This document shows positions 1 through 46,531 of a stretch of 46,531 nt of DNA, piece after piece (position 1 is the first letter of the stretch; every line of letters begins with the position of its first letter). The position numbers and the translations under genes are program-made. Origin of the DNA: a virus (Duplodnaviria; Caudoviricetes); IMG/VR virus record IMGVR_UViG_3300030095_002983, positions 1 through 46,531 of that record; one strand, given 5' to 3'. The notes below the pieces were generated by a model, which ran no database searches, had not been told where the DNA came from, and saw nothing but the letters and a program-made list of their open reading frames with translations.

Positions 1-753
1 TGCACGGATTACTCCGGCAGTCTTCTTCCCATGTGCTTTGTCAGCAAGGAGAGACTTTGCATTCTTCAGGATCTTGGAATAGTTCTTCCAGTTGACACTG
101 TACTCCTCCTCCAACACACCCATCAGCATGTTGTAGTTATCACTGCACAATCCAACAGGAGTCTCGTAGCCAAAGTCGACCACAGCACGAACGTTCTGGT
201 TGGCCTGCGGAGACAGGCTACCATAGTGATTCGTGTAGGTACGACCACGGAAATCCATAAAGCAATCGAGGTAGAAGATACCATCGTTTTCAGCGACAAC
301 ACGCATTGCTTCTTCAGCTTCCCACTCTTCGAGCAGGTTAGCTTCCATGAGTAGCCCAAGCATGTCAGTGTTCACCCGGTAAGGGGTAGCCTGAGCCCAC
401 GCGAGAGACTCACGATAAGCATCAGGCACATTGACATGTACGTTCTTGGACACAAGAGCACGGCGTTCAGCCAGCTCAGGGGGATTGAAGAGCACACGGC
501 CCTCACGGCGTTCCTCAGGACTTGTCAGCCCATTAGATACCATGGTGGCAAAGAGTGCCCGTTCAGCATAGGACGGATCCTGTGCGTACTTACCGGAGCA
601 ATGAACCATCACCGTCTTGCGCAGGGCATTGACGATGTAAGCCTTAGTCCGGCCATCCCACAACATGTTCTTGATCTCCGTGGTGACAGAGATCCCACAC
701 TCACACTCCACACGGGAGATGAGGTCAGTCATCCACTTTTGCATAGTCTGCAT
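1..753 (-). CDS. Single-subunit (T7/N4 RNAPII-like) DNA-directed RNA polymerase, N-terminal part, 3' end off-window
   Basis: Hand-translated; absent from the ORF track because there is no stop in the window. 251 open codons from ATG at 753, after GAAAGGA. Contains AQATPYRVNTDM (cf. T7 QNTAWKIN), FYLDCFMDFRGRTY at 241-255 (DxxGR motif; cf. T7 DWRGRVY) and LSPQANQNVRAVVDF (cf. T7 FNPQGNDMTKGLLTL). Confidence 0.85.
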   Translation of the reverse strand, partial: MQTMQKWMTDLISRVECECGISVTTEIKNMLWDGRTKAYIVNALRKTVMVHCSGKYAQDPSYAERALFATMVSNGLTSPEERREGRVLFNPPELAERRALVSKNVHVNVPDAYRESLAWAQATPYRVNTDMLGLLMEANLLEEWEAEEAMRVVAENDGIFYLDCFMDFRGRTYTNHYGSLSPQANQNVRAVVDFGYETPVGLCSDNYNMLMGVLEEEYSVNWKNYSKILKNAKSLLADKAHGKKTAGVIRA

Positions 754-898
754 AGTAGATTCCTTTCAAGAATATAATTATTACTTACCCAGTAACAAGG
801 GCCAGTACCAACATGGTACCGAAGGCGACCTGCCTCTTGCCGGAGACAGGTCACGAGGAGAAAGTAAACCTATTGTGTCATAATGCGACACAGGTAAA

Positions 899-928
899 GG
901 ATGACACTAGGTTTCCCCAGTGCCATCC
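899..928 (-). terminator. Terminator-like hairpin after the 947..1141 gene
   Basis: Minus strand GGATGGCACTGGG-GAAA-CCTAGTGTCATCC then TTT. G-U pairs work only on the minus strand; GNRA loop. Confidence 0.5.
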
Positions 929-946
929 ATCTCTTCAACTCTCCGC

Positions 947-1141
947 TTACAATCCAGCCTTCAGTCGACGGATTGTCTCTTGCTTAACCTGAGCAGGGCT
1001 AAGCTTATTGCTACGTAGACAATTAATTTCAATTTTATATGATCTAACTGTCTGCTCTAGATATGCTATCTTATTCTCATAGATAGCCTTATCTTTCCTG
1101 AGTTCATCTAACTCAATACGATCATTATGTGATAATGTCAT
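947..1141 (-). CDS. Hypothetical coiled-coil early protein (64 aa)
   Basis: TAATG overlap with the upstream ORF; heptad-like pattern. Confidence 0.6.
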   Translation of the reverse strand: MTLSHNDRIELDELRKDKAIYENKIAYLEQTVRSYKIEINCLRSNKLSPAQVKQETIRRLKAGL

Positions 1142-1470
1142 TAGAATTCACCTCTTTTAAAATGTGCATACGATTCAGGCATCCCCTCACTAAGCCCAAC
1201 TATCCGGTTCAGCATACGCTGATGGTCAGTGGGATTAGAGATAGAGGTAGTCGGTTCCAACATATCACGCATATGTGGATCATTACTAAGCTCACAAATC
1301 AAAGCAAACTCAGCCCGTTTGCAAGCAGCTTCCATAGCCTGTCGACTATTGAACATATCGTCAGGGTTGCGACCGTTCCAGACTACTACCATTATTTCAA
1401 ATGGTACAGGTATCTGATTGGTAGGACTGTTTGCAGTGTAGACCTTTTTGTCTTTCTTAGTATCACTCAT
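1141..1470 (-). CDS. Hypothetical early protein (109 aa, start MSDTKK)
   Basis: GGAG RBS before ATG at 1470; translationally coupled to the next ORF. Confidence 0.65.
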   Translation of the reverse strand: MSDTKKDKKVYTANSPTNQIPVPFEIMVVVWNGRNPDDMFNSRQAMEAACKRAEFALICELSNDPHMRDMLEPTTSISNPTDHQRMLNRIVGLSEGMPESYAHFKRGEF

Positions 1471-1576
1471 TGTGATCTCCAATTGTCTGTGAGAAAAAAG
1501 CAGGTGCTCCTAAGGACAGACAGCCTTAGAAACCTGAAGGAAAACTGGTGTGTGACCACGGTTAGACCCGAGCAGG

Positions 1577-1616
1577 CCACCACTACCAGTACCACCACCA
1601 TCATCACCACCACTAC
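1577..1616. repeat. Low-complexity (ACC/CAC)n intergenic tract
   Basis: ccaccactaccagtaccaccaccatcatcaccaccactac; a related tract lies at about 2811-2831. Confidence 0.6.
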
Positions 1617-1755
1617 GGGTACCAAGTCAGTCAGTCAGTGACGACAGTGGGTCAGCTAGCCAGCTTCGCGAGGAAGCTAGTAGCTAGTTGGCGAATCCCC
1701 CGACTTGCGGTTAGGCAAGACGGGAGGGTGATGGTGTGGCACAGCAGATCAGCTC

Positions 1756-2283
1756 TTACGCAAGAGCCTTTGCCAACTGGAGGAGTTGCCCTGCGTTGTA
1801 GACGCAGTGCTGTGAGAAGATGAGTTCACCGCGCTTTGGTTCCGCAGGATCGTATGCTTTAAGAGCATTGACGATCTCGAGGGCCGAGGCATCGGTGCCA
1901 ACAGGGTGTGTGAGCTTCACTTGGAAGCCCTCGCCTACCTTGTCGTGGTGCGGAACAATGTCCGCAGGGAAGACAGGCTCGACGATCAACATGTTGCCTT
2001 GCAATTCGTAAGAATAGCAAGGGGTGGTGCGCTCCGAGGCACAAGCAGGCTGGACACGCTTGTTGCGTGCATGAGCTTCCTTGATAGCCTTCTTAAGCTC
2101 AGCCTTCGAGAAGGTAAAGCCCAAGAAATTGGAGTTCCGGGTAACACCGCCGCCAAGAACAGTGGTAGCCATTACTGACCAGCCGTTCTTGACATGGAAC
2201 GAGAGGGTTACGATACTAATGATTGTCATCATAGCATCACGAGCAGCCGAAGCTGCTTTGTTGGAATTGAAATTGAATTTCAT
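1756..2283 (-). CDS. Hypothetical early protein (175 aa, start MKFNFN)
   Basis: Clean ORF with a purine-rich leader before ATG at 2283; flanked by structured intergenic DNA. Confidence 0.7.
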   Translation of the reverse strand: MKFNFNSNKAASAARDAMMTIISIVTLSFHVKNGWSVMATTVLGGGVTRNSNFLGFTFSKAELKKAIKEAHARNKRVQPACASERTTPCYSYELQGNMLIVEPVFPADIVPHHDKVGEGFQVKLTHPVGTDASALEIVNALKAYDPAEPKRGELIFSQHCVYNAGQLLQLAKALA

Positions 2284-2340
2284 GGTAAGAAACTTTCTTT
2301 CTATTTGTAGTTGTAGGGCACTACCACGCCACACCATCTA

Positions 2341-2392
2341 CCTCAGCCCGAAGGCTGAGGACTGCCCCATTGAGGACGGTAATCCTCAAGGG
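2341..2392 (-). promoter_or_regulatory. Tandem hairpins (UUCG tetraloop; CGGTAA hexaloop) upstream of 1756..2283
   Basis: cctcagcc-cgaa-ggctgagg (UUCG on the minus strand) and ttgagga-cggtaa-tcctcaa. Confidence 0.5.
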
Positions 2393-2475
2393 ACGGGGTT
2401 GTCCTGCTTCTGCCATCGCTGGCATTTGCTTGCGACTCCTTTCGCTGATTCCCTGCAAACAGGTGGGAAAACCAA

Positions 2476-2495
2476 GTGTCCCCTTTCGGAGACAC
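2476..2495 (-). terminator. Terminator-like hairpin after 2510..2767
   Basis: Minus strand GTGTCTCC-GAAA-GGGGACAC then TTGGTTTT. Confidence 0.5.
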
Positions 2496-2509
2496 AAGGT
2501 GAGTGCTGC

Positions 2510-2767
2510 TTACTCGATGGGAAGATCCATCGCAGCGTTGAAGAGATGGGTTTCAGGGAACAGTTTTTCAACCGTCTCCTGCGAGATACCCCTCTCTATG
2601 GCGTAGTCGTAGATCCATTCCAAGATCACGGTGGCAGGACCATCCTTCCAAAGGATAGGCTGATCCTCCGACGGCGTGTACCGTTGGATGAAGTACGAGG
2701 ACATGGGTCTATCAAACCCATACGCTATACGATCTCCACATGGGAGATCAAGGACATGGCGAGACAT
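2510..2767 (-). CDS. Hypothetical early protein (85 aa)
   Basis: AGGA RBS; followed by a terminator-like hairpin. Confidence 0.65.
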   Translation of the reverse strand: MSRHVLDLPCGDRIAYGFDRPMSSYFIQRYTPSEDQPILWKDGPATVILEWIYDYAIERGISQETVEKLFPETHLFNAAMDLPIE

Positions 2768-2894
2768 AAGTCTTTCCTATCGCTGGCACGCCCCAGCAGG
2801 CTCGTGGCTAACCACCACTAATACCACCACTGCAGTTACCCACAGTGATGGCTTACCCACCTTCCATCCCCCGCCGCAACCAGCAAAGAGGTGG

Positions 2895-2927
2895 GAAAGC
2901 AAGGCTACCCCGCTAAGGGTAGCCCAG
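2895..2927 (-). repeat. Hexaloop hairpin repeat, near-identical to 3965-3997
   Basis: gaaagcaaggctaccc-cgctaa-gggtagcccag versus gaaagctaagctaccc-cggcaa-gggtagcccag. Confidence 0.75.
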
Positions 2928-2931
2928 CTGA

Positions 2932-3393
2932 TTAGCAGCCCAAGATAATAAGGGCTGGGTATTGTAACGTGCAGTCTTCGAGATGTCCGTCAGGACCTCC
3001 GTTCCAAATGCGAGCTCGCTGACAGTCAGTCAAGCCCCTACCATATCTGTCCATGTATGCACGGAAGATCTTGATAGAGTACTTAAGACTGTAGCAGTCT
3101 CGGTATACACCACCGATACTGGGATCATGCTGAGTAGCATCAATCCAACAGTCTTCAGTGATTTGCATTGGACCGATCTCTCCATCCTTGCCATCTTTAA
3201 CTTTCATACCCTCTGGAGCATTGGTGGACTCAGCGGACCAGACAGCTCGTTCAAGGGCAGACAGCTCAGGTAGACGGACAAGCTGAAACGTAGGCTCGGC
3301 AGCTACTGGAGCTGGCTCACCACGATCCATGGCTACGTCAATCACAAAGATGAGAATGCATGCGGCAACACAACCTGATAAGAATTGGTACAT
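2932..3393 (-). CDS. Membrane-anchored lysozyme-fold muramidase (i-type/destabilase-like or SLT-like)
   Basis: N-terminal hydrophobic helix; candidate catalytic AES, GPMQI..CWID, YMDRY and ARIWNGGP, resembling the i-type lysozyme ARIHNGGP motif; GGAGG RBS. Confidence 0.75.
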   Translation of the reverse strand: MYQFLSGCVAACILIFVIDVAMDRGEPAPVAAEPTFQLVRLPELSALERAVWSAESTNAPEGMKVKDGKDGEIGPMQITEDCWIDATQHDPSIGGVYRDCYSLKYSIKIFRAYMDRYGRGLTDCQRARIWNGGPDGHLEDCTLQYPALIILGC

Positions 3394-3410
3394 AAGTACC
3401 TCCTTGATTA

Positions 3411-3437
3411 CTGCATTGAAGGCTGCAGTGTGCCTAT
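3411..3437 (-). promoter_or_regulatory. 27-bp early repeat, copy 1 (candidate phage promoter or leader)
   Basis: Minus strand ATAGGCACACTGCAGCCTTCAATGCAG, directly before the RBS of 2932..3393. Confidence 0.75.
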
Positions 3438-3488
3438 GGGAATGTCAAGTCACGGCCTGTCGACCGTGCTTGACAGGAGGGATGATGA

Positions 3489-3920
3489 TTAATCACCCCA
3501 GATTTTGTTGAGCGAATAAGCAAGCTCATCCGCAGTTAACTCGACATCCAGTGCTTGGAGACCGAGGCCAAGCTCGTTTCTTTCAGGACACCAGCAAACT
3601 TCAACATCCACCATCATGCAGTGGTTGTGCTCGTTGCCTTCGTCATCCGTAAACGTAGCGTCGATGTGAATCTTCTCGGTATCTGACCATCCCTCAATCT
3701 CGCTAAGGCGAGAGCAGAGCATGTCGCCAAATCCTTCAAAGACGGCATCGTCTGGCTTGAGAGCACTAATCTTGACATCATCATTGTGGGAGGATTCCCA
3801 CTGCATGGCAGGCCGCACAGCACGAGGACACAAAGTCTTCGCAACTGGGTGATCAGCTTGAGTCAAGAAGTGCATAACCCCTCTAAGGCGAGGGGACGAA
3901 CCTTGGGGCAAACCGGACAT
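3489..3920 (-). CDS. Acidic hypothetical early protein (143 aa)
   Basis: AGGAG RBS after the repeat; D/E-rich C-terminal two thirds. Confidence 0.7.
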   Translation of the reverse strand: MSGLPQGSSPRLRGVMHFLTQADHPVAKTLCPRAVRPAMQWESSHNDDVKISALKPDDAVFEGFGDMLCSRLSEIEGWSDTEKIHIDATFTDDEGNEHNHCMMVDVEVCWCPERNELGLGLQALDVELTADELAYSLNKIWGD

Positions 3921-3936
3921 GGTAAGCTCCTAGTCT

Positions 3937-3963
3937 CTGCATTGAAGGCTGCAGTGTGCCTAT
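3937..3963 (-). promoter_or_regulatory. 27-bp early repeat, copy 2
   Basis: Identical to 3411-3437; precedes the RBS of 3489..3920. Confidence 0.75.
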
Positions 3964-4017
3964 AGAAAGCTAAGCTACCCCGGCAAGGGTAGCCCAGTGT
4001 TGTGTGGAGTCCGAGAG

Positions 4018-4206
4018 TCACTCGGGATCATCGCAGCCGGAGCCGTGATATTCCCGCATGTGACCAGCTACCTCTTCCTCCATGTGCTCGTTAAAGCACT
4101 TGAGAGAGCAGTAGCCTTCTCGGGACTCCTCGTTGAGTGGGGCATTGCACTGCCAGCAGTGCGTGTCCCCGTTGTACCCAACAGAGTTGGTGGTGGAATC
4201 ACACAT
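4018..4206 (-). CDS. Small Cys-rich zinc-finger-like early protein (62 aa)
   Basis: CWQC...YCSLKC; AAGGAGG RBS after the repeat. Confidence 0.65.
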   Translation of the reverse strand: MCDSTTNSVGYNGDTHCWQCNAPLNEESREGYCSLKCFNEHMEEEVAGHMREYHGSGCDDPE

Positions 4207-4225
4207 GGTGATACCTCCTTGGTTG

Positions 4226-4252
4226 CTGCATTGGAGGCTGCAGTGTGCCTAT
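4226..4252 (-). promoter_or_regulatory. 27-bp early repeat, copy 3 (one substitution)
   Basis: ctgcattggaggctgcagtgtgcctat; precedes the RBS of 4018..4206. Confidence 0.75.
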
Positions 4253-4293
4253 GAGAAAGCATCGCTAGGCCGGTAAGCCTAGCGAGGCAGTGG

Positions 4294-4512
4294 TTAGAGA
4301 GAGTCGCACCAATCGGCGTAGCGATCCTCTTCGTATCGCTCGTCAGTCTTATCCCGAGTATCGAGATAACGATAGAGGGCACGGCTAAACGCCGTGCTGC
4401 CGGGATAAGGCTTAATAGGCCAAGGCCCGAGCTGGTCCTCGTACTGGTCAATGACAGCAGCAATGTGTTGTACGTCAAGCCAGTCAGTCAGAGAAGAAAA
4501 ATCGTAGTTCAT
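4294..4512 (-). CDS. First early gene, small acidic hypothetical protein (72 aa)
   Basis: GAAAGGA RBS; start MNYDFSS. Confidence 0.6.
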   Translation of the reverse strand: MNYDFSSLTDWLDVQHIAAVIDQYEDQLGPWPIKPYPGSTAFSRALYRYLDTRDKTDERYEEDRYADWCDSL

Positions 4513-4525
4513 CACAAATCCTTTC

Positions 4526-4592
4526 AAGGGGGGGTATGGGGGTCATCATCAAAAAATTTTACCTATACCACCCCTTACAAATTCGTGACCCC
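4526..4592. other. Probable genome terminus / late-early junction
   Basis: G7 and G5 runs; inverted repeat aagggggggtat (4526-4537) / ataccacccctt (4565-4576) around A6T4; base composition and gene class change here. Confidence 0.45.
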
Positions 4593-5041
4593 TATCGACC
4601 TTTCACAGCCTGCCCAAAGTAGAACCCAACAATAGTCACAAGAATATTTCTATTCTCAGGAGTAAATAAGAATCCGTCTACTTCAGTAAATATAGTCTTC
4701 TCTTCTGGGAACATCTTCAGAAGATCCCACCATCCGTACATTGTCTCAGTATGCTCCACCACTGTAGTTATCCCGTCATTGAAGGCAATAATAAAAGGAG
4801 CAATAATAGTAGCAAACAGAATGCATATGACAATACAACGTCTAACAAGTTTGCCTCCCGCATCACTGACTCTTTCAGCAGCTTGATTCGCTGAGTCATC
4901 CGATGCCTCTTGAGCTTGAAGTACTCGCATAAATTTTTCTTGTTCATTTTTTCGTTTCTCCGCTATACTCTTAAAGATAAACCCTGTAACACTTCCTGTC
5001 AGCAGGGACAACATTTCAGGATTAAGAAAAGCTGATAGCAT
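4592..5041 (-). CDS. Holin-like membrane protein (149 aa)
   Basis: Hydrophobic segments and C-terminal IVGFYFG, as in 3-TM holin-like families; last late gene. Confidence 0.5.
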   Translation of the reverse strand: MLSAFLNPEMLSLLTGSVTGFIFKSIAEKRKNEQEKFMRVLQAQEASDDSANQAAERVSDAGGKLVRRCIVICILFATIIAPFIIAFNDGITTVVEHTETMYGWWDLLKMFPEEKTIFTEVDGFLFTPENRNILVTIVGFYFGQAVKGR

Positions 5042-5042
5042 A

Positions 5043-8000
5043 TTAATTACCTTTATACTTCCCTAACGAAGTAGCCAGTCTTTGACTTGGAGATCCTGTA
5101 ACAGCTGGCACATAATTAGCCACTGTCTTTTGCGGGGGCTCAGGAGCCGCCTGAGGCTCAGCAGGGGCTGGGGTGGCCGAGAGATCAGGGACACGCTCCT
5201 CGAGCGGGGCGAGGGGTTCAGAGCCCATTAAATTGGCAAGGGGCTCTTTAGCCAAAACAGCCAAGCTATCGTATGCCAGCAACTCTGAAGGCCAGATATT
5301 TCTATCAGCAGCAAATTTAACTACACCGGGATTGTTCATGGGATCATCAGGATTCATATAATATGTAATTCCTCCACCACCGTAGCCTCCTCCGCCACCG
5401 CCGCTTCCTCCAGCTTGGGATGGAGATCTTCTTTTTTGTCGCTCTAACTCAATACGTTTCATCTGGGGGGTAGACATATACTGCACAATTGCAGCCTTAA
5501 CTACCTGCTCTTGCAAGAGAGGAAGGGCAGTAATAAGATTCATTAGAGCAAGATTAAACTTAGCATCAGCTTCTGGTCCCTTTTGGAAAGCATACTTACT
5601 TCCATCAAGCACACCTCGAGTCAACAACGATTGAATTCGTTGAAGCGGAACCGGCAAGAATGCTTGGTTTAAAATGTTCTGAGTGTAGCCTTTACCGCCA
5701 GTCAGGGCAATGTATGCTTCAGCCAGTCCAGAAGCAAGTACACCACCCATCATACCAAAGGTTGGAGTTCGACCTAATAAACGAATAATAGATTCTTTCT
5801 TTTGAAGATCCTGTAATAAAATTTCTAATCTATCCTCATCAAGCCCAGTCTTAAATGCTTCTAGTGCAACCATATATAAAATATCCATACTAATAAGATT
5901 TAAAATTCTAGTTGCATTCTGCACAGGACCATAGTATCTTGAGTCATGCCGCAGTCTTTGAGCAAAGAATAATGTTGGATAGGATCTAAAAATTTTCAAC
6001 AGAACTGCATGAGCTTGGTTACTAGTATCCATATGCAAAGGATTACCGCCCACAAACCTAGCTTCAATTTCTCTATTAACATATTCTTTAATTTGAGACA
6101 GCACTTTTAATCGTTGAGCACGAAGCTTTGGATCAGGAGTACGCAAAGCAGCTTCTTGGAGTTGAGCAATATGGGTTAATGCAGTTGCTCTACCGGGATC
6201 AAACTTATCAATTGAACCGTCAAAGATAAATTGTTCTAAGCCCGCAGCACCAACCAAATCATTTAAGTCTGCAAGGAAACTAGGTCGTAAAAGACCCGAG
6301 TTAGCCAAAGCCATAAACACTTTTACATCGTGTCTACCCAAGAAATTAAAATCAGACAAGCCACTAGGACTCTGTTTAAAAATATTTTTGACTTGTTTAT
6401 GTAAATCATTAATATCAGAATTTTCAAAATCTAATTCCATAATCTCTTTACCAGCATCAGTTTGCAAGAAATCTGCCATACGCTTCATGCCGCCACTTTG
6501 AATAAGTTGATTTAAAGTTCTAATTGCTGTGGCTTCAACGCTGTATTTAATTTTGTTGGTAATACCAGAAGATGCTCCGGTAGCTGCTTGTGCTAGCGTT
6601 TTAGGAAGCAAACCAATTGCAGCACCAACCTTATCCATAGTGCTACCAGTTATCAAACTTTCATCATCTTGATTGGTTTCTAAACCTCGGACAGTAGAAT
6701 GAGTATGAGCATATGCTAGCTCAGCCATAGTCATTTTATCTTCAAATGCTTTACCAGCATTTTGATTACCAGCTAATCTACCAAGTTTCATTACACCACC
6801 AAGACCACCGCGTGCCCCACCCTTAAGCATTTCAATTAAAAGTTTAGCGGGTCCAGCAATCATATCGCCTCGTCCAGCCATATTCAAAGCTTGCAAACTA
6901 CCTTCAACAACAAAGGTTGCTAGAGTTAAGTTACCGCCATAAGCAGCAAGAACAAGGTCACTACCAGAAGCTGCGAGACGATTCATTAATCCAAAGGATT
7001 GAGTTTTATCAACACGTTGCCGTCTACCTGCTAAAGTGTCATACTTATTTTTAATTACCTTAAGATGTTCTCTAAGCTCGGCAGTATTAGTCAATGACTT
7101 ATCTCTAGTAACTTGTCTACTTAACCTAGGATCTTTTAGAATATCTCTCGAGCCAGTTTCTAATAATGCATCTAAGATATCATCAAAACGAACGCCTTCA
7201 ATTTCATAATTATTTCCTGCAGCAAGTTTACCTAATGACTTAGTAGCAACAGCATCAAAACCTAAACCTGTAGCAACACCATCCATAAGTGACTCAGGGT
7301 CTACAACAAATGCTCGACTAAGAGCAGAGGTGCCATCTTCTTTATCAGTTTCTTTATCCATAGTTTGAGCCATAAGAGACTTAGGACTTGGTTCAAATAC
7401 CTTATCAACTGCTAAGAATCGAACACCAGTTTGTGCTTCGCGTAAAAATAATGATGCACGGAATCGTGCTGGATTATTGTGAGATGCTAATAACTCTCTA
7501 GCTTCTGCTTCTCCAGACACAACTCTAGAAAACTCCATAAAGATATTAAAGTCTCTATTGTTTCTAAACGTAGCGAAATCTTTATTATTAAAATCACCGG
7601 AGGTAATAGCTTTAATATATTTGTTTTTGTTTTCTGCTTGATTTACAAACTCAACAAGAGGAGCAAAATCTTTAGATTTAAATCCTTGTTTTTGGAAAGC
7701 TTTTTTATACATAGTTCTTAAACCATACTGAAGTAAAAGAATGTCGCTTTGCGACCAGTATCTTGTCTTGCCAATATTCTTAATAGCCTTACCTTCTAAT
7801 CTACGTTGAACTCCTTCAGGCAATGCATCAAACATTAACTGAACAACTTCACGACCCTTGGGATCAGCAGCTAGCTCAATAATTCTATCTACAAATTCTT
7901 TCTGTTTGTCTTTAGGTAAAGAGTCAACATCAAATTCATTAGAAGTAATTTGAAGTGGTGGCAACAAACCAGAAGCAAATAACGTAATAGGATCAATAAC

Positions 8001-11000
8001 ATCTCTCATTTTAGTTCGGATATTTGTTGCGATATCTTTAGATAAAGCATCTTCAACAACCTCATAGTTATTACCTTCGGCTAAGAATTGATGATTAACC
8101 CTTAAAGGTGTCGCATCATACTCTAGATTTTTATACAAAATTCCTACATCTTTTGCTAACCCAATAATGTCATTAAAGACTTGTCGCATATCTTTAGCAA
8201 CTTGATGCACAGCTTCTTCGCCTTCTCGTGGTTTCATTTCTGGATTAGAAATGTATTCCATAATTGTTGGGAACTGTTCTGGTTTAATATCAGAACGTAA
8301 CAGTTGCCCTCTGAGGAATGCCATTTGATTATCAATGTCTTGCTTAGATCTTAGTAAGTCTTTAGATCCTTCTGGATTAATCATATGCTGCGTCATTAAA
8401 ATTTGTTGGTCAATTGCAAGAGATAACTGAACAGCCAGATCATATACAGAGTCATACGTTGACTGGTTTTGTGATGGACCCAAAGTAAGACCGCTATAAG
8501 TATTATTATTCATAGCTAAGCGATCTCCGAACGATCTAAAAATAGTACCATTATTTTTTCTCATGTTTCGTAAAATAACAGCCATAGCTACATCTGGCAT
8601 TTCTTTTAAGGCTTCAGAAATATCTACAACAACAACACCATCACTTCTTGTTCTAGAGAAATCACTTAACAAAGATTGCTCCATTTGATATGCTTCTAAT
8701 CTACTTACTCTAAAGTCATCGGTTGTATTGTGATCTTCTAAGGCAGATTCTTTCTCAACAATCTTATCACCAAGAGCACTCATTTCTTTATCGGTTATAG
8801 TTTTACTATCACCAAGCTTAGCTTGTTTATCTCGTTCAGCCTTAAGTTCATTAAGCTCTTCAACTTGAGTACCAAACTCTTCATCGCTAATTGGATCAGG
8901 TGGAGCTTTCTCATCGTGGTAGAACATGTAAGAATTTTTGTTTGCCTTGGTATTAATCCTACCCTGAATAGCACCTGAGTTATCAACAACCACACCTACA
9001 GCTTTTAATGACATCTCTCTTAACTTAGCCAACTCTGCTTTGGTTTCATCAGTCTTGTGGTGCTGCTCTAACACTGCAACCATAGTTCTAATACCATTAC
9101 GAGCCAAATTAATTTGACGATAGATAGCCGCTCTAAATCTATCAATAAACTTTAATTTTTCTGCGGACTCACCATCGCGAGCTTCCAGCTGTCCTTCAGC
9201 TTTACTTAAGATATCTTCAATCTCAGTATTAGCTTCACTCATCCAATACATTGCTGCAGTTTCTGCAATAAATTCTTCTGGTTTACGCATGTAGTGTTGA
9301 TGTCTTTGAACGGCATCTGCAGAAGAACCAGCATTAATAGCTTTAGTTAATTGGTAAACCAAACGAGATACACTTCTATTCTGCATCATATTACGAATTT
9401 CATTTAACTCAGTAGAGCTATCTTGTAAGTCATAATACTTAAACGTACCAACGTGTACTAATTCGTGGACAAAAATCTTAGCTGCAGTAAGAGGATTCTT
9501 TTTGCCATCTGCAGTACTTAACTCGACCAGATACTTGTCACCGTCAGGAATAGATAAAGCACGGCTTTCTTTTGATCCAAAGTTAAACTCAATCTTATGT
9601 AACAACTCTGGATTCTTAACTGCCATACGAGATACAACAGCCAGAATAATATCCGCTGTCTCTTTAGTAATAAACCCGTCTTCAACTGCAGTTAAAACTT
9701 TATCCTTAAACAAAGACCCTTCAATAGTTTTTGTAAGATCACCTTTTGTTTCTGCCGCAGTAATAGGATAGGTAGTAGGCTGATTACGATCCATCATGCT
9801 ATCAATAAATGCATCATCTGCTCGCACAGCATCCATTAGTGCTTGTTTAATGGTAGGCAAATCTTCAGGAGTAAACTCAATACCAGAGTTTCTAAGGTAC
9901 TCTTCAAACTTAGATTCTAATACGTCTGTGAGTTCACCTTCCATTTCAAAAGGATTCTCTGCAAGATTCATTACAAATCCTCGAGCATGATCATAGTATG
10001 GATTAGCTTCGCCCGTAGTAATCATTTCCTTAACCATCTCTAACTCACGAGCTAATTCAGCTGTCTTAACAACTTCATCATCTTGCAATACTTCGTTAAG
10101 CAAAGGCATTCGTCCATCAGCATCAGGTCCAATAATACCCAAAGATAAATAAGTTTGGGCGATAAAGATTTCTAAACCAGTAGCAGATCGTAATACCTCA
10201 CCCTTAGAATCTAAGACAGGAAGTCTGTTTGGAGTTACGTTGGGATCGTAATGACTAATCATAAATCCAAGAACACGCTGTCTATTTAAAAGTTCTGTGC
10301 CAATATCAGTTCCTTTTCTAGCAACAGTATCAGCTAACTTAATTAAAAGCTTGGCTGATTTAGACATTTCAGGATTATCAAAAATTCCATACTCTTGCAT
10401 ACCTTTGATAGTTGCATTGAATGCATTGGTATACATGCCTAATCCAAAGTCTGTATCGTTTTGAGTTTCGGTATAATCAAGATATATAGCTTGATCTGTT
10501 GATCTTCTGGTAGGCACATTACGTTTTTTAGGTAACTGTCTATTTCTACGCTCTAATCTAGCCAGCATAGATCTATCTCTACCACCCACAACTACATTTA
10601 AATCAGTATCAAGTTTAGTAGTAATAGTATTAGAACGACGAACATGATACCGTTGAGAGATCATTTCCATAGCTTCAGCATGAAGCTCATCACGCAATCG
10701 CTTATTGGCAAGTCGCTCGCCACTCATTGCATCAACTTCATCTAAGCGTGTGCCTCTAGACTTAGTTCTATTAATACCGTCAATGCCAGTATGAGCAGTG
10801 TCAGTAATTAAATCTAATGTATCGCTATTCTGAATATTCATTAAAGCTTGTCGAGCCTGAGCCATAGTTAATTGAATACGACCTGTAGTTCCCCGGACTT
10901 GGCTTTCAGTATTAATCTCACCAGTACCCGGAACAATAGCTCTCTTTGATCCAGAAGCATTAGGATCAGCTAAAGTTTCTCTTAAACTGTGCTCATCACC

Positions 11001-14000
11001 TACATGTCCAACAAAGACAGTGTTAGCAAGGCTAGCAATATTTTCTTCACCAAGACTATTTTCATCTTTTATCAATGTATCCATAATAACAAAAGCATCG
11101 CCAATAGTTAAATACTTACCATAGATAGCAATCTTAGCACCGAACTCATTAACTGTAAGCGGATTGCCTTCTTTGTCTACGAGCTTATACTTATTAATAG
11201 TATTTTGTGCAATAGCTTTACCCTTAGGATGTTTTTGCAAAAACTCCATGGTAATTTGTTTTTCAAAAATAGTTGTTAAAATATGAGCAGCATCAGCACC
11301 GTGAATAACTCTAGGTTGATCTCTACTATCTTTAATAATAAAACTAGCTTTTGAAAACTCGTTTAATGGGATTCCTTCAACAGGCGCAAGAGCAGTAACT
11401 GCACCTAGGTTATTAAGTTCGTTACGGAGAGAACTTAAAACTTGCCCAATATTTTTTTGTGTGCCGTCTGTATTTCTAAGAACGTGTCTACTCATCATAC
11501 TAACATTGCCACCCGGAGCAAACTGCATGGTAGATTGTTCAGCACTTCTATTATCAACCGCTCTACGGTTAACCTCGCGAAGCTTAGCATTAATTAATCT
11601 ACGATAGTAGTGAGTAATTCTTTCGGTTTCTCTGGTTCGTTCTTCGTTCGTTAACTCTGAACTATGCAACGCAGACAACTCTTGATTCATACGTTGAGTG
11701 TACCGCTCTCTAATAGTATGAGACTGCCTGTAATAATCAAGATCTTGCCATCTTCCCTCTTTAACCAAATCCATTAAACCATGTTGATAAGCAAAATTAA
11801 TCAAAGTGTTTTCTAATTGATATGAGAAGTTTAAAATATTCTGTTCTGGGCTAGATCTTTCAAGACCTCCCATAGTATCTTGTTCTCGAGCAGGATACAT
11901 AAGATCAGCTTCATCAGTGCTAAAAGAATTATCAGTTAAGTTTTTATCAGATAAATCAGTTGACTTAATCATTCGTGCTGCGTCATCGGACAATAACTCA
12001 GCATTTTCTTGGAATTCATTAAGATCCTTAACCTTAGTTTTAATTAATCCAGCACGAAGCATTGATCTTTTAATTCGATCTGCCTTTAACTCAGGTACCC
12101 CAAGATTTCTAAAAGAGTGTTGGAATGCTTTAGGCAACGCACTGTTAATGCCATAGTTTTGTCCCATTTTTTCTAAACGTTCTTCTAACTCTTCAACAGT
12201 TTTAGACTCAGCTGTTAACTCTTGTGGATCCATGCCATCTTCTGTAATAGCTCGGTATAAACCAGCATTAATTTTAGCTTGAGCTTTTTCAATATCACTA
12301 AGATCTTCACCAGCATCTCTTCTTCGTCTTGTTTGACCTTCAACTACTTTAAGATTTTGATAATATTCTAACCACTGTTGCATAAACAAAGTGTCTCTAT
12401 TTTCTCTTTGCTTTTTGCTTAATTGATTTTCAGGAGTTAAAGAAGCAATAACTGTTTCATATAAAGTTATCTTTGTTGGATCTGTTTCAGTCTTTAAACG
12501 TTTTTCAGCTAGTTTAATAATAACATGATCTTTATTTGTAATAGTATTACCGGATCTAGACATAATATATCTAGCAAACATCTCTTTAGCTTTAGTTATA
12601 TCAACCTCATTGCGACGGTTTACAAACACACCTAAAGCAAGCAGTGGTTCATCGGCATCAATACCTTGGTTTTGTGCTCCCTTTGGACCTTGGTGAGTAC
12701 CAGCATGTTCTGTGCCATACCATCTACCAGCGTAAGAGTCTCTGCCCATTCCGCGAAATGTATTATTATTTGCATAATACTTTTCTAACGTACGACGCAT
12801 ACTAGGATCCATTAAAGATACACCCATAAACTCAGTCAACACATCTAACGCAGTAAAGTCAATAGTTCTACCAACTTGATTCATTCCTTGAACAGCTCTA
12901 AATAATCCCCTACGGCTTTCGTCTTCAACTGCTTTATCAGCTAAGTCTTGAATCTCTGCAGCCTCTTCTCGGGTAATACCCATATTAAGATCAGTTTGAA
13001 TATGTCTAATAATACTATCAAGATTTTTAACAGGATCTAACTTATCTCCAACCTTTTCTTTACGCAAGTTGCCTTGATCATCTAAGTATGGTTTGAGTTC
13101 ATCAAAGTTTTTCCAATCGGTCTTTTCTTCGGTAAGAATAATTCTAATTACTTTAGCAAGCTGAGCTTTTTCAGCATCGCTTTTAAAAGTTAACAGAGGG
13201 CCGCTGCCATCAGGATTCTTTAAGGTCAGATTATCTAAACCTTTAATTGCTCTTTCTTCAAAGAACTGAACCTGTTTATCAGTAGCAGTTTTAATCATCT
13301 TTGTAATTTTTGTTTTAATTTTTTTATACTGTGGAGTACCCGGATCATAACCCAGTCTTGTAACAATTAGATCTTCAATCAAACGATCTCTCATTTGAAT
13401 TTGGAAGGCTAAATTGTTTACACTAATATTTTTTAATGGGTCTGAAACATCTAAAGTGTTGCCTAATGCTGTTTGAATAGCTTCCATGGCTTCTTGATTA
13501 AAGCTATTTGCATCCATTCTCTTACGCATTTCAGCCAAAATATCTTCCATAACTTTACGATCACCAACAATTCGCCCCATAATAGAAGTTTCTTTAGCCT
13601 CAGCCATACCATTAAGAGCGAGTTGTCTTTCGTGCATACCAAAACCTAAAGACAGTCTAACCAATGGCAAAGCAATACGGCGGGCGTTAGCCTTACTTAC
13701 ACCCTCTTCTTCTAAGAAGTTAAAGAACTCTTGAGAAATAGTTTCTCTACCCGCTCCATACAGGTGAACCATCACAGGCTGTTTAAAGAAGTCTCTAATC
13801 TTGCCTAACTCTCCACCCTTGTTTAAATTTTCAGGTGTAAAAGTATCTGCATAAGTTTCTTTTGATAAGGTTTTCGGCAGCAATCCTACCTCTTGCATAG
13901 CTGTAATAGTGTTAAGTGCATTTTGTTTTGCAACTCCACTGCCGTTGTATGCAACATTAGCTAACTGCATTAAAACATCATGAGCCACCTTTACATAGTA

Positions 14001-17000
14001 ATCTTGGTATCTTGAGTTTTTAAATTTCTTTTGCAGTTCTTGATTGTGTTCATGATAGAAAGAATCTAAAGCACTTCCGCCTTCTGCTACAGCCCGTCTA
14101 ATATCAGCTTCCGTTGAACTCGGAGTAATTGTAGTTGGGTTTACAAAAGTAAAAGTTAATGCCATCTTGTGATGAATACCGTTAAAGTTACCATCAAAGT
14201 AAGTATTTCTACTTAAAAAGTCATCGGGGCTTAGAGTAATATTTGGATCGTTTTGCACCGTTCTTGAAAAACTATCCCAAGCCGCAAGACTTTCAATAGC
14301 TGAATCTCTAAACACTGGGTACATTCTACCCCATGCTCTATTTAAGAAATATGCAGTTGTACCAAACCTTGCCATAGCTACAGAGAAACCACCAGCTTCG
14401 CCCGCACCAGCTCCTACTTGATCCTCTTGTCCCGGCACAACAATAGCAGTTCCTTCAAAACCAACACCATGTTCCTCAAGAGTTTCTCTTAATAAATCTT
14501 CATTAATAAATCCTGCGGGTTCTTGATCCCCACTCATATGTTGGTTAAGGGAGTCGTGAATACTAGCAAGCAACACATCCTGCAATCCACTTAAAGCAAC
14601 AGCAAGTTCTGCAATAATGTCATCTCTAGTTTGAATATCTGAATTCATATTGGGGAACATAATACGAGGAATAATACGCTCACCTGCTATGTTTTGATTA
14701 TCGGGAGACACTGCTCCAGTAGCTTCGCTACCATCATCTGCCCAATCAAAAATCTGTTTAATTTCTTCTGGACTAAGATCAATATCTAAAATAAATTGTT
14801 GAATAGCTAACAGTCTAGCATCTTCCTTTAATTTTTCTAACTTACCCGGAAGCATTGGTTCGGCAATATTAATCTGAATAGGAGCACCACGAGTTTTAAC
14901 AGGGTCTGCTCTTTCTTCGGGATTAACAATTCGACCGTCAGAGTCTACTTCATCACGGAATGTTTCCATAGTTTCATGTCTAGTTCCCGGTCTAATATTA
15001 GCCAAAGTATCTACAGCACCCATACCAACTTGGTCTGCTGCTGAATAAGAAAGTTCTCCGTTGCCCCAGTCTGCTAATTTGTTAGGGACACCTTTATAAT
15101 TACTTAAGTATTTAATAATAGCTTGAGCAATATCTTGGACATCAGCATCTTGTAACTTAGAAGGATTGTACAGTCCCTCTTGAATTAATCCTTCTGCCTC
15201 TAAACTATTAATAATATTACGCATAAACCGAGGCGAGCTAGAGTATTTCATATACAATCTTTCTAAGATTGATTCTTGAATCTTTGCTTCATATTCCTCA
15301 GCGGTTTCAGTAAAGGTTAAGTTTCTATTACGATCCAATCCAACCATATACTGACCGTATAAACTACTACCTTTAGTATTAAATAATCTCTTACCCAGAG
15401 TTCGTAACGCATCTGCATCGCCCTCTGCAAGAGATAGGGTTTCTTCTAATAATAATTCAGGATCTTGTAGGTATTCGTCACGCGAAAGATTTTCTCTTTG
15501 TGCTTCTAATAATCTAGCATCTTCTTTTTTACCTCTAGCCTTATACTCTAAACGGGCACGGTGAATAAAAAGTTCTTCTAATAAAGATTGAATATCGTAG
15601 TACTGAATAGAAGCATCAGCATCGCCAATTAAACTAGCTTGGAAAAGTTTGTGCCAATTCATTTTAGCAAATGCTTTACCTACATTTACTTTACTGCCGT
15701 CTAAGCTGTTACGGACTAACAAGCCAAAACTAGAAAGCTCTGCTCCAGTTACCGTAGATCTTTTTTGTAATGAAATTAAATTGTTTAAAGAAGTTTCAAG
15801 AGTATTGATCAATCTAATTTGATTAGCACTATCTAACACAGCGGCCTTTTCATCTTCAGACATATCAATCTCTGGACGCTTAGTAGGATCCCACATTTCT
15901 TTAATGATGCCGGTAAAGGGTTTACCTGCTACAGGAACCAAATCACTATTGCCATCAATTAATGAATCAATAACAGCATCAGGATTCTTAGACTGCCTAA
16001 TATCTTCCCATCTTTCCTTACCATACATAGCATAAATTTCAGCTTTACGCATTTCTTTTTTAGTCAACGGGGCTCTAGCAATTTCAAAGAAACTATTAAT
16101 TAAATCATTTACTGCAGCTTGAAAATACTTTTGAGTAAGCTTGGTATCACCATCTACTTCAATATTAGTTAAAGCTTCAATCTTTTCTTTTTTCTGTTCG
16201 GGTGTTAACTTTTTATCAGCTTCAATAGCGGCGTGATATCTATCTAAAAGATATTTAGCCAGTGATTTTGCTGTGTATCTATCAATTCCCAGCTCTACTA
16301 AAGCAGCATGAATTTGACGTACACTAGGAACCTTATTATTCTTTGTTAACGCTCTAAGAACAGTTCGGACCTTGTGAGCTTGGTCTAACTTTTCACGACG
16401 CAACTGCAACCTAGCCCAAATATGTTCTGTAATATTTTCTGTAATATCAGGAGCAAGATCGGCTAAATCATCTCTAAGTTCTTCGGCTTCAGCTTCAAGC
16501 TTTGCTCTTTCTTCGGCAGTTTCTCTAAGAGCTTTCTCACTTAACTTGCCCATAAACTTTAAATAGTTTTGTAATTTTGTTTCAATCTCACCTAACTCTT
16601 TATCAATTGCTTGAATATCTTCTCTTGCCGCAAACAAATCACTATCAAAATCTTCTTCAGATCGAGCAAGATTTAATGCCTCTTCACGTTGAGCGTTTAA
16701 TTTTACTTGTCTTGCCTTGAGTGTTGGAAGCTCTTCTCTAATCTTTTTAGCTTTGGCAGAGTTTCCGACATCTTTGCTTTCTGCATCTCGCACAACTCTA
16801 ATTTGCTCGTCAGTATTTTCTAACAAAGCTTGACGAATCTGGGCAGCTTTACGAATACTGGGGTCTACATTGCCTTCTTCATCGGCTGCATTTTCTCCAG
16901 TCTTAGCCTTTTCATTTTCTGTATTTAACTTCTTACCTGCTTTAGATTCCTCAGATGTAGCTTCTGAGTCCATGGCTGCTGTAGCTTCTCTTGCTGCTTC

Positions 17001-17180
17001 TTCTGCTAACTCAACTGAAGGATCTTGAGTAGTATCACCAAAGGCTAACTCAAATCCGTCTGCTTTTAAACTTTGCTTAACACCCTCTTCAACTTGCTCC
17101 CTAGACAATTCAGGAAATTGTTTTTGCAGTTTTTTTACTGCTGTGTTAAATCCAGTTAAGTCACATTTACCTTTTGCCAT
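5043..17180 (-). CDS. Giant internal virion protein (about 4045 aa) with a T7/N4-family RNA polymerase domain and a zincin domain; putative virion RNA polymerase
   Basis: Start at 17180 after AAGGAGATATAC. Motif A YFDGNFNGIHH (D at 14193-14195), motif B RDFFKQPVMVHLYG (13755-13796), VIHGADAAHI (about 11280-11310), candidate motif C TIGDAF (D at 11097-11099), HELVH (9453-9467) with EEFIAE. Almost no Cys; occupies the gp16-like position. Confidence 0.8.
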   Translation of the reverse strand: MAKGKCDLTGFNTAVKKLQKQFPELSREQVEEGVKQSLKADGFELAFGDTTQDPSVELAEEAAREATAAMDSEATSEESKAGKKLNTENEKAKTGENAADEEGNVDPSIRKAAQIRQALLENTDEQIRVVRDAESKDVGNSAKAKKIREELPTLKARQVKLNAQREEALNLARSEEDFDSDLFAAREDIQAIDKELGEIETKLQNYLKFMGKLSEKALRETAEERAKLEAEAEELRDDLADLAPDITENITEHIWARLQLRREKLDQAHKVRTVLRALTKNNKVPSVRQIHAALVELGIDRYTAKSLAKYLLDRYHAAIEADKKLTPEQKKEKIEALTNIEVDGDTKLTQKYFQAAVNDLINSFFEIARAPLTKKEMRKAEIYAMYGKERWEDIRQSKNPDAVIDSLIDGNSDLVPVAGKPFTGIIKEMWDPTKRPEIDMSEDEKAAVLDSANQIRLINTLETSLNNLISLQKRSTVTGAELSSFGLLVRNSLDGSKVNVGKAFAKMNWHKLFQASLIGDADASIQYYDIQSLLEELFIHRARLEYKARGKKEDARLLEAQRENLSRDEYLQDPELLLEETLSLAEGDADALRTLGKRLFNTKGSSLYGQYMVGLDRNRNLTFTETAEEYEAKIQESILERLYMKYSSSPRFMRNIINSLEAEGLIQEGLYNPSKLQDADVQDIAQAIIKYLSNYKGVPNKLADWGNGELSYSAADQVGMGAVDTLANIRPGTRHETMETFRDEVDSDGRIVNPEERADPVKTRGAPIQINIAEPMLPGKLEKLKEDARLLAIQQFILDIDLSPEEIKQIFDWADDGSEATGAVSPDNQNIAGERIIPRIMFPNMNSDIQTRDDIIAELAVALSGLQDVLLASIHDSLNQHMSGDQEPAGFINEDLLRETLEEHGVGFEGTAIVVPGQEDQVGAGAGEAGGFSVAMARFGTTAYFLNRAWGRMYPVFRDSAIESLAAWDSFSRTVQNDPNITLSPDDFLSRNTYFDGNFNGIHHKMALTFTFVNPTTITPSSTEADIRRAVAEGGSALDSFYHEHNQELQKKFKNSRYQDYYVKVAHDVLMQLANVAYNGSGVAKQNALNTITAMQEVGLLPKTLSKETYADTFTPENLNKGGELGKIRDFFKQPVMVHLYGAGRETISQEFFNFLEEEGVSKANARRIALPLVRLSLGFGMHERQLALNGMAEAKETSIMGRIVGDRKVMEDILAEMRKRMDANSFNQEAMEAIQTALGNTLDVSDPLKNISVNNLAFQIQMRDRLIEDLIVTRLGYDPGTPQYKKIKTKITKMIKTATDKQVQFFEERAIKGLDNLTLKNPDGSGPLLTFKSDAEKAQLAKVIRIILTEEKTDWKNFDELKPYLDDQGNLRKEKVGDKLDPVKNLDSIIRHIQTDLNMGITREEAAEIQDLADKAVEDESRRGLFRAVQGMNQVGRTIDFTALDVLTEFMGVSLMDPSMRRTLEKYYANNNTFRGMGRDSYAGRWYGTEHAGTHQGPKGAQNQGIDADEPLLALGVFVNRRNEVDITKAKEMFARYIMSRSGNTITNKDHVIIKLAEKRLKTETDPTKITLYETVIASLTPENQLSKKQRENRDTLFMQQWLEYYQNLKVVEGQTRRRRDAGEDLSDIEKAQAKINAGLYRAITEDGMDPQELTAESKTVEELEERLEKMGQNYGINSALPKAFQHSFRNLGVPELKADRIKRSMLRAGLIKTKVKDLNEFQENAELLSDDAARMIKSTDLSDKNLTDNSFSTDEADLMYPAREQDTMGGLERSSPEQNILNFSYQLENTLINFAYQHGLMDLVKEGRWQDLDYYRQSHTIRERYTQRMNQELSALHSSELTNEERTRETERITHYYRRLINAKLREVNRRAVDNRSAEQSTMQFAPGGNVSMMSRHVLRNTDGTQKNIGQVLSSLRNELNNLGAVTALAPVEGIPLNEFSKASFIIKDSRDQPRVIHGADAAHILTTIFEKQITMEFLQKHPKGKAIAQNTINKYKLVDKEGNPLTVNEFGAKIAIYGKYLTIGDAFVIMDTLIKDENSLGEENIASLANTVFVGHVGDEHSLRETLADPNASGSKRAIVPGTGEINTESQVRGTTGRIQLTMAQARQALMNIQNSDTLDLITDTAHTGIDGINRTKSRGTRLDEVDAMSGERLANKRLRDELHAEAMEMISQRYHVRRSNTITTKLDTDLNVVVGGRDRSMLARLERRNRQLPKKRNVPTRRSTDQAIYLDYTETQNDTDFGLGMYTNAFNATIKGMQEYGIFDNPEMSKSAKLLIKLADTVARKGTDIGTELLNRQRVLGFMISHYDPNVTPNRLPVLDSKGEVLRSATGLEIFIAQTYLSLGIIGPDADGRMPLLNEVLQDDEVVKTAELARELEMVKEMITTGEANPYYDHARGFVMNLAENPFEMEGELTDVLESKFEEYLRNSGIEFTPEDLPTIKQALMDAVRADDAFIDSMMDRNQPTTYPITAAETKGDLTKTIEGSLFKDKVLTAVEDGFITKETADIILAVVSRMAVKNPELLHKIEFNFGSKESRALSIPDGDKYLVELSTADGKKNPLTAAKIFVHELVHVGTFKYYDLQDSSTELNEIRNMMQNRSVSRLVYQLTKAINAGSSADAVQRHQHYMRKPEEFIAETAAMYWMSEANTEIEDILSKAEGQLEARDGESAEKLKFIDRFRAAIYRQINLARNGIRTMVAVLEQHHKTDETKAELAKLREMSLKAVGVVVDNSGAIQGRINTKANKNSYMFYHDEKAPPDPISDEEFGTQVEELNELKAERDKQAKLGDSKTITDKEMSALGDKIVEKESALEDHNTTDDFRVSRLEAYQMEQSLLSDFSRTRSDGVVVVDISEALKEMPDVAMAVILRNMRKNNGTIFRSFGDRLAMNNNTYSGLTLGPSQNQSTYDSVYDLAVQLSLAIDQQILMTQHMINPEGSKDLLRSKQDIDNQMAFLRGQLLRSDIKPEQFPTIMEYISNPEMKPREGEEAVHQVAKDMRQVFNDIIGLAKDVGILYKNLEYDATPLRVNHQFLAEGNNYEVVEDALSKDIATNIRTKMRDVIDPITLFASGLLPPLQITSNEFDVDSLPKDKQKEFVDRIIELAADPKGREVVQLMFDALPEGVQRRLEGKAIKNIGKTRYWSQSDILLLQYGLRTMYKKAFQKQGFKSKDFAPLVEFVNQAENKNKYIKAITSGDFNNKDFATFRNNRDFNIFMEFSRVVSGEAEARELLASHNNPARFRASLFLREAQTGVRFLAVDKVFEPSPKSLMAQTMDKETDKEDGTSALSRAFVVDPESLMDGVATGLGFDAVATKSLGKLAAGNNYEIEGVRFDDILDALLETGSRDILKDPRLSRQVTRDKSLTNTAELREHLKVIKNKYDTLAGRRQRVDKTQSFGLMNRLAASGSDLVLAAYGGNLTLATFVVEGSLQALNMAGRGDMIAGPAKLLIEMLKGGARGGLGGVMKLGRLAGNQNAGKAFEDKMTMAELAYAHTHSTVRGLETNQDDESLITGSTMDKVGAAIGLLPKTLAQAATGASSGITNKIKYSVEATAIRTLNQLIQSGGMKRMADFLQTDAGKEIMELDFENSDINDLHKQVKNIFKQSPSGLSDFNFLGRHDVKVFMALANSGLLRPSFLADLNDLVGAAGLEQFIFDGSIDKFDPGRATALTHIAQLQEAALRTPDPKLRAQRLKVLSQIKEYVNREIEARFVGGNPLHMDTSNQAHAVLLKIFRSYPTLFFAQRLRHDSRYYGPVQNATRILNLISMDILYMVALEAFKTGLDEDRLEILLQDLQKKESIIRLLGRTPTFGMMGGVLASGLAEAYIALTGGKGYTQNILNQAFLPVPLQRIQSLLTRGVLDGSKYAFQKGPEADAKFNLALMNLITALPLLQEQVVKAAIVQYMSTPQMKRIELERQKRRSPSQAGGSGGGGGGYGGGGITYYMNPDDPMNNPGVVKFAADRNIWPSELLAYDSLAVLAKEPLANLMGSEPLAPLEERVPDLSATPAPAEPQAAPEPPQKTVANYVPAVTGSPSQRLATSLGKYKGN

Positions 17181-17190
17181 GTATATCTCC

Positions 17191-20100
17191 TTAAGAACAA
17201 TCGTTCTTTTCTTCTTCAATTAGTTTAAAGATGTTTTTTGAACTAAATGCTTGTTTCATTTTATCGCTATCAAAAGCCTCTAAAGGATTAGCAGCAGTAT
17301 TTTGAGCTGCAATGCTTTTTTCTAAACGCATTATGTCTGATTCCAATTGAATTGGAATCGCCGCTGTGACTCCTTCTATCTTGGCTTGCCGTATAAGAGC
17401 TGCACGTTCTGCTTTCATTATATCTAATTTATCCTGATCACTTAAAGAGTCAAGCTCATCCTGTGCCCTTTGCTCTTTGTAATCAAGCTCTCTTTGATAT
17501 TCAGGATCTTCAGCTTCTTCTCGTTGTTCTACCTCTAAATCTCTAAGCCCAGCCTCATGATCCATTAATTGATTATAATACTCAATAGCCATTTGTTGTA
17601 AATTAAGATCATCTTGATTCCCCATATAGGCATCAAATGCCTGTATAAAGTTATCTTCAATCACGGTTCCAGAAGCAATCATTTCTGAGGGAAGAGCAAC
17701 TCTTCTTTCTGACATCTTATCATGTAATTCGTCATCAATTAAATCATCTTGAGTTTCTGTTTCCTCTTGAGTTGTTTCTCTAGCATCTAAAAGTTCTTGA
17801 CGAGTAGTTTTAATCCAATCTTTAAATCCATCAAAATCAGGATCTGTATCTCTAAATTGTAATTCATAATTTTCTCGCAACACTTCAATTAAACTCGGAT
17901 TTAATCTGCCTGTCTCAAGCCACTCATCTACTTCGTTGTTAGCATACTCTCTATTTTTTTCTTTAGGGAATAATGGACTTTCCTGAGCCTCAAAGAATTC
18001 AAATAACGATTGTCTAAGACCATCTTCAGTTTCTTCGGGAGAATACATTTCACCTACTTCAGTAGTTTCTGTCTCTGCCGGAGCCTCAGTCTCCGCAGGA
18101 GGCGTAGGAGGCGTAGGAGGGGTAGGGGGTGTCGGTGGAGCCGGTGGAGGCGTAGGCGGTGCCTCAGGCGGCGTAGGAGGATCCTTAGGTTTAGTCTTGG
18201 ATGGCCTAATACTTTGACCAGCCTTCAGCATCTTTAAATATTTTTTCTGAATCAGCTCTCTTATTTGCTTTCTATTTAATCGAGGTTTAAGTGTAACCCC
18301 AACTCTTTCGGCTTCCGCTATTAACTCTGCTCTACTTTTCATTTTAGCTAATCTAGCTCTAGCCTGAGCCATTTCGCTTCTAAGTTCGACCTCAATATTA
18401 AATACTTCTGCTAAACCTTTGATCATAGCGTCAACTCTTGGATTGTCTCTAGCAGCTGTTAATGCTTGTTCCAGCGTAAATAACAAAGTATCTCCCTCTG
18501 GAGACAATCTATCTAAGACCTGCAAGCTATTAATACCACGGGCATCAAAATAATTAACAGCCAATTCGCCTACAACCATATCGGCAAATGTATTTTCAAT
18601 CATATCAGCAATTACAGATCTAGCAGTAAACCTTCTAGGTCTACCCATAGTGCCACGGTCTTTAAGTTCTGTTTCTCTTTCTAAGTCTGCAATAAGCTGT
18701 AGCTCTGCATTGGTTAGAGGAACACCCTGTGCTTTTCTTAAAGCTTTTAATGTATTAACCAATTGACCATCACTTAGATCTCTTAACCCAAGTCTAGCGC
18801 GAATTGCCTCAATTACCTTAGGTTTAAATTTTTCAGCAGCATTGGCAATATCTACATCAGTTACTGCTCGTAGGGCATTTAACATACCGCTTACTCGTTC
18901 AAATGCCTGAACAGTTCTAGCATCAATACCCACTCGAACAAACTTAGCCTCATGAGTAGGTTTGTTACTATCTAATGCTCCGGGTCTTCTTAAAATTAAT
19001 CGTTGAGGATTTGGTTGACCTCGAAATTGGATTACAACTTCAATAATATCTGCATTCTTTAAATCTTCTGCTGTTAACTGCAGCCCCTTAAGAACTAACG
19101 AACTGCCCTCTTCATCCTTAAGGATAATATCACCATTATGATTTTCTAATTCATTAATAATAAAATCACCAACAGTTTTAAATCCAGCATTGTGATCTAG
19201 TCTTTGTTGTAACTGTTTAAACAAAGCGGTAGTAGTTAATCTCAAAGCGTCATCAATAGCAAACCTAACATCTTTAGTAATGCCCAGTTTTTCTCTGTGA
19301 TTTTTAATTGCTTGTAACGTAACATCAAAACCTACGCCACGCCTTAGTTCAGCAATTTCTGACTCGTAGTTTCTTGTTACCTTGCCGTCGTCATCCACTT
19401 CATTTTTCTTAGGAACAAAGTATTCATTGCCCTCCTTATCAGTTTTTTTATCAAACAGTTCAGGATTTTTTTCAGCAATTAATTGATTTAACTCACGAGC
19501 TAACGGTCCATCTTCGCCGTCAATTCGTAACAAGATATTAGGATCTCGTAATACTTCTTCACGATAATAAGAGATATCTTTTTTCTCTGCGTCAGGATCA
19601 GCAGCTTCAGCCTGTGCCTTTGCTTGCTCCGCTAACATTGTCACTGACATTTCAAAGTATGCGGCACTCTTCATGGCAGCTGCTTCATATCCACTGCGAG
19701 CTTCGGTATCTAACTTATTCCAAACTGTAGCCATTAGCATTTGATTAAACGCTTCTTGAGTTACAGGCTGTTGTATTTGTTCTTCTAATTTTTTAATATT
19801 CTCTTGCTTCTGAGCCTTAACCTCTTCTGTATCAGTTTCATTAATTACAAAATCATCTTTGCCTTTAATTCCTTTTTGAGCCGGATCATTAATAAGTTCT
19901 TGTTTTGCTAAGTTTTCCCTAGCCTCTCTAATTAATTTAACAAGTTTAAGCTCTCCGGGTTTACCATCTGCTTTACGTTCTCGGCCTAGGATTCTACCCC
20001 GCTTGTCATACCGCATCATTTCTGCAATAGCTACAAGGAAAGGATGCTCACCCGTCATATCTTCTGGTCGAATGCCTTCTCTAAACGCAACCTTGTCTGC

Positions 20101-21750
20101 TTCTGTTGACAAACCTAAAGCATCTAGTTCTGACATAACTTCTAACGCATCCATCTCATTATCTAAGAAGTGTGCATCGTCAATATTGTACATTGATTTA
20201 GCTCTAGCAAATCCTGCACCAATACTTCTAACCCAACCCATGCTATCAGCATCATCATCAAACATAGACATGTTATTTTTTAAGAAGTTAGTTGTTTGGG
20301 CTCCAACATATTGCAAACCAAAGTTAAAACTTCTAAGTGCAGGATTAATGAGGAATGCTCTCATAACAGAACCAGCAATACCTTCATCAATAAAAGCATC
20401 TAAAACACTTTGCTCACGGCCCTTTTGGACTCTATTCATTGTGTATGCGTTGTAAGCACCAGCAATACCTTCTTCAACAAAACCAGCTGGCAATTCAGCC
20501 GCAGTATAACCTAATAAACCGGAACCATACTTCCTACCAATAGCGTACTTAGATCCATCAATAATAACTTCATCTGACTGTACAGCTAAGAATTTACCAA
20601 ATTGAGTTTTGCGAATAGCGTGGCCTACACTGAGTCCCCAGTTTTGAGGCAATGCTTGATTTACAAACATTTGTGTCTTGCGTACACCTCTAGCAAGTTG
20701 AATAGCACGCCTTGCAGCCTGCCGCCCCTTCTCGCCTTTTCTTGCCATTCTAATAGCAAACGAAACTAATGCTGCTTTACCAACTCCGGGTACAAGTTGT
20801 AAACCGGCAGTAATTAATGCTTCACCTGCAAAATCTGGATCATTAAGAACAGAGTCCCTAACAAAATCTTTAGTAACCATAGCCCATTCTTGATATGCCG
20901 GAGCCATATCTTTCCATGTAGCAATAGTATTACCTGCTCCAATCATAGCAGTTTGTCTGTTAACATGCCACCAGAACTCATTAGCGTTTTCTGTTTTCTT
21001 TAAAATTTCTATATCAACACCACTGCTTTGCATAAGCTGAGCAAAGTCTGGTTTAATTAAAGCAATGTTTTGTAGATAACTTTCTGCATTAAAGTTAGCA
21101 TCTTTATACTGCAGAGCTAATAAGTCAGGAGATTTCATAATACCAAAAGCATCAAATGAATCATCAAAGTTGAGGGGGTTCATATTCCAACCGCTGCCAT
21201 AAACCGTGCTACTCTTTATTGCTTCTTCAAACTCATCATCAAACTGAGTTAATCCACGATTCTCAAAGTAATCTCTAAACCCACCATACATTAAATTTTT
21301 ATTGATTTCAATATTGCTTGCATTTCTTGCAGTAATACCACGGGTTAATTCAGCGTTACCTAAGAACCAACTGGCAGCTGAAGAATCAGCCCAACCAATA
21401 GTTCTTTTATCTTGAATTTTTAATTTGCCCGTAGAATCGGGAGTCACAATCTTATAAAGAAAATCGTTATAATCCTGTTTAGTTTCTGGATCTGATACTC
21501 CAAGAAGTTGAGCTCTTGTAACATTTCTTTTCATATTACCAAAACGTTCTTCTCCCTTACGGGCAATACTCATGGCTTTGGCACGTTGATAGTTTATGGT
21601 ATTAGCTTGATAACCAGTTACGCTGTCTATTGGAGAACTTGCAGGACTAATAGGCTCTTCTGCTGAACTTCTAATATCTTCTGCCATTGCTGCATTAGGA
21701 TCTTCTACTCTTCTGGTATCTTTTGCTAATTCGTTTTCAACTAATCCCAT
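17191..21750 (-). CDS. Large internal virion/ejection protein (1519 aa)
   Basis: AAGGAG RBS; Gly/Ala-rich amphipathic segment, Pro-rich linker, acidic tail; lies in the ejection-protein cluster. Confidence 0.7.
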   Translation of the reverse strand: MGLVENELAKDTRRVEDPNAAMAEDIRSSAEEPISPASSPIDSVTGYQANTINYQRAKAMSIARKGEERFGNMKRNVTRAQLLGVSDPETKQDYNDFLYKIVTPDSTGKLKIQDKRTIGWADSSAASWFLGNAELTRGITARNASNIEINKNLMYGGFRDYFENRGLTQFDDEFEEAIKSSTVYGSGWNMNPLNFDDSFDAFGIMKSPDLLALQYKDANFNAESYLQNIALIKPDFAQLMQSSGVDIEILKKTENANEFWWHVNRQTAMIGAGNTIATWKDMAPAYQEWAMVTKDFVRDSVLNDPDFAGEALITAGLQLVPGVGKAALVSFAIRMARKGEKGRQAARRAIQLARGVRKTQMFVNQALPQNWGLSVGHAIRKTQFGKFLAVQSDEVIIDGSKYAIGRKYGSGLLGYTAAELPAGFVEEGIAGAYNAYTMNRVQKGREQSVLDAFIDEGIAGSVMRAFLINPALRSFNFGLQYVGAQTTNFLKNNMSMFDDDADSMGWVRSIGAGFARAKSMYNIDDAHFLDNEMDALEVMSELDALGLSTEADKVAFREGIRPEDMTGEHPFLVAIAEMMRYDKRGRILGRERKADGKPGELKLVKLIREARENLAKQELINDPAQKGIKGKDDFVINETDTEEVKAQKQENIKKLEEQIQQPVTQEAFNQMLMATVWNKLDTEARSGYEAAAMKSAAYFEMSVTMLAEQAKAQAEAADPDAEKKDISYYREEVLRDPNILLRIDGEDGPLARELNQLIAEKNPELFDKKTDKEGNEYFVPKKNEVDDDGKVTRNYESEIAELRRGVGFDVTLQAIKNHREKLGITKDVRFAIDDALRLTTTALFKQLQQRLDHNAGFKTVGDFIINELENHNGDIILKDEEGSSLVLKGLQLTAEDLKNADIIEVVIQFRGQPNPQRLILRRPGALDSNKPTHEAKFVRVGIDARTVQAFERVSGMLNALRAVTDVDIANAAEKFKPKVIEAIRARLGLRDLSDGQLVNTLKALRKAQGVPLTNAELQLIADLERETELKDRGTMGRPRRFTARSVIADMIENTFADMVVGELAVNYFDARGINSLQVLDRLSPEGDTLLFTLEQALTAARDNPRVDAMIKGLAEVFNIEVELRSEMAQARARLAKMKSRAELIAEAERVGVTLKPRLNRKQIRELIQKKYLKMLKAGQSIRPSKTKPKDPPTPPEAPPTPPPAPPTPPTPPTPPTPPAETEAPAETETTEVGEMYSPEETEDGLRQSLFEFFEAQESPLFPKEKNREYANNEVDEWLETGRLNPSLIEVLRENYELQFRDTDPDFDGFKDWIKTTRQELLDARETTQEETETQDDLIDDELHDKMSERRVALPSEMIASGTVIEDNFIQAFDAYMGNQDDLNLQQMAIEYYNQLMDHEAGLRDLEVEQREEAEDPEYQRELDYKEQRAQDELDSLSDQDKLDIMKAERAALIRQAKIEGVTAAIPIQLESDIMRLEKSIAAQNTAANPLEAFDSDKMKQAFSSKNIFKLIEEEKNDCS
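18097..18180. repeat. Degenerate 9-bp tandem repeat encoding a (PPT)n linker
   Basis: aggaggcgt-like units; PPTPPEAPPTPPPAPPTPPTPPTPPTPP. Confidence 0.8.
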
Positions 21751-21762
21751 ATAATAATCTCC

Positions 21763-24700
21763 TTATGACCCTCTTGTTGGTGTAAAGGCACGATTTAATG
21801 ACTGTCTAAATTCTTCATCCTCAGCTTTTTCTTCTTCTGTAGGCGGAATGTCAATACGCCTTTCTTGAGGATCAATTCTTTTTCCAATAAACGGATAATT
21901 AAATTGAGTAGCATCTATATCTCCAATTAACTCGCCTCCGTTTGAGCTAATAGATTTTGCAGTTAACTTATGCACATCACGAATACTTTGAAATGGCATA
22001 TTTGTTAAAGACCTGTCACTTTGCAAACGCATAACTGGCCTACGTCCCGCCATATCTGCGGCATACTTTCTGTAAATCTCTCCTTCTTCTCGGGTAATAC
22101 CTTGTAATGCTCTACCTATCATAGTGTGTGAAGCCGCAACCTCAGCTCCTCTAAATAAATCTGCTACTGTACCGCCGCCAAGTTGCGCAGACAATCCAAA
22201 AAATGATTCATTTTCTAAATAATATCCATCATATTCAATAGGTTGATACAGGTCTGATAATCTGCGGGAAAAATATTGTGACTCCGGTCTTAATTCAGTA
22301 CGAGTATCTTCTCTAAGTCCCCACAACTTAAAGAATAAATTTCTGTCATTAGAACCAGAAGTGCCATACACCTCTGTATTAATAGTATCCATAATCCAGT
22401 TTGCATCTGGATATCGGATACCTCGTGACTCTTTAGGAGTTAAATAGTATTTTAATAATTCTGTTTGAATCATAAGAGGCTGTTGAATTTGAGCCAAGCT
22501 TAATTCAAAATCAACTCTTTCGCCGTCTACTTCACCAATCTTTTGAACTCCAAATGTAGGATCTAAAGTACCATCCGGCATTAATTTAATATGTCCCCGA
22601 GCATGTAAACCTTTTAAAAGAGCACCTCTAAACCCAGCTTCGTGTCTTTCTAAGATAACTTGTAACTGCTCTGGATCATCTTTAAAATCACTAATTGGAA
22701 CTTTAAATCCACTAGTTGGTGATGTAACAAGATGAGGAAGATCGGAAGCATCTGCCATACCGCCCCTTCTAATTTCATTAGATGTATGTGCTAATTGATA
22801 AGGTAGTGTATTAGAATTCGTACTAAGATAAGATCCATCAGCACCACCTAAAGTTAACACTCTCCTGTTACCAAAAATACTTACCTCTTGTTGATTAGGG
22901 GCAAGTGAAAAGGGATCTTCATTTATAAGAGTAAGCAATTCAATTCCTTCTGGTGTTTGACCTACTCCCAATTGCTTAGCGTCTTTAGCCAATGACCCTT
23001 CAGCATATCGAGAAGGCAAGTATGCAGCTGAACTAAGCTCAAGAAAAGTAGAGAACTCAAGAGGAACCCTTCCCTCTGATCGCAACGCTTCCAAATCTTC
23101 AGGACTAAGCATAGGATTATTTTCTAATAATGATTGAATAATTTTACTAGGTTCTCCTGACGCTTGTGAAATTGAATATTCAGCAGCTAAAATAGCACCC
23201 ATTAAATCAACAGGCTGAGCAGAGTTATTGGCCTCTGTAAATAAAGGCTCCATAAAGCTTTGAGCAGCTTCAACAGCAGCTGATCTTTGTTCTGGTGTTA
23301 AGTCTCCATTTGCTCTTAAATAGTTATAAATAAAATCCATGTTGGTAACACTTTGAACCAATAATGTATCATTTAGATCCGCTTTAGCTGAGCCGCCCGT
23401 ATTAAAATCAAATTCTGCGGGCTGAGGAACAAATTCGCTAACAGCAATACCTTGACCTGCAGAATTAAAAGTCATTCTTCTTCCGTCTGACAAATTAAGC
23501 GGTGCTAAAGCTACACGAAGTAAAGCGTCGGTTGGAATCTCGGCCCTTGTTAATCCGTTTCGGGTATTGTCTACAACAGCTCTTGCTCCTGCCCATATAT
23601 TTACACCATCAAAAGTATTGTTAACTAATGTTAATCTTAATACATAGTTTGCTTGTTCTGTTAAAGGAGCATCATGTAATGATGCAGGAAGATGAGAAAG
23701 CAATGCATCTTGCAGCTCTTGATCCTCAAGCTCAGTTGCGAACATGCCCGTAGTAACACTAAATGGATCGTCTGAATCAGTACCTCTTTGTTTAGTTACC
23801 CAATTAATTAAACCCTTTAATGTTTGTACAGGATCTAAAGCATCTTCGTTTTCTGCAAGTAATTTACTTTGACTATCAAACCAAGGTTGTAACTGTTCAT
23901 TAGCTTTTTTATATTCTGGACTTTCCGCAAATAAATGTGTATTAGATCCCCCTCTATCAAGTGCTTCCATCATATTCATAATAAAAGTACGATCTCCCGT
24001 TGTCATGTTTGCCAAAACATTAGAATCTAAATTAGGGAAAAGAGTTCCAACCAGTTGAAGAGATGCTATCTCAGTATCACTCATTCCTAATTGATTTTTA
24101 AAAAATGACTTAGCAGGTTTAGAACGAAGATAATCAGCTTGACCTGTAATACTTTGAGCAACAACCATCTCTGGATCTTGTTTTCCGTCACGCAATCGAG
24201 ATGCTCTATTATGACGAATTGCAAGTTCAACTTTATATCGGTTCATATCTAAAACACGCTCTTCCACGCTTTGATCTGAATCAATATCAACTGCTTGATA
24301 AGCTGCAATTGCATCTTGTAATTTCTGAGCAAAGCCGCCTGTTACTCTAAACGGAACGTCAACATCTTTATCACCAACTGGAATTGTATATCTATTACCG
24401 TTTTGCGGATCAGTCATTAACAATCCCTGTATTGCTAATTCCATAGACACAGCTCTTGCGCCCGGAGTAGTTGGAATACTAAAGTCTAATCCATTTGTTC
24501 GTGCATAGTCCATAGATAAAAGATTAAGCATTTCTCTAGCTTCTTGAGTATCAGAAGGATCAGTTAGTATTCCGTCTTTAAGTAATTTTCCAATTGCATC
24601 ATCTACTGTAATATCGCCGCGTGCTACTCCTTGACTAAATTTAGGATCGTTTTGGAAAGCTACAACAACAGGATGATTAGAAAGAATTGATGGAACATTT

Positions 24701-27009
24701 CCAGTAGCAATATTCTGATGAACTGCGTTGTACATATCGCCCACACCTCTTTCAAATAATTGAGCATGAGCTTGATCAGTATTACCACCAGATGGATTAG
24801 TGCCTTTGCTTATATCTAAAGGTGAACCTAAAGCCTGTCTAATTTCTCCCTCATCTTTTTCTTTTTTAAGCTGTCCCCTTCTTTCTTGAGCTTGTGCTGT
24901 AACCACTCTTTGTCGAGCATCTAAGAACCTATCTACATATTCTCCCGCTGCTTCTAAAGCTTCTTGAGCCCGTACATCATTTCGACTGCCTCCGGTTTTT
25001 TCATACTCTTGATAAAATGCTTCAATAGGGGTATTACCGTTTTCATCTACTTCATCACTGCCAACATTTTGAGCAGCGTACAAAGCGGCATCTTTAAGAG
25101 GTTCATTTTCGTCAAATATACTTAAGTCTTCGGTTTTACTTTGAATTGCAAATGGCAATAAGGAAACATCTCCTTCGGTAATGTCTATTGTATTATTATC
25201 AATAGAAGCTTCAGCTAATCTTGGCATAGCCATCTCAACTACATCTGCAACAAGAAGAGTTGATAATTCTGTAGTGATTGCCTCTACATCCGCTGAATCA
25301 AATACACCATCTAAAGCTTGCTCCATATATGTAAAGTCATCATCAAAAGCTGGGTATTTAGCCAAGAATGATCTTTGCATTTCTTGAAATGCTTGATCGG
25401 GATTATTTTTAATAAGATCTAATCTTGTTTCAATCTCACCAATTTCTTCCATTGCTTCTTCAACTGCATCTTTATTGCCTGAAGTTAATGCTCCACTTTG
25501 AATAACAGCATTACGTTCAGCGCCTAACTGAGCAGCCTCTTCAGACAAAACATCTTCTCTAATTTGCGGAGTAAACTTTGCCCCCTTTAATTCTTGAGTA
25601 AATAAAAGTTTTACTCTCTCTAACAACTGACTAGGATTAGTGTTTTCTGCATCATAGATTTTCATTTCCTTTGCAAACTCTAAAAGTTTTTTAGGATCAG
25701 CTGCAAATTCTTTAATAAGTCCCCCATAGATTTCAACAGTATCTTCAGCTCTTCGCTGAGCTTCTTTAGCCGGAGTAATATCACCCGTTCTAGCTCTTCG
25801 TTCAGCTAATACATCTAGTCTTTCCGGTAAACCCCTATACCGAGCTGCAGGAGTTTTGCTCTCAAAATTTTTATCAGATCTTTGGTCGCCTTCCACCATA
25901 TTAGTTTTGTTATTGTCGCTTTCTTTTCGGCGCTTAACTGTTCTCATTTTTCTTTTTGCGGCTTCTCTAATTTCGTCCAGCTTGTATAATCTTTTTAAAT
26001 CTTCTGGACTAGGCGGAATTAATTGACCAGTCTTTTCATCTCTATTATTTAAAACTTCTTCAACAATAGGGTCAAATAATTCATCCACTCGTGCTGGATC
26101 TAACTCTAATTCCGTTCCTTTTCCTACTGCATCTTGAATCTCTTTATCAATAGCTTCGGCAAGCTTATCTTGAATCATAGATTCATTACTAGAATCTACA
26201 GAATTAGAGGTACTGGCATATAACCGAGCCCATTCGTCTCCTGTTAATGTACCCGGATAAGCACCATTCGTATCTCTCCACGTTTCTAAAAATACTTTTC
26301 TATCGTTAGGATCGCGAATAAGACTGGCTTCTCTAATTAAATCTCTAGTCTGATCTTTTTGATCTGCTTGATAAGCTTTATCATCATATTGTTCTAACAA
26401 CCTATTACCATACAATCGTACTTCTTTAGGTCTTCCTCCATATGTTCCTTCAAAAGCATCTCGCATAGCTATGTAAGTAGCGTTAGGATCATCAACAATT
26501 GTGTAGCCAAGTTCTGTTAAAGCATCTGGATCATAGTTTTCATTTTCTGGGTTTAATGTTAACTTTCTTGCAGCTTCATACTCGTTAACCTTAGCTTGAT
26601 ATTCTTTATCTTTTCTGTTAATAATTTGATTTTCTGCTTGAGTTACATTACCATCTTCATCTGTTTGAGGCTTGTATACAACCTTAGCCCAATCATTCTG
26701 TTGACGAATTTCTTCTAAGTCTCTCTTGCCCTTGTCAATTCTAAACTTGTAAACCTGCTGAGCCGCCTGTGCTCCTTTGGTAATACCTTGAGCAATAGCA
26801 GCCAGATTCTGTAGACCAGCATCAGGTGCCTGTACCATGTTGCCAAAAGAAATTTGGGAAGGAGTATCTTTAATTTCTGGTGAGGGTCTAATAAATACTT
26901 CACGTTGACCAGATCCCGGCATCTTTGGGGCAAACTGTTCTTGGAAAACAGTTGCTCTAGGATCTGATGGTCGCCCTTGCTTTTGTCGTTTATTATCTGG
27001 TTTTGGCAT
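21763..27009 (-). CDS. Large internal virion protein, gp15-like by position (1748 aa)
   Basis: Follows the gp14-like gene; N-terminal LQNLAAIAQGITKGAQ helix typical of ejection proteins; no Cys seen. Confidence 0.65.
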   Translation of the reverse strand: MPKPDNKRQKQGRPSDPRATVFQEQFAPKMPGSGQREVFIRPSPEIKDTPSQISFGNMVQAPDAGLQNLAAIAQGITKGAQAAQQVYKFRIDKGKRDLEEIRQQNDWAKVVYKPQTDEDGNVTQAENQIINRKDKEYQAKVNEYEAARKLTLNPENENYDPDALTELGYTIVDDPNATYIAMRDAFEGTYGGRPKEVRLYGNRLLEQYDDKAYQADQKDQTRDLIREASLIRDPNDRKVFLETWRDTNGAYPGTLTGDEWARLYASTSNSVDSSNESMIQDKLAEAIDKEIQDAVGKGTELELDPARVDELFDPIVEEVLNNRDEKTGQLIPPSPEDLKRLYKLDEIREAAKRKMRTVKRRKESDNNKTNMVEGDQRSDKNFESKTPAARYRGLPERLDVLAERRARTGDITPAKEAQRRAEDTVEIYGGLIKEFAADPKKLLEFAKEMKIYDAENTNPSQLLERVKLLFTQELKGAKFTPQIREDVLSEEAAQLGAERNAVIQSGALTSGNKDAVEEAMEEIGEIETRLDLIKNNPDQAFQEMQRSFLAKYPAFDDDFTYMEQALDGVFDSADVEAITTELSTLLVADVVEMAMPRLAEASIDNNTIDITEGDVSLLPFAIQSKTEDLSIFDENEPLKDAALYAAQNVGSDEVDENGNTPIEAFYQEYEKTGGSRNDVRAQEALEAAGEYVDRFLDARQRVVTAQAQERRGQLKKEKDEGEIRQALGSPLDISKGTNPSGGNTDQAHAQLFERGVGDMYNAVHQNIATGNVPSILSNHPVVVAFQNDPKFSQGVARGDITVDDAIGKLLKDGILTDPSDTQEAREMLNLLSMDYARTNGLDFSIPTTPGARAVSMELAIQGLLMTDPQNGNRYTIPVGDKDVDVPFRVTGGFAQKLQDAIAAYQAVDIDSDQSVEERVLDMNRYKVELAIRHNRASRLRDGKQDPEMVVAQSITGQADYLRSKPAKSFFKNQLGMSDTEIASLQLVGTLFPNLDSNVLANMTTGDRTFIMNMMEALDRGGSNTHLFAESPEYKKANEQLQPWFDSQSKLLAENEDALDPVQTLKGLINWVTKQRGTDSDDPFSVTTGMFATELEDQELQDALLSHLPASLHDAPLTEQANYVLRLTLVNNTFDGVNIWAGARAVVDNTRNGLTRAEIPTDALLRVALAPLNLSDGRRMTFNSAGQGIAVSEFVPQPAEFDFNTGGSAKADLNDTLLVQSVTNMDFIYNYLRANGDLTPEQRSAAVEAAQSFMEPLFTEANNSAQPVDLMGAILAAEYSISQASGEPSKIIQSLLENNPMLSPEDLEALRSEGRVPLEFSTFLELSSAAYLPSRYAEGSLAKDAKQLGVGQTPEGIELLTLINEDPFSLAPNQQEVSIFGNRRVLTLGGADGSYLSTNSNTLPYQLAHTSNEIRRGGMADASDLPHLVTSPTSGFKVPISDFKDDPEQLQVILERHEAGFRGALLKGLHARGHIKLMPDGTLDPTFGVQKIGEVDGERVDFELSLAQIQQPLMIQTELLKYYLTPKESRGIRYPDANWIMDTINTEVYGTSGSNDRNLFFKLWGLREDTRTELRPESQYFSRRLSDLYQPIEYDGYYLENESFFGLSAQLGGGTVADLFRGAEVAASHTMIGRALQGITREEGEIYRKYAADMAGRRPVMRLQSDRSLTNMPFQSIRDVHKLTAKSISSNGGELIGDIDATQFNYPFIGKRIDPQERRIDIPPTEEEKAEDEEFRQSLNRAFTPTRGS

Positions 27010-27019
27010 TAGTTACTCC

Positions 27020-27646
27020 TCACGATATTTTCGCTCCAACGGCAACTCCAGCAACAGTAGTCAAGGCACTAGTCCATCCAGCCTTAACAGCTGAGTCTGG
27101 ATCGCCTACTGGAGACACACCGGGAACAAAGTACACGGGTTGTTGGGTTGTTAAATCTCGTTGATTTATAATATTTTGATATTGTGTTTTTGCGTTTAAC
27201 TGTGCAATTTTCTTTTGTTGAAGAAGATTCTTTCTACTATTGCTACCATTAATTGTAGCTAAACGAGCCAAGGCTGCAGCTGTACCACTACCAGTAGCAA
27301 TATTACGTCCAGCCATATTAGAGGTCAGCGTGGCATTTTCTGTAGCCATAGCTCTAGCCAACTGTCTTGAAGAGTTTTGATAACCTTCATTAATTTCATA
27401 TTCTTTAGCCGCAAGCTGTGTAGCAGCACCGACCGCCATTTGCCTATTCTTAATAAGCCGATTGGCATTAGCTTGATTGATTGCAAAGTTTTGGGCATCA
27501 ACTTGAAGCTGTCTTTCAAATTCTTTTTGCTGAAAAGCCATATCTTGGCGAGCCATTTGCTCCGCCTGCTGATATCCTCCAGTAATGGATTGCATTACAG
27601 AGCCGATCATCTGACCAGCCATCATCATTGTCATTGGATCTGGCAT
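27020..27646 (-). CDS. Internal virion protein, gp14-like (208 aa)
   Basis: MPDPMTMMMAGQMIG N-terminus, Gln/Ala-rich helix, hydrophobic C-terminus. Confidence 0.7.
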   Translation of the reverse strand: MPDPMTMMMAGQMIGSVMQSITGGYQQAEQMARQDMAFQQKEFERQLQVDAQNFAINQANANRLIKNRQMAVGAATQLAAKEYEINEGYQNSSRQLARAMATENATLTSNMAGRNIATGSGTAAALARLATINGSNSRKNLLQQKKIAQLNAKTQYQNIINQRDLTTQQPVYFVPGVSPVGDPDSAVKAGWTSALTTVAGVAVGAKIS

Positions 27647-29341
27647 TTAAACTCTCCTTCCCCATTGCATTCGACCAGTTTTCCCCACTCGTTTGGGCTG
27701 GTTCTTTTGATAAATCTCATCATGATGCCTCAAAGCACCAGATACTCTAGAGCCAAGTAAGCCCTCGATACGCTTGTCTGATTGCCACATTTCAATTGTA
27801 TCTATATGTGCCTTTTCTCTTCTTTTTTGAATAACATTATCTACATTAACATGTAGTCTTTCTTCCCAATACATACAGGCAGCTGACAGCACATCTACAC
27901 GGTCATCGTGTGTAAGGCTACCACGGCGGTCTGTAAGCCGTGTGAGCTGCCTCTGGTTCTTTTCATCCCTAGCGGGCTTCTTATCGAACACAAGCCTGTG
28001 CTGGGCCATTGTAGGCTCCAGAGCGGCAAGCATTCTGCGTTCCTTCTGACCAGTCACCCGATACTCCTCAATGGCTACCTGCCCACATATCTCTGTAATG
28101 ACAGGTCTTAAGAGGGAATTAAACATAGCATCACCATAATTAGATTCAATTCTAACATGATTAACCTCATATTCATAGGCCAGTTTACTAATTTTTTGTA
28201 GGGTTGCTCTATCATAGCCTCCCTCTAAGCCCAATAATTCGTGAACAAAGATATACCCATTACTAAAACTAGCAACACATACACCAGTCTCATCTTTACC
28301 TCGACCAGAGGGGTCTACAAACATTACCCTGTCTTGATATTCTACAAACTGATTGGATATCCACATTGGATTATAGATACAATCACCCGACATACCAAAG
28401 GATGGGATCTTTCTATTAGCATCTGAAGTAGCCCAGACAATTTTTTCTGGTGCCATATCCGGGCTGACATCTAATACAATAAGATCTTGTAGCTTAAGAG
28501 GGTACTTGTCTTTATCAGCCAGACTGGTGTCTAGTTTGTAATGGAGACTGAAGAGCGTGGGTCCGACTTTTGCTTGACGCTCCATCAATGTCTCCATACT
28601 AAATCTTTCTGGCTGTGTAGGATCTCCAGCTTCAAAGCCTTGCTCAAAGATCCACGGGGAAACATCCTCACACTCAGATTCTACATTCTTGTTTGGCATA
28701 ATCGCAGGGAACTTAACCACTGGGTAGCCTGATTTTAATTGATTGTAGATACTATCCTTGATCTGAGGAGTGCCAAGAAAGATAACGCGCCCACCCACGT
28801 TTCTGATTTGCTCAGCTTCAAGACACTTGTTAAGCAGCTTGTGCCGAGTCACCGCTGTTTCGCAGTTACCTTCAATCTCTACGTCATCAAAGATAAGATA
28901 CTCTGCGTGCGACCCTGTGATCTGAGCAGTAATACCCTTGGCATAGCAGGACTTATCCTGCCCGATACGAGTTCTAGACTCTACATTAAAGCCAAAGGCG
29001 TTGTCGGTTGTATGATCTCCGGGTCTAAGATGTTCACAATAAGGAACAAGATCTAGAATTCTACGGGTCATACTAATAAACTCTACCGCTTTGTTGCCGG
29101 TAGCAGACACAACCATGATGGTTGAGTTGTGATCCCGTACAAGGAACCACGAGGCCAGACAGGCGGTGATAACAGATTTACCGAACCCCCGCCCAGCTTG
29201 GAGCTGCATGTCGTTAGGGCCGTTCTGAAGAGCATCTGCCATGGCGTACTGTACAGCTGTAGGTTCGCCCAAACCTAGATATTTAAAACACGCCCACAAA
29301 TGATTCCTAAAATCATCTTTCATTTCCTGTGGTATGTCCAT
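27647..29341 (-). CDS. terL: Terminase large subunit, T7 gp19-like
   Basis: Walker A QAGRGFGKS, ITGSHAEYLIFDDVE (Walker B), FLGTPQ, and nuclease motifs DPSGRGKDET and HDDRVD. Confidence 0.95.
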   Translation of the reverse strand: MDIPQEMKDDFRNHLWACFKYLGLGEPTAVQYAMADALQNGPNDMQLQAGRGFGKSVITACLASWFLVRDHNSTIMVVSATGNKAVEFISMTRRILDLVPYCEHLRPGDHTTDNAFGFNVESRTRIGQDKSCYAKGITAQITGSHAEYLIFDDVEIEGNCETAVTRHKLLNKCLEAEQIRNVGGRVIFLGTPQIKDSIYNQLKSGYPVVKFPAIMPNKNVESECEDVSPWIFEQGFEAGDPTQPERFSMETLMERQAKVGPTLFSLHYKLDTSLADKDKYPLKLQDLIVLDVSPDMAPEKIVWATSDANRKIPSFGMSGDCIYNPMWISNQFVEYQDRVMFVDPSGRGKDETGVCVASFSNGYIFVHELLGLEGGYDRATLQKISKLAYEYEVNHVRIESNYGDAMFNSLLRPVITEICGQVAIEEYRVTGQKERRMLAALEPTMAQHRLVFDKKPARDEKNQRQLTRLTDRRGSLTHDDRVDVLSAACMYWEERLHVNVDNVIQKRREKAHIDTIEMWQSDKRIEGLLGSRVSGALRHHDEIYQKNQPKRVGKTGRMQWGRRV

Positions 29342-29505
29342 CAGATTTCTCCTTCAATCGTCCTCAATCTATTTTCATGGTCCTCTACAATATGGTGCAA
29401 GTTGGTAAGGTTAGCATTTATTTTACCCAATTCTTTTTGGATCTGCCATAGAAAATTAATAATACCGCACCCAATAATTAATTCAATAAATACTAACTCG
29501 TTCAT
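29341..29505 (-). CDS. Small membrane plus coiled-coil protein (54 aa), possible lysis accessory
   Basis: Hand-translated MNELVFIELIIGCGIINFLWQIQKELGKINANL...EDHENRLRTIEGEI; fills the TerS-TerL gap where T7 has Rz. Confidence 0.6.
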   Translation of the reverse strand: MNELVFIELIIGCGIINFLWQIQKELGKINANLTNLHHIVEDHENRLRTIEGEI

Positions 29506-29718
29506 TTAAGACTCCGCAATCTTAAAGGGAGCTGCCGATGCCATTGCATTCTCAATCTCCTTGATGGTATTTTGAGGAAGGATGTTGATATCTTCCTTGT
29601 GGTCATTGATTACACCACGAACTACACCATACAATCCGGGTCCACGGATAGTAGGATCATTAAGATCTTCAATCAATGCATCAATCAACATTTCTTGTAG
29701 CTGTTGTAACTTACTCAT
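29506..29718 (-). CDS. terS: Terminase small subunit, T7 gp18-like
   Basis: LIEDLNDPTIRGPGLYGVVRGVINDHK resembles gp18; size and position before TerL. Confidence 0.7.
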   Translation of the reverse strand: MSKLQQLQEMLIDALIEDLNDPTIRGPGLYGVVRGVINDHKEDINILPQNTIKEIENAMASAAPFKIAES

Positions 29719-29992
29719 CAGATCCTCCTAGCTTGTCTAACAGGGCTTTGCGTCTTGCACAGCCCCCACACTTCTTAAGTTTACCTCCGGTCAGTCCATC
29801 AATTAAACCTTCGACCTTATCACCTAATGTAGGCTTTTGTTCTTCTACTTCTTCAGGAGAAAGCATGGGTAATACATCACCTACAAATTGATACTCAACA
29901 GAAAAGTTCTCATGAATAGTAACCTTTAGTTGATATACCTTATCATTGTCATCTCTATCAAGAAATGAAATCATTGAAACAGCTCTTGCCAT
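29711..29992 (-). CDS. Hypothetical protein with C-terminal CGGCxxR motif (93 aa)
   Basis: AAGGAG RBS; LGDKV...KKCGGCARRKALLD. Confidence 0.7.
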   Translation of the reverse strand: MARAVSMISFLDRDDNDKVYQLKVTIHENFSVEYQFVGDVLPMLSPEEVEEQKPTLGDKVEGLIDGLTGGKLKKCGGCARRKALLDKLGGSDE

Positions 29993-30002
29993 ACTTATCT
30001 CC

Positions 30003-32669
30003 TTAAATTGTGTGAGGGTTAGAGTCTTCAGTTAAACTACCGGATCGTTCGTATTCCGTAATTAATGCATAATTATCATCACTAAACACAGTACGCATAC
30101 ACCCCGTACACCCCCTCGCAAATGGATCTTGTGCTTCAATATAAACACTAGACCACTCAGAATCAATACCAATTAAATCACCTAAAGCTATATTAGTTGC
30201 TGGTTCTCCAGCACTGTTAACATATTCATGTGCATCGCCTGATAAAGCTCCATCTAAATAATGTTCTCCATTCCCCCTATAAAGAAAATCGCTGTTATCA
30301 AAATCAACATCAGTTGTTGATCCATTAAATTTAGTGTACTTATTATTAGCTATAAAGTGAGCCATAAAATGTGGTGTTACTAACGAATGAATTTCTCTGC
30401 AATTAGCAATATTCTCACTTGCGTCACAATTACCCGTACCATCACAGGATAATCGTTGAGTTGCTTCATCATTGGGATCACAGTTTAATGCAGCTTCAAT
30501 TTCTCTAATTGTATTTAAGTTATTAATGAACTTTTGATCTCCCTCTTGATAAAGATAAGTACCACCAGTTCCAATAGCATAAGTTGTCATGTAGAAAGGC
30601 AAGCCTGTAAGAGAAGTGCCTGTAGTGGCAGCATCTCCAAAGGTAATTTTAGATTGATGTGACTTGCCCGGATAGCATTTGCCAGATCCCCCCGGTTCAC
30701 TTACTACATCTGTTCTACCTCGATCTTCTGATGTTAATTGCTCTGAAGGTTTAAATCCATTAACATTAAATCCGCCTGCAATTTCTAACTGCGGAGCCAA
30801 GGGCACCACAAGATCAATAATATTATTCATTCTAGGTAAATCTTCTTCAATCGCTTGTTTAATAGGATTAGAAAAAGAATAAGTAGGATCAGAAATATTA
30901 TTACAATAAAACTGGGCATATCTAAGCATGGGAATTAATTCTCCATCCGTAGTTCTCATACCGATTCTGCCTTTATAAACCTTTTCTTTAGGAGAGTATC
31001 CAATGCTTGGAGTACCACCCGCTAAAAATTCACCATCAACAGTAGGCTTATTAGCAGAATCTACAGTTATTATCTGTCCGGTTGGGTAATTACATTGTTC
31101 ATTGAAATCTCCACAGTTTTGTAATTGTGTATCTTTCCAAGCAGGAATAACAGCTACAGTGCTTAAAGAAGAGCTATTACTTTGAGTAGGAAACATTACC
31201 GCTTCTGGTACATCCCCGGTAAAAGATGAAGTATTATATGTTGTAGTCACAGTTACAGAGTTTAAAATATAATCAAAATCAACGGCATTCGAGCCAGATC
31301 CTAATGTGTTTACATGAATCATATTACCACATGATTTAGTATCTGTAGCGTTGTCTCTAGACATCCTTAAATTTTTTGTATACTCAGCAGATACTTTTAC
31401 TGTGGCTATATCAGCATCAGGATCAGCGCGATGAGCTTCAAAAATATTATTAGTAAAGGGTAGTTTGTCAAAAGAAGTTTGTGTATTATACCCAAAATCA
31501 AAAGACTTACCAGTTAACGGTGTTCCTGCATTGTCACTAGGATCATTACAATTTGTACGAGTAAGGCTTGGTGCAGTAGTAGATATAAACGGTTCTCTGC
31601 TTCTAATCTTTTCTTTTACACCATTCTCAACTCGAGCATCACTCATATTAGGATCATAAGTCCTTTCAATATTAACTCGACAGGGCCAAAGACTTGGCGT
31701 AGTATTAATTAAATTAATGTAAGTATCACCTGCTGTGGCAAATGGAATAATGGTATCCATTGTTTTATCCACATGAGCTTGGCCTTCTGTTTGCAAATAA
31801 GCTTGTAAACAATCGGTACAGGTAGCAGGCAAAACAGTTACCGTGCTGCCAGCTGCAAAGAATGCAGAAATACTTTTCATATAAGTAGGACTATTAGATG
31901 CTCCGGGTCGCGTTTGCCGCTTAATGTCAATAACCTTAAAAATTTCATTAGTCACTGAGCTAGCATTCGTACTAGATTCTTCTGAATTATTACCAACCGT
32001 ATCTTTGTAAACAGAGGCGGCAGATCCTCCAGAGTCTACTAAGTTAGCAGTAACCTTAATAAACTTACCTACTGCAATAGGAGATGCATTACCAACAGGA
32101 GTACCATCGTAGTTGTTGGCATGCGTAGTACTGCCATCAATAGTAGTTGTAGATCTAATATCAAATGCAAAAAACTGTTGTTGAGGTTGAACACACACAT
32201 TGCCGCTTAAACCACCTTTGGTTACAGCACTTCCATATCTTTTTCTAAAGTTAAGCAATTTAGTAGCATCATTTACAAGATAGTTAGCCTCAGATCCACC
32301 CTTTAGAATAACATCCCAATCAGATTTGCGACAGGCTGCTACAATAACATAGATTGCACTATCTTGAGTAGCACTCTCAAGTAAAATTTTATCAGCTGAA
32401 TCTTTAATATCATCTGCTGCAGTAAGTCCTGTGATTGTAGTAAATCCTGCAGGAACTCCAGTAAACGATCTAGTTCTATCTACTTCCCAACAGATATCAT
32501 CGCCTTCATCGTCTGTACCAAAGCGTACAAACTTTCTATCGGCATCAGAAATACCATTGAATGTATCTTCAGAAATGTAAGCTTCAGCAATTCTAAAACA
32601 AGAGTTATCTACTCTGGTTGCTTTAAAAAATTTAGGACAACACTGACTGGCAATAAGTTCATCACTCAT
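30003..32669 (-). CDS. Cys-containing, Thr/Ser/Asn-rich tail or receptor-binding protein (888 aa)
   Basis: Follows the fibre gene; beta-rich composition; many Cys. Confidence 0.5.
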   Translation of the reverse strand: MSDELIASQCCPKFFKATRVDNSCFRIAEAYISEDTFNGISDADRKFVRFGTDDEGDDICWEVDRTRSFTGVPAGFTTITGLTAADDIKDSADKILLESATQDSAIYVIVAACRKSDWDVILKGGSEANYLVNDATKLLNFRKRYGSAVTKGGLSGNVCVQPQQQFFAFDIRSTTTIDGSTTHANNYDGTPVGNASPIAVGKFIKVTANLVDSGGSAASVYKDTVGNNSEESSTNASSVTNEIFKVIDIKRQTRPGASNSPTYMKSISAFFAAGSTVTVLPATCTDCLQAYLQTEGQAHVDKTMDTIIPFATAGDTYINLINTTPSLWPCRVNIERTYDPNMSDARVENGVKEKIRSREPFISTTAPSLTRTNCNDPSDNAGTPLTGKSFDFGYNTQTSFDKLPFTNNIFEAHRADPDADIATVKVSAEYTKNLRMSRDNATDTKSCGNMIHVNTLGSGSNAVDFDYILNSVTVTTTYNTSSFTGDVPEAVMFPTQSNSSSLSTVAVIPAWKDTQLQNCGDFNEQCNYPTGQIITVDSANKPTVDGEFLAGGTPSIGYSPKEKVYKGRIGMRTTDGELIPMLRYAQFYCNNISDPTYSFSNPIKQAIEEDLPRMNNIIDLVVPLAPQLEIAGGFNVNGFKPSEQLTSEDRGRTDVVSEPGGSGKCYPGKSHQSKITFGDAATTGTSLTGLPFYMTTYAIGTGGTYLYQEGDQKFINNLNTIREIEAALNCDPNDEATQRLSCDGTGNCDASENIANCREIHSLVTPHFMAHFIANNKYTKFNGSTTDVDFDNSDFLYRGNGEHYLDGALSGDAHEYVNSAGEPATNIALGDLIGIDSEWSSVYIEAQDPFARGCTGCMRTVFSDDNYALITEYERSGSLTEDSNPHTI

Positions 32670-32679
32670 GATTTACTCC

Positions 32680-33810
32680 TTAACAAGGTCCAGCAATTGC
32701 ATTAGGAACATTAAAGTAGTAGAATACATTATACCCATCAGAGTTTGCTGTACCTACAGTTTGACCCGAGCCAGTACCAACATTAAGTTTCCTACGCTCA
32801 GTCATTTCAACAACATAGTTTACCGCAGTATTTCTAAACTTATCAGCTTGGCCTGTATCTAAAGTTGTTGTAGCCTCACTACTGCTATCATAAGTTCCAG
32901 TTCCGCCAATAGGAATAACCTTATAGTTACTTGGGAATGCGTTAATAACCCCAGAACCACTAGTTGTTGATTGCTCTACAATTTCATTTGTACCATTACC
33001 AATACCGGGGCCAATAAACTTTTTACTATTTTGAATTTCTGCGATATTAATAGCAGCAAACTCATGCGTATTATCGTTACCCGGATCAGACTTTCTACCT
33101 AAGTCTCCCGATCCACCTGTAACAATATTATACTTTTGACCTCTAGTTGAAGTAGTGGTGCTAGTAATTGTAATACCAGTTGGAAGATTAATTACAGGCA
33201 CTAACAAATCCGACTTAACGTCAGCAGTAAATCTAACAACAGTCCCATCACCAGTTGTTTCAGCACTGTATAAAGAACTACTTTCGCCAGTTACAGCAGT
33301 AACTATATTATTAGCTACAGTTGTAGTGGATTGACCACTTGTAACGGGCAAGGGAATAGATACTGTTGTACCATAAATATCGCTTGGCACGATAATTGTT
33401 TTATCAGTATTATCACCAGTAGTTCCGTTAAGATCAATATCAACTACCTTGGCTACATCAGTATCACCACCAGAAATAGAACACTCTTGCCATTCATATT
33501 CCCAACGGCTAGGAAGAATGTCAGGATTAGCAGTATTACCATCATCATCAATCGGTCTAAATCCCTTAATGATAGCTAAGAATCTTTGCTCATCAACAAC
33601 AGATTTTACAGTATTAGTAATCTCAGCCTCAGACGGAATTCTATCACCTGTAGCACCATCACCATGATGTACATAGATAGCTCCATATGCCTGCGTAGCC
33701 CCACTACCACGGGTAGTTGGAAGTTCTACTGTAACTTCTCCTGCTGCCCCGCTAGTAAATGTAGTATGGTCACTAGGGGAACCTCTTCTTTTTTGTACTC
33801 TTGATGCCAT
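32680..33810 (-). CDS. Tail fibre protein with Mtd_N-like N-terminus (376 aa)
   Basis: VQKRRGSPSDHTTFTSGAAGEVTVE resembles the QxRRG...GE fibre attachment motif; Thr/Gly-rich. Confidence 0.65.
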   Translation of the reverse strand: MASRVQKRRGSPSDHTTFTSGAAGEVTVELPTTRGSGATQAYGAIYVHHGDGATGDRIPSEAEITNTVKSVVDEQRFLAIIKGFRPIDDDGNTANPDILPSRWEYEWQECSISGGDTDVAKVVDIDLNGTTGDNTDKTIIVPSDIYGTTVSIPLPVTSGQSTTTVANNIVTAVTGESSSLYSAETTGDGTVVRFTADVKSDLLVPVINLPTGITITSTTTSTRGQKYNIVTGGSGDLGRKSDPGNDNTHEFAAINIAEIQNSKKFIGPGIGNGTNEIVEQSTTSGSGVINAFPSNYKVIPIGGTGTYDSSSEATTTLDTGQADKFRNTAVNYVVEMTERRKLNVGTGSGQTVGTANSDGYNVFYYFNVPNAIAGPC

Positions 33811-33820
33811 AGGTTACTCC

Positions 33821-36800
33821 TTAATTCTGTCCTGATCTATAAGTTTGTTTGAATACGCCTTTAAATTCAATATGAGTAATATTACAAGGCGTGTAATGGT
33901 CACTCTCAATAAACACTTTCATGTGTTCCGAATTGCCAAATATTTTTGACATAAACTCACCTTCACTAGAGATAGCAACAGGAGAATCTAATACGGATTG
34001 GTTGTACAAATCTTCTTTGTACGATGGATTTCGTTTAGTTGTGACACTAACCGTATCCTCATTGCCTCTACGTTCAACGCGGATGTTGTACTTCCCAGTA
34101 TCTAAATATCGTGTAGTAAGAGTTCTAAGATTTAATGCACCATCAACAATACTTTGATCTTTCTCTCGAACAAACTGGGGAGACAATTCAATCTGCATTG
34201 TATACGGTGCGCCCACATAGACACCCTTGGTTCCACCACTAGCGGATGCAAATAAAAACCCCTGATCATCAGTGGGTCCTACTACTTGCGCAATAGAACC
34301 TTGAGCTTCGAGTTCAGTAGGTGTAGTTTTAATAAATCCTTGATCTTCGGTAACAGCAAGAATATCATCTAGCTTTCCTTGAACTCTCAATCTAGTTTTT
34401 TTACCGGCTTCTGTGGTATTCACACAAGAAATTGATCTCCCAGTATACTCGCCGTACCCCGCACCAAATACAATAGTATTAGCATTGGCATCTTGATATG
34501 GAAGAATAAAAGTAGTAGTATCAAATGTAGGTGAAGTTACATCGCTATCATACTCAATATTAAATACTGTATCACTATCTGCAGGAATCTTTTGATCTGG
34601 CTCAAGAAAATGTAATCTATCTAATCTAGGGATATCAGTATCAACAGTCTCTAAAAACGTACGTTCTACAAAATAATAATCCTTAATTGAACTATTTTTC
34701 TTATTGAACGGTCTACTGGTAACTGCATAAAAGTAATTATCGAATACTTCTGTGCTTAATATAGACATATCAGTATCAAAAACATACTTAGATAAAGAGT
34801 TTTGTGATATTCGATCACCAGCAAATCTTTGAGTATACATGTAGAGTTCGTTTTTATTATCTGCATCTACCATCAACAGGCTATCTTGAGCCGGAGCTCT
34901 AGCAATTGCACCAAAGTTAGTAGGAAGATATCCTTCCGCATGCGTAGTTGTTTCTACTGCTTGAGTTACATTGCTTTGATTAGCAGTAGAGTAATACAAG
35001 TAAATTTTTTCTGGTGCAAAGAAGTAAATCTGGGATCCTAATAGCTGAGGTTGTGAGATAGGATCAGAAGAATAGAATGTAGTAGGAGATAACTCTGCAG
35101 TAAAGGGAGTAATCTGGTTTTCAGAACCCTGTAATTCAAACTGAATATCATTATCAGTATTTACAAACAGAAAATCATAAAAGGGAATCATAGAATTAAT
35201 CTTAGACACCTTATCTAAAGACGATCTTACATCAATCATATCAACGTCAGTTATTGTACCCGGATCGGTAAGGAATACATTAAAGAAATTGTTAAATTCT
35301 GATGAAAAAATAGTATCCCCGATAGCAAACCACAGTCTGTTACGCCATGTAGTGATAGAAGTAATCTGTTGCCCTACTCTTTCATTAGCATTAGCTGCTA
35401 TAAATGGGCTAGGACCGGGGTTATTAGCTAAACCACCAGATTTTCTTGGTTGCCATGATGGTGTAATCATTTTCCATATACCAGTTGACACATTAAAATC
35501 AAGAATAAGAGGCCATGTACGCTCATCCAGTACAGAGTATCTATCTTCAGCTCGAACAATTTCGTAATAAGGATTACCTTCGTCGGGTTCATTAACCGCC
35601 CTGTAAAATCCCGGAGTAAAATCAAAAAATCTTTCACGACATTCGTATACTTTGCCCCTACCCTTTTGAGATTTGGTCGCAGAGGTAGTTAAAGTGCCAC
35701 CTTCATACAAGGAATACAAAGTGTCGCTGGCACTATTAGATTTGATTGTATCGTTTTCTTCTGTAGGTACAGGAATATTTTGAAATGATACAATGGATTG
35801 GCCTAAATCGGTTTGTTGAGATATATTAAAGTTTTTATCTTCTACCACCAACTTGCGATTACGCAAAGTATTCTTTAAACCCAACAGTTCAGCAAATCTA
35901 CCTTGTTTTAAAGTCTCACCATCCCCTTCAAATGGAGCCGTTGCTACTACATCAATAACTAAAGCAGTTGATTTACCTTCATCACTTGGATTTCCGTTAG
36001 AATCTACCTCAATTTTCATAATCTTAACGCCAACAGAGTTATCACCAGCATTACCAGCCTTAACACGTTTGTTGTTATCAGAATAATATAAACCATACTG
36101 CTCATTTGATGCAGTAAATATTTTATCATCTAAATCTTTAAGCATACTGTCAGCTTCAATACCAGATGTTTCAATATTAGCCACAATTTGATTGCCTTGA
36201 ATTGTATTATTAGTTACATTAACAACCTGTTGTCGAACAATAGCAAAATTGTTAATTCTGTCCACTGTAATTAAAGCATTACCCTCTTCGTCCGTCAATT
36301 CACTAAGTTTAGTACTCTCATTAATTGTACGAAGTGATTTAGAATTAGAATTACCAAGCCCCAAAGCTTCTACAAAGTTTTGATTGCCCACATGACCCGT
36401 ATTAAAGTTTTCATGAGTAGCTAGAAGCGTCAGTTTTTCTTGACTATCATCCACAATGTTTAATTGATTGGTAGCAGAGTCAATTAATAACGTAGCATCT
36501 GCACCCGACTCTTCAATAATAGTTTTTAAATCACCAATAGTTTTAGTATCGTCTGTAACACAGGTAATATTTGAACCAATGCCAGTAACTTCAGCACCTG
36601 ATACAGTAATTCCTGTTGCACTAAAAAATGTAATTGGTCGCAGCTTTTGGGTAACCTTTAAATCACTAAGAGAAACATTTCCTGCAGACAGTCCTAATCC
36701 TGTAGAGTTAGGTTCTAAATTAGTATCAAACTCGTTTAAATCTACGCTATATTGTACAGAACCTCGGCTAATAAAAAACCTATCTGCAAAATAAGTATCC

Positions 36801-38032
36801 CCAGAAACAGCTACACTAGGATCTTTAGCATTACCAACAATAGTTGAGCTAGCCTTGTTATTAATAAGGTGCATATTAGGACCAGCTACTTCGGTTTCAC
36901 TACTTGCACTGGGTACATCACCTAAGAATAATTTTTCCAAGGGCTTAGTGGTAAGATCTGCCAGCTTAGTAGTTTCCAATACAGGCACAAGATTCTTACC
37001 AACCCCATCTCCTACGGAGGCTGACCGATAGTTTAACTTGCGTCCTTTAAAATCTTGAGTGTATAAGTTTAAAGCAAACCTGTACGTTTGAGTTGTATTA
37101 ATAGGATAGCTGCCTGTAATAAGATCGGTATCATCAAGTTTAAATTCAAACCGATCATTGCCTGCTTTAAATTTATTTACAGAAAAACTACAAACATCTG
37201 AATCATCAGAAGCATCTGTTACAGTTAGCTCTAACAAATAGGGATTGACACCAAATTTCATAGCTGAATTAAAACCAAATAGGGTAGTGTCTACAGCTAT
37301 CCCTTGACTATCCGTAAGAATAAACTTATCAAACTGATTCTCTTCTAATTTTACTTTAAGTCTGTGTGTATTTGTATCCGTAGCAGAAAGAGCTAAAGAT
37401 GTAAACTTATTATTGTTAATATCTCTGGCAATATCATCTCGGTATCTAGCAGATACTTGTTTATTTAAAAGAATAATAGCACTACCAAACAACGCAAAGT
37501 CAAAAGTATCCATCGCACTTTTTAAATTTGGATTTTCCGTGATATAGTTAAAATGATTTAAGGTAACTGAATCATAATCAAAAGATTGCAGATCCATTCT
37601 CTTATTTGTTTTGTTTAATTTCCAAACTGTAATAAATTTTCTCTTCTCATCTTTAGTTAAAATAGAAGAGTTATCTAAACTTAAGGTGTAGTTAATACCA
37701 ATTAGAAATCTATTGTCTGAATCAATTGAAATCCATTTAAAAAGAATATCATCTTCAGCAGTAGGCTGATATCTAGTTGTCCCATCACTTAGTAAGTTAA
37801 AAAGAAGAGAGCCCGGAGCTGGTAGATCATCCGTGCCCGTAGACTCTTCTCCATAGAACAAATCACTACCCGCAATAAACTCTAACGCTGGTCGTTTTTC
37901 TACAGATTTTTCTAAAGTAACAAGACAGTTATTTAAATTTTCTGCTTCAGAAGGCAAGCGTTTATTGCTAGCCTGCCGCCCCACGCCGCCAGATAAAGTT
38001 GGAATAGCAATTCTTTTATGCGTTACGGTCAT
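33821..38032 (-). CDS. Tail tubular protein B (nozzle, T7 gp12-like) with a large internal insertion (1403 aa)
   Basis: IPTLSGGVGRQ...KRP N-terminus, WRNRLWF, FFNVF, C-terminal ITHIEFKGVF; follows tube A. Confidence 0.9.
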   Translation of the reverse strand: MTVTHKRIAIPTLSGGVGRQASNKRLPSEAENLNNCLVTLEKSVEKRPALEFIAGSDLFYGEESTGTDDLPAPGSLLFNLLSDGTTRYQPTAEDDILFKWISIDSDNRFLIGINYTLSLDNSSILTKDEKRKFITVWKLNKTNKRMDLQSFDYDSVTLNHFNYITENPNLKSAMDTFDFALFGSAIILLNKQVSARYRDDIARDINNNKFTSLALSATDTNTHRLKVKLEENQFDKFILTDSQGIAVDTTLFGFNSAMKFGVNPYLLELTVTDASDDSDVCSFSVNKFKAGNDRFEFKLDDTDLITGSYPINTTQTYRFALNLYTQDFKGRKLNYRSASVGDGVGKNLVPVLETTKLADLTTKPLEKLFLGDVPSASSETEVAGPNMHLINNKASSTIVGNAKDPSVAVSGDTYFADRFFISRGSVQYSVDLNEFDTNLEPNSTGLGLSAGNVSLSDLKVTQKLRPITFFSATGITVSGAEVTGIGSNITCVTDDTKTIGDLKTIIEESGADATLLIDSATNQLNIVDDSQEKLTLLATHENFNTGHVGNQNFVEALGLGNSNSKSLRTINESTKLSELTDEEGNALITVDRINNFAIVRQQVVNVTNNTIQGNQIVANIETSGIEADSMLKDLDDKIFTASNEQYGLYYSDNNKRVKAGNAGDNSVGVKIMKIEVDSNGNPSDEGKSTALVIDVVATAPFEGDGETLKQGRFAELLGLKNTLRNRKLVVEDKNFNISQQTDLGQSIVSFQNIPVPTEENDTIKSNSASDTLYSLYEGGTLTTSATKSQKGRGKVYECRERFFDFTPGFYRAVNEPDEGNPYYEIVRAEDRYSVLDERTWPLILDFNVSTGIWKMITPSWQPRKSGGLANNPGPSPFIAANANERVGQQITSITTWRNRLWFAIGDTIFSSEFNNFFNVFLTDPGTITDVDMIDVRSSLDKVSKINSMIPFYDFLFVNTDNDIQFELQGSENQITPFTAELSPTTFYSSDPISQPQLLGSQIYFFAPEKIYLYYSTANQSNVTQAVETTTHAEGYLPTNFGAIARAPAQDSLLMVDADNKNELYMYTQRFAGDRISQNSLSKYVFDTDMSILSTEVFDNYFYAVTSRPFNKKNSSIKDYYFVERTFLETVDTDIPRLDRLHFLEPDQKIPADSDTVFNIEYDSDVTSPTFDTTTFILPYQDANANTIVFGAGYGEYTGRSISCVNTTEAGKKTRLRVQGKLDDILAVTEDQGFIKTTPTELEAQGSIAQVVGPTDDQGFLFASASGGTKGVYVGAPYTMQIELSPQFVREKDQSIVDGALNLRTLTTRYLDTGKYNIRVERRGNEDTVSVTTKRNPSYKEDLYNQSVLDSPVAISSEGEFMSKIFGNSEHMKVFIESDHYTPCNITHIEFKGVFKQTYRSGQN

Positions 38033-38778
38033 GATGAATGTCTCCAGAATCTAAATCTACTAGGATCATAGATACTGTTTGAGTTTTTACTAATAGCTCG
38101 CTTAACAGCATTGTCTCCAGAGCTAAAGATATTTCTTGCTTTATCATTTGCATCAGCAGCTCTACCTTTAGCGGTAAGTATACCCGCTCTTTCAGCAAGC
38201 AGCCTGTCAACATCTCTATCACCCTGCACAAACAACTGATATTGTCTAGAAGCAGAAGCAGCAATACCTTTTTGAGCACTAGTCTCTAAGTCCTTAAACT
38301 CTATATACTCTACAATACTAACAGTAAGCTCAGTATCGGTATCCCATTCATCAGTATTATCTGTAACATTATATAAAACATTATAATCAATACCATTGGA
38401 CTCAATTCCAAATCTTCTAGGAGCAGCAGTTACTCTAATATCTACAGTAGGACTGCTGATACTGGTAAGAAGTTGAGCAGAAATCAAAGATCCAGTAGTC
38501 ATCTTTTCAGTATAAGGAGATAATTCTATACGTCCCTTAGCGGCATCAGAAATAGGTTTTACATTATTACCTGTAGGGCCGGTTCGAGATGGTGTAACTT
38601 TAATAGGTCTTCTATTAACAGCCATACCTCGCAATTGAGTTTCTAAAGTAGCTTGATCCAAAACAAACTCAGCCAAGTTAACATCAGTATTCTGACTATC
38701 GGTGAGGCTGGTTACAATCTGTTCACCAGAGTTAAATAACATTTCATTTACCGCATCAAGTTTGCTCATTAGTCCCAT
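38029..38778 (-). CDS. Tail tubular protein A (adaptor, T7 gp11-like)
   Basis: SKLDAVNEMLFNSGE and ASRQYQ motifs; position after the capsid gene. Confidence 0.9.
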   Translation of the reverse strand: MGLMSKLDAVNEMLFNSGEQIVTSLTDSQNTDVNLAEFVLDQATLETQLRGMAVNRRPIKVTPSRTGPTGNNVKPISDAAKGRIELSPYTEKMTTGSLISAQLLTSISSPTVDIRVTAAPRRFGIESNGIDYNVLYNVTDNTDEWDTDTELTVSIVEYIEFKDLETSAQKGIAASASRQYQLFVQGDRDVDRLLAERAGILTAKGRAADANDKARNIFSSGDNAVKRAISKNSNSIYDPSRFRFWRHSS

Positions 38779-38793
38779 TAGAATCTCCTTTTT

Positions 38794-38827
38794 AAAAGAC
38801 CCGAGGCCCCCTTTCGGGGGCTCCGGG
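38794..38827 (-). terminator. Tphi-like intrinsic terminator after the capsid gene
   Basis: Minus strand CCCGGAGCCCCC-GAAA-GGGGGCCTCGGG-TCTTTT. Confidence 0.85.
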
Positions 38828-38850
38828 CGAATGTGTATTTAATTGTCAAA

Positions 38851-40443
38851 TTAGGTAGCGGCGGTTCCCAGACCATCAGCACCACCAAGGGTACCAAAGA
38901 CGGACATATCACCAGCCTTGGTGTACTCAAGAACCATAGGGGTAGTGGTAGGTGAAGTACCATTACCAAATCCAACATCTTGATTTGAGTCATCCACATC
39001 ACCATCGCCATTATAGTCAGCGTGGGTAGCACCCAAGCTAACCTGATACATGTCTCTCACGAGAGCATCAGCAGCGGATTGCGTAGCAGCACCAACAATA
39101 TCCTTGTCGACAGGTGAACCGTTAGGATCAACTTCATAGCCATCCAGATCGTTGGTCGTTGCGTTAAACTCAAAGAAACCAATCTTCTGATCAGCACCCA
39201 AACCACCAGTGCAGGAACCCTTAAAGGCTTCCTTAGCATCAGTTTCGCCTAGATAACTACCAGCAGTTCTCAAGTCATGAGCAGGTCTACCAATGCAGAC
39301 AGCAGCGTGTTCTGGCTTCATAACACCAGTACCACCCATCATCGAAGCAACCGTGAACACGGTGTTACGACGAACGTCATCAACTTGATCAACCTTAAGA
39401 CCCATCATCTTGAGCGAAGCAACACAGCCTTGCTGCCAGATCAGAGCCTTAACAGGACAAACATTGCAGGTTCTGTTATAACGAGCTTCACCAATGGTGT
39501 GCAGGTTATAGTTCTTGTTAGGCAAGTGGTTCGTCTTGATGATCGTGCAGCCTTGATATTCAAGACGATCAGCAAGGTTGAACATACCTTGTCCTAAGCC
39601 AGCACCTAAGCCACCAGCATCGGCAACACCGCCGAAGAATGGTCGACCAGCACCACCAGCAAGATCAGAGCTGTCACGAGCCACACCAAGAGCACGGATG
39701 TCTTGGAAGGTACGAGGTTCAACAGCACAGAAGACACCCTCAGTAGGAGCATCAACTTCTTGCAGACGGATTTGGAACTCTTCAATCTTCTCAAGAAGCT
39801 TCAGAGCAGCATTAGTACGAGCAGCAGCGGAAGAGGTTGAGCTACCAAGATCATCAAACAACTTGTTACAGAAAACCTTACCACCCACGCCACCGATAGC
39901 CGAGAAGCCTTCAGCGGTTGCAGTAGTGCGGTCAAATCTGTTATCAAGTGCTCTAGGATCGTTAGCAAGTCCATCTTCAGCAGCAGCACGAGCAATGTAC
40001 AAACCGAGCTGACGGTCACGAGCATCCGACAGGGTACGACCAGCTTGGCGTGCAAGCTCGGAACGATACTCCCATTGAGTGAGCATGAGGTCAATGTTGT
40101 CTAACTCGAAGTGAGTAGCGATAGGACGCTTATCAAGAGTCACACGGAAAGTGGTAGCAGCACTGTCGTTATCTCCGACCAGTTCTTCACCAGCTTGCCA
40201 TTGTGGATTCAAGTTGACATATCCGGTAACTGGGAATTCCATAGTAGTACCGGAAGCAATGGTACGAGATTCGACCATTGGCTCAAAAATATTATACTGG
40301 TCGTAAGCATGAATAACTTCGCCAGCCCAAATAGGAAGGACAAGCCGACCGTCACCCGTAGTAGGGTTATTAAAAGAAATGCCACCATCAAGGTTAGCAC
40401 GGTAGGCTAAATTACCTACACCTAAATCTCCAACTGCAGCCAT
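38851..40443 (-). CDS. Major capsid protein, T7 gp10-like, with an in-frame C-terminal extension (530 aa)
   Basis: WAGEV, RTIASGTTMEFP, EYRSELARQAGRTL...D, IIKTNHLP, GTGVMKPEHA. Confidence 0.93.
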   Translation of the reverse strand: MAAVGDLGVGNLAYRANLDGGISFNNPTTGDGRLVLPIWAGEVIHAYDQYNIFEPMVESRTIASGTTMEFPVTGYVNLNPQWQAGEELVGDNDSAATTFRVTLDKRPIATHFELDNIDLMLTQWEYRSELARQAGRTLSDARDRQLGLYIARAAAEDGLANDPRALDNRFDRTTATAEGFSAIGGVGGKVFCNKLFDDLGSSTSSAAARTNAALKLLEKIEEFQIRLQEVDAPTEGVFCAVEPRTFQDIRALGVARDSSDLAGGAGRPFFGGVADAGGLGAGLGQGMFNLADRLEYQGCTIIKTNHLPNKNYNLHTIGEARYNRTCNVCPVKALIWQQGCVASLKMMGLKVDQVDDVRRNTVFTVASMMGGTGVMKPEHAAVCIGRPAHDLRTAGSYLGETDAKEAFKGSCTGGLGADQKIGFFEFNATTNDLDGYEVDPNGSPVDKDIVGAATQSAADALVRDMYQVSLGATHADYNGDGDVDDSNQDVGFGNGTSPTTTPMVLEYTKAGDMSVFGTLGGADGLGTAAT

Positions 40444-40583
40444 AATTAATTCTCCTTATGTTATGACTAAATTTTTTTAAAAGACAAAACTAAGAAGCAA
40501 TGATTATTCCGTAGAGTCAAAGCTTACACTACGCAGAACTACTTTTTTAACTCGTAAGCCTACTTGTTTGTTCGTTGTAATGG

Positions 40584-40619
40584 TTCCTAACTAAACCTTG
40601 TCTAAGGGTTTAGTTGGAA
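40584..40619. promoter_or_regulatory. Long hairpin over the scaffold stop codon
   Basis: ttcctaactaaacctt-gtct-aagggtttagttggaa; possible RNA processing site or terminator in the capsid leader. Confidence 0.4.
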
Positions 40620-41503
40620 AAGATGCCAGAATTCATAGTTAAAGCAACCTTTTGTTCAACCGCTTGGCGGTACTCAGGATCAGACCTATATTTAGGATCT
40701 GACATAGCCATATTCATTTCTTGTCTAGAGCGGAAAGGTTCCATCTTGGGAGCCTCTTGCGCATCCGCAATATTATCAGAACGAATTCGACTTGGTTCCT
40801 GAGCCTTTGGTCTACTTGCCACATCTTGGTCATATCTAGCTTTTAAACCAAGTAAGGCAGTCTTATACGATGGACCAGACAGCATCAGATTTAACTGATC
40901 TCGCTCCTGATCGTTCAAAGACTCTCCTGCCCATGAGAGGACAGTATCTAAAGTTTGCTGGTCGCCTACCACAGTGGCGGCAGAATCATAGGCTTCTTTA
41001 CGCAAAGCTTTTTGACCAGCAATAAAAGTATCTACAACAGCATCATCAACATTCATAGCAGCTTTAATTTGGCCTCTAGTATCTTCACTAAAACCCCCAT
41101 TAAGAGCAAGTTCTTGTTGCCATGTAGCCCACTGTTCATTCATAGAAGGAGCTGGTGGCTCCTCTCTCTTTTCAATACGCAGTTCACCAGAAGAGGGTGT
41201 CTCCGCTGCCGGTGCCGTTTCTTGCTGCTGTTGAGGACGTTCAGGGATTTCTCCAGTATCAGCATACTGACGCTTAAGGTCAGAAATTTCTTGCCTAGCT
41301 TGAGTATATTGCCCCTGTGCTTCCTTCAAAGAATTAAACCAAGACTCGGTGTTTTGAAAATTATCCGGTACTTGCATACCTTGATCTTTAACATAAGTTT
41401 CAAAAGCAGCCTTCTCTCGAGCAAGATTAGCATCTTCAGGATTGACAATAGGTTGTTGGGATTGTTCCTGTTGTGGAGTCTCAACATTATTTTCTTCGGA
41501 CAT
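40610..41503 (-). CDS. Capsid assembly scaffolding protein, T7 gp9-like
   Basis: Acidic; VVG...VLSWAGE and C-terminal FRSRQEM..AMSDPKYRSDPEYRQAVE. Confidence 0.92.
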   Translation of the reverse strand: MSEENNVETPQQEQSQQPIVNPEDANLAREKAAFETYVKDQGMQVPDNFQNTESWFNSLKEAQGQYTQARQEISDLKRQYADTGEIPERPQQQQETAPAAETPSSGELRIEKREEPPAPSMNEQWATWQQELALNGGFSEDTRGQIKAAMNVDDAVVDTFIAGQKALRKEAYDSAATVVGDQQTLDTVLSWAGESLNDQERDQLNLMLSGPSYKTALLGLKARYDQDVASRPKAQEPSRIRSDNIADAQEAPKMEPFRSRQEMNMAMSDPKYRSDPEYRQAVEQKVALTMNSGIFSN

Positions 41504-41515
41504 AGTATTTCCTTA

Positions 41516-42106
41516 TTATTTAACGCGTTTAATTCGTTTCAACATATCTTTAAAGCTACTAAACTCTTTAGTATCCGCATCGAAACGACCATTTAATTTT
41601 TGATTAAGTTGTTGATATTTTAAAACATCTTGGAAGTCGCAGCCATTCAAACCTTTGACTGACTCAACTCCAATTTCTACTTCTACGCCATCAATATTGT
41701 CACCATCACAGTGCAAATCATAATTAATTTTAACTTCGCAGCCTTCTTCAATACCTAAGACAGTAAATCTAAAGGTACCAGCTGCACTTAAGTTACCCAA
41801 AGCGGCACCATTACCAGTACTATTGGTAATAGTAAGAGCAGTATTATCTACACCATCATTAGCTAAAATAGCTTTGATAGTTAAATCTCCTGCATTACCA
41901 TCCGGGTGTGCAGTATCAGCAGCAATAAAATCTTGATCATAAGTAATAGCATTAATGTCAATAGTAACTGCAGCATTTGCCCAGTTACCTACACCATTAG
42001 CTACTGAAGCACTAGTGCCAGATTCAAAAGTATTAGTTGCTACAGTCGTAACACTCTCTGGGTCAAAATCAATATCTAATGGACCTGTATAAGTTAAAGT
42101 TGCCAT
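41516..42106 (-). CDS. Hypothetical virion-type protein (196 aa)
   Basis: GGAG RBS; beta-rich Thr/Asn/Gly composition. Confidence 0.6.
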   Translation of the reverse strand: MATLTYTGPLDIDFDPESVTTVATNTFESGTSASVANGVGNWANAAVTIDINAITYDQDFIAADTAHPDGNAGDLTIKAILANDGVDNTALTITNSTGNGAALGNLSAAGTFRFTVLGIEEGCEVKINYDLHCDGDNIDGVEVEIGVESVKGLNGCDFQDVLKYQQLNQKLNGRFDADTKEFSSFKDMLKRIKRVK

Positions 42107-42108
42107 AA

Positions 42109-42342
42109 TTAATCTCCTTCGGCATTTGCCTTCTTATATTCTGAGAACCATATGTACCCTACACAAAGTAAAGCTAAACCCACAAGACCACCTCCTAAAT
42201 AACTGTAATCAGCCGAGAGTGGTTGAACTATACCGGGTATTGGTTCTGTAATAATTTCCTTATCTTTAAACAAAGAGGTTGTTTTACAACCCCCAAGAAG
42301 GCAAAGCCACGCGCACGCCTTCAGAATTACTTTGCAGTCCAT
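42109..42342 (-). CDS. Lipoprotein with C-terminal TM helix (spanin-like architecture, 77 aa)
   Basis: Lipobox-like LLGGC; C-terminal LGGGLVGLALLCVGYIWF followed by basic residues. Confidence 0.5.
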   Translation of the reverse strand: MDCKVILKACAWLCLLGGCKTTSLFKDKEIITEPIPGIVQPLSADYSYLGGGLVGLALLCVGYIWFSEYKKANAEGD

Positions 42343-42455
42343 GGTAACTTAGCGTTAAGCCAACTAAACATTGGCTTACCCATCCAAGCACCGGCTGCAA
42401 ACATCATTACATGGGACAAGATAAAGCCCCATGATCCAATAATAAAATCTACCAT
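42327..42455 (-). CDS. Small membrane protein (42 aa)
   Basis: Hand-translated MVDFIIGSWGFILSHVMMFAAGAWMGKPMFSWLNAKLPWTAK; AGGAG RBS. Confidence 0.6.
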   Translation of the reverse strand: MVDFIIGSWGFILSHVMMFAAGAWMGKPMFSWLNAKLPWTAK

Positions 42456-42467
42456 AATAATCTCCTA

Positions 42468-42920
42468 TTAGGTACTAGCAACAAATACCTCAAGATCAAC
42501 AGATGCACTGTCAGCTTGGGCATTGATAATTGTATATGTAGTTAAACTACTAGCAGTAACTGCTGAATCATTAATATCAATATCATCGTTATAAAGACAC
42601 ATAGTCTGACCAGCTTCTAATTTAAAGAACACTGCCTCAGAACTACCGTTAAGTAAACCTAACGTAACAAAATTAGTATCATCTTTATTGGTTAAACGAA
42701 TATATTTAATCGAAGTTTTAACAAAGGTACCCGCCCCTACATTATCACCAAGAGTAATAAGAGTACGGGGAGCACTTGTATCAACCGTAGCAATACGGTG
42801 ATCTACCTCATTAACAGAGGCAATAGATAATGTGTTGGTAACACCTCGGTCAACACCATTCAGCGTAAGAGCTTCAGTGTGCGTAACCGTAAGCGTTGCC
42901 GCTGAAATAGTACTTGCCAT
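42468..42920 (-). CDS. Hypothetical structural-type protein (150 aa)
   Basis: Beta-rich; KYIRLTNKDDTNFV; RBS present. Confidence 0.7.
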   Translation of the reverse strand: MASTISAATLTVTHTEALTLNGVDRGVTNTLSIASVNEVDHRIATVDTSAPRTLITLGDNVGAGTFVKTSIKYIRLTNKDDTNFVTLGLLNGSSEAVFFKLEAGQTMCLYNDDIDINDSAVTASSLTTYTIINAQADSASVDLEVFVAST

Positions 42921-42924
42921 TTAG

Positions 42925-43047
42925 TTATCCCCTTCTTTGAACTTTCTTCTTAGTCTTTTTAGCAAGCATCTTAGCATCGCTTTGAGCTCGCATATTCTTC
43001 TTCTTCTTCATACCCATTGCTTTTTTCTTTGAACCTTTTCCTCTCAC
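42925..43047 (-). CDS. Small Lys-rich protein (40 aa, GTG start)
   Basis: Hand-translated MRGKGSKKKAMGMKKKKNMRAQ...; AGGAG RBS. Confidence 0.5.
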   Translation of the reverse strand: MRGKGSKKKAMGMKKKKNMRAQSDAKMLAKKTKKKVQRRG

Positions 43048-43553
43048 GACTGAGATCTCCTTTTGTTAACGTATTTCATAAAATCATCAGAACAATTTGC
43101 ATAATAGTCTTGACTTTCTAAAAACTTTGAAAATTTATTTAACTCAGCACGACGCTGTATTAGCACCATGCCATACTCATAATCTACAACTTGACCATAG
43201 TTTTCTGGGTCTAGCTCTGGATCGTCCGGTGGTTCCTCCCCCGGCTCAAACACCATAACATATAGATCTTTACCATTATCAGCAAGCCTATTGTTATATC
43301 TTTCTGCCCAAGGTTCTGGATTTTTCCAAATCATAGGGTCATAAACAACAATAACTAATTGATAATTATCATCCCAATTATAAACCTCATGACGAACCGC
43401 AGCTCTCTTACCCATTACAACCTTAACCTGTTGATCCCGCCATGCCTTAGCAGCAAAAGGACAGGGTTTGTTGTCTTTATAAAAGGCAGAAGGTATATCT
43501 AAGTAATTAAAAATCCAGTTCTCAATTTCTTTTTTTATTAGATCCAGATCCAT
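43044..43553 (-). CDS. Hypothetical protein with PCPFA motif (DUF1415-like)
   Basis: IENWI...PCPFA and LIQR motifs. Confidence 0.55.
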   Translation of the reverse strand: MDLDLIKKEIENWIFNYLDIPSAFYKDNKPCPFAAKAWRDQQVKVVMGKRAAVRHEVYNWDDNYQLVIVVYDPMIWKNPEPWAERYNNRLADNGKDLYVMVFEPGEEPPDDPELDPENYGQVVDYEYGMVLIQRRAELNKFSKFLESQDYYANCSDDFMKYVNKRRSQS

Positions 43554-43647
43554 TCTTTCCTTTGGCTCCTGCCTGTACTAATTTTTGAGCATCTTTATCT
43601 GTGTATCTAGTAGTAGTACCACATGCACATTTAAATTTAGTTTTCAT
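43522..43647 (-). CDS. Small basic protein with CxC (41 aa)
   Basis: Hand-translated MKTKFKCACGTTTRY...; ATGA overlap with the upstream ORF. Confidence 0.5.
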   Translation of the reverse strand: MKTKFKCACGTTTRYTDKDAQKLVQAGAKGKNGSGSNKKRN

Positions 43648-43817
43648 CTACCCGTTCCTCTGGATCTAGTTTTACCAGCTGGCGAACCAGTACGAGAACG
43701 GCTTTGAGTTTTAATTGAAGCTTTTCTATCAGCAACTCGTTTTGCACTAACTCTAGCTCTTACTTTAGCAGGAGCAGCGGAAGCCCCAGTCTTTTTTTCT
43801 TTCTTCTTCTTAGCCAT
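43644..43817 (-). CDS. Small Lys/Arg-rich protein (57 aa)
   Basis: Hand-translated MAKKKKEKKTGASAAPAKVRARVSAKR...; AAGGAG RBS. Confidence 0.6.
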   Translation of the reverse strand: MAKKKKEKKTGASAAPAKVRARVSAKRVADRKASIKTQSRSRTGSPAGKTRSRGTGR

Positions 43818-43826
43818 GATAACTCC

Positions 43827-44918
43827 TTACACAGTAATAGACGCTCTAGGAGCATCAGATTTATAGGTATGGTCTGAAGGAAGTAGATCTAAGATGTCAT
43901 ACTTTCTAGCCATATACCCTTCTAATTTTTCTACATCAACATCAATGGTTCCCGTTGTACCAGTACCGTTTAAAACAACCCACTCGAACATAGGATCTTG
44001 AAATGCTCTGGTATTGATAGTACCGTTATGACCCCCGGCCCAAATTGCATCTACACCGTTAGATGTAGAAACTCTAGTATCATTACCACCTTCGTTATAA
44101 GTTCCATTATACCTACAAAAAGATTTACCATTTTTTCTACCTACGATAACCATTTGAGGTTGAGTAGCATTAAATGTAATGTCAATATTATAATTAAAAG
44201 TAGCTGTACTAGTAGCGTGAACTTTCCTAATTTGAAATCTTTCGTTTGCATCCTCTGTATTGTACCTAAGAGTGGTAGCAAATTCATCACCACCAGAGCC
44301 ATTACCGTTAGGATTACCATTAGTACCCAGAGTAACTTGAGTTAAAGAATCATTAGCATGTTGATCTTGTAAAATAGCAACAAATCCCCAAGCCCAATCT
44401 TGAGTTCCATTATGATCTAAACCTGTACCAAAATCCGCAGTACCGATATACAATTGATCCGCACTATCAGTACAGTCCATACCTCTAAAATTATTAGCGG
44501 AAGAATTTTTAGCAAGATATGTTGGTTGTTGATCAGCATTATTATTACCAAAATCAAAACCATTACCTGATCTATCAACACAACTATTTACCTTATCACC
44601 TGCAGCATTAGTTTCCATGCCTTCAGGAGTAAGCCATAGTTGACATGTAGATTCTTCAACAGAAAGAGGAGTCCAAATAGGACCAAGCTTATGTGTCCAC
44701 TGCCTGTCCCATACTTCAGGAACTCTAAAAGGGCTAACCTTATCACCAAGCATAGCTTCTCTTACGGATAATACATAAGATTCTTCACCACTAGCAATCA
44801 ATTGATTCCTATTAGCAACCAAAGCAAACTTATCAAGATCACCATTGGTAGTACCTTTGATTTCTAAGGATTGAATTCCTTCTATGCCTACACCATACTT
44901 AGTTTTACCATTAGCCAT
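43827..44918 (-). CDS. Concanavalin A/LamG-like lectin-domain virion protein
   Basis: LWL...DRSGNG...QPTY and C-terminal VEKLEGYMARKY, typical of phage LamG-like domains; TAATG-coupled start MANGK. Confidence 0.6.
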   Translation of the reverse strand: MANGKTKYGVGIEGIQSLEIKGTTNGDLDKFALVANRNQLIASGEESYVLSVREAMLGDKVSPFRVPEVWDRQWTHKLGPIWTPLSVEESTCQLWLTPEGMETNAAGDKVNSCVDRSGNGFDFGNNNADQQPTYLAKNSSANNFRGMDCTDSADQLYIGTADFGTGLDHNGTQDWAWGFVAILQDQHANDSLTQVTLGTNGNPNGNGSGGDEFATTLRYNTEDANERFQIRKVHATSTATFNYNIDITFNATQPQMVIVGRKNGKSFCRYNGTYNEGGNDTRVSTSNGVDAIWAGGHNGTINTRAFQDPMFEWVVLNGTGTTGTIDVDVEKLEGYMARKYDILDLLPSDHTYKSDAPRASITV

Positions 44919-45187
44919 TAGCATCCCCACCTTTTCCGTGCTTTACGCAGTCTACTGTTAGGATTTTTAGCAGCTTTAGGAAACTTCTTCATCTGTCCTG
45001 CAGAACGAGCACAATAACTTTTCTTTCTTTTTCCACCTCCGGGTTGTGGTGGTTTAAGATTAGAACCAGTCTTACGATTAATCATACGGCGACCCTTAGC
45101 AGTAAGACCACCTTTTTTGCTTTTACATTTGTTACCAATGTTACAGCCCTTCATGGCCCCCTTCTTCTTACTGCGTGCCTTTGCCAT
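44918..45187 (-). CDS. Lys/Arg-rich conserved phage protein (89 aa)
   Basis: GGLTAKGR...NLKPP...SYCARSAGQ...RWGC. Confidence 0.75.
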   Translation of the reverse strand: MAKARSKKKGAMKGCNIGNKCKSKKGGLTAKGRRMINRKTGSNLKPPQPGGGKRKKSYCARSAGQMKKFPKAAKNPNSRLRKARKRWGC

Positions 45188-45188
45188 C

Positions 45189-45386
45189 TTACACCTCGTC
45201 CATCCTACGACCCTTGATGTCGTAGCCCTTACGGCGTTCCATCATTTTCTTACGCACAGTAGGAGCCACAGGACACTTAGCCTCGGCTTCACCACCAAGA
45301 ATAACATCACCACCAGCTTCAATCTCTACGGTGATACATTTGCCAGAGCAGCAACCAGTCAATAATAATAATCCAATATATTTCAT
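45189..45386 (-). CDS. Small lipoprotein-like protein (65 aa)
   Basis: MKYIGLLLLTGC lipobox-like signal. Confidence 0.55.
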   Translation of the reverse strand: MKYIGLLLLTGCCSGKCITVEIEAGGDVILGGEAEAKCPVAPTVRKKMMERRKGYDIKGRRMDEV

Positions 45387-45604
45387 TTCTTAGATTTCCT
45401 TTTTTTCTTCCATGAGATTCTTGCCGGTCCTTTTTTCTTAGACTTAGCGGCAGTACATTGAGCTTTAGTAGGGCGACAAGCAGGGTATGGACGCTTTGAC
45501 TTACCCTTGGCAGACTTGCGACCACACGGCTTACCAGTCTTACAATCAATCCAGCCTTTGCCCTTGTTGCGACTGAACCATTTCTTAAGACCTTCCTTAG
45601 CCAT
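45383..45604 (-). CDS. Basic Cys-containing phage protein (73 aa)
   Basis: GLKKWF...W.DCKTGKPCGR...YPACRP. Confidence 0.75.
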   Translation of the reverse strand: MAKEGLKKWFSRNKGKGWIDCKTGKPCGRKSAKGKSKRPYPACRPTKAQCTAAKSKKKGPARISWKKKRKSKK

Positions 45605-45762
45605 TACTTCTTCCTACCCTTACTCTTATTACCCCAATTTTTAGCACCGACTTTACGGCACTTAACCAGAGCACCAGATGCGTAAGCACTAGGCCATTTA
45701 GTATAGCGACTCTTTACTTTATTATAACATGCATCACGCTTTGCTGCTTTCTTCTTAGCCAT
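45604..45762 (-). CDS. Basic phage protein with WPSAYASG motif (52 aa)
   Basis: Start MAKKKAAKRDAC after AAGGAG. Confidence 0.7.
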   Translation of the reverse strand: MAKKKAAKRDACYNKVKSRYTKWPSAYASGALVKCRKVGAKNWGNKSKGRKK

Positions 45763-46531
45763 TTCTTTTTCTCCTTTTCCAGAAAAATAGTAGGGGCAAT
45801 GCCCACACACCCTTAGATTCAGCCACAACAATCATCTCAGGCTCAGGCTCAGGCGGAATAACAATAGGCGGAGGAGGAATGTACTCATCCGGCTCAGCAA
45901 ATGTAACTTCTTTCTCAGCAGCCTGCTCAATAGCTATAGGCTCTTCTTCTTCAGTAACTAGTTCAATTAAAGACTCTTCAGACTCTAACTTTTCAACAAG
46001 TTCTTCTACTTCAGCTCTAGCAACAAAGTAACCTATACCTTCTGCAATAGAATAGTCTTCATCTTGATCTAAAAACAATACTTCTTTTTCAGCAGCTTGT
46101 GTTAGGTCAGCTTCTGTTTCTAATTCCTGCGTAGGATCAGGGATATCAGCCCATGAGTCTTCAAACAAATCAAACTTCATACCTTCCTTAGCATCAAAGA
46201 TACTGTCTTGATCTTCGTTAACTAGTACAGCTCCCCCTGCGGTGTTGCTATCTGGCATCTTAATCTCAGGCGTAATCCAATCTAAGTCAAGAGCATACGG
46301 ATCTCCCTTTGGTTTAGGAGCAGCACCTAACGTATCTGTAAGACCAGTTACCTGCTCTACAGTTTCAGTTACTTTACTTAAAACCTCACCACCAACCACA
46401 GTACCAGTGACAGCAGCAGCCAAGGTCATCTTTTGCACTTTCTTTTCAAGACCCTGCTTAATGTTAGCACAGTCTTCGTATGCAGTCTTTAACTTGCGAT
46501 TGTTTTCTTCACGGCAATCTTCTAACTGCTG
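45755..46531 (-). CDS. Acidic protein with a PEP-CTERM-like C-terminus, 5' end off-window
   Basis: Frame stays open to 46531; ends PPEPEPEMIVVAESKGVWALPLLFFWKRRKRNG. Confidence 0.6.
   Translation of the reverse strand, partial: QQLEDCREENNRKLKTAYEDCANIKQGLEKKVQKMTLAAAVTGTVVGGEVLSKVTETVEQVTGLTDTLGAAPKPKGDPYALDLDWITPEIKMPDSNTAGGAVLVNEDQDSIFDAKEGMKFDLFEDSWADIPDPTQELETEADLTQAAEKEVLFLDQDEDYSIAEGIGYFVARAEVEELVEKLESEESLIELVTEEEEPIAIEQAAEKEVTFAEPDEYIPPPPIVIPPEPEPEMIVVAESKGVWALPLLFFWKRRKRNG

Follow-up and report, generated by a model that had tools for sequence, protein, structure and literature searches.

In the marine T7-like subgroup AG-10.1, close relatives of the phage analysed here carry both a compact and a canonical single-subunit RNA polymerase (RNAP), and the evidence tips toward a third: a giant protein, likely injected, containing a probable polymerase that would transcribe the genes first to enter the cell. 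The window, meaning the whole stretch of 46,531 nucleotides that was analysed, is a 46.5-kb fragment of an uncultured marine phage, placed in AG-10.1 by identity to listed members. A more far-reaching proposal is put forward tentatively, as something that may well prove wrong: that the palm of this third enzyme is assembled from catalytic blocks in the order C-A-B-T, which is not any circular permutation of T7 RNAP and would give the T7 RNAP superfamily a new topology; that the injected enzyme became part of the gp16-slot ejection protein in an event separate from that in N4; and that a three-step cascade is run entirely by the single-subunit polymerases of AG-10.1 phages.

A T7-type virion in subgroup AG-10.1

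A T7-type morphogenesis set, as originally predicted, is confirmed by Pfam and PHROG matches to scaffold, capsid, tail tube, nozzle and terminase genes, all on the minus strand. The late genes of the window include:

40610-41503, minus strand: T7-type scaffold protein (PF05396, E 2.6e-9; phrog_1052)
38851-40443, minus strand: major capsid protein (phrog_267, E 1e-21)
38029-38778, minus strand: tail tube/adaptor, T7 gp11-like (PF17212, E 3.9e-13; phrog_446)
33821-38032, minus strand: tail nozzle, T7 gp12-like (PF25675, E 1.3e-58; phrog_457)
29506-29718, minus strand: probable terminase small subunit (PF11123, E 1e-4, under the curated cut-off; phrog_1351, E 0.001)
27647-29341, minus strand: T7-type terminase large subunit, TerL (PF22530, E 5e-33; phrog_38)
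4592-5041, minus strand: 149-aa gene, the last late gene in the window (phrog_38283; located elsewhere in G005 and G020)

The best 40 GenBank matches listed for TerL are autographiviruses, 35-41% identical. By identity rather than by tree, the closest near-complete relative is G002, with a genome of 67 kb (TerL 91%, capsid 64%, and compact RNAP 94% over the part within the window). G002, G005, G012 and G019 all appear as AG-10.1 members in the table of PMC12361551 (Commun Biol 2025). That paper describes a subgroup of marine Autographiviridae with large genomes (mostly 63-71 kb among 30 of the 48 table rows) and no SSB gene, in which a large protein of 3274-5566 aa is followed by an extra RNAP and then by a typical RNAP of ~800 aa (PMC12361551). 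The large proteins are mapped there to a variable region that precedes the RNAP genes; PF00940 is given for only four of them, and their function is called unclear (PMC12361551). If the reading proposed here is true, the largest gene of this widespread marine group would acquire a function.

The window group shares the T7-like structural module of AG-10.1, its large protein (4045 aa, or fused into 5139 and 5327 aa in G002 and G001) and its extra RNAP (251 aa in the window, whole in G001-G003). The feature that marks the Autographiviridae, a canonical RNAP of ~800 aa ahead of the replication module, is seen in the relatives only: a T7-type enzyme of 812 aa lies ~5 kb past their compact RNAP (phrog_414, E 9e-153), and the window's own copy is predicted, by analogy, beyond the contig end. 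The lineage and its compact and canonical RNAPs are already published, so that the original prediction of a lineage fitting neither the T7-like nor the N4-like phages is not supported, its architecture being that of a described group; its count of two polymerases is also too low, since the relatives carry the family-defining RNAP beyond the window's end. The sections of PMC12361551 covered here contain no ejection-protein or virion-RNAP reading, motif order or end motif for AG-10.1, and a literature search covering few subscription papers turned up no virion or reordered RNAP for this subgroup.

One segment at the edge of the late genes bears on both the integrity and the ends of the genome:

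4520-4592, minus strand: G-run/C-run junction motif at a GC step of 0.39 to 0.51, a likely genome end or packaging signal

This motif follows the giant gene in 12 of the 20 records examined, and contig G005 ends within it, which is consistent with its likely being a genome end. Such a GC step could also arise if a GC-rich early region had been joined to an unrelated AT-rich T7-like genome. However, a single continuous alignment to G001 runs over 4255-7452 (71.7%), several relatives share both the gene order and the GC step, and contigs assembled from three runs of two studies, possibly including the source of the window, span the point. These independent contigs refute a chimera at ~4.55 kb, named at the outset as a possible weak point.

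The giant protein and its polymerase-like module

Between the junction and TerL lies a series of long genes whose products, together with the landmarks discussed below, are as follows:

27020-27646, minus strand: 208-aa protein, putative gp14-slot ejection protein (0 Cys)
21763-27009, minus strand: 1748-aa protein, putative gp15-slot ejection protein (position, 0 Cys)
17191-21750, minus strand: 1519-aa protein, equivalent to the N-terminal part of the fused 5327- and 5139-aa giants of relatives
5043-17180, minus strand: giant protein, 4045 aa from the likely ATG, probable gp16-slot ejection protein
12318-15140, minus strand: RNAP-like module, giant aa 694-1634 (segment profiles, conserved residues, phrog_414)
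14553-14555, minus strand: HD Asp889, motif C-like, invariant in 12 of 12 rows
14193-14195, minus strand: motif A Asp1009, invariant in 12 of 12 rows
13782-13784 and 13758-13760, minus strand: motif B Lys1146 and Tyr1154, invariant in 12 of 12 rows
12723-12725, minus strand: T-like Arg1499, invariant in 12 of 12 rows

The reading frame of the giant is open over 5043-17219 (4058 aa), with translation likely starting at the ATG at 17180, which a strong ribosome-binding site (RBS) precedes. The 1519-aa protein matches the N-terminal ends of the giants of G001 and G002 at 42-48% identity, and the giant of G008 is similarly split into 900 and 4138 aa. The 1519/4045 division is taken to be natural; a sequencing error is unlikely, since the second start has a strong RBS and G008 shows a similar split.

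Three Cys-poor genes of rising size recall the gp14-15-16 ejectosome of T7. The 208-, 1748-, 1519- and 4045-aa proteins contain 0, 0, 1 and 1 Cys, respectively, whereas the fibre-like protein has 21, the nozzle 6, the capsid 8 and TerL 11; all 15 giants longer than 3500 aa have 0-4 Cys each, and T7 gp15, T7 gp16 and N4 vRNAP have none. A homologue of the 208-aa protein precedes the long genes in 13 relatives, and the 1748-aa protein has no family match among PHROG and Pfam profiles. The 208-aa, 1748-aa and giant proteins would form an ejection channel, like T7 gp14-16 and the N4 gp50 operon. Two differences from T7 accompany this likeness: a protein of 4000-5700 aa stands in place of the 1318-aa gp16, and TerL precedes the ejection genes in the window group.

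In schitoviruses the vRNAP is the third ejection protein, according to passages of PMC13434306. The giant resembles it as an RNAP-bearing third ejection protein that is free of Cys but for one residue in the window, and also in having an HExxH motif after the RNAP domain (in 10 of the 15 giants as well as in N4 vRNAP; at aa 2585 in the window). Its C-terminal part scores 0.96 to viral hypothetical/structural clusters, with LPD39/LPD38 as the nearest Pfam families, which serves as a lead only. Slot, Cys content and a weak RNAP match lend support to the packaged RNAP first proposed, as a probable assignment: judged from its sequence, the giant is likely an injected gp16-slot ejection protein and probably contains a polymerase. 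The solution found in N4, a polymerase riding in an ejection protein, would then exist on a T7 chassis too.

The RNAP match itself is to phrog_414, which hits the giants of the window (weakly; E 1.3e-5, aa 1069-1234), G001, G002 and G005. PF00940 is present in 2 of 21 alignment members, and the window giant has no Pfam match. Conservation was assessed on 12 full-length giants, most of which share 13-17% identity with the window protein, and all the catalytic residues of the T7/N4 single-subunit superfamily (Asp of motifs A and C, Lys/Tyr of B, Arg of T) are present in the module. The HD segment matches T7 RNAP 806-833, which contains motif C (E 0.058), the A-B segment matches 622-647 (E 0.0086) and the post-finger segment matches 316-443 (E 0.0026); these values are modest and pairwise, for segments picked by motif anchors, and compare with E 0.24-0.86 for five control segments, while none of 40 column shuffles reached each segment score. 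No conserved acidic column occurs downstream of motif B in the 12-row alignment, and the segment profile matches point to Asp889 as the probable motif C. A post-finger residue, Asp1494, was also considered as motif C and was dropped, as only the window clade conserves it.

With these assignments, the catalytic blocks apparently run C-A-B-T, for which profile support is modest, rather than in the T-A-B-C order of the superfamily, which N4 vRNAP keeps. If this is true, a T7-family polymerase can work with reordered catalytic blocks. The window giant has no sequence match to N4 vRNAP gp50 in searches of GenBank phages and PDB sequences. A profile of 13 canonical RNAPs missed the giants, but it missed N4 vRNAP as well and so is too insensitive to carry weight. 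An Atlas score of 0.88 for the module was used as a lead only.

Structural evidence leaves room for a different function: in a giant that acts as an ejection protein, the RNAP-derived module may serve to grip or pull DNA or to synthesize short primers, with the early block left to host RNAP, as it is in T7, until the compact and canonical RNAPs take over. Mean pLDDT is 46.5 in one AlphaFold model of the module and 55.7 in another, and stays below 50 across the predicted palm segments; the module has no match in PDB sequences or GenBank phages, and it went undetected in two of 15 giants, those of G012 and G020. Nevertheless, it is the catalytic residues that all 12 rows conserve, and this alternative is considered unlikely, if weightier than the others raised here.

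Early cassettes and the order of transcription

For the preferred reading, that of an injected polymerase, the template would be the GC-rich block beyond the junction: if the 4.55-kb junction is a genome end, this block would enter first. Its features are:

4226-4285, minus strand: cassette 1, hairpin 4285-4262 and 27-bp block 4252-4226, ahead of a 62-aa gene (4206-4018)
3937-3997, minus strand: cassette 2, hairpin 3997-3970 and 27-bp block 3963-3937, ahead of a 143-aa gene (3920-3489)
3411-3480, minus strand: cassette 3, hairpin and 27-bp block 3437-3411, ahead of a 153-aa lysozyme-like gene (3393-2932; PF05497, E 0.003, under the cut-off)
1-753, minus strand: compact single-subunit RNAP, N-terminal 251 aa, cut by the contig end (590-594 aa in relatives)

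Each copy of the 27-bp block has a different GC-rich hairpin upstream and an RBS with ATG downstream. Three copies were reached by none of 20 Markov-shuffled early regions; the block is present once each in G001 and G002 and is absent from the other six relatives scanned. A non-canonical hairpin candidate was also seen inside the block. The cassette claimed to precede early genes thus stands as a threefold, shuffle-tested repeat, but not as an N4 promoter: canonical template-strand GNA-triloop hairpins number 0 in the window's early region versus 3 in the N4 control. No repeated T7-type late promoter was found in the window clade, while G005 has three classes of candidate motif.

The missing N4 hairpin also suits transcription of the early block by host RNAP, as does the number of sigma-70-like sites in 700-5100 (11, versus 5.1 +/- 2.5 expected). 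Within the early block, however, the coding strand carries only two such sites, both of them 9/12 matches, and none is at the start of the block, where T7 differs in having a strong host-promoter cluster.

Gene order, with relatives included, runs from early cassettes to compact RNAP, small genes, canonical RNAP, replication, structure and giant, and all three RNAP-type genes were detected in five of eight records with a completeness rating of 90% or more (G001, G002, G005, G014 and G019). In the injected-polymerase reading, the C-A-B-T module of the giant would transcribe the cassette genes and the compact RNAP gene, with the 27-bp block as its likely promoter and the upstream hairpins as RNA terminator or processing elements. 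The compact RNAP would transcribe the next block, canonical RNAP gene included, and the canonical RNAP would transcribe replication and late genes, as in T7; infection may accordingly start without host polymerase. The reordered enzyme could be tested without a host, using a ~950-aa fragment, two Asp mutants and the 27-bp candidate promoter.

In coliphage N4 and other Schitoviridae, the virion RNAP gp50 acts first, followed by RNAPII (gp15 and gp16) and then by host RNAP with N4SSB. The window group is similar in that a small second RNAP closes the early block, but this is a single chain of 590-594 aa with motifs T, A, B and C, whereas N4 RNAPII has two subunits. The late genes of the window group would depend on a phage T7-type RNAP, and head, tail and TerL are of T7 type, again unlike N4. 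Relative to T7, the group has two extra RNAP-type genes.

The original prediction of a second, compact RNAP ending the early block is upheld as to the gene and its place; as the contig end cuts the protein after 251 aa, motifs A, B and C are absent from the window and visible only in relatives, 90-94% identical to the window part. All four motifs (T, A, B, C) remain intact in the enzymes of G005, G006, G007 and the window clade. Most of the N-terminal domain and thumb is missing from the compact RNAP, which may therefore need a cofactor. In a quick tree with long branches and with the giants left out, the canonical RNAPs of relatives form one clade beside T7, and the origin of the compact RNAPs is not resolved.

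The variability of this gene raises the prospect that the compact RNAP is a fast-changing accessory, with an active injected giant passing control directly to the canonical RNAP. It was not detected in G013, G015, G016 and G020, and the compact RNAPs range over 483-710 aa with very long branches; that of G006 is only 35% identical amid genes more than 90% identical to those of G001. The AG-10.1 description gives an extra RNAP for 23 members, its table having 48 AG-10.1 rows (PMC12361551). These observations are countered by the intact motifs, by the constant place of the gene between early cassettes and canonical RNAP, and by divergence, which may explain the non-detection, making a dispensable compact RNAP quite improbable. 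At 480-600 aa, compact RNAPs would rank among the shortest single-chain members of the family and may be useful tools.

Group membership and genome layout

The phage is a member of an already described T7-like group. The original prediction placed it in a lineage fitting neither the T7-like nor the N4-like phages; that claim gives way to AG-10.1, a subgroup that the accessible parts of PMC12361551 define within marine Autographiviridae. These parts report a protein of 3274-5566 aa in all AG-10.1 members and, in 23 of them, an extra RNA polymerase (RNAP) of ~650 aa downstream of the large protein and upstream of the typical RNAP; PF00940 is noted in four large proteins and RNase_H in eight, their function being termed unclear. 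The tables in the same parts list relatives G002, G005, G012 and G019, and G001, G014 and G020 were not found there. The window shares 91% identity in TerL and 64% in capsid with listed member G002. Host predictions for three AG-10.1 members carry low scores, of 0.14-0.21, and the sequencing runs best holding the window are marine where labelled. The group and its two shorter RNAPs are already known; of the reading of the giant protein as an injected, reordered RNAP, no report was found in the literature searched. Most likely the phage resembles N4 in its first step and T7 in its last.

The 46,531 bases carry genes on the minus strand, running in the reading direction from small genes through scaffold, capsid, tube, nozzle, two tail-type genes and a probable TerS to TerL. 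Proteins of 208, 1748, 1519 and 4045 aa follow, then a 149-aa gene, a step near 4.55 kb at which GC goes from 0.39 to 0.51, approximately eight small genes, and an RNAP-like frame ended by the contig edge. Matches for the head, tail and terminase genes are of T7 type; for TerL, the 40 best GenBank matches listed belong to autographiviruses, at 35-41% identity. The capsid gene (38851-40443, minus strand) encodes 530 aa, versus about 390-500 aa in relatives. Upstream of the scaffold gene (44918-45831, minus strand) is a cluster of small basic genes with DUF6321- and DUF5872-type matches, domains found elsewhere as parts of larger phage proteins. The window has no tRNA genes; relatives L009, L011, L029 and L034 have 2-5, in every case including Leu(taa) and Arg(tct), which fit the AT-rich late genes.

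The junction at ~4.55 kb is not a chimeric joint, which would have undone the original prediction: the alignment with G001 runs uninterrupted from 4255 to 7452, and contigs of three runs from two studies span the point; the best of these may be the window's own source. Of 20 records examined, 12 have a G-run/C-run motif after the giant gene, and one contig, G005, starts with its GC-rich early block and ends within this motif. We infer that the junction is the genome end and the window a permuted assembly.

The giant protein and its RNAP-like module

5043-17180, minus strand: giant protein of 4045 aa, with the RNAP-like module at residues 694-1634

When 12 full-length modules are aligned together with nine fragments, some columns are invariant in all full-length rows (G732, D889, D1009, K1146, Y1154, G1219 and R1499) and others are kept in 11 of the 12 (H888, P851, D1073 and Y1075). 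D1009 is read as motif A, D1073-Y1075 as the subsequent DxY element, and K1146 with Y1154 as motif B; the alignment has no conserved acidic column downstream of motif B. In a profile comparison with a T7-family alignment, using segments hand-picked by the analyst and yielding modest E-values, the HD segment falls on T7 806-833, at E 0.058, a stretch that is motif C. The A-B segment falls on T7 622-647 (E 0.0086), and the post-finger segment, at E 0.0026, on T7 316-443, which lies ahead of motif A in the T7 enzyme. The E-values of five control segments were 0.24-0.86, and for each of the three segments none of 40 column shuffles equalled the score. From these placements the apparent order of the module is C-A-B-T, unlike the T-A-B-C of T7 RNAP and N4 vRNAP. 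Sequence searches with the module returned no match in PDB sequences or GenBank phages, Pfam RNA_pol matched two of 21 alignment rows (the window's not among them), and two AlphaFold models were both poor in the palm. Overall, it is fairly likely that the putative module is an active polymerase, and there is a comparably good chance that its motif blocks are reordered.

A probable ejection protein, the giant sits in the putative gp16 slot, as the last of three genes growing in size, whose products have 0, 0 and 1 Cys; the nozzle, capsid, TerL and an 888-aa fibre-like protein of the window have 6-21. All 15 giants longer than 3500 aa contain only 0-4 Cys; T7 gp15, T7 gp16 and N4 vRNAP have none. 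Ten of the 15 bear HExxH, a motif that N4 vRNAP carries directly after its RNAP domain. The accessible part of PMC13434306 describes vRNAP as the third ejection protein in schitoviruses. As leads, the C-terminal part of the giant matches clusters of hypothetical and structural viral proteins with a score of 0.96, and its closest named families are LPD39 and LPD38.

The 1519- and 4045-aa pair corresponds to one gene of 5139-5327 aa in G001 and G002. The strong ribosome-binding site (RBS) at the second start (17180-17219, minus strand) and a similar split in relative G008 (900 + 4138 aa) suggest natural fission. The G008 giant also has, ahead of the module at about residues 625-800, a stretch resembling a 3'-5' exonuclease/RNase H-like domain.

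Compact and canonical RNAPs

The RNAP-like frame at the window's end is cut after 251 aa, and four IMG/VR contigs match this piece at 90-94% and contain the complete compact enzyme, 590-594 aa long, in which motifs T, A, B and C are all present. In relatives it matches the RNAP family phrog_414 (E 1e-45), as well as RNAP chains from mitochondria and T7 (E 2.5e-13 to 4e-8). Relative to T7 RNAP, the lengths of palm, fingers and specificity loop are retained, but the first 265 residues are replaced by ~85 and the 81-residue thumb by 30. The second polymerase of the original two-polymerase scheme is real, but the count was too low: G001, G002 and G003 encode a canonical 812-aa T7-type RNAP (E 9e-153) ~5 kb downstream of the compact gene.

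Among 19 relatives fetched, eight are rated at least 90% complete, and five of these (G001, G002, G005, G014 and G019) have all three RNAP-type genes, the canonical gene of G019 being spread over two frames. Of the remainder, G012 has no detectable module in its giant, G016 no detectable compact RNAP, and G020 neither. In a quick tree, 13 canonical enzymes form a single clade adjoining T7, and 11 extra enzymes occupy long branches whose position is not resolved. The compact RNAP of relative G006 is just 35% identical to that of G001, with neighbouring genes at 91-96%, and by this comparison the enzyme appears to be either swapped between genomes or fast-evolving. The 82-kb contig G019:C1 contains two TerL genes (4483-6141 and 70916-72613; 52% and 64% to the window's TerL), and given these and the two-frame canonical RNAP, the record may be chimeric.

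The early cassette and promoter candidates

4226-4252, minus strand: 27-bp block of the cassette
3937-3963, minus strand: 27-bp block of the cassette
3411-3437, minus strand: 27-bp block of the cassette

The predicted repeat is borne out, in that each of the three blocks lies downstream of a different hairpin and ~20 bases ahead of an RBS and start codon; none of 20 shuffled sequences contained three copies. On the coding strand, G-T pairs close the upstream hairpins, of which two out of three are called terminator-like; these hairpins thus resemble RNA structures that terminate the preceding gene. The canonical template-strand GNA triloop is absent from the window's early region, whereas N4 and G005 have three each. 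The 27-bp block has its own 5-bp stem, retained in G002, with a loop that contains G-N-A on the template strand and differs at N in two independent variants; as a weak lead, it is a candidate non-canonical hairpin promoter. A joint from 3436 to 4571, present in two runs and resting on a 30-base side, skips 1134 bases; this joint and the loose ends at positions 3894 and 4260 are strain variants in which the cassettes have different genes or hairpins. Because this joint would remove the first two cassette genes, the block may be a gene-swapping point as well.

There are 11 sigma-70-like sites where 5.1 would be expected, with only two, both weak, on the coding strand within the early block. In G005 the motifs fall into three classes: a repeat in the early region, a GAA-triloop hairpin present as two identical copies, and a T7-like motif of 20 bp in four copies. 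The hairpins, N4-type and on the template strand, lie with the repeat in the early region of G005:C1 (1-2932), and the repeat recurs at 4499 and 12636. The 20-bp promoter candidate occurs at 13574, 26620, 46893 and 69149 (plus strand), one copy being directly upstream of the canonical RNAP gene; G007 has one identical copy and the window weak look-alikes only. Behind the third cassette of the window is a 153-aa early gene (2932-3393, minus strand) with a weak Destabilase/lysozyme-like match (PF05497, E 0.003); G001, G005 and G007 carry homologues of it in their own early regions.

Follow-up and report, generated by a model that had tools for sequence, protein, structure and literature searches.

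A giant gp16-slot protein of an uncultured marine T7-type phage appears to hold a diverged, rearranged RNA polymerase module

The closest described counterparts of the locus presented here are the giant virion RNA polymerases (vRNAPs) of Schitoviridae, the ejection proteins of T7 and the giant proteins of the phage group AG-10.1. Precedents exist, since the N4 vRNAP has been described as embedded in a homologue of IVP-D (gp16) (PMC4819975), and since, according to the section on the giant protein, all members of AG-10.1 encode a protein of 3274-5566 aa, with PF00940 in four of them, and 23 also have a further RNAP (~650 aa) downstream (PMC12361551). That section leaves the function of the giant protein unclear, places its gene in a variable region upstream of RNAP genes and outside the structural genes, and holds no virion or ejection label, motif order, zincin or promoters; a fuller treatment may stand elsewhere in the source. 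In the passages concerned, an RNAP followed by HExxH is stated for all N4-like vRNAPs (PMC5512222), and the giant virion RNAP is called unique to Schitoviridae in a 2026 structural paper (PMC13434306). The polyvalent proteins surveyed by Iyer et al. (2017, PMC5512222) are large, are injected and combine a zincin MPTase with cargo that can be exchanged, and our protein resembles them in its size, its zincin and an RNAP cargo that some orthologues lack; the part of that survey on N4-like vRNAP modules reports them from N4-like phages and prophages only, whereas the phage described here is T7-type. Within the literature covered, in which subscription journals are thinly represented, we found no virion RNAP in a T7-tailed phage and no permuted single-subunit RNAP.

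The DNA that we analysed (46,531 nucleotides, hereafter the window) comes from an uncultured marine T7-type phage, in which the structural operon closes with its largest gene, encoding a protein of 4045 aa. We consider it fairly probable that this giant protein, a diverged T7/N4 RNAP joined to a zincin, is a packaged and injected ejection protein of the gp16 slot that transcribes the early region. The open reading frame (ORF) put forward in an earlier note on this DNA is real and lies on the minus strand: it runs from an ATG at 17180 to a stop at 5043-5045 behind an AAGGAG ribosome-binding site (RBS), and the plus-strand translation of the same interval is riddled with stops. The genes around it are as follows.

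5043..17180, minus strand: 4045-aa giant protein in the gp16 slot (ORF with 5 homologues, 40-47% identical across nearly the full length)
17191..21750, minus strand: 1519-aa ORF, the N-terminal part of one polypeptide in close relatives (fused homologues)
21763..27009, minus strand: 1748-aa ORF in the gp15 slot, a putative ejection protein (position only)
27020..27646, minus strand: 208-aa ORF in the putative gp14 slot (position, size and homologues in relatives)
27647..41503, minus strand: T7-type TerL, nozzle gp12, gp11, major capsid and scaffold (Pfam and PHROGs profiles)

In close relatives the counterparts of the 1519-aa and 4045-aa proteins are fused into polypeptides of 5050-5331 aa. 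We rejected an assembly error as the origin of the split and regard it as real, because a stop, an RBS and an ATG stand at the junction, contigs of two runs from one study (X1 and X5) bridge it without differences, and the giant ORF of one relative (G017) is split at a similar place.

The T7-type structural context claimed for this phage was borne out by profiles for TerL, nozzle gp12, gp11, major capsid and scaffold (PF22530, PF25675, PF17212 and PF05396; phrog_38, 457, 446, 267 and 1052), and a T7-type portal (PF12236) was found in the relative G003. N4 differs here in having no tubular tail B (PMC4819975). The three slots hold proteins of 208 aa (gp14), 1748 aa (gp15) and 1519+4045 aa (gp16) in an order that is unchanged in relatives, so that the giant protein stands third in the ejection cluster, behind the gp14- and gp15-like genes, and is its largest member, as T7 gp16 is; a third place in a three-gene run is likewise common to N4 gp52-50 and T7 genes 14-16. 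T7 gp16 itself differs, in that its 1318 aa include a lytic domain but no RNAP and the phage relies on the host RNAP, as stated in the passage on T7 (PMC13434306), and T7 differs further in that TerL precedes the ejection genes in the window phage.

Would the giant protein travel in the virion at all? That it is an RNAP-bearing protein made during infection and never packaged is, in our estimate, very improbable. Such a reading draws on profile and sequence searches in which the giant protein had no detectable homology to gp16 or any other named virion protein, with searches against T7 gp16, T7 gp15 and the N4 C-terminal domain giving no link, and on the gene bordering the early region in this group, in line with the variable region in which the section on the AG-10.1 protein places it (PMC12361551). 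Against it, the giant gene closes a tightly packed same-strand run, each gene with its RBS, from the scaffold through a 149-aa membrane protein; its GC content (~37%) is that of the late region, the early region being at ~50%; the genes ahead of it have the sizes of gp14 and gp15, and in the relative G011 the gp15-slot protein has a lysozyme domain at its end (phrog_7, E 2.8e-33). Moreover, a tail of the T7 type cannot do without ejection proteins (PMC4819975), for which we found no other candidates within the window, an incomplete genome. A profile search with the 208-aa ORF gave no match, and the 149-aa neighbour used as bait returned 2 relevant loci of 30. By analogy, the gene position and the N4-like succession of RNAP and zincin suggest that the giant protein would be packaged and injected; with an RNAP module in the gp16-slot protein, the phage would therefore likely inject its own polymerase along with its DNA.

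The giant protein is ordered into an N-terminal helical region, an RNAP module (~aa 700-2050), a zincin and a conserved C-terminal domain. The six motifs quoted in the earlier note were all found, at aa 947-955, 994-1004, 1129-1142, 1956-1967, 2023-2030 and 2572-2576, and the features that matter below are these.

14550..14561, minus strand: IHDS (aa 874-877), best candidate for motif C, with Asp876; upstream of motif A
14316..14342, minus strand: NRAWGRMYP, first taken for DxxGR; not conserved
14169..14201, minus strand: motif A, Asp996 (D in 14/15 rows; 0/300 shuffles)
13995..14003, minus strand: DYY (aa 1060-1062), equivalent of T7 DIY (1/300 shuffles)
13755..13796, minus strand: motif B, with R1129, K1133 and Y1141, in the fingers (conservation and fold match)
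12717..12767, minus strand: strand followed by DxxxGR (D1481, G1485, R1486), best candidate for T7 DWRGR; downstream of motif B
11280..11315, minus strand: PRVIHGADAAHI, equivalent of T7 PNFVHSQDGSHL, a PNFVH-like helix (0/300 shuffles)
11079..11114, minus strand: YLTIGDAF (D2028) and D2034, rival motif C Asp at the canonical position (D2028 in 2/13 rows)
9261..9467, minus strand: zincin-like HELVH (aa 2572-2576) and downstream EEFIAE (aa 2635-2640) (conservation of HExxH)
5421..7343, minus strand: conserved C-terminal domain (aa 3280-3920), common to giant proteins without the RNAP module

The zincin proposed downstream of the RNAP held up, with HExxH kept in all 4 close homologues checked and, among 12 giant ORFs with the module that were checked, in 10. 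An RNAP module fused to a downstream zincin within a protein of more than ~3500 aa, which marks N4-like vRNAPs, is present in the 4045-aa protein, and N4 gp50 and the vRNAP of Pseudomonas phage DEV share its plan, so far as their descriptions go: giant size, a single-subunit RNAP in the middle, an HExxH zincin behind it and a large domain at the C-terminus. HELVH lies at 2228 in N4 gp50 and at 2572 in our protein. The window-type module spans ~1100-1300 aa and its polypeptide reaches 5.0-5.7 thousand aa in relatives, unlike N4; the relative G009 has a tighter version of the module, of ~1070 aa.

Profile searches, motif conservation and fold comparison together suggest that the 4045-aa protein holds a very diverged RNAP module of the T7/N4 superfamily, a conclusion that we take to be largely real. 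The whole protein matches phrog_414 (PHROGs, E 1.3e-5), aa 820-1200 match phrog_414 (E 5e-6) and the virion-RNAP family phrog_2206 (E 1e-5), and the A9 profile matches N4 gp50 at E 7e-4, where the similarity is confined to the fingers and no match of the C-terminal domain was found. Other searches gave nothing: Pfam PF00940 did not match the 4045-aa protein, tblastn with the core found nothing in 50,697 phage records, none of 7998 candidates was a shorter homologue of aa 1880-2260, PHROGs searches with 12 DxxxGR segments and 6 PNFVH segments gave no RNAP match, and no solved structure matched the giant protein in sequence and profile searches.

Two AlphaFold models of the protein are weak (mean pLDDT 52 and 50; pTM 0.28 and 0.34), and Foldseek with model 1 against the PDB gave no match at E <= 0.001. 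Nevertheless, T7 RNAP (gp1) and human mtRNAP rank first and second of 48,161 chains for both models, with aa 995-1184 aligned to T7 RNAP (3e2e) at Z 8.7 and rmsd 2.7 over 96 residues. Model 1 scores Z 8.7 for each of the two polymerases, with unrelated helices nearly tied at 8.4, whereas model 2 reaches 10.5 and 9.8 vs 5.9 for the next row. The match is restricted to ~100 residues of the fingers, and the palm is formed in neither model; the fold check suggested earlier came out in favour of the fingers. ESM Atlas leads for one homologue (P0007) all scored below 0.9 and included some RNA_pol clusters, at low recognition.

Conservation was assessed in an alignment of 15 rows including the window sequence (15-55% identity), and T7-family blocks built from 21 RNAPs, with L133 left out of the T7-family alignment for an internal stop, were scanned against the module and scored relative to 300 column shuffles. 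Three of the original motif assignments came through this comparison. YFDGNFNGIHH is the top site for motif A, with a score that none of the 300 shuffles reached; motif B (R-x3-K-x7-YG) was likewise matched by 0/300 shuffles, with its R, K and Y each kept in 15/15 rows and G1142, present in the window, in 6/15; both motifs are therefore conserved in homologues, as had been asked of them. The equivalent of T7 PNFVHSQDGSHL is again the top site for its block, with D1963 in 12 of 14 rows and H1960 in 7 of 13. A further DxY element, absent from the earlier list of motifs, keeps D1060 in all 15 rows and its Tyr in 14, while the NPQG, palm-insertion helix and W..P blocks of T7 had no significant site in the scan.

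Two of the five polymerase motif assignments failed, so that the claim of an RNAP inside the largest gp16-slot protein stands for the module and the slot but not for all of its motifs. NRAWGRMYP is present exactly as reported, and we rejected it as a conserved DxxGR, since G951 and R952 are each kept in 3/15 rows; in single-sequence scans it is still the top DxxxGR site in 3/15 rows, the window among them. The DxxxGR downstream of motif B keeps D1481 in 14 and R1486 in all of 15 rows and is the top site in 8/15 single-sequence rows; 0/300 shuffles reach its score with a spacer lengthened by one residue, which was picked post hoc with the alignment already seen, vs 171/300 ungapped. YLTIGDAF was rejected as motif C, with D2028 an Asp in 2 of 13 rows and its region ranking 9th to 29th for the motif C block, as were D2127, D2164, D2202 and D2235 (4-5 of 14 rows each) and D2150 (6 of 11 rows). 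The top site for that block is IHDS, whose score 0/300 shuffles reach, with D876 in 15/15 and H875 in 14/15 rows; in single-sequence scans it leads in 7/15 rows only. T7 RNAP has a strand at the position preceding the HD of motif C, and the residues before IHD form a low-confidence helix in both AlphaFold models.

The expected order of motifs is therefore unsupported, neither YLTIGDAF nor NRAWGRMYP having been confirmed, and the best-fitting sites run C, A, B, DxxxGR, PNFVH, whereas those of T7 run DxxGR, A, B, PNFVH, C. The catalytic motifs are apparently scrambled, and a palm rearranged in this way (motif C first, DxxGR after B) would not even be a circular permutation. N4 gp50 keeps the canonical order (TRVGR at 1417, A at 1556, B at 1663, KIFDG at 1945), and the wording of the window motifs (IHDS, PxxxHxxD) is that of T7, unlike N4.

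An active packaged RNAP of near-canonical order, with D2034 as the second catalytic Asp and IHDS serving elsewhere (e.g., as an HD-type metal site), appears quite unlikely. It would account for the Asp that 12 of 14 rows carry at column 2034 or 2035 (one has Glu), behind a hydrophobic stretch and on the canonical side of the PNFVH helix, for the placing of IHD at a helix end in the models and for the rows in which RAWGRMYP leads as DxxxGR. However, D2034 has no His or small residue nearby and is chosen by no row in the motif C scan, L012 lacks it and retains all other motifs, D876 is invariant, the motif C block scores 15.1 at IHDS vs 4.1 at the best site near YLTIGDAF, and the conserved DxxxGR remains downstream of motif B.

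We also deem it unlikely that the module is a rearranged relic without RNA synthesis that serves in ejection by binding DNA or nucleotides (e.g., as a ratchet or anchor), early transcription being left to the host RNAP in the manner of T7. The large insertions, the scrambled blocks and the palm missing from the models fit a relic, as do the loss of the motif B Gly in 9/15 rows, a degenerate copy in the relative G015 (D996, H875, D1481 and D1963 lost) and the absence of the module from half of the near-complete relatives. Yet the residues kept in 14-15 of 15 rows at ~15% identity are precisely those at catalytic and NTP-binding positions, and a second RNAP and early hairpin units tend to accompany the module, in genomes that are not independent.

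The distribution of the module was followed among relatives. It is present in 6 of 12 near-complete relatives, a count in which G004-G006, G008, G009, G015 and G017 match by construction, and without detectable trace in the other 6; independent detection gave 6 of 26 records. The module is therefore dispensable in the group. The C-terminal domain is present in all giant proteins of the group tested, including orthologues without RNAP cargo. Two close relatives, one of them G003, carry two further RNAP genes, and the module is thus not required as an ordinary intracellular RNAP in G003. A counterpart of one of these genes reaches into the window.

1..753, minus strand: second stand-alone T7-family RNAP, 5' part, cut by the window end (phrog_414, E 7.4e-9)

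This second RNAP, which follows in the early region as in N4, has ~595 aa in relatives; the window part is 93% identical to the copies of G002 and G003, of which the latter matches PF00940 at E 3.6e-27. Relatives also have an ordinary T7-type RNAP of 815 aa. G003, whose TerL is 91% identical to that of the window, is an entry of AG-10.1 (PMC12361551, supplement file 2, row 998), a group of some 47 genomes; seven other relatives looked up in that supplement (six in file 2, one in all files open to searching) were not found there. Judged through G003, the phage would fit AG-10.1 in its T7-type core, giant protein and extra RNAP.

Adjoining the giant gene, ahead of the early genes, lie three repeated units where 0.09 are expected by chance.

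4212..4287, minus strand: repeat unit 1, GC-rich hairpin, conserved 17-mer and RBS before an early ORF (repeat analysis)
3923..3997, minus strand: repeat unit 2, hairpin, 17-mer and RBS (repeat analysis)
3397..3475, minus strand: repeat unit 3, hairpin, 17-mer and RBS (repeat analysis)

These units are candidate early promoters, RNA processing sites or terminators; N4-like vRNAPs start at promoters formed by DNA hairpins of the template strand. Under the favoured reading of an injected polymerase, the giant protein would be loaded in the head and enter the cell with the DNA, its palm would be put together from pieces ordered C, A, B, DxxGR, PNFVH, and its active site would comprise Asp996 of motif A, most likely Asp876 of IHDS, Lys1133 and Tyr1141. 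Initiation would take place at the hairpin units that lie just past the end of the operon, the injected enzyme would transcribe the gene of the second RNAP, and an N4-like cascade would end with the ordinary 815-aa polymerase. The full picture, in which a naturally rearranged RNAP is an exchangeable cargo of the gp16 slot, reads early hairpin promoters and drives a three-polymerase cascade in a marine Autographiviridae lineage, is one that we offer tentatively, as possible but short of probable.

If true, the finding would provide two things that are unreported as far as we found, an RNAP carried in the virion of a phage with a T7-type tail and a T7/mitochondrial-type RNAP of permuted order, and would assign a function to the unexplained giant proteins of AG-10.1. 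Should the motif order prove real, the palm of a T7-type polymerase would have been rearranged in nature, which bears on the evolution of the fold and may inform the choice of sites for splitting or re-linking such enzymes. Because orthologues that carry the module coexist with others that lack it, the podovirus ejection protein would, if this holds, be a general carrier onto which an RNAP can be loaded or from which it can be lost.

The window spans an entire 46.5-kb virus record, in which a clear ribosome-binding site (RBS) precedes an open reading frame (ORF) for a giant protein; all six motifs quoted in the earlier note were found in this ORF. Judging by ORF layout, the giant gene terminates a compact same-strand gene run, in which the T7-type assignments rest on Pfam and PHROGs profile matches, and GC content is ~37% from the structural genes to the giant gene vs ~50% in the first 4 kb of the window. 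The genes are, in order:

minus strand, scaffold gene
38851-40443, minus strand, major capsid protein (530 aa)
minus strand, gp11
33821-38032, minus strand, nozzle gp12 (1403 aa vs 794 in T7; 2050 aa in the relative G004)
minus strand, two probable fibre genes
27647-29341, minus strand, TerL
minus strand, three ORFs of 208, 1748 and 1519 aa
17180 to 5043, minus strand, giant protein (4045 aa, ATG start)
4592-5041, minus strand, 149-aa membrane protein

The nozzle and major capsid proteins carry large insertions or extensions. TerL separates the fibre-like genes from the ejection cluster, an arrangement shared by relatives, whereas in T7 it stands at the genome end. The 149-aa protein, which has a single strong hydrophobic segment, is 90-99% identical among close relatives, has homologues across many unrelated viral contigs and is possibly a holin.

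The homology of the fingers and motif A of the giant protein to the T7/N4 superfamily is secure. The T7-type RNA polymerase (RNAP) profile phrog_414 matched the whole protein at aa 1056-1221 (E 1.3e-5, PHROGs), aa 820-1200 matched both phrog_414 (E 5e-6) and the virion-RNAP profile phrog_2206 (E 1e-5), and 7 of 12 homologous segments matched phrog_414 at E <= 0.021; a Pfam search of the protein gave no RNAP match. Across a 15-row alignment (15-55% identity to the window), D996 of motif A is conserved in 14 rows, and D1060 of DxY and R1129, K1133 and Y1141 of motif B in all 15. AlphaFold2 models were poor overall (pLDDT 52 for window aa 860-2059, 50 for the module of the relative G009), the palm formed in neither, and Foldseek returned no structural match. 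In both models the confident fingers placed T7 RNAP and human mitochondrial RNAP in ranks 1 and 2 among 48,161 chains (window vs T7 RNAP: Z 8.7, rmsd 2.7, 96 residues; G009: Z 10.5, rmsd 2.5, 98 residues, next unrelated chain 5.9). We infer that the giant protein holds a complete RNAP active site; that the module is an inactive relic employed in ejection, a reading to be set beside the unformed palm on one side and the conserved residues on the other, is unlikely.

The T7 motifs have catalytic roles, and motif C has strand character. The earlier note had placed these motifs in canonical order, which fails as drawn, two of them being misassigned: in YLTIGDAF, proposed as motif C, the D2028 position holds Asp in 2 of 13 rows, and in NRAWGRMYP, proposed as DxxGR, G951 and R952 are each found in 3 of 15. 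We scanned blocks from a 21-sequence T7-family alignment against the 15-row profile (~1725 positions, 300 column shuffles per block). Best sites were aa 990 for motif A, 1056 for DxY, 1126 for motif B and 1952 for the PNFVH-like helix, their scores being reached by 0, 1, 0 and 0 of 300 shuffles, respectively; for three further T7 blocks this profile gave no significant site. The motif C block fell upstream of motif A, at aa 869 (IHDS; 0/300), where D876 is present in 15/15 rows and H875 in 14/15. Ungapped, the DWRGR block was not significant (171/300), and lengthening the spacer by one residue placed it after motif B, at aa 1472, with a score of 15.3 (0/300) vs 7.0 at the DxxGR site of the earlier note, although both the IHDS and aa 1472 sites had been spotted by eye ahead of testing and the longer spacer was picked afterwards. 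Here D1481 is conserved in 14 of 15 rows and R1486 in all. Single-sequence scans were weak even for motif A; IHDS came top in 7/15 rows and the 1472 site in 8/15; RAWGRMYP ranked first in the window and in two close homologues.

The best-site order is thus C, A, DxY, B, DxxxGR, PNFVH, compared with DxxGR 421, A 536, B 627, PNFVH 780 and C 807 in T7 RNAP. A circular permutation does not account for it, as the DxxGR piece is displaced relative to A and B too. A polymerase with the same role and canonical motif order could draw on a conserved Asp at column 2034/2035 (12/14 rows), which would be a motif C in canonical position; however, no row chose this Asp in the motif C scan and row L012 lacks it, and we regard that arrangement as quite unlikely. 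On sequence comparison we lean slightly towards a scrambled order. No report of a permuted single-subunit RNAP was found in the literature searched.

Protein and contig searches retrieved full-length homologues of the giant protein at 31-51% identity and fragments at about 25-30%. In 7/7 close loci (excluding the identical L006; two of the seven duplicate another) a single fused polypeptide of 5050-5331 aa takes the place of the 1519- and 4045-aa ORFs. Two public runs bridge the junction unchanged, which confirms that the ORFs of the window are truly split. Two relatives rated 100% complete have TerL 91-93% identical to the window and a giant protein merely 40-46% identical. Among 26 further records, searched with TerL and the 815-aa RNAP as baits, the RNAP-core profile matched 6, always within giant ORFs; the relative G015 was added separately, on the strength of its C-terminal domain and a local alignment. 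In the 12 records at least 90% complete, the module is present in 6 and absent in 6. An unfiltered search detected no RNAP signal in the four module-negative giant proteins retrieved, yet matches to the C-terminal domain were found in all four (E range 1e-12 to 2.5e-4). Because these module-less proteins keep this common domain, the giant protein is one orthologous slot with exchangeable cargo. In G015 (L141:1235-18316) a 5694-aa giant protein has kept motif B and lost the equivalents of D996, H875, D1481 and D1963. In the relative G017 (L142, positions 1-12742, minus strand) the protein is divided among three ORFs (1134, 2768 and at least 353 aa), and its RNAP module and zincin part lie on different ORFs.

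By analogy with T7 and N4, the giant protein is probably packaged in the virion. Its gene stands in a late-operon context behind genes the size of gp14 and gp15, an order known from T7 (compare the three-gene run of N4). In G011, another relative, the gp15-slot protein (L149:3434-7606) has a C-terminal lysozyme domain (phrog_7, E 2.8e-33); the 1748-aa gp15-slot protein of the window gave no such match. HELVH is followed downstream by EEFIAE in the window protein, 10 of the 12 module-bearing giant ORFs examined contain HExxH, and PMC5512222 describes N4-like virion RNAPs (vRNAPs) as always fused to a zincin of this kind. PMC4819975 names N4 gp50 an IVP-D homologue and gives tubular tail B as absent from N4, and PMC13434306 presents vRNAP, the third ejection protein, as unique to Schitoviridae. 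Our literature search found no description of a virion RNAP in a T7-tailed phage, and PMC10386132 contributed nothing further. That the giant protein stays unpackaged, to be weighed between this gene context and the lack of any sequence link from it to gp16, gp15 or the N4 C-terminal domain, is very improbable.

A second candidate virion RNAP outside N4-like phages was seen in an unrelated phage, G001, with SU10-type capsid, portal and adaptor (L026:7705-12720, minus strand; also L013-L016). In its 1672-aa protein, encoded by the last of three large genes, an N4-vRNAP-like RNAP in canonical motif order (PF00940, E 2e-10) is joined to an exonuclease of RNase T type (PF00929, E 8e-13), and a separate 812-aa T7-type RNAP lies on the other strand.

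Just beyond the operon end, before the early ORFs, lie three repeat units:

3397-3475, minus strand, hairpin/17-mer/RBS unit
3923-3997, minus strand, hairpin/17-mer/RBS unit
4212-4287, minus strand, hairpin/17-mer/RBS unit

The 17-mer occurs in 3 copies (0.09 expected by chance), each with a GC-rich hairpin before it and an RBS and start codon after it; the three stems differ in sequence yet all pair. Possible roles for these units are promoter, RNase III site or terminator. A fourth hairpin, at 2895-2927, resembles unit 2 without the 17-mer, and a weak match to a lysozyme-like destabilase (E 0.003, below cut-off) was obtained for the early ORF directly behind unit 3 (2932-3393, minus strand). 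Homologous copies are present in G002 and G003, and other hairpin repeats in module-bearing G006 (3 copies) and G008 (3-4); module-bearing G005 and G009 showed none in a crude repeat scan, in which nothing comparable turned up in G010-G013 or G015 either.

Downstream of its giant gene, G003 encodes a 595-aa RNAP (PF00940, E 3.6e-27) 93% identical to window 1-753 (minus strand), the start of a short RNAP of ~595 aa with this identity between close relatives, and an 815-aa T7-type RNAP (E 7e-81), followed by genes for primase-helicase, DNA polymerase, exonuclease and portal; ORFs of corresponding size and position occur in G002. The supplement of PMC12361551 lists G003 under group AG-10.1; according to that paper, every member of this group has a protein of 3274-5566 aa, four show PF00940, and the function is left unclear. 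The second RNAP occurs in 4 of 6 near-complete module-bearing records, as well as in G002, G003 and G006, and none of the 6 module-negative records has it; G015, with its degenerate module, lacks it, and G017 is a fragment without an RNAP gene. As several of those six records are close kin, this co-occurrence is therefore a lead only.

We consider it probable that the giant protein acts as an ejection protein that would enter the cell along with the phage DNA, where its RNAP module would produce the earliest transcripts, among them the mRNA of the second RNAP, after which the ordinary T7-type RNAP would act. In this it would resemble N4 gp50, but by the head-tail test the giant protein is not a Schitoviridae vRNAP.
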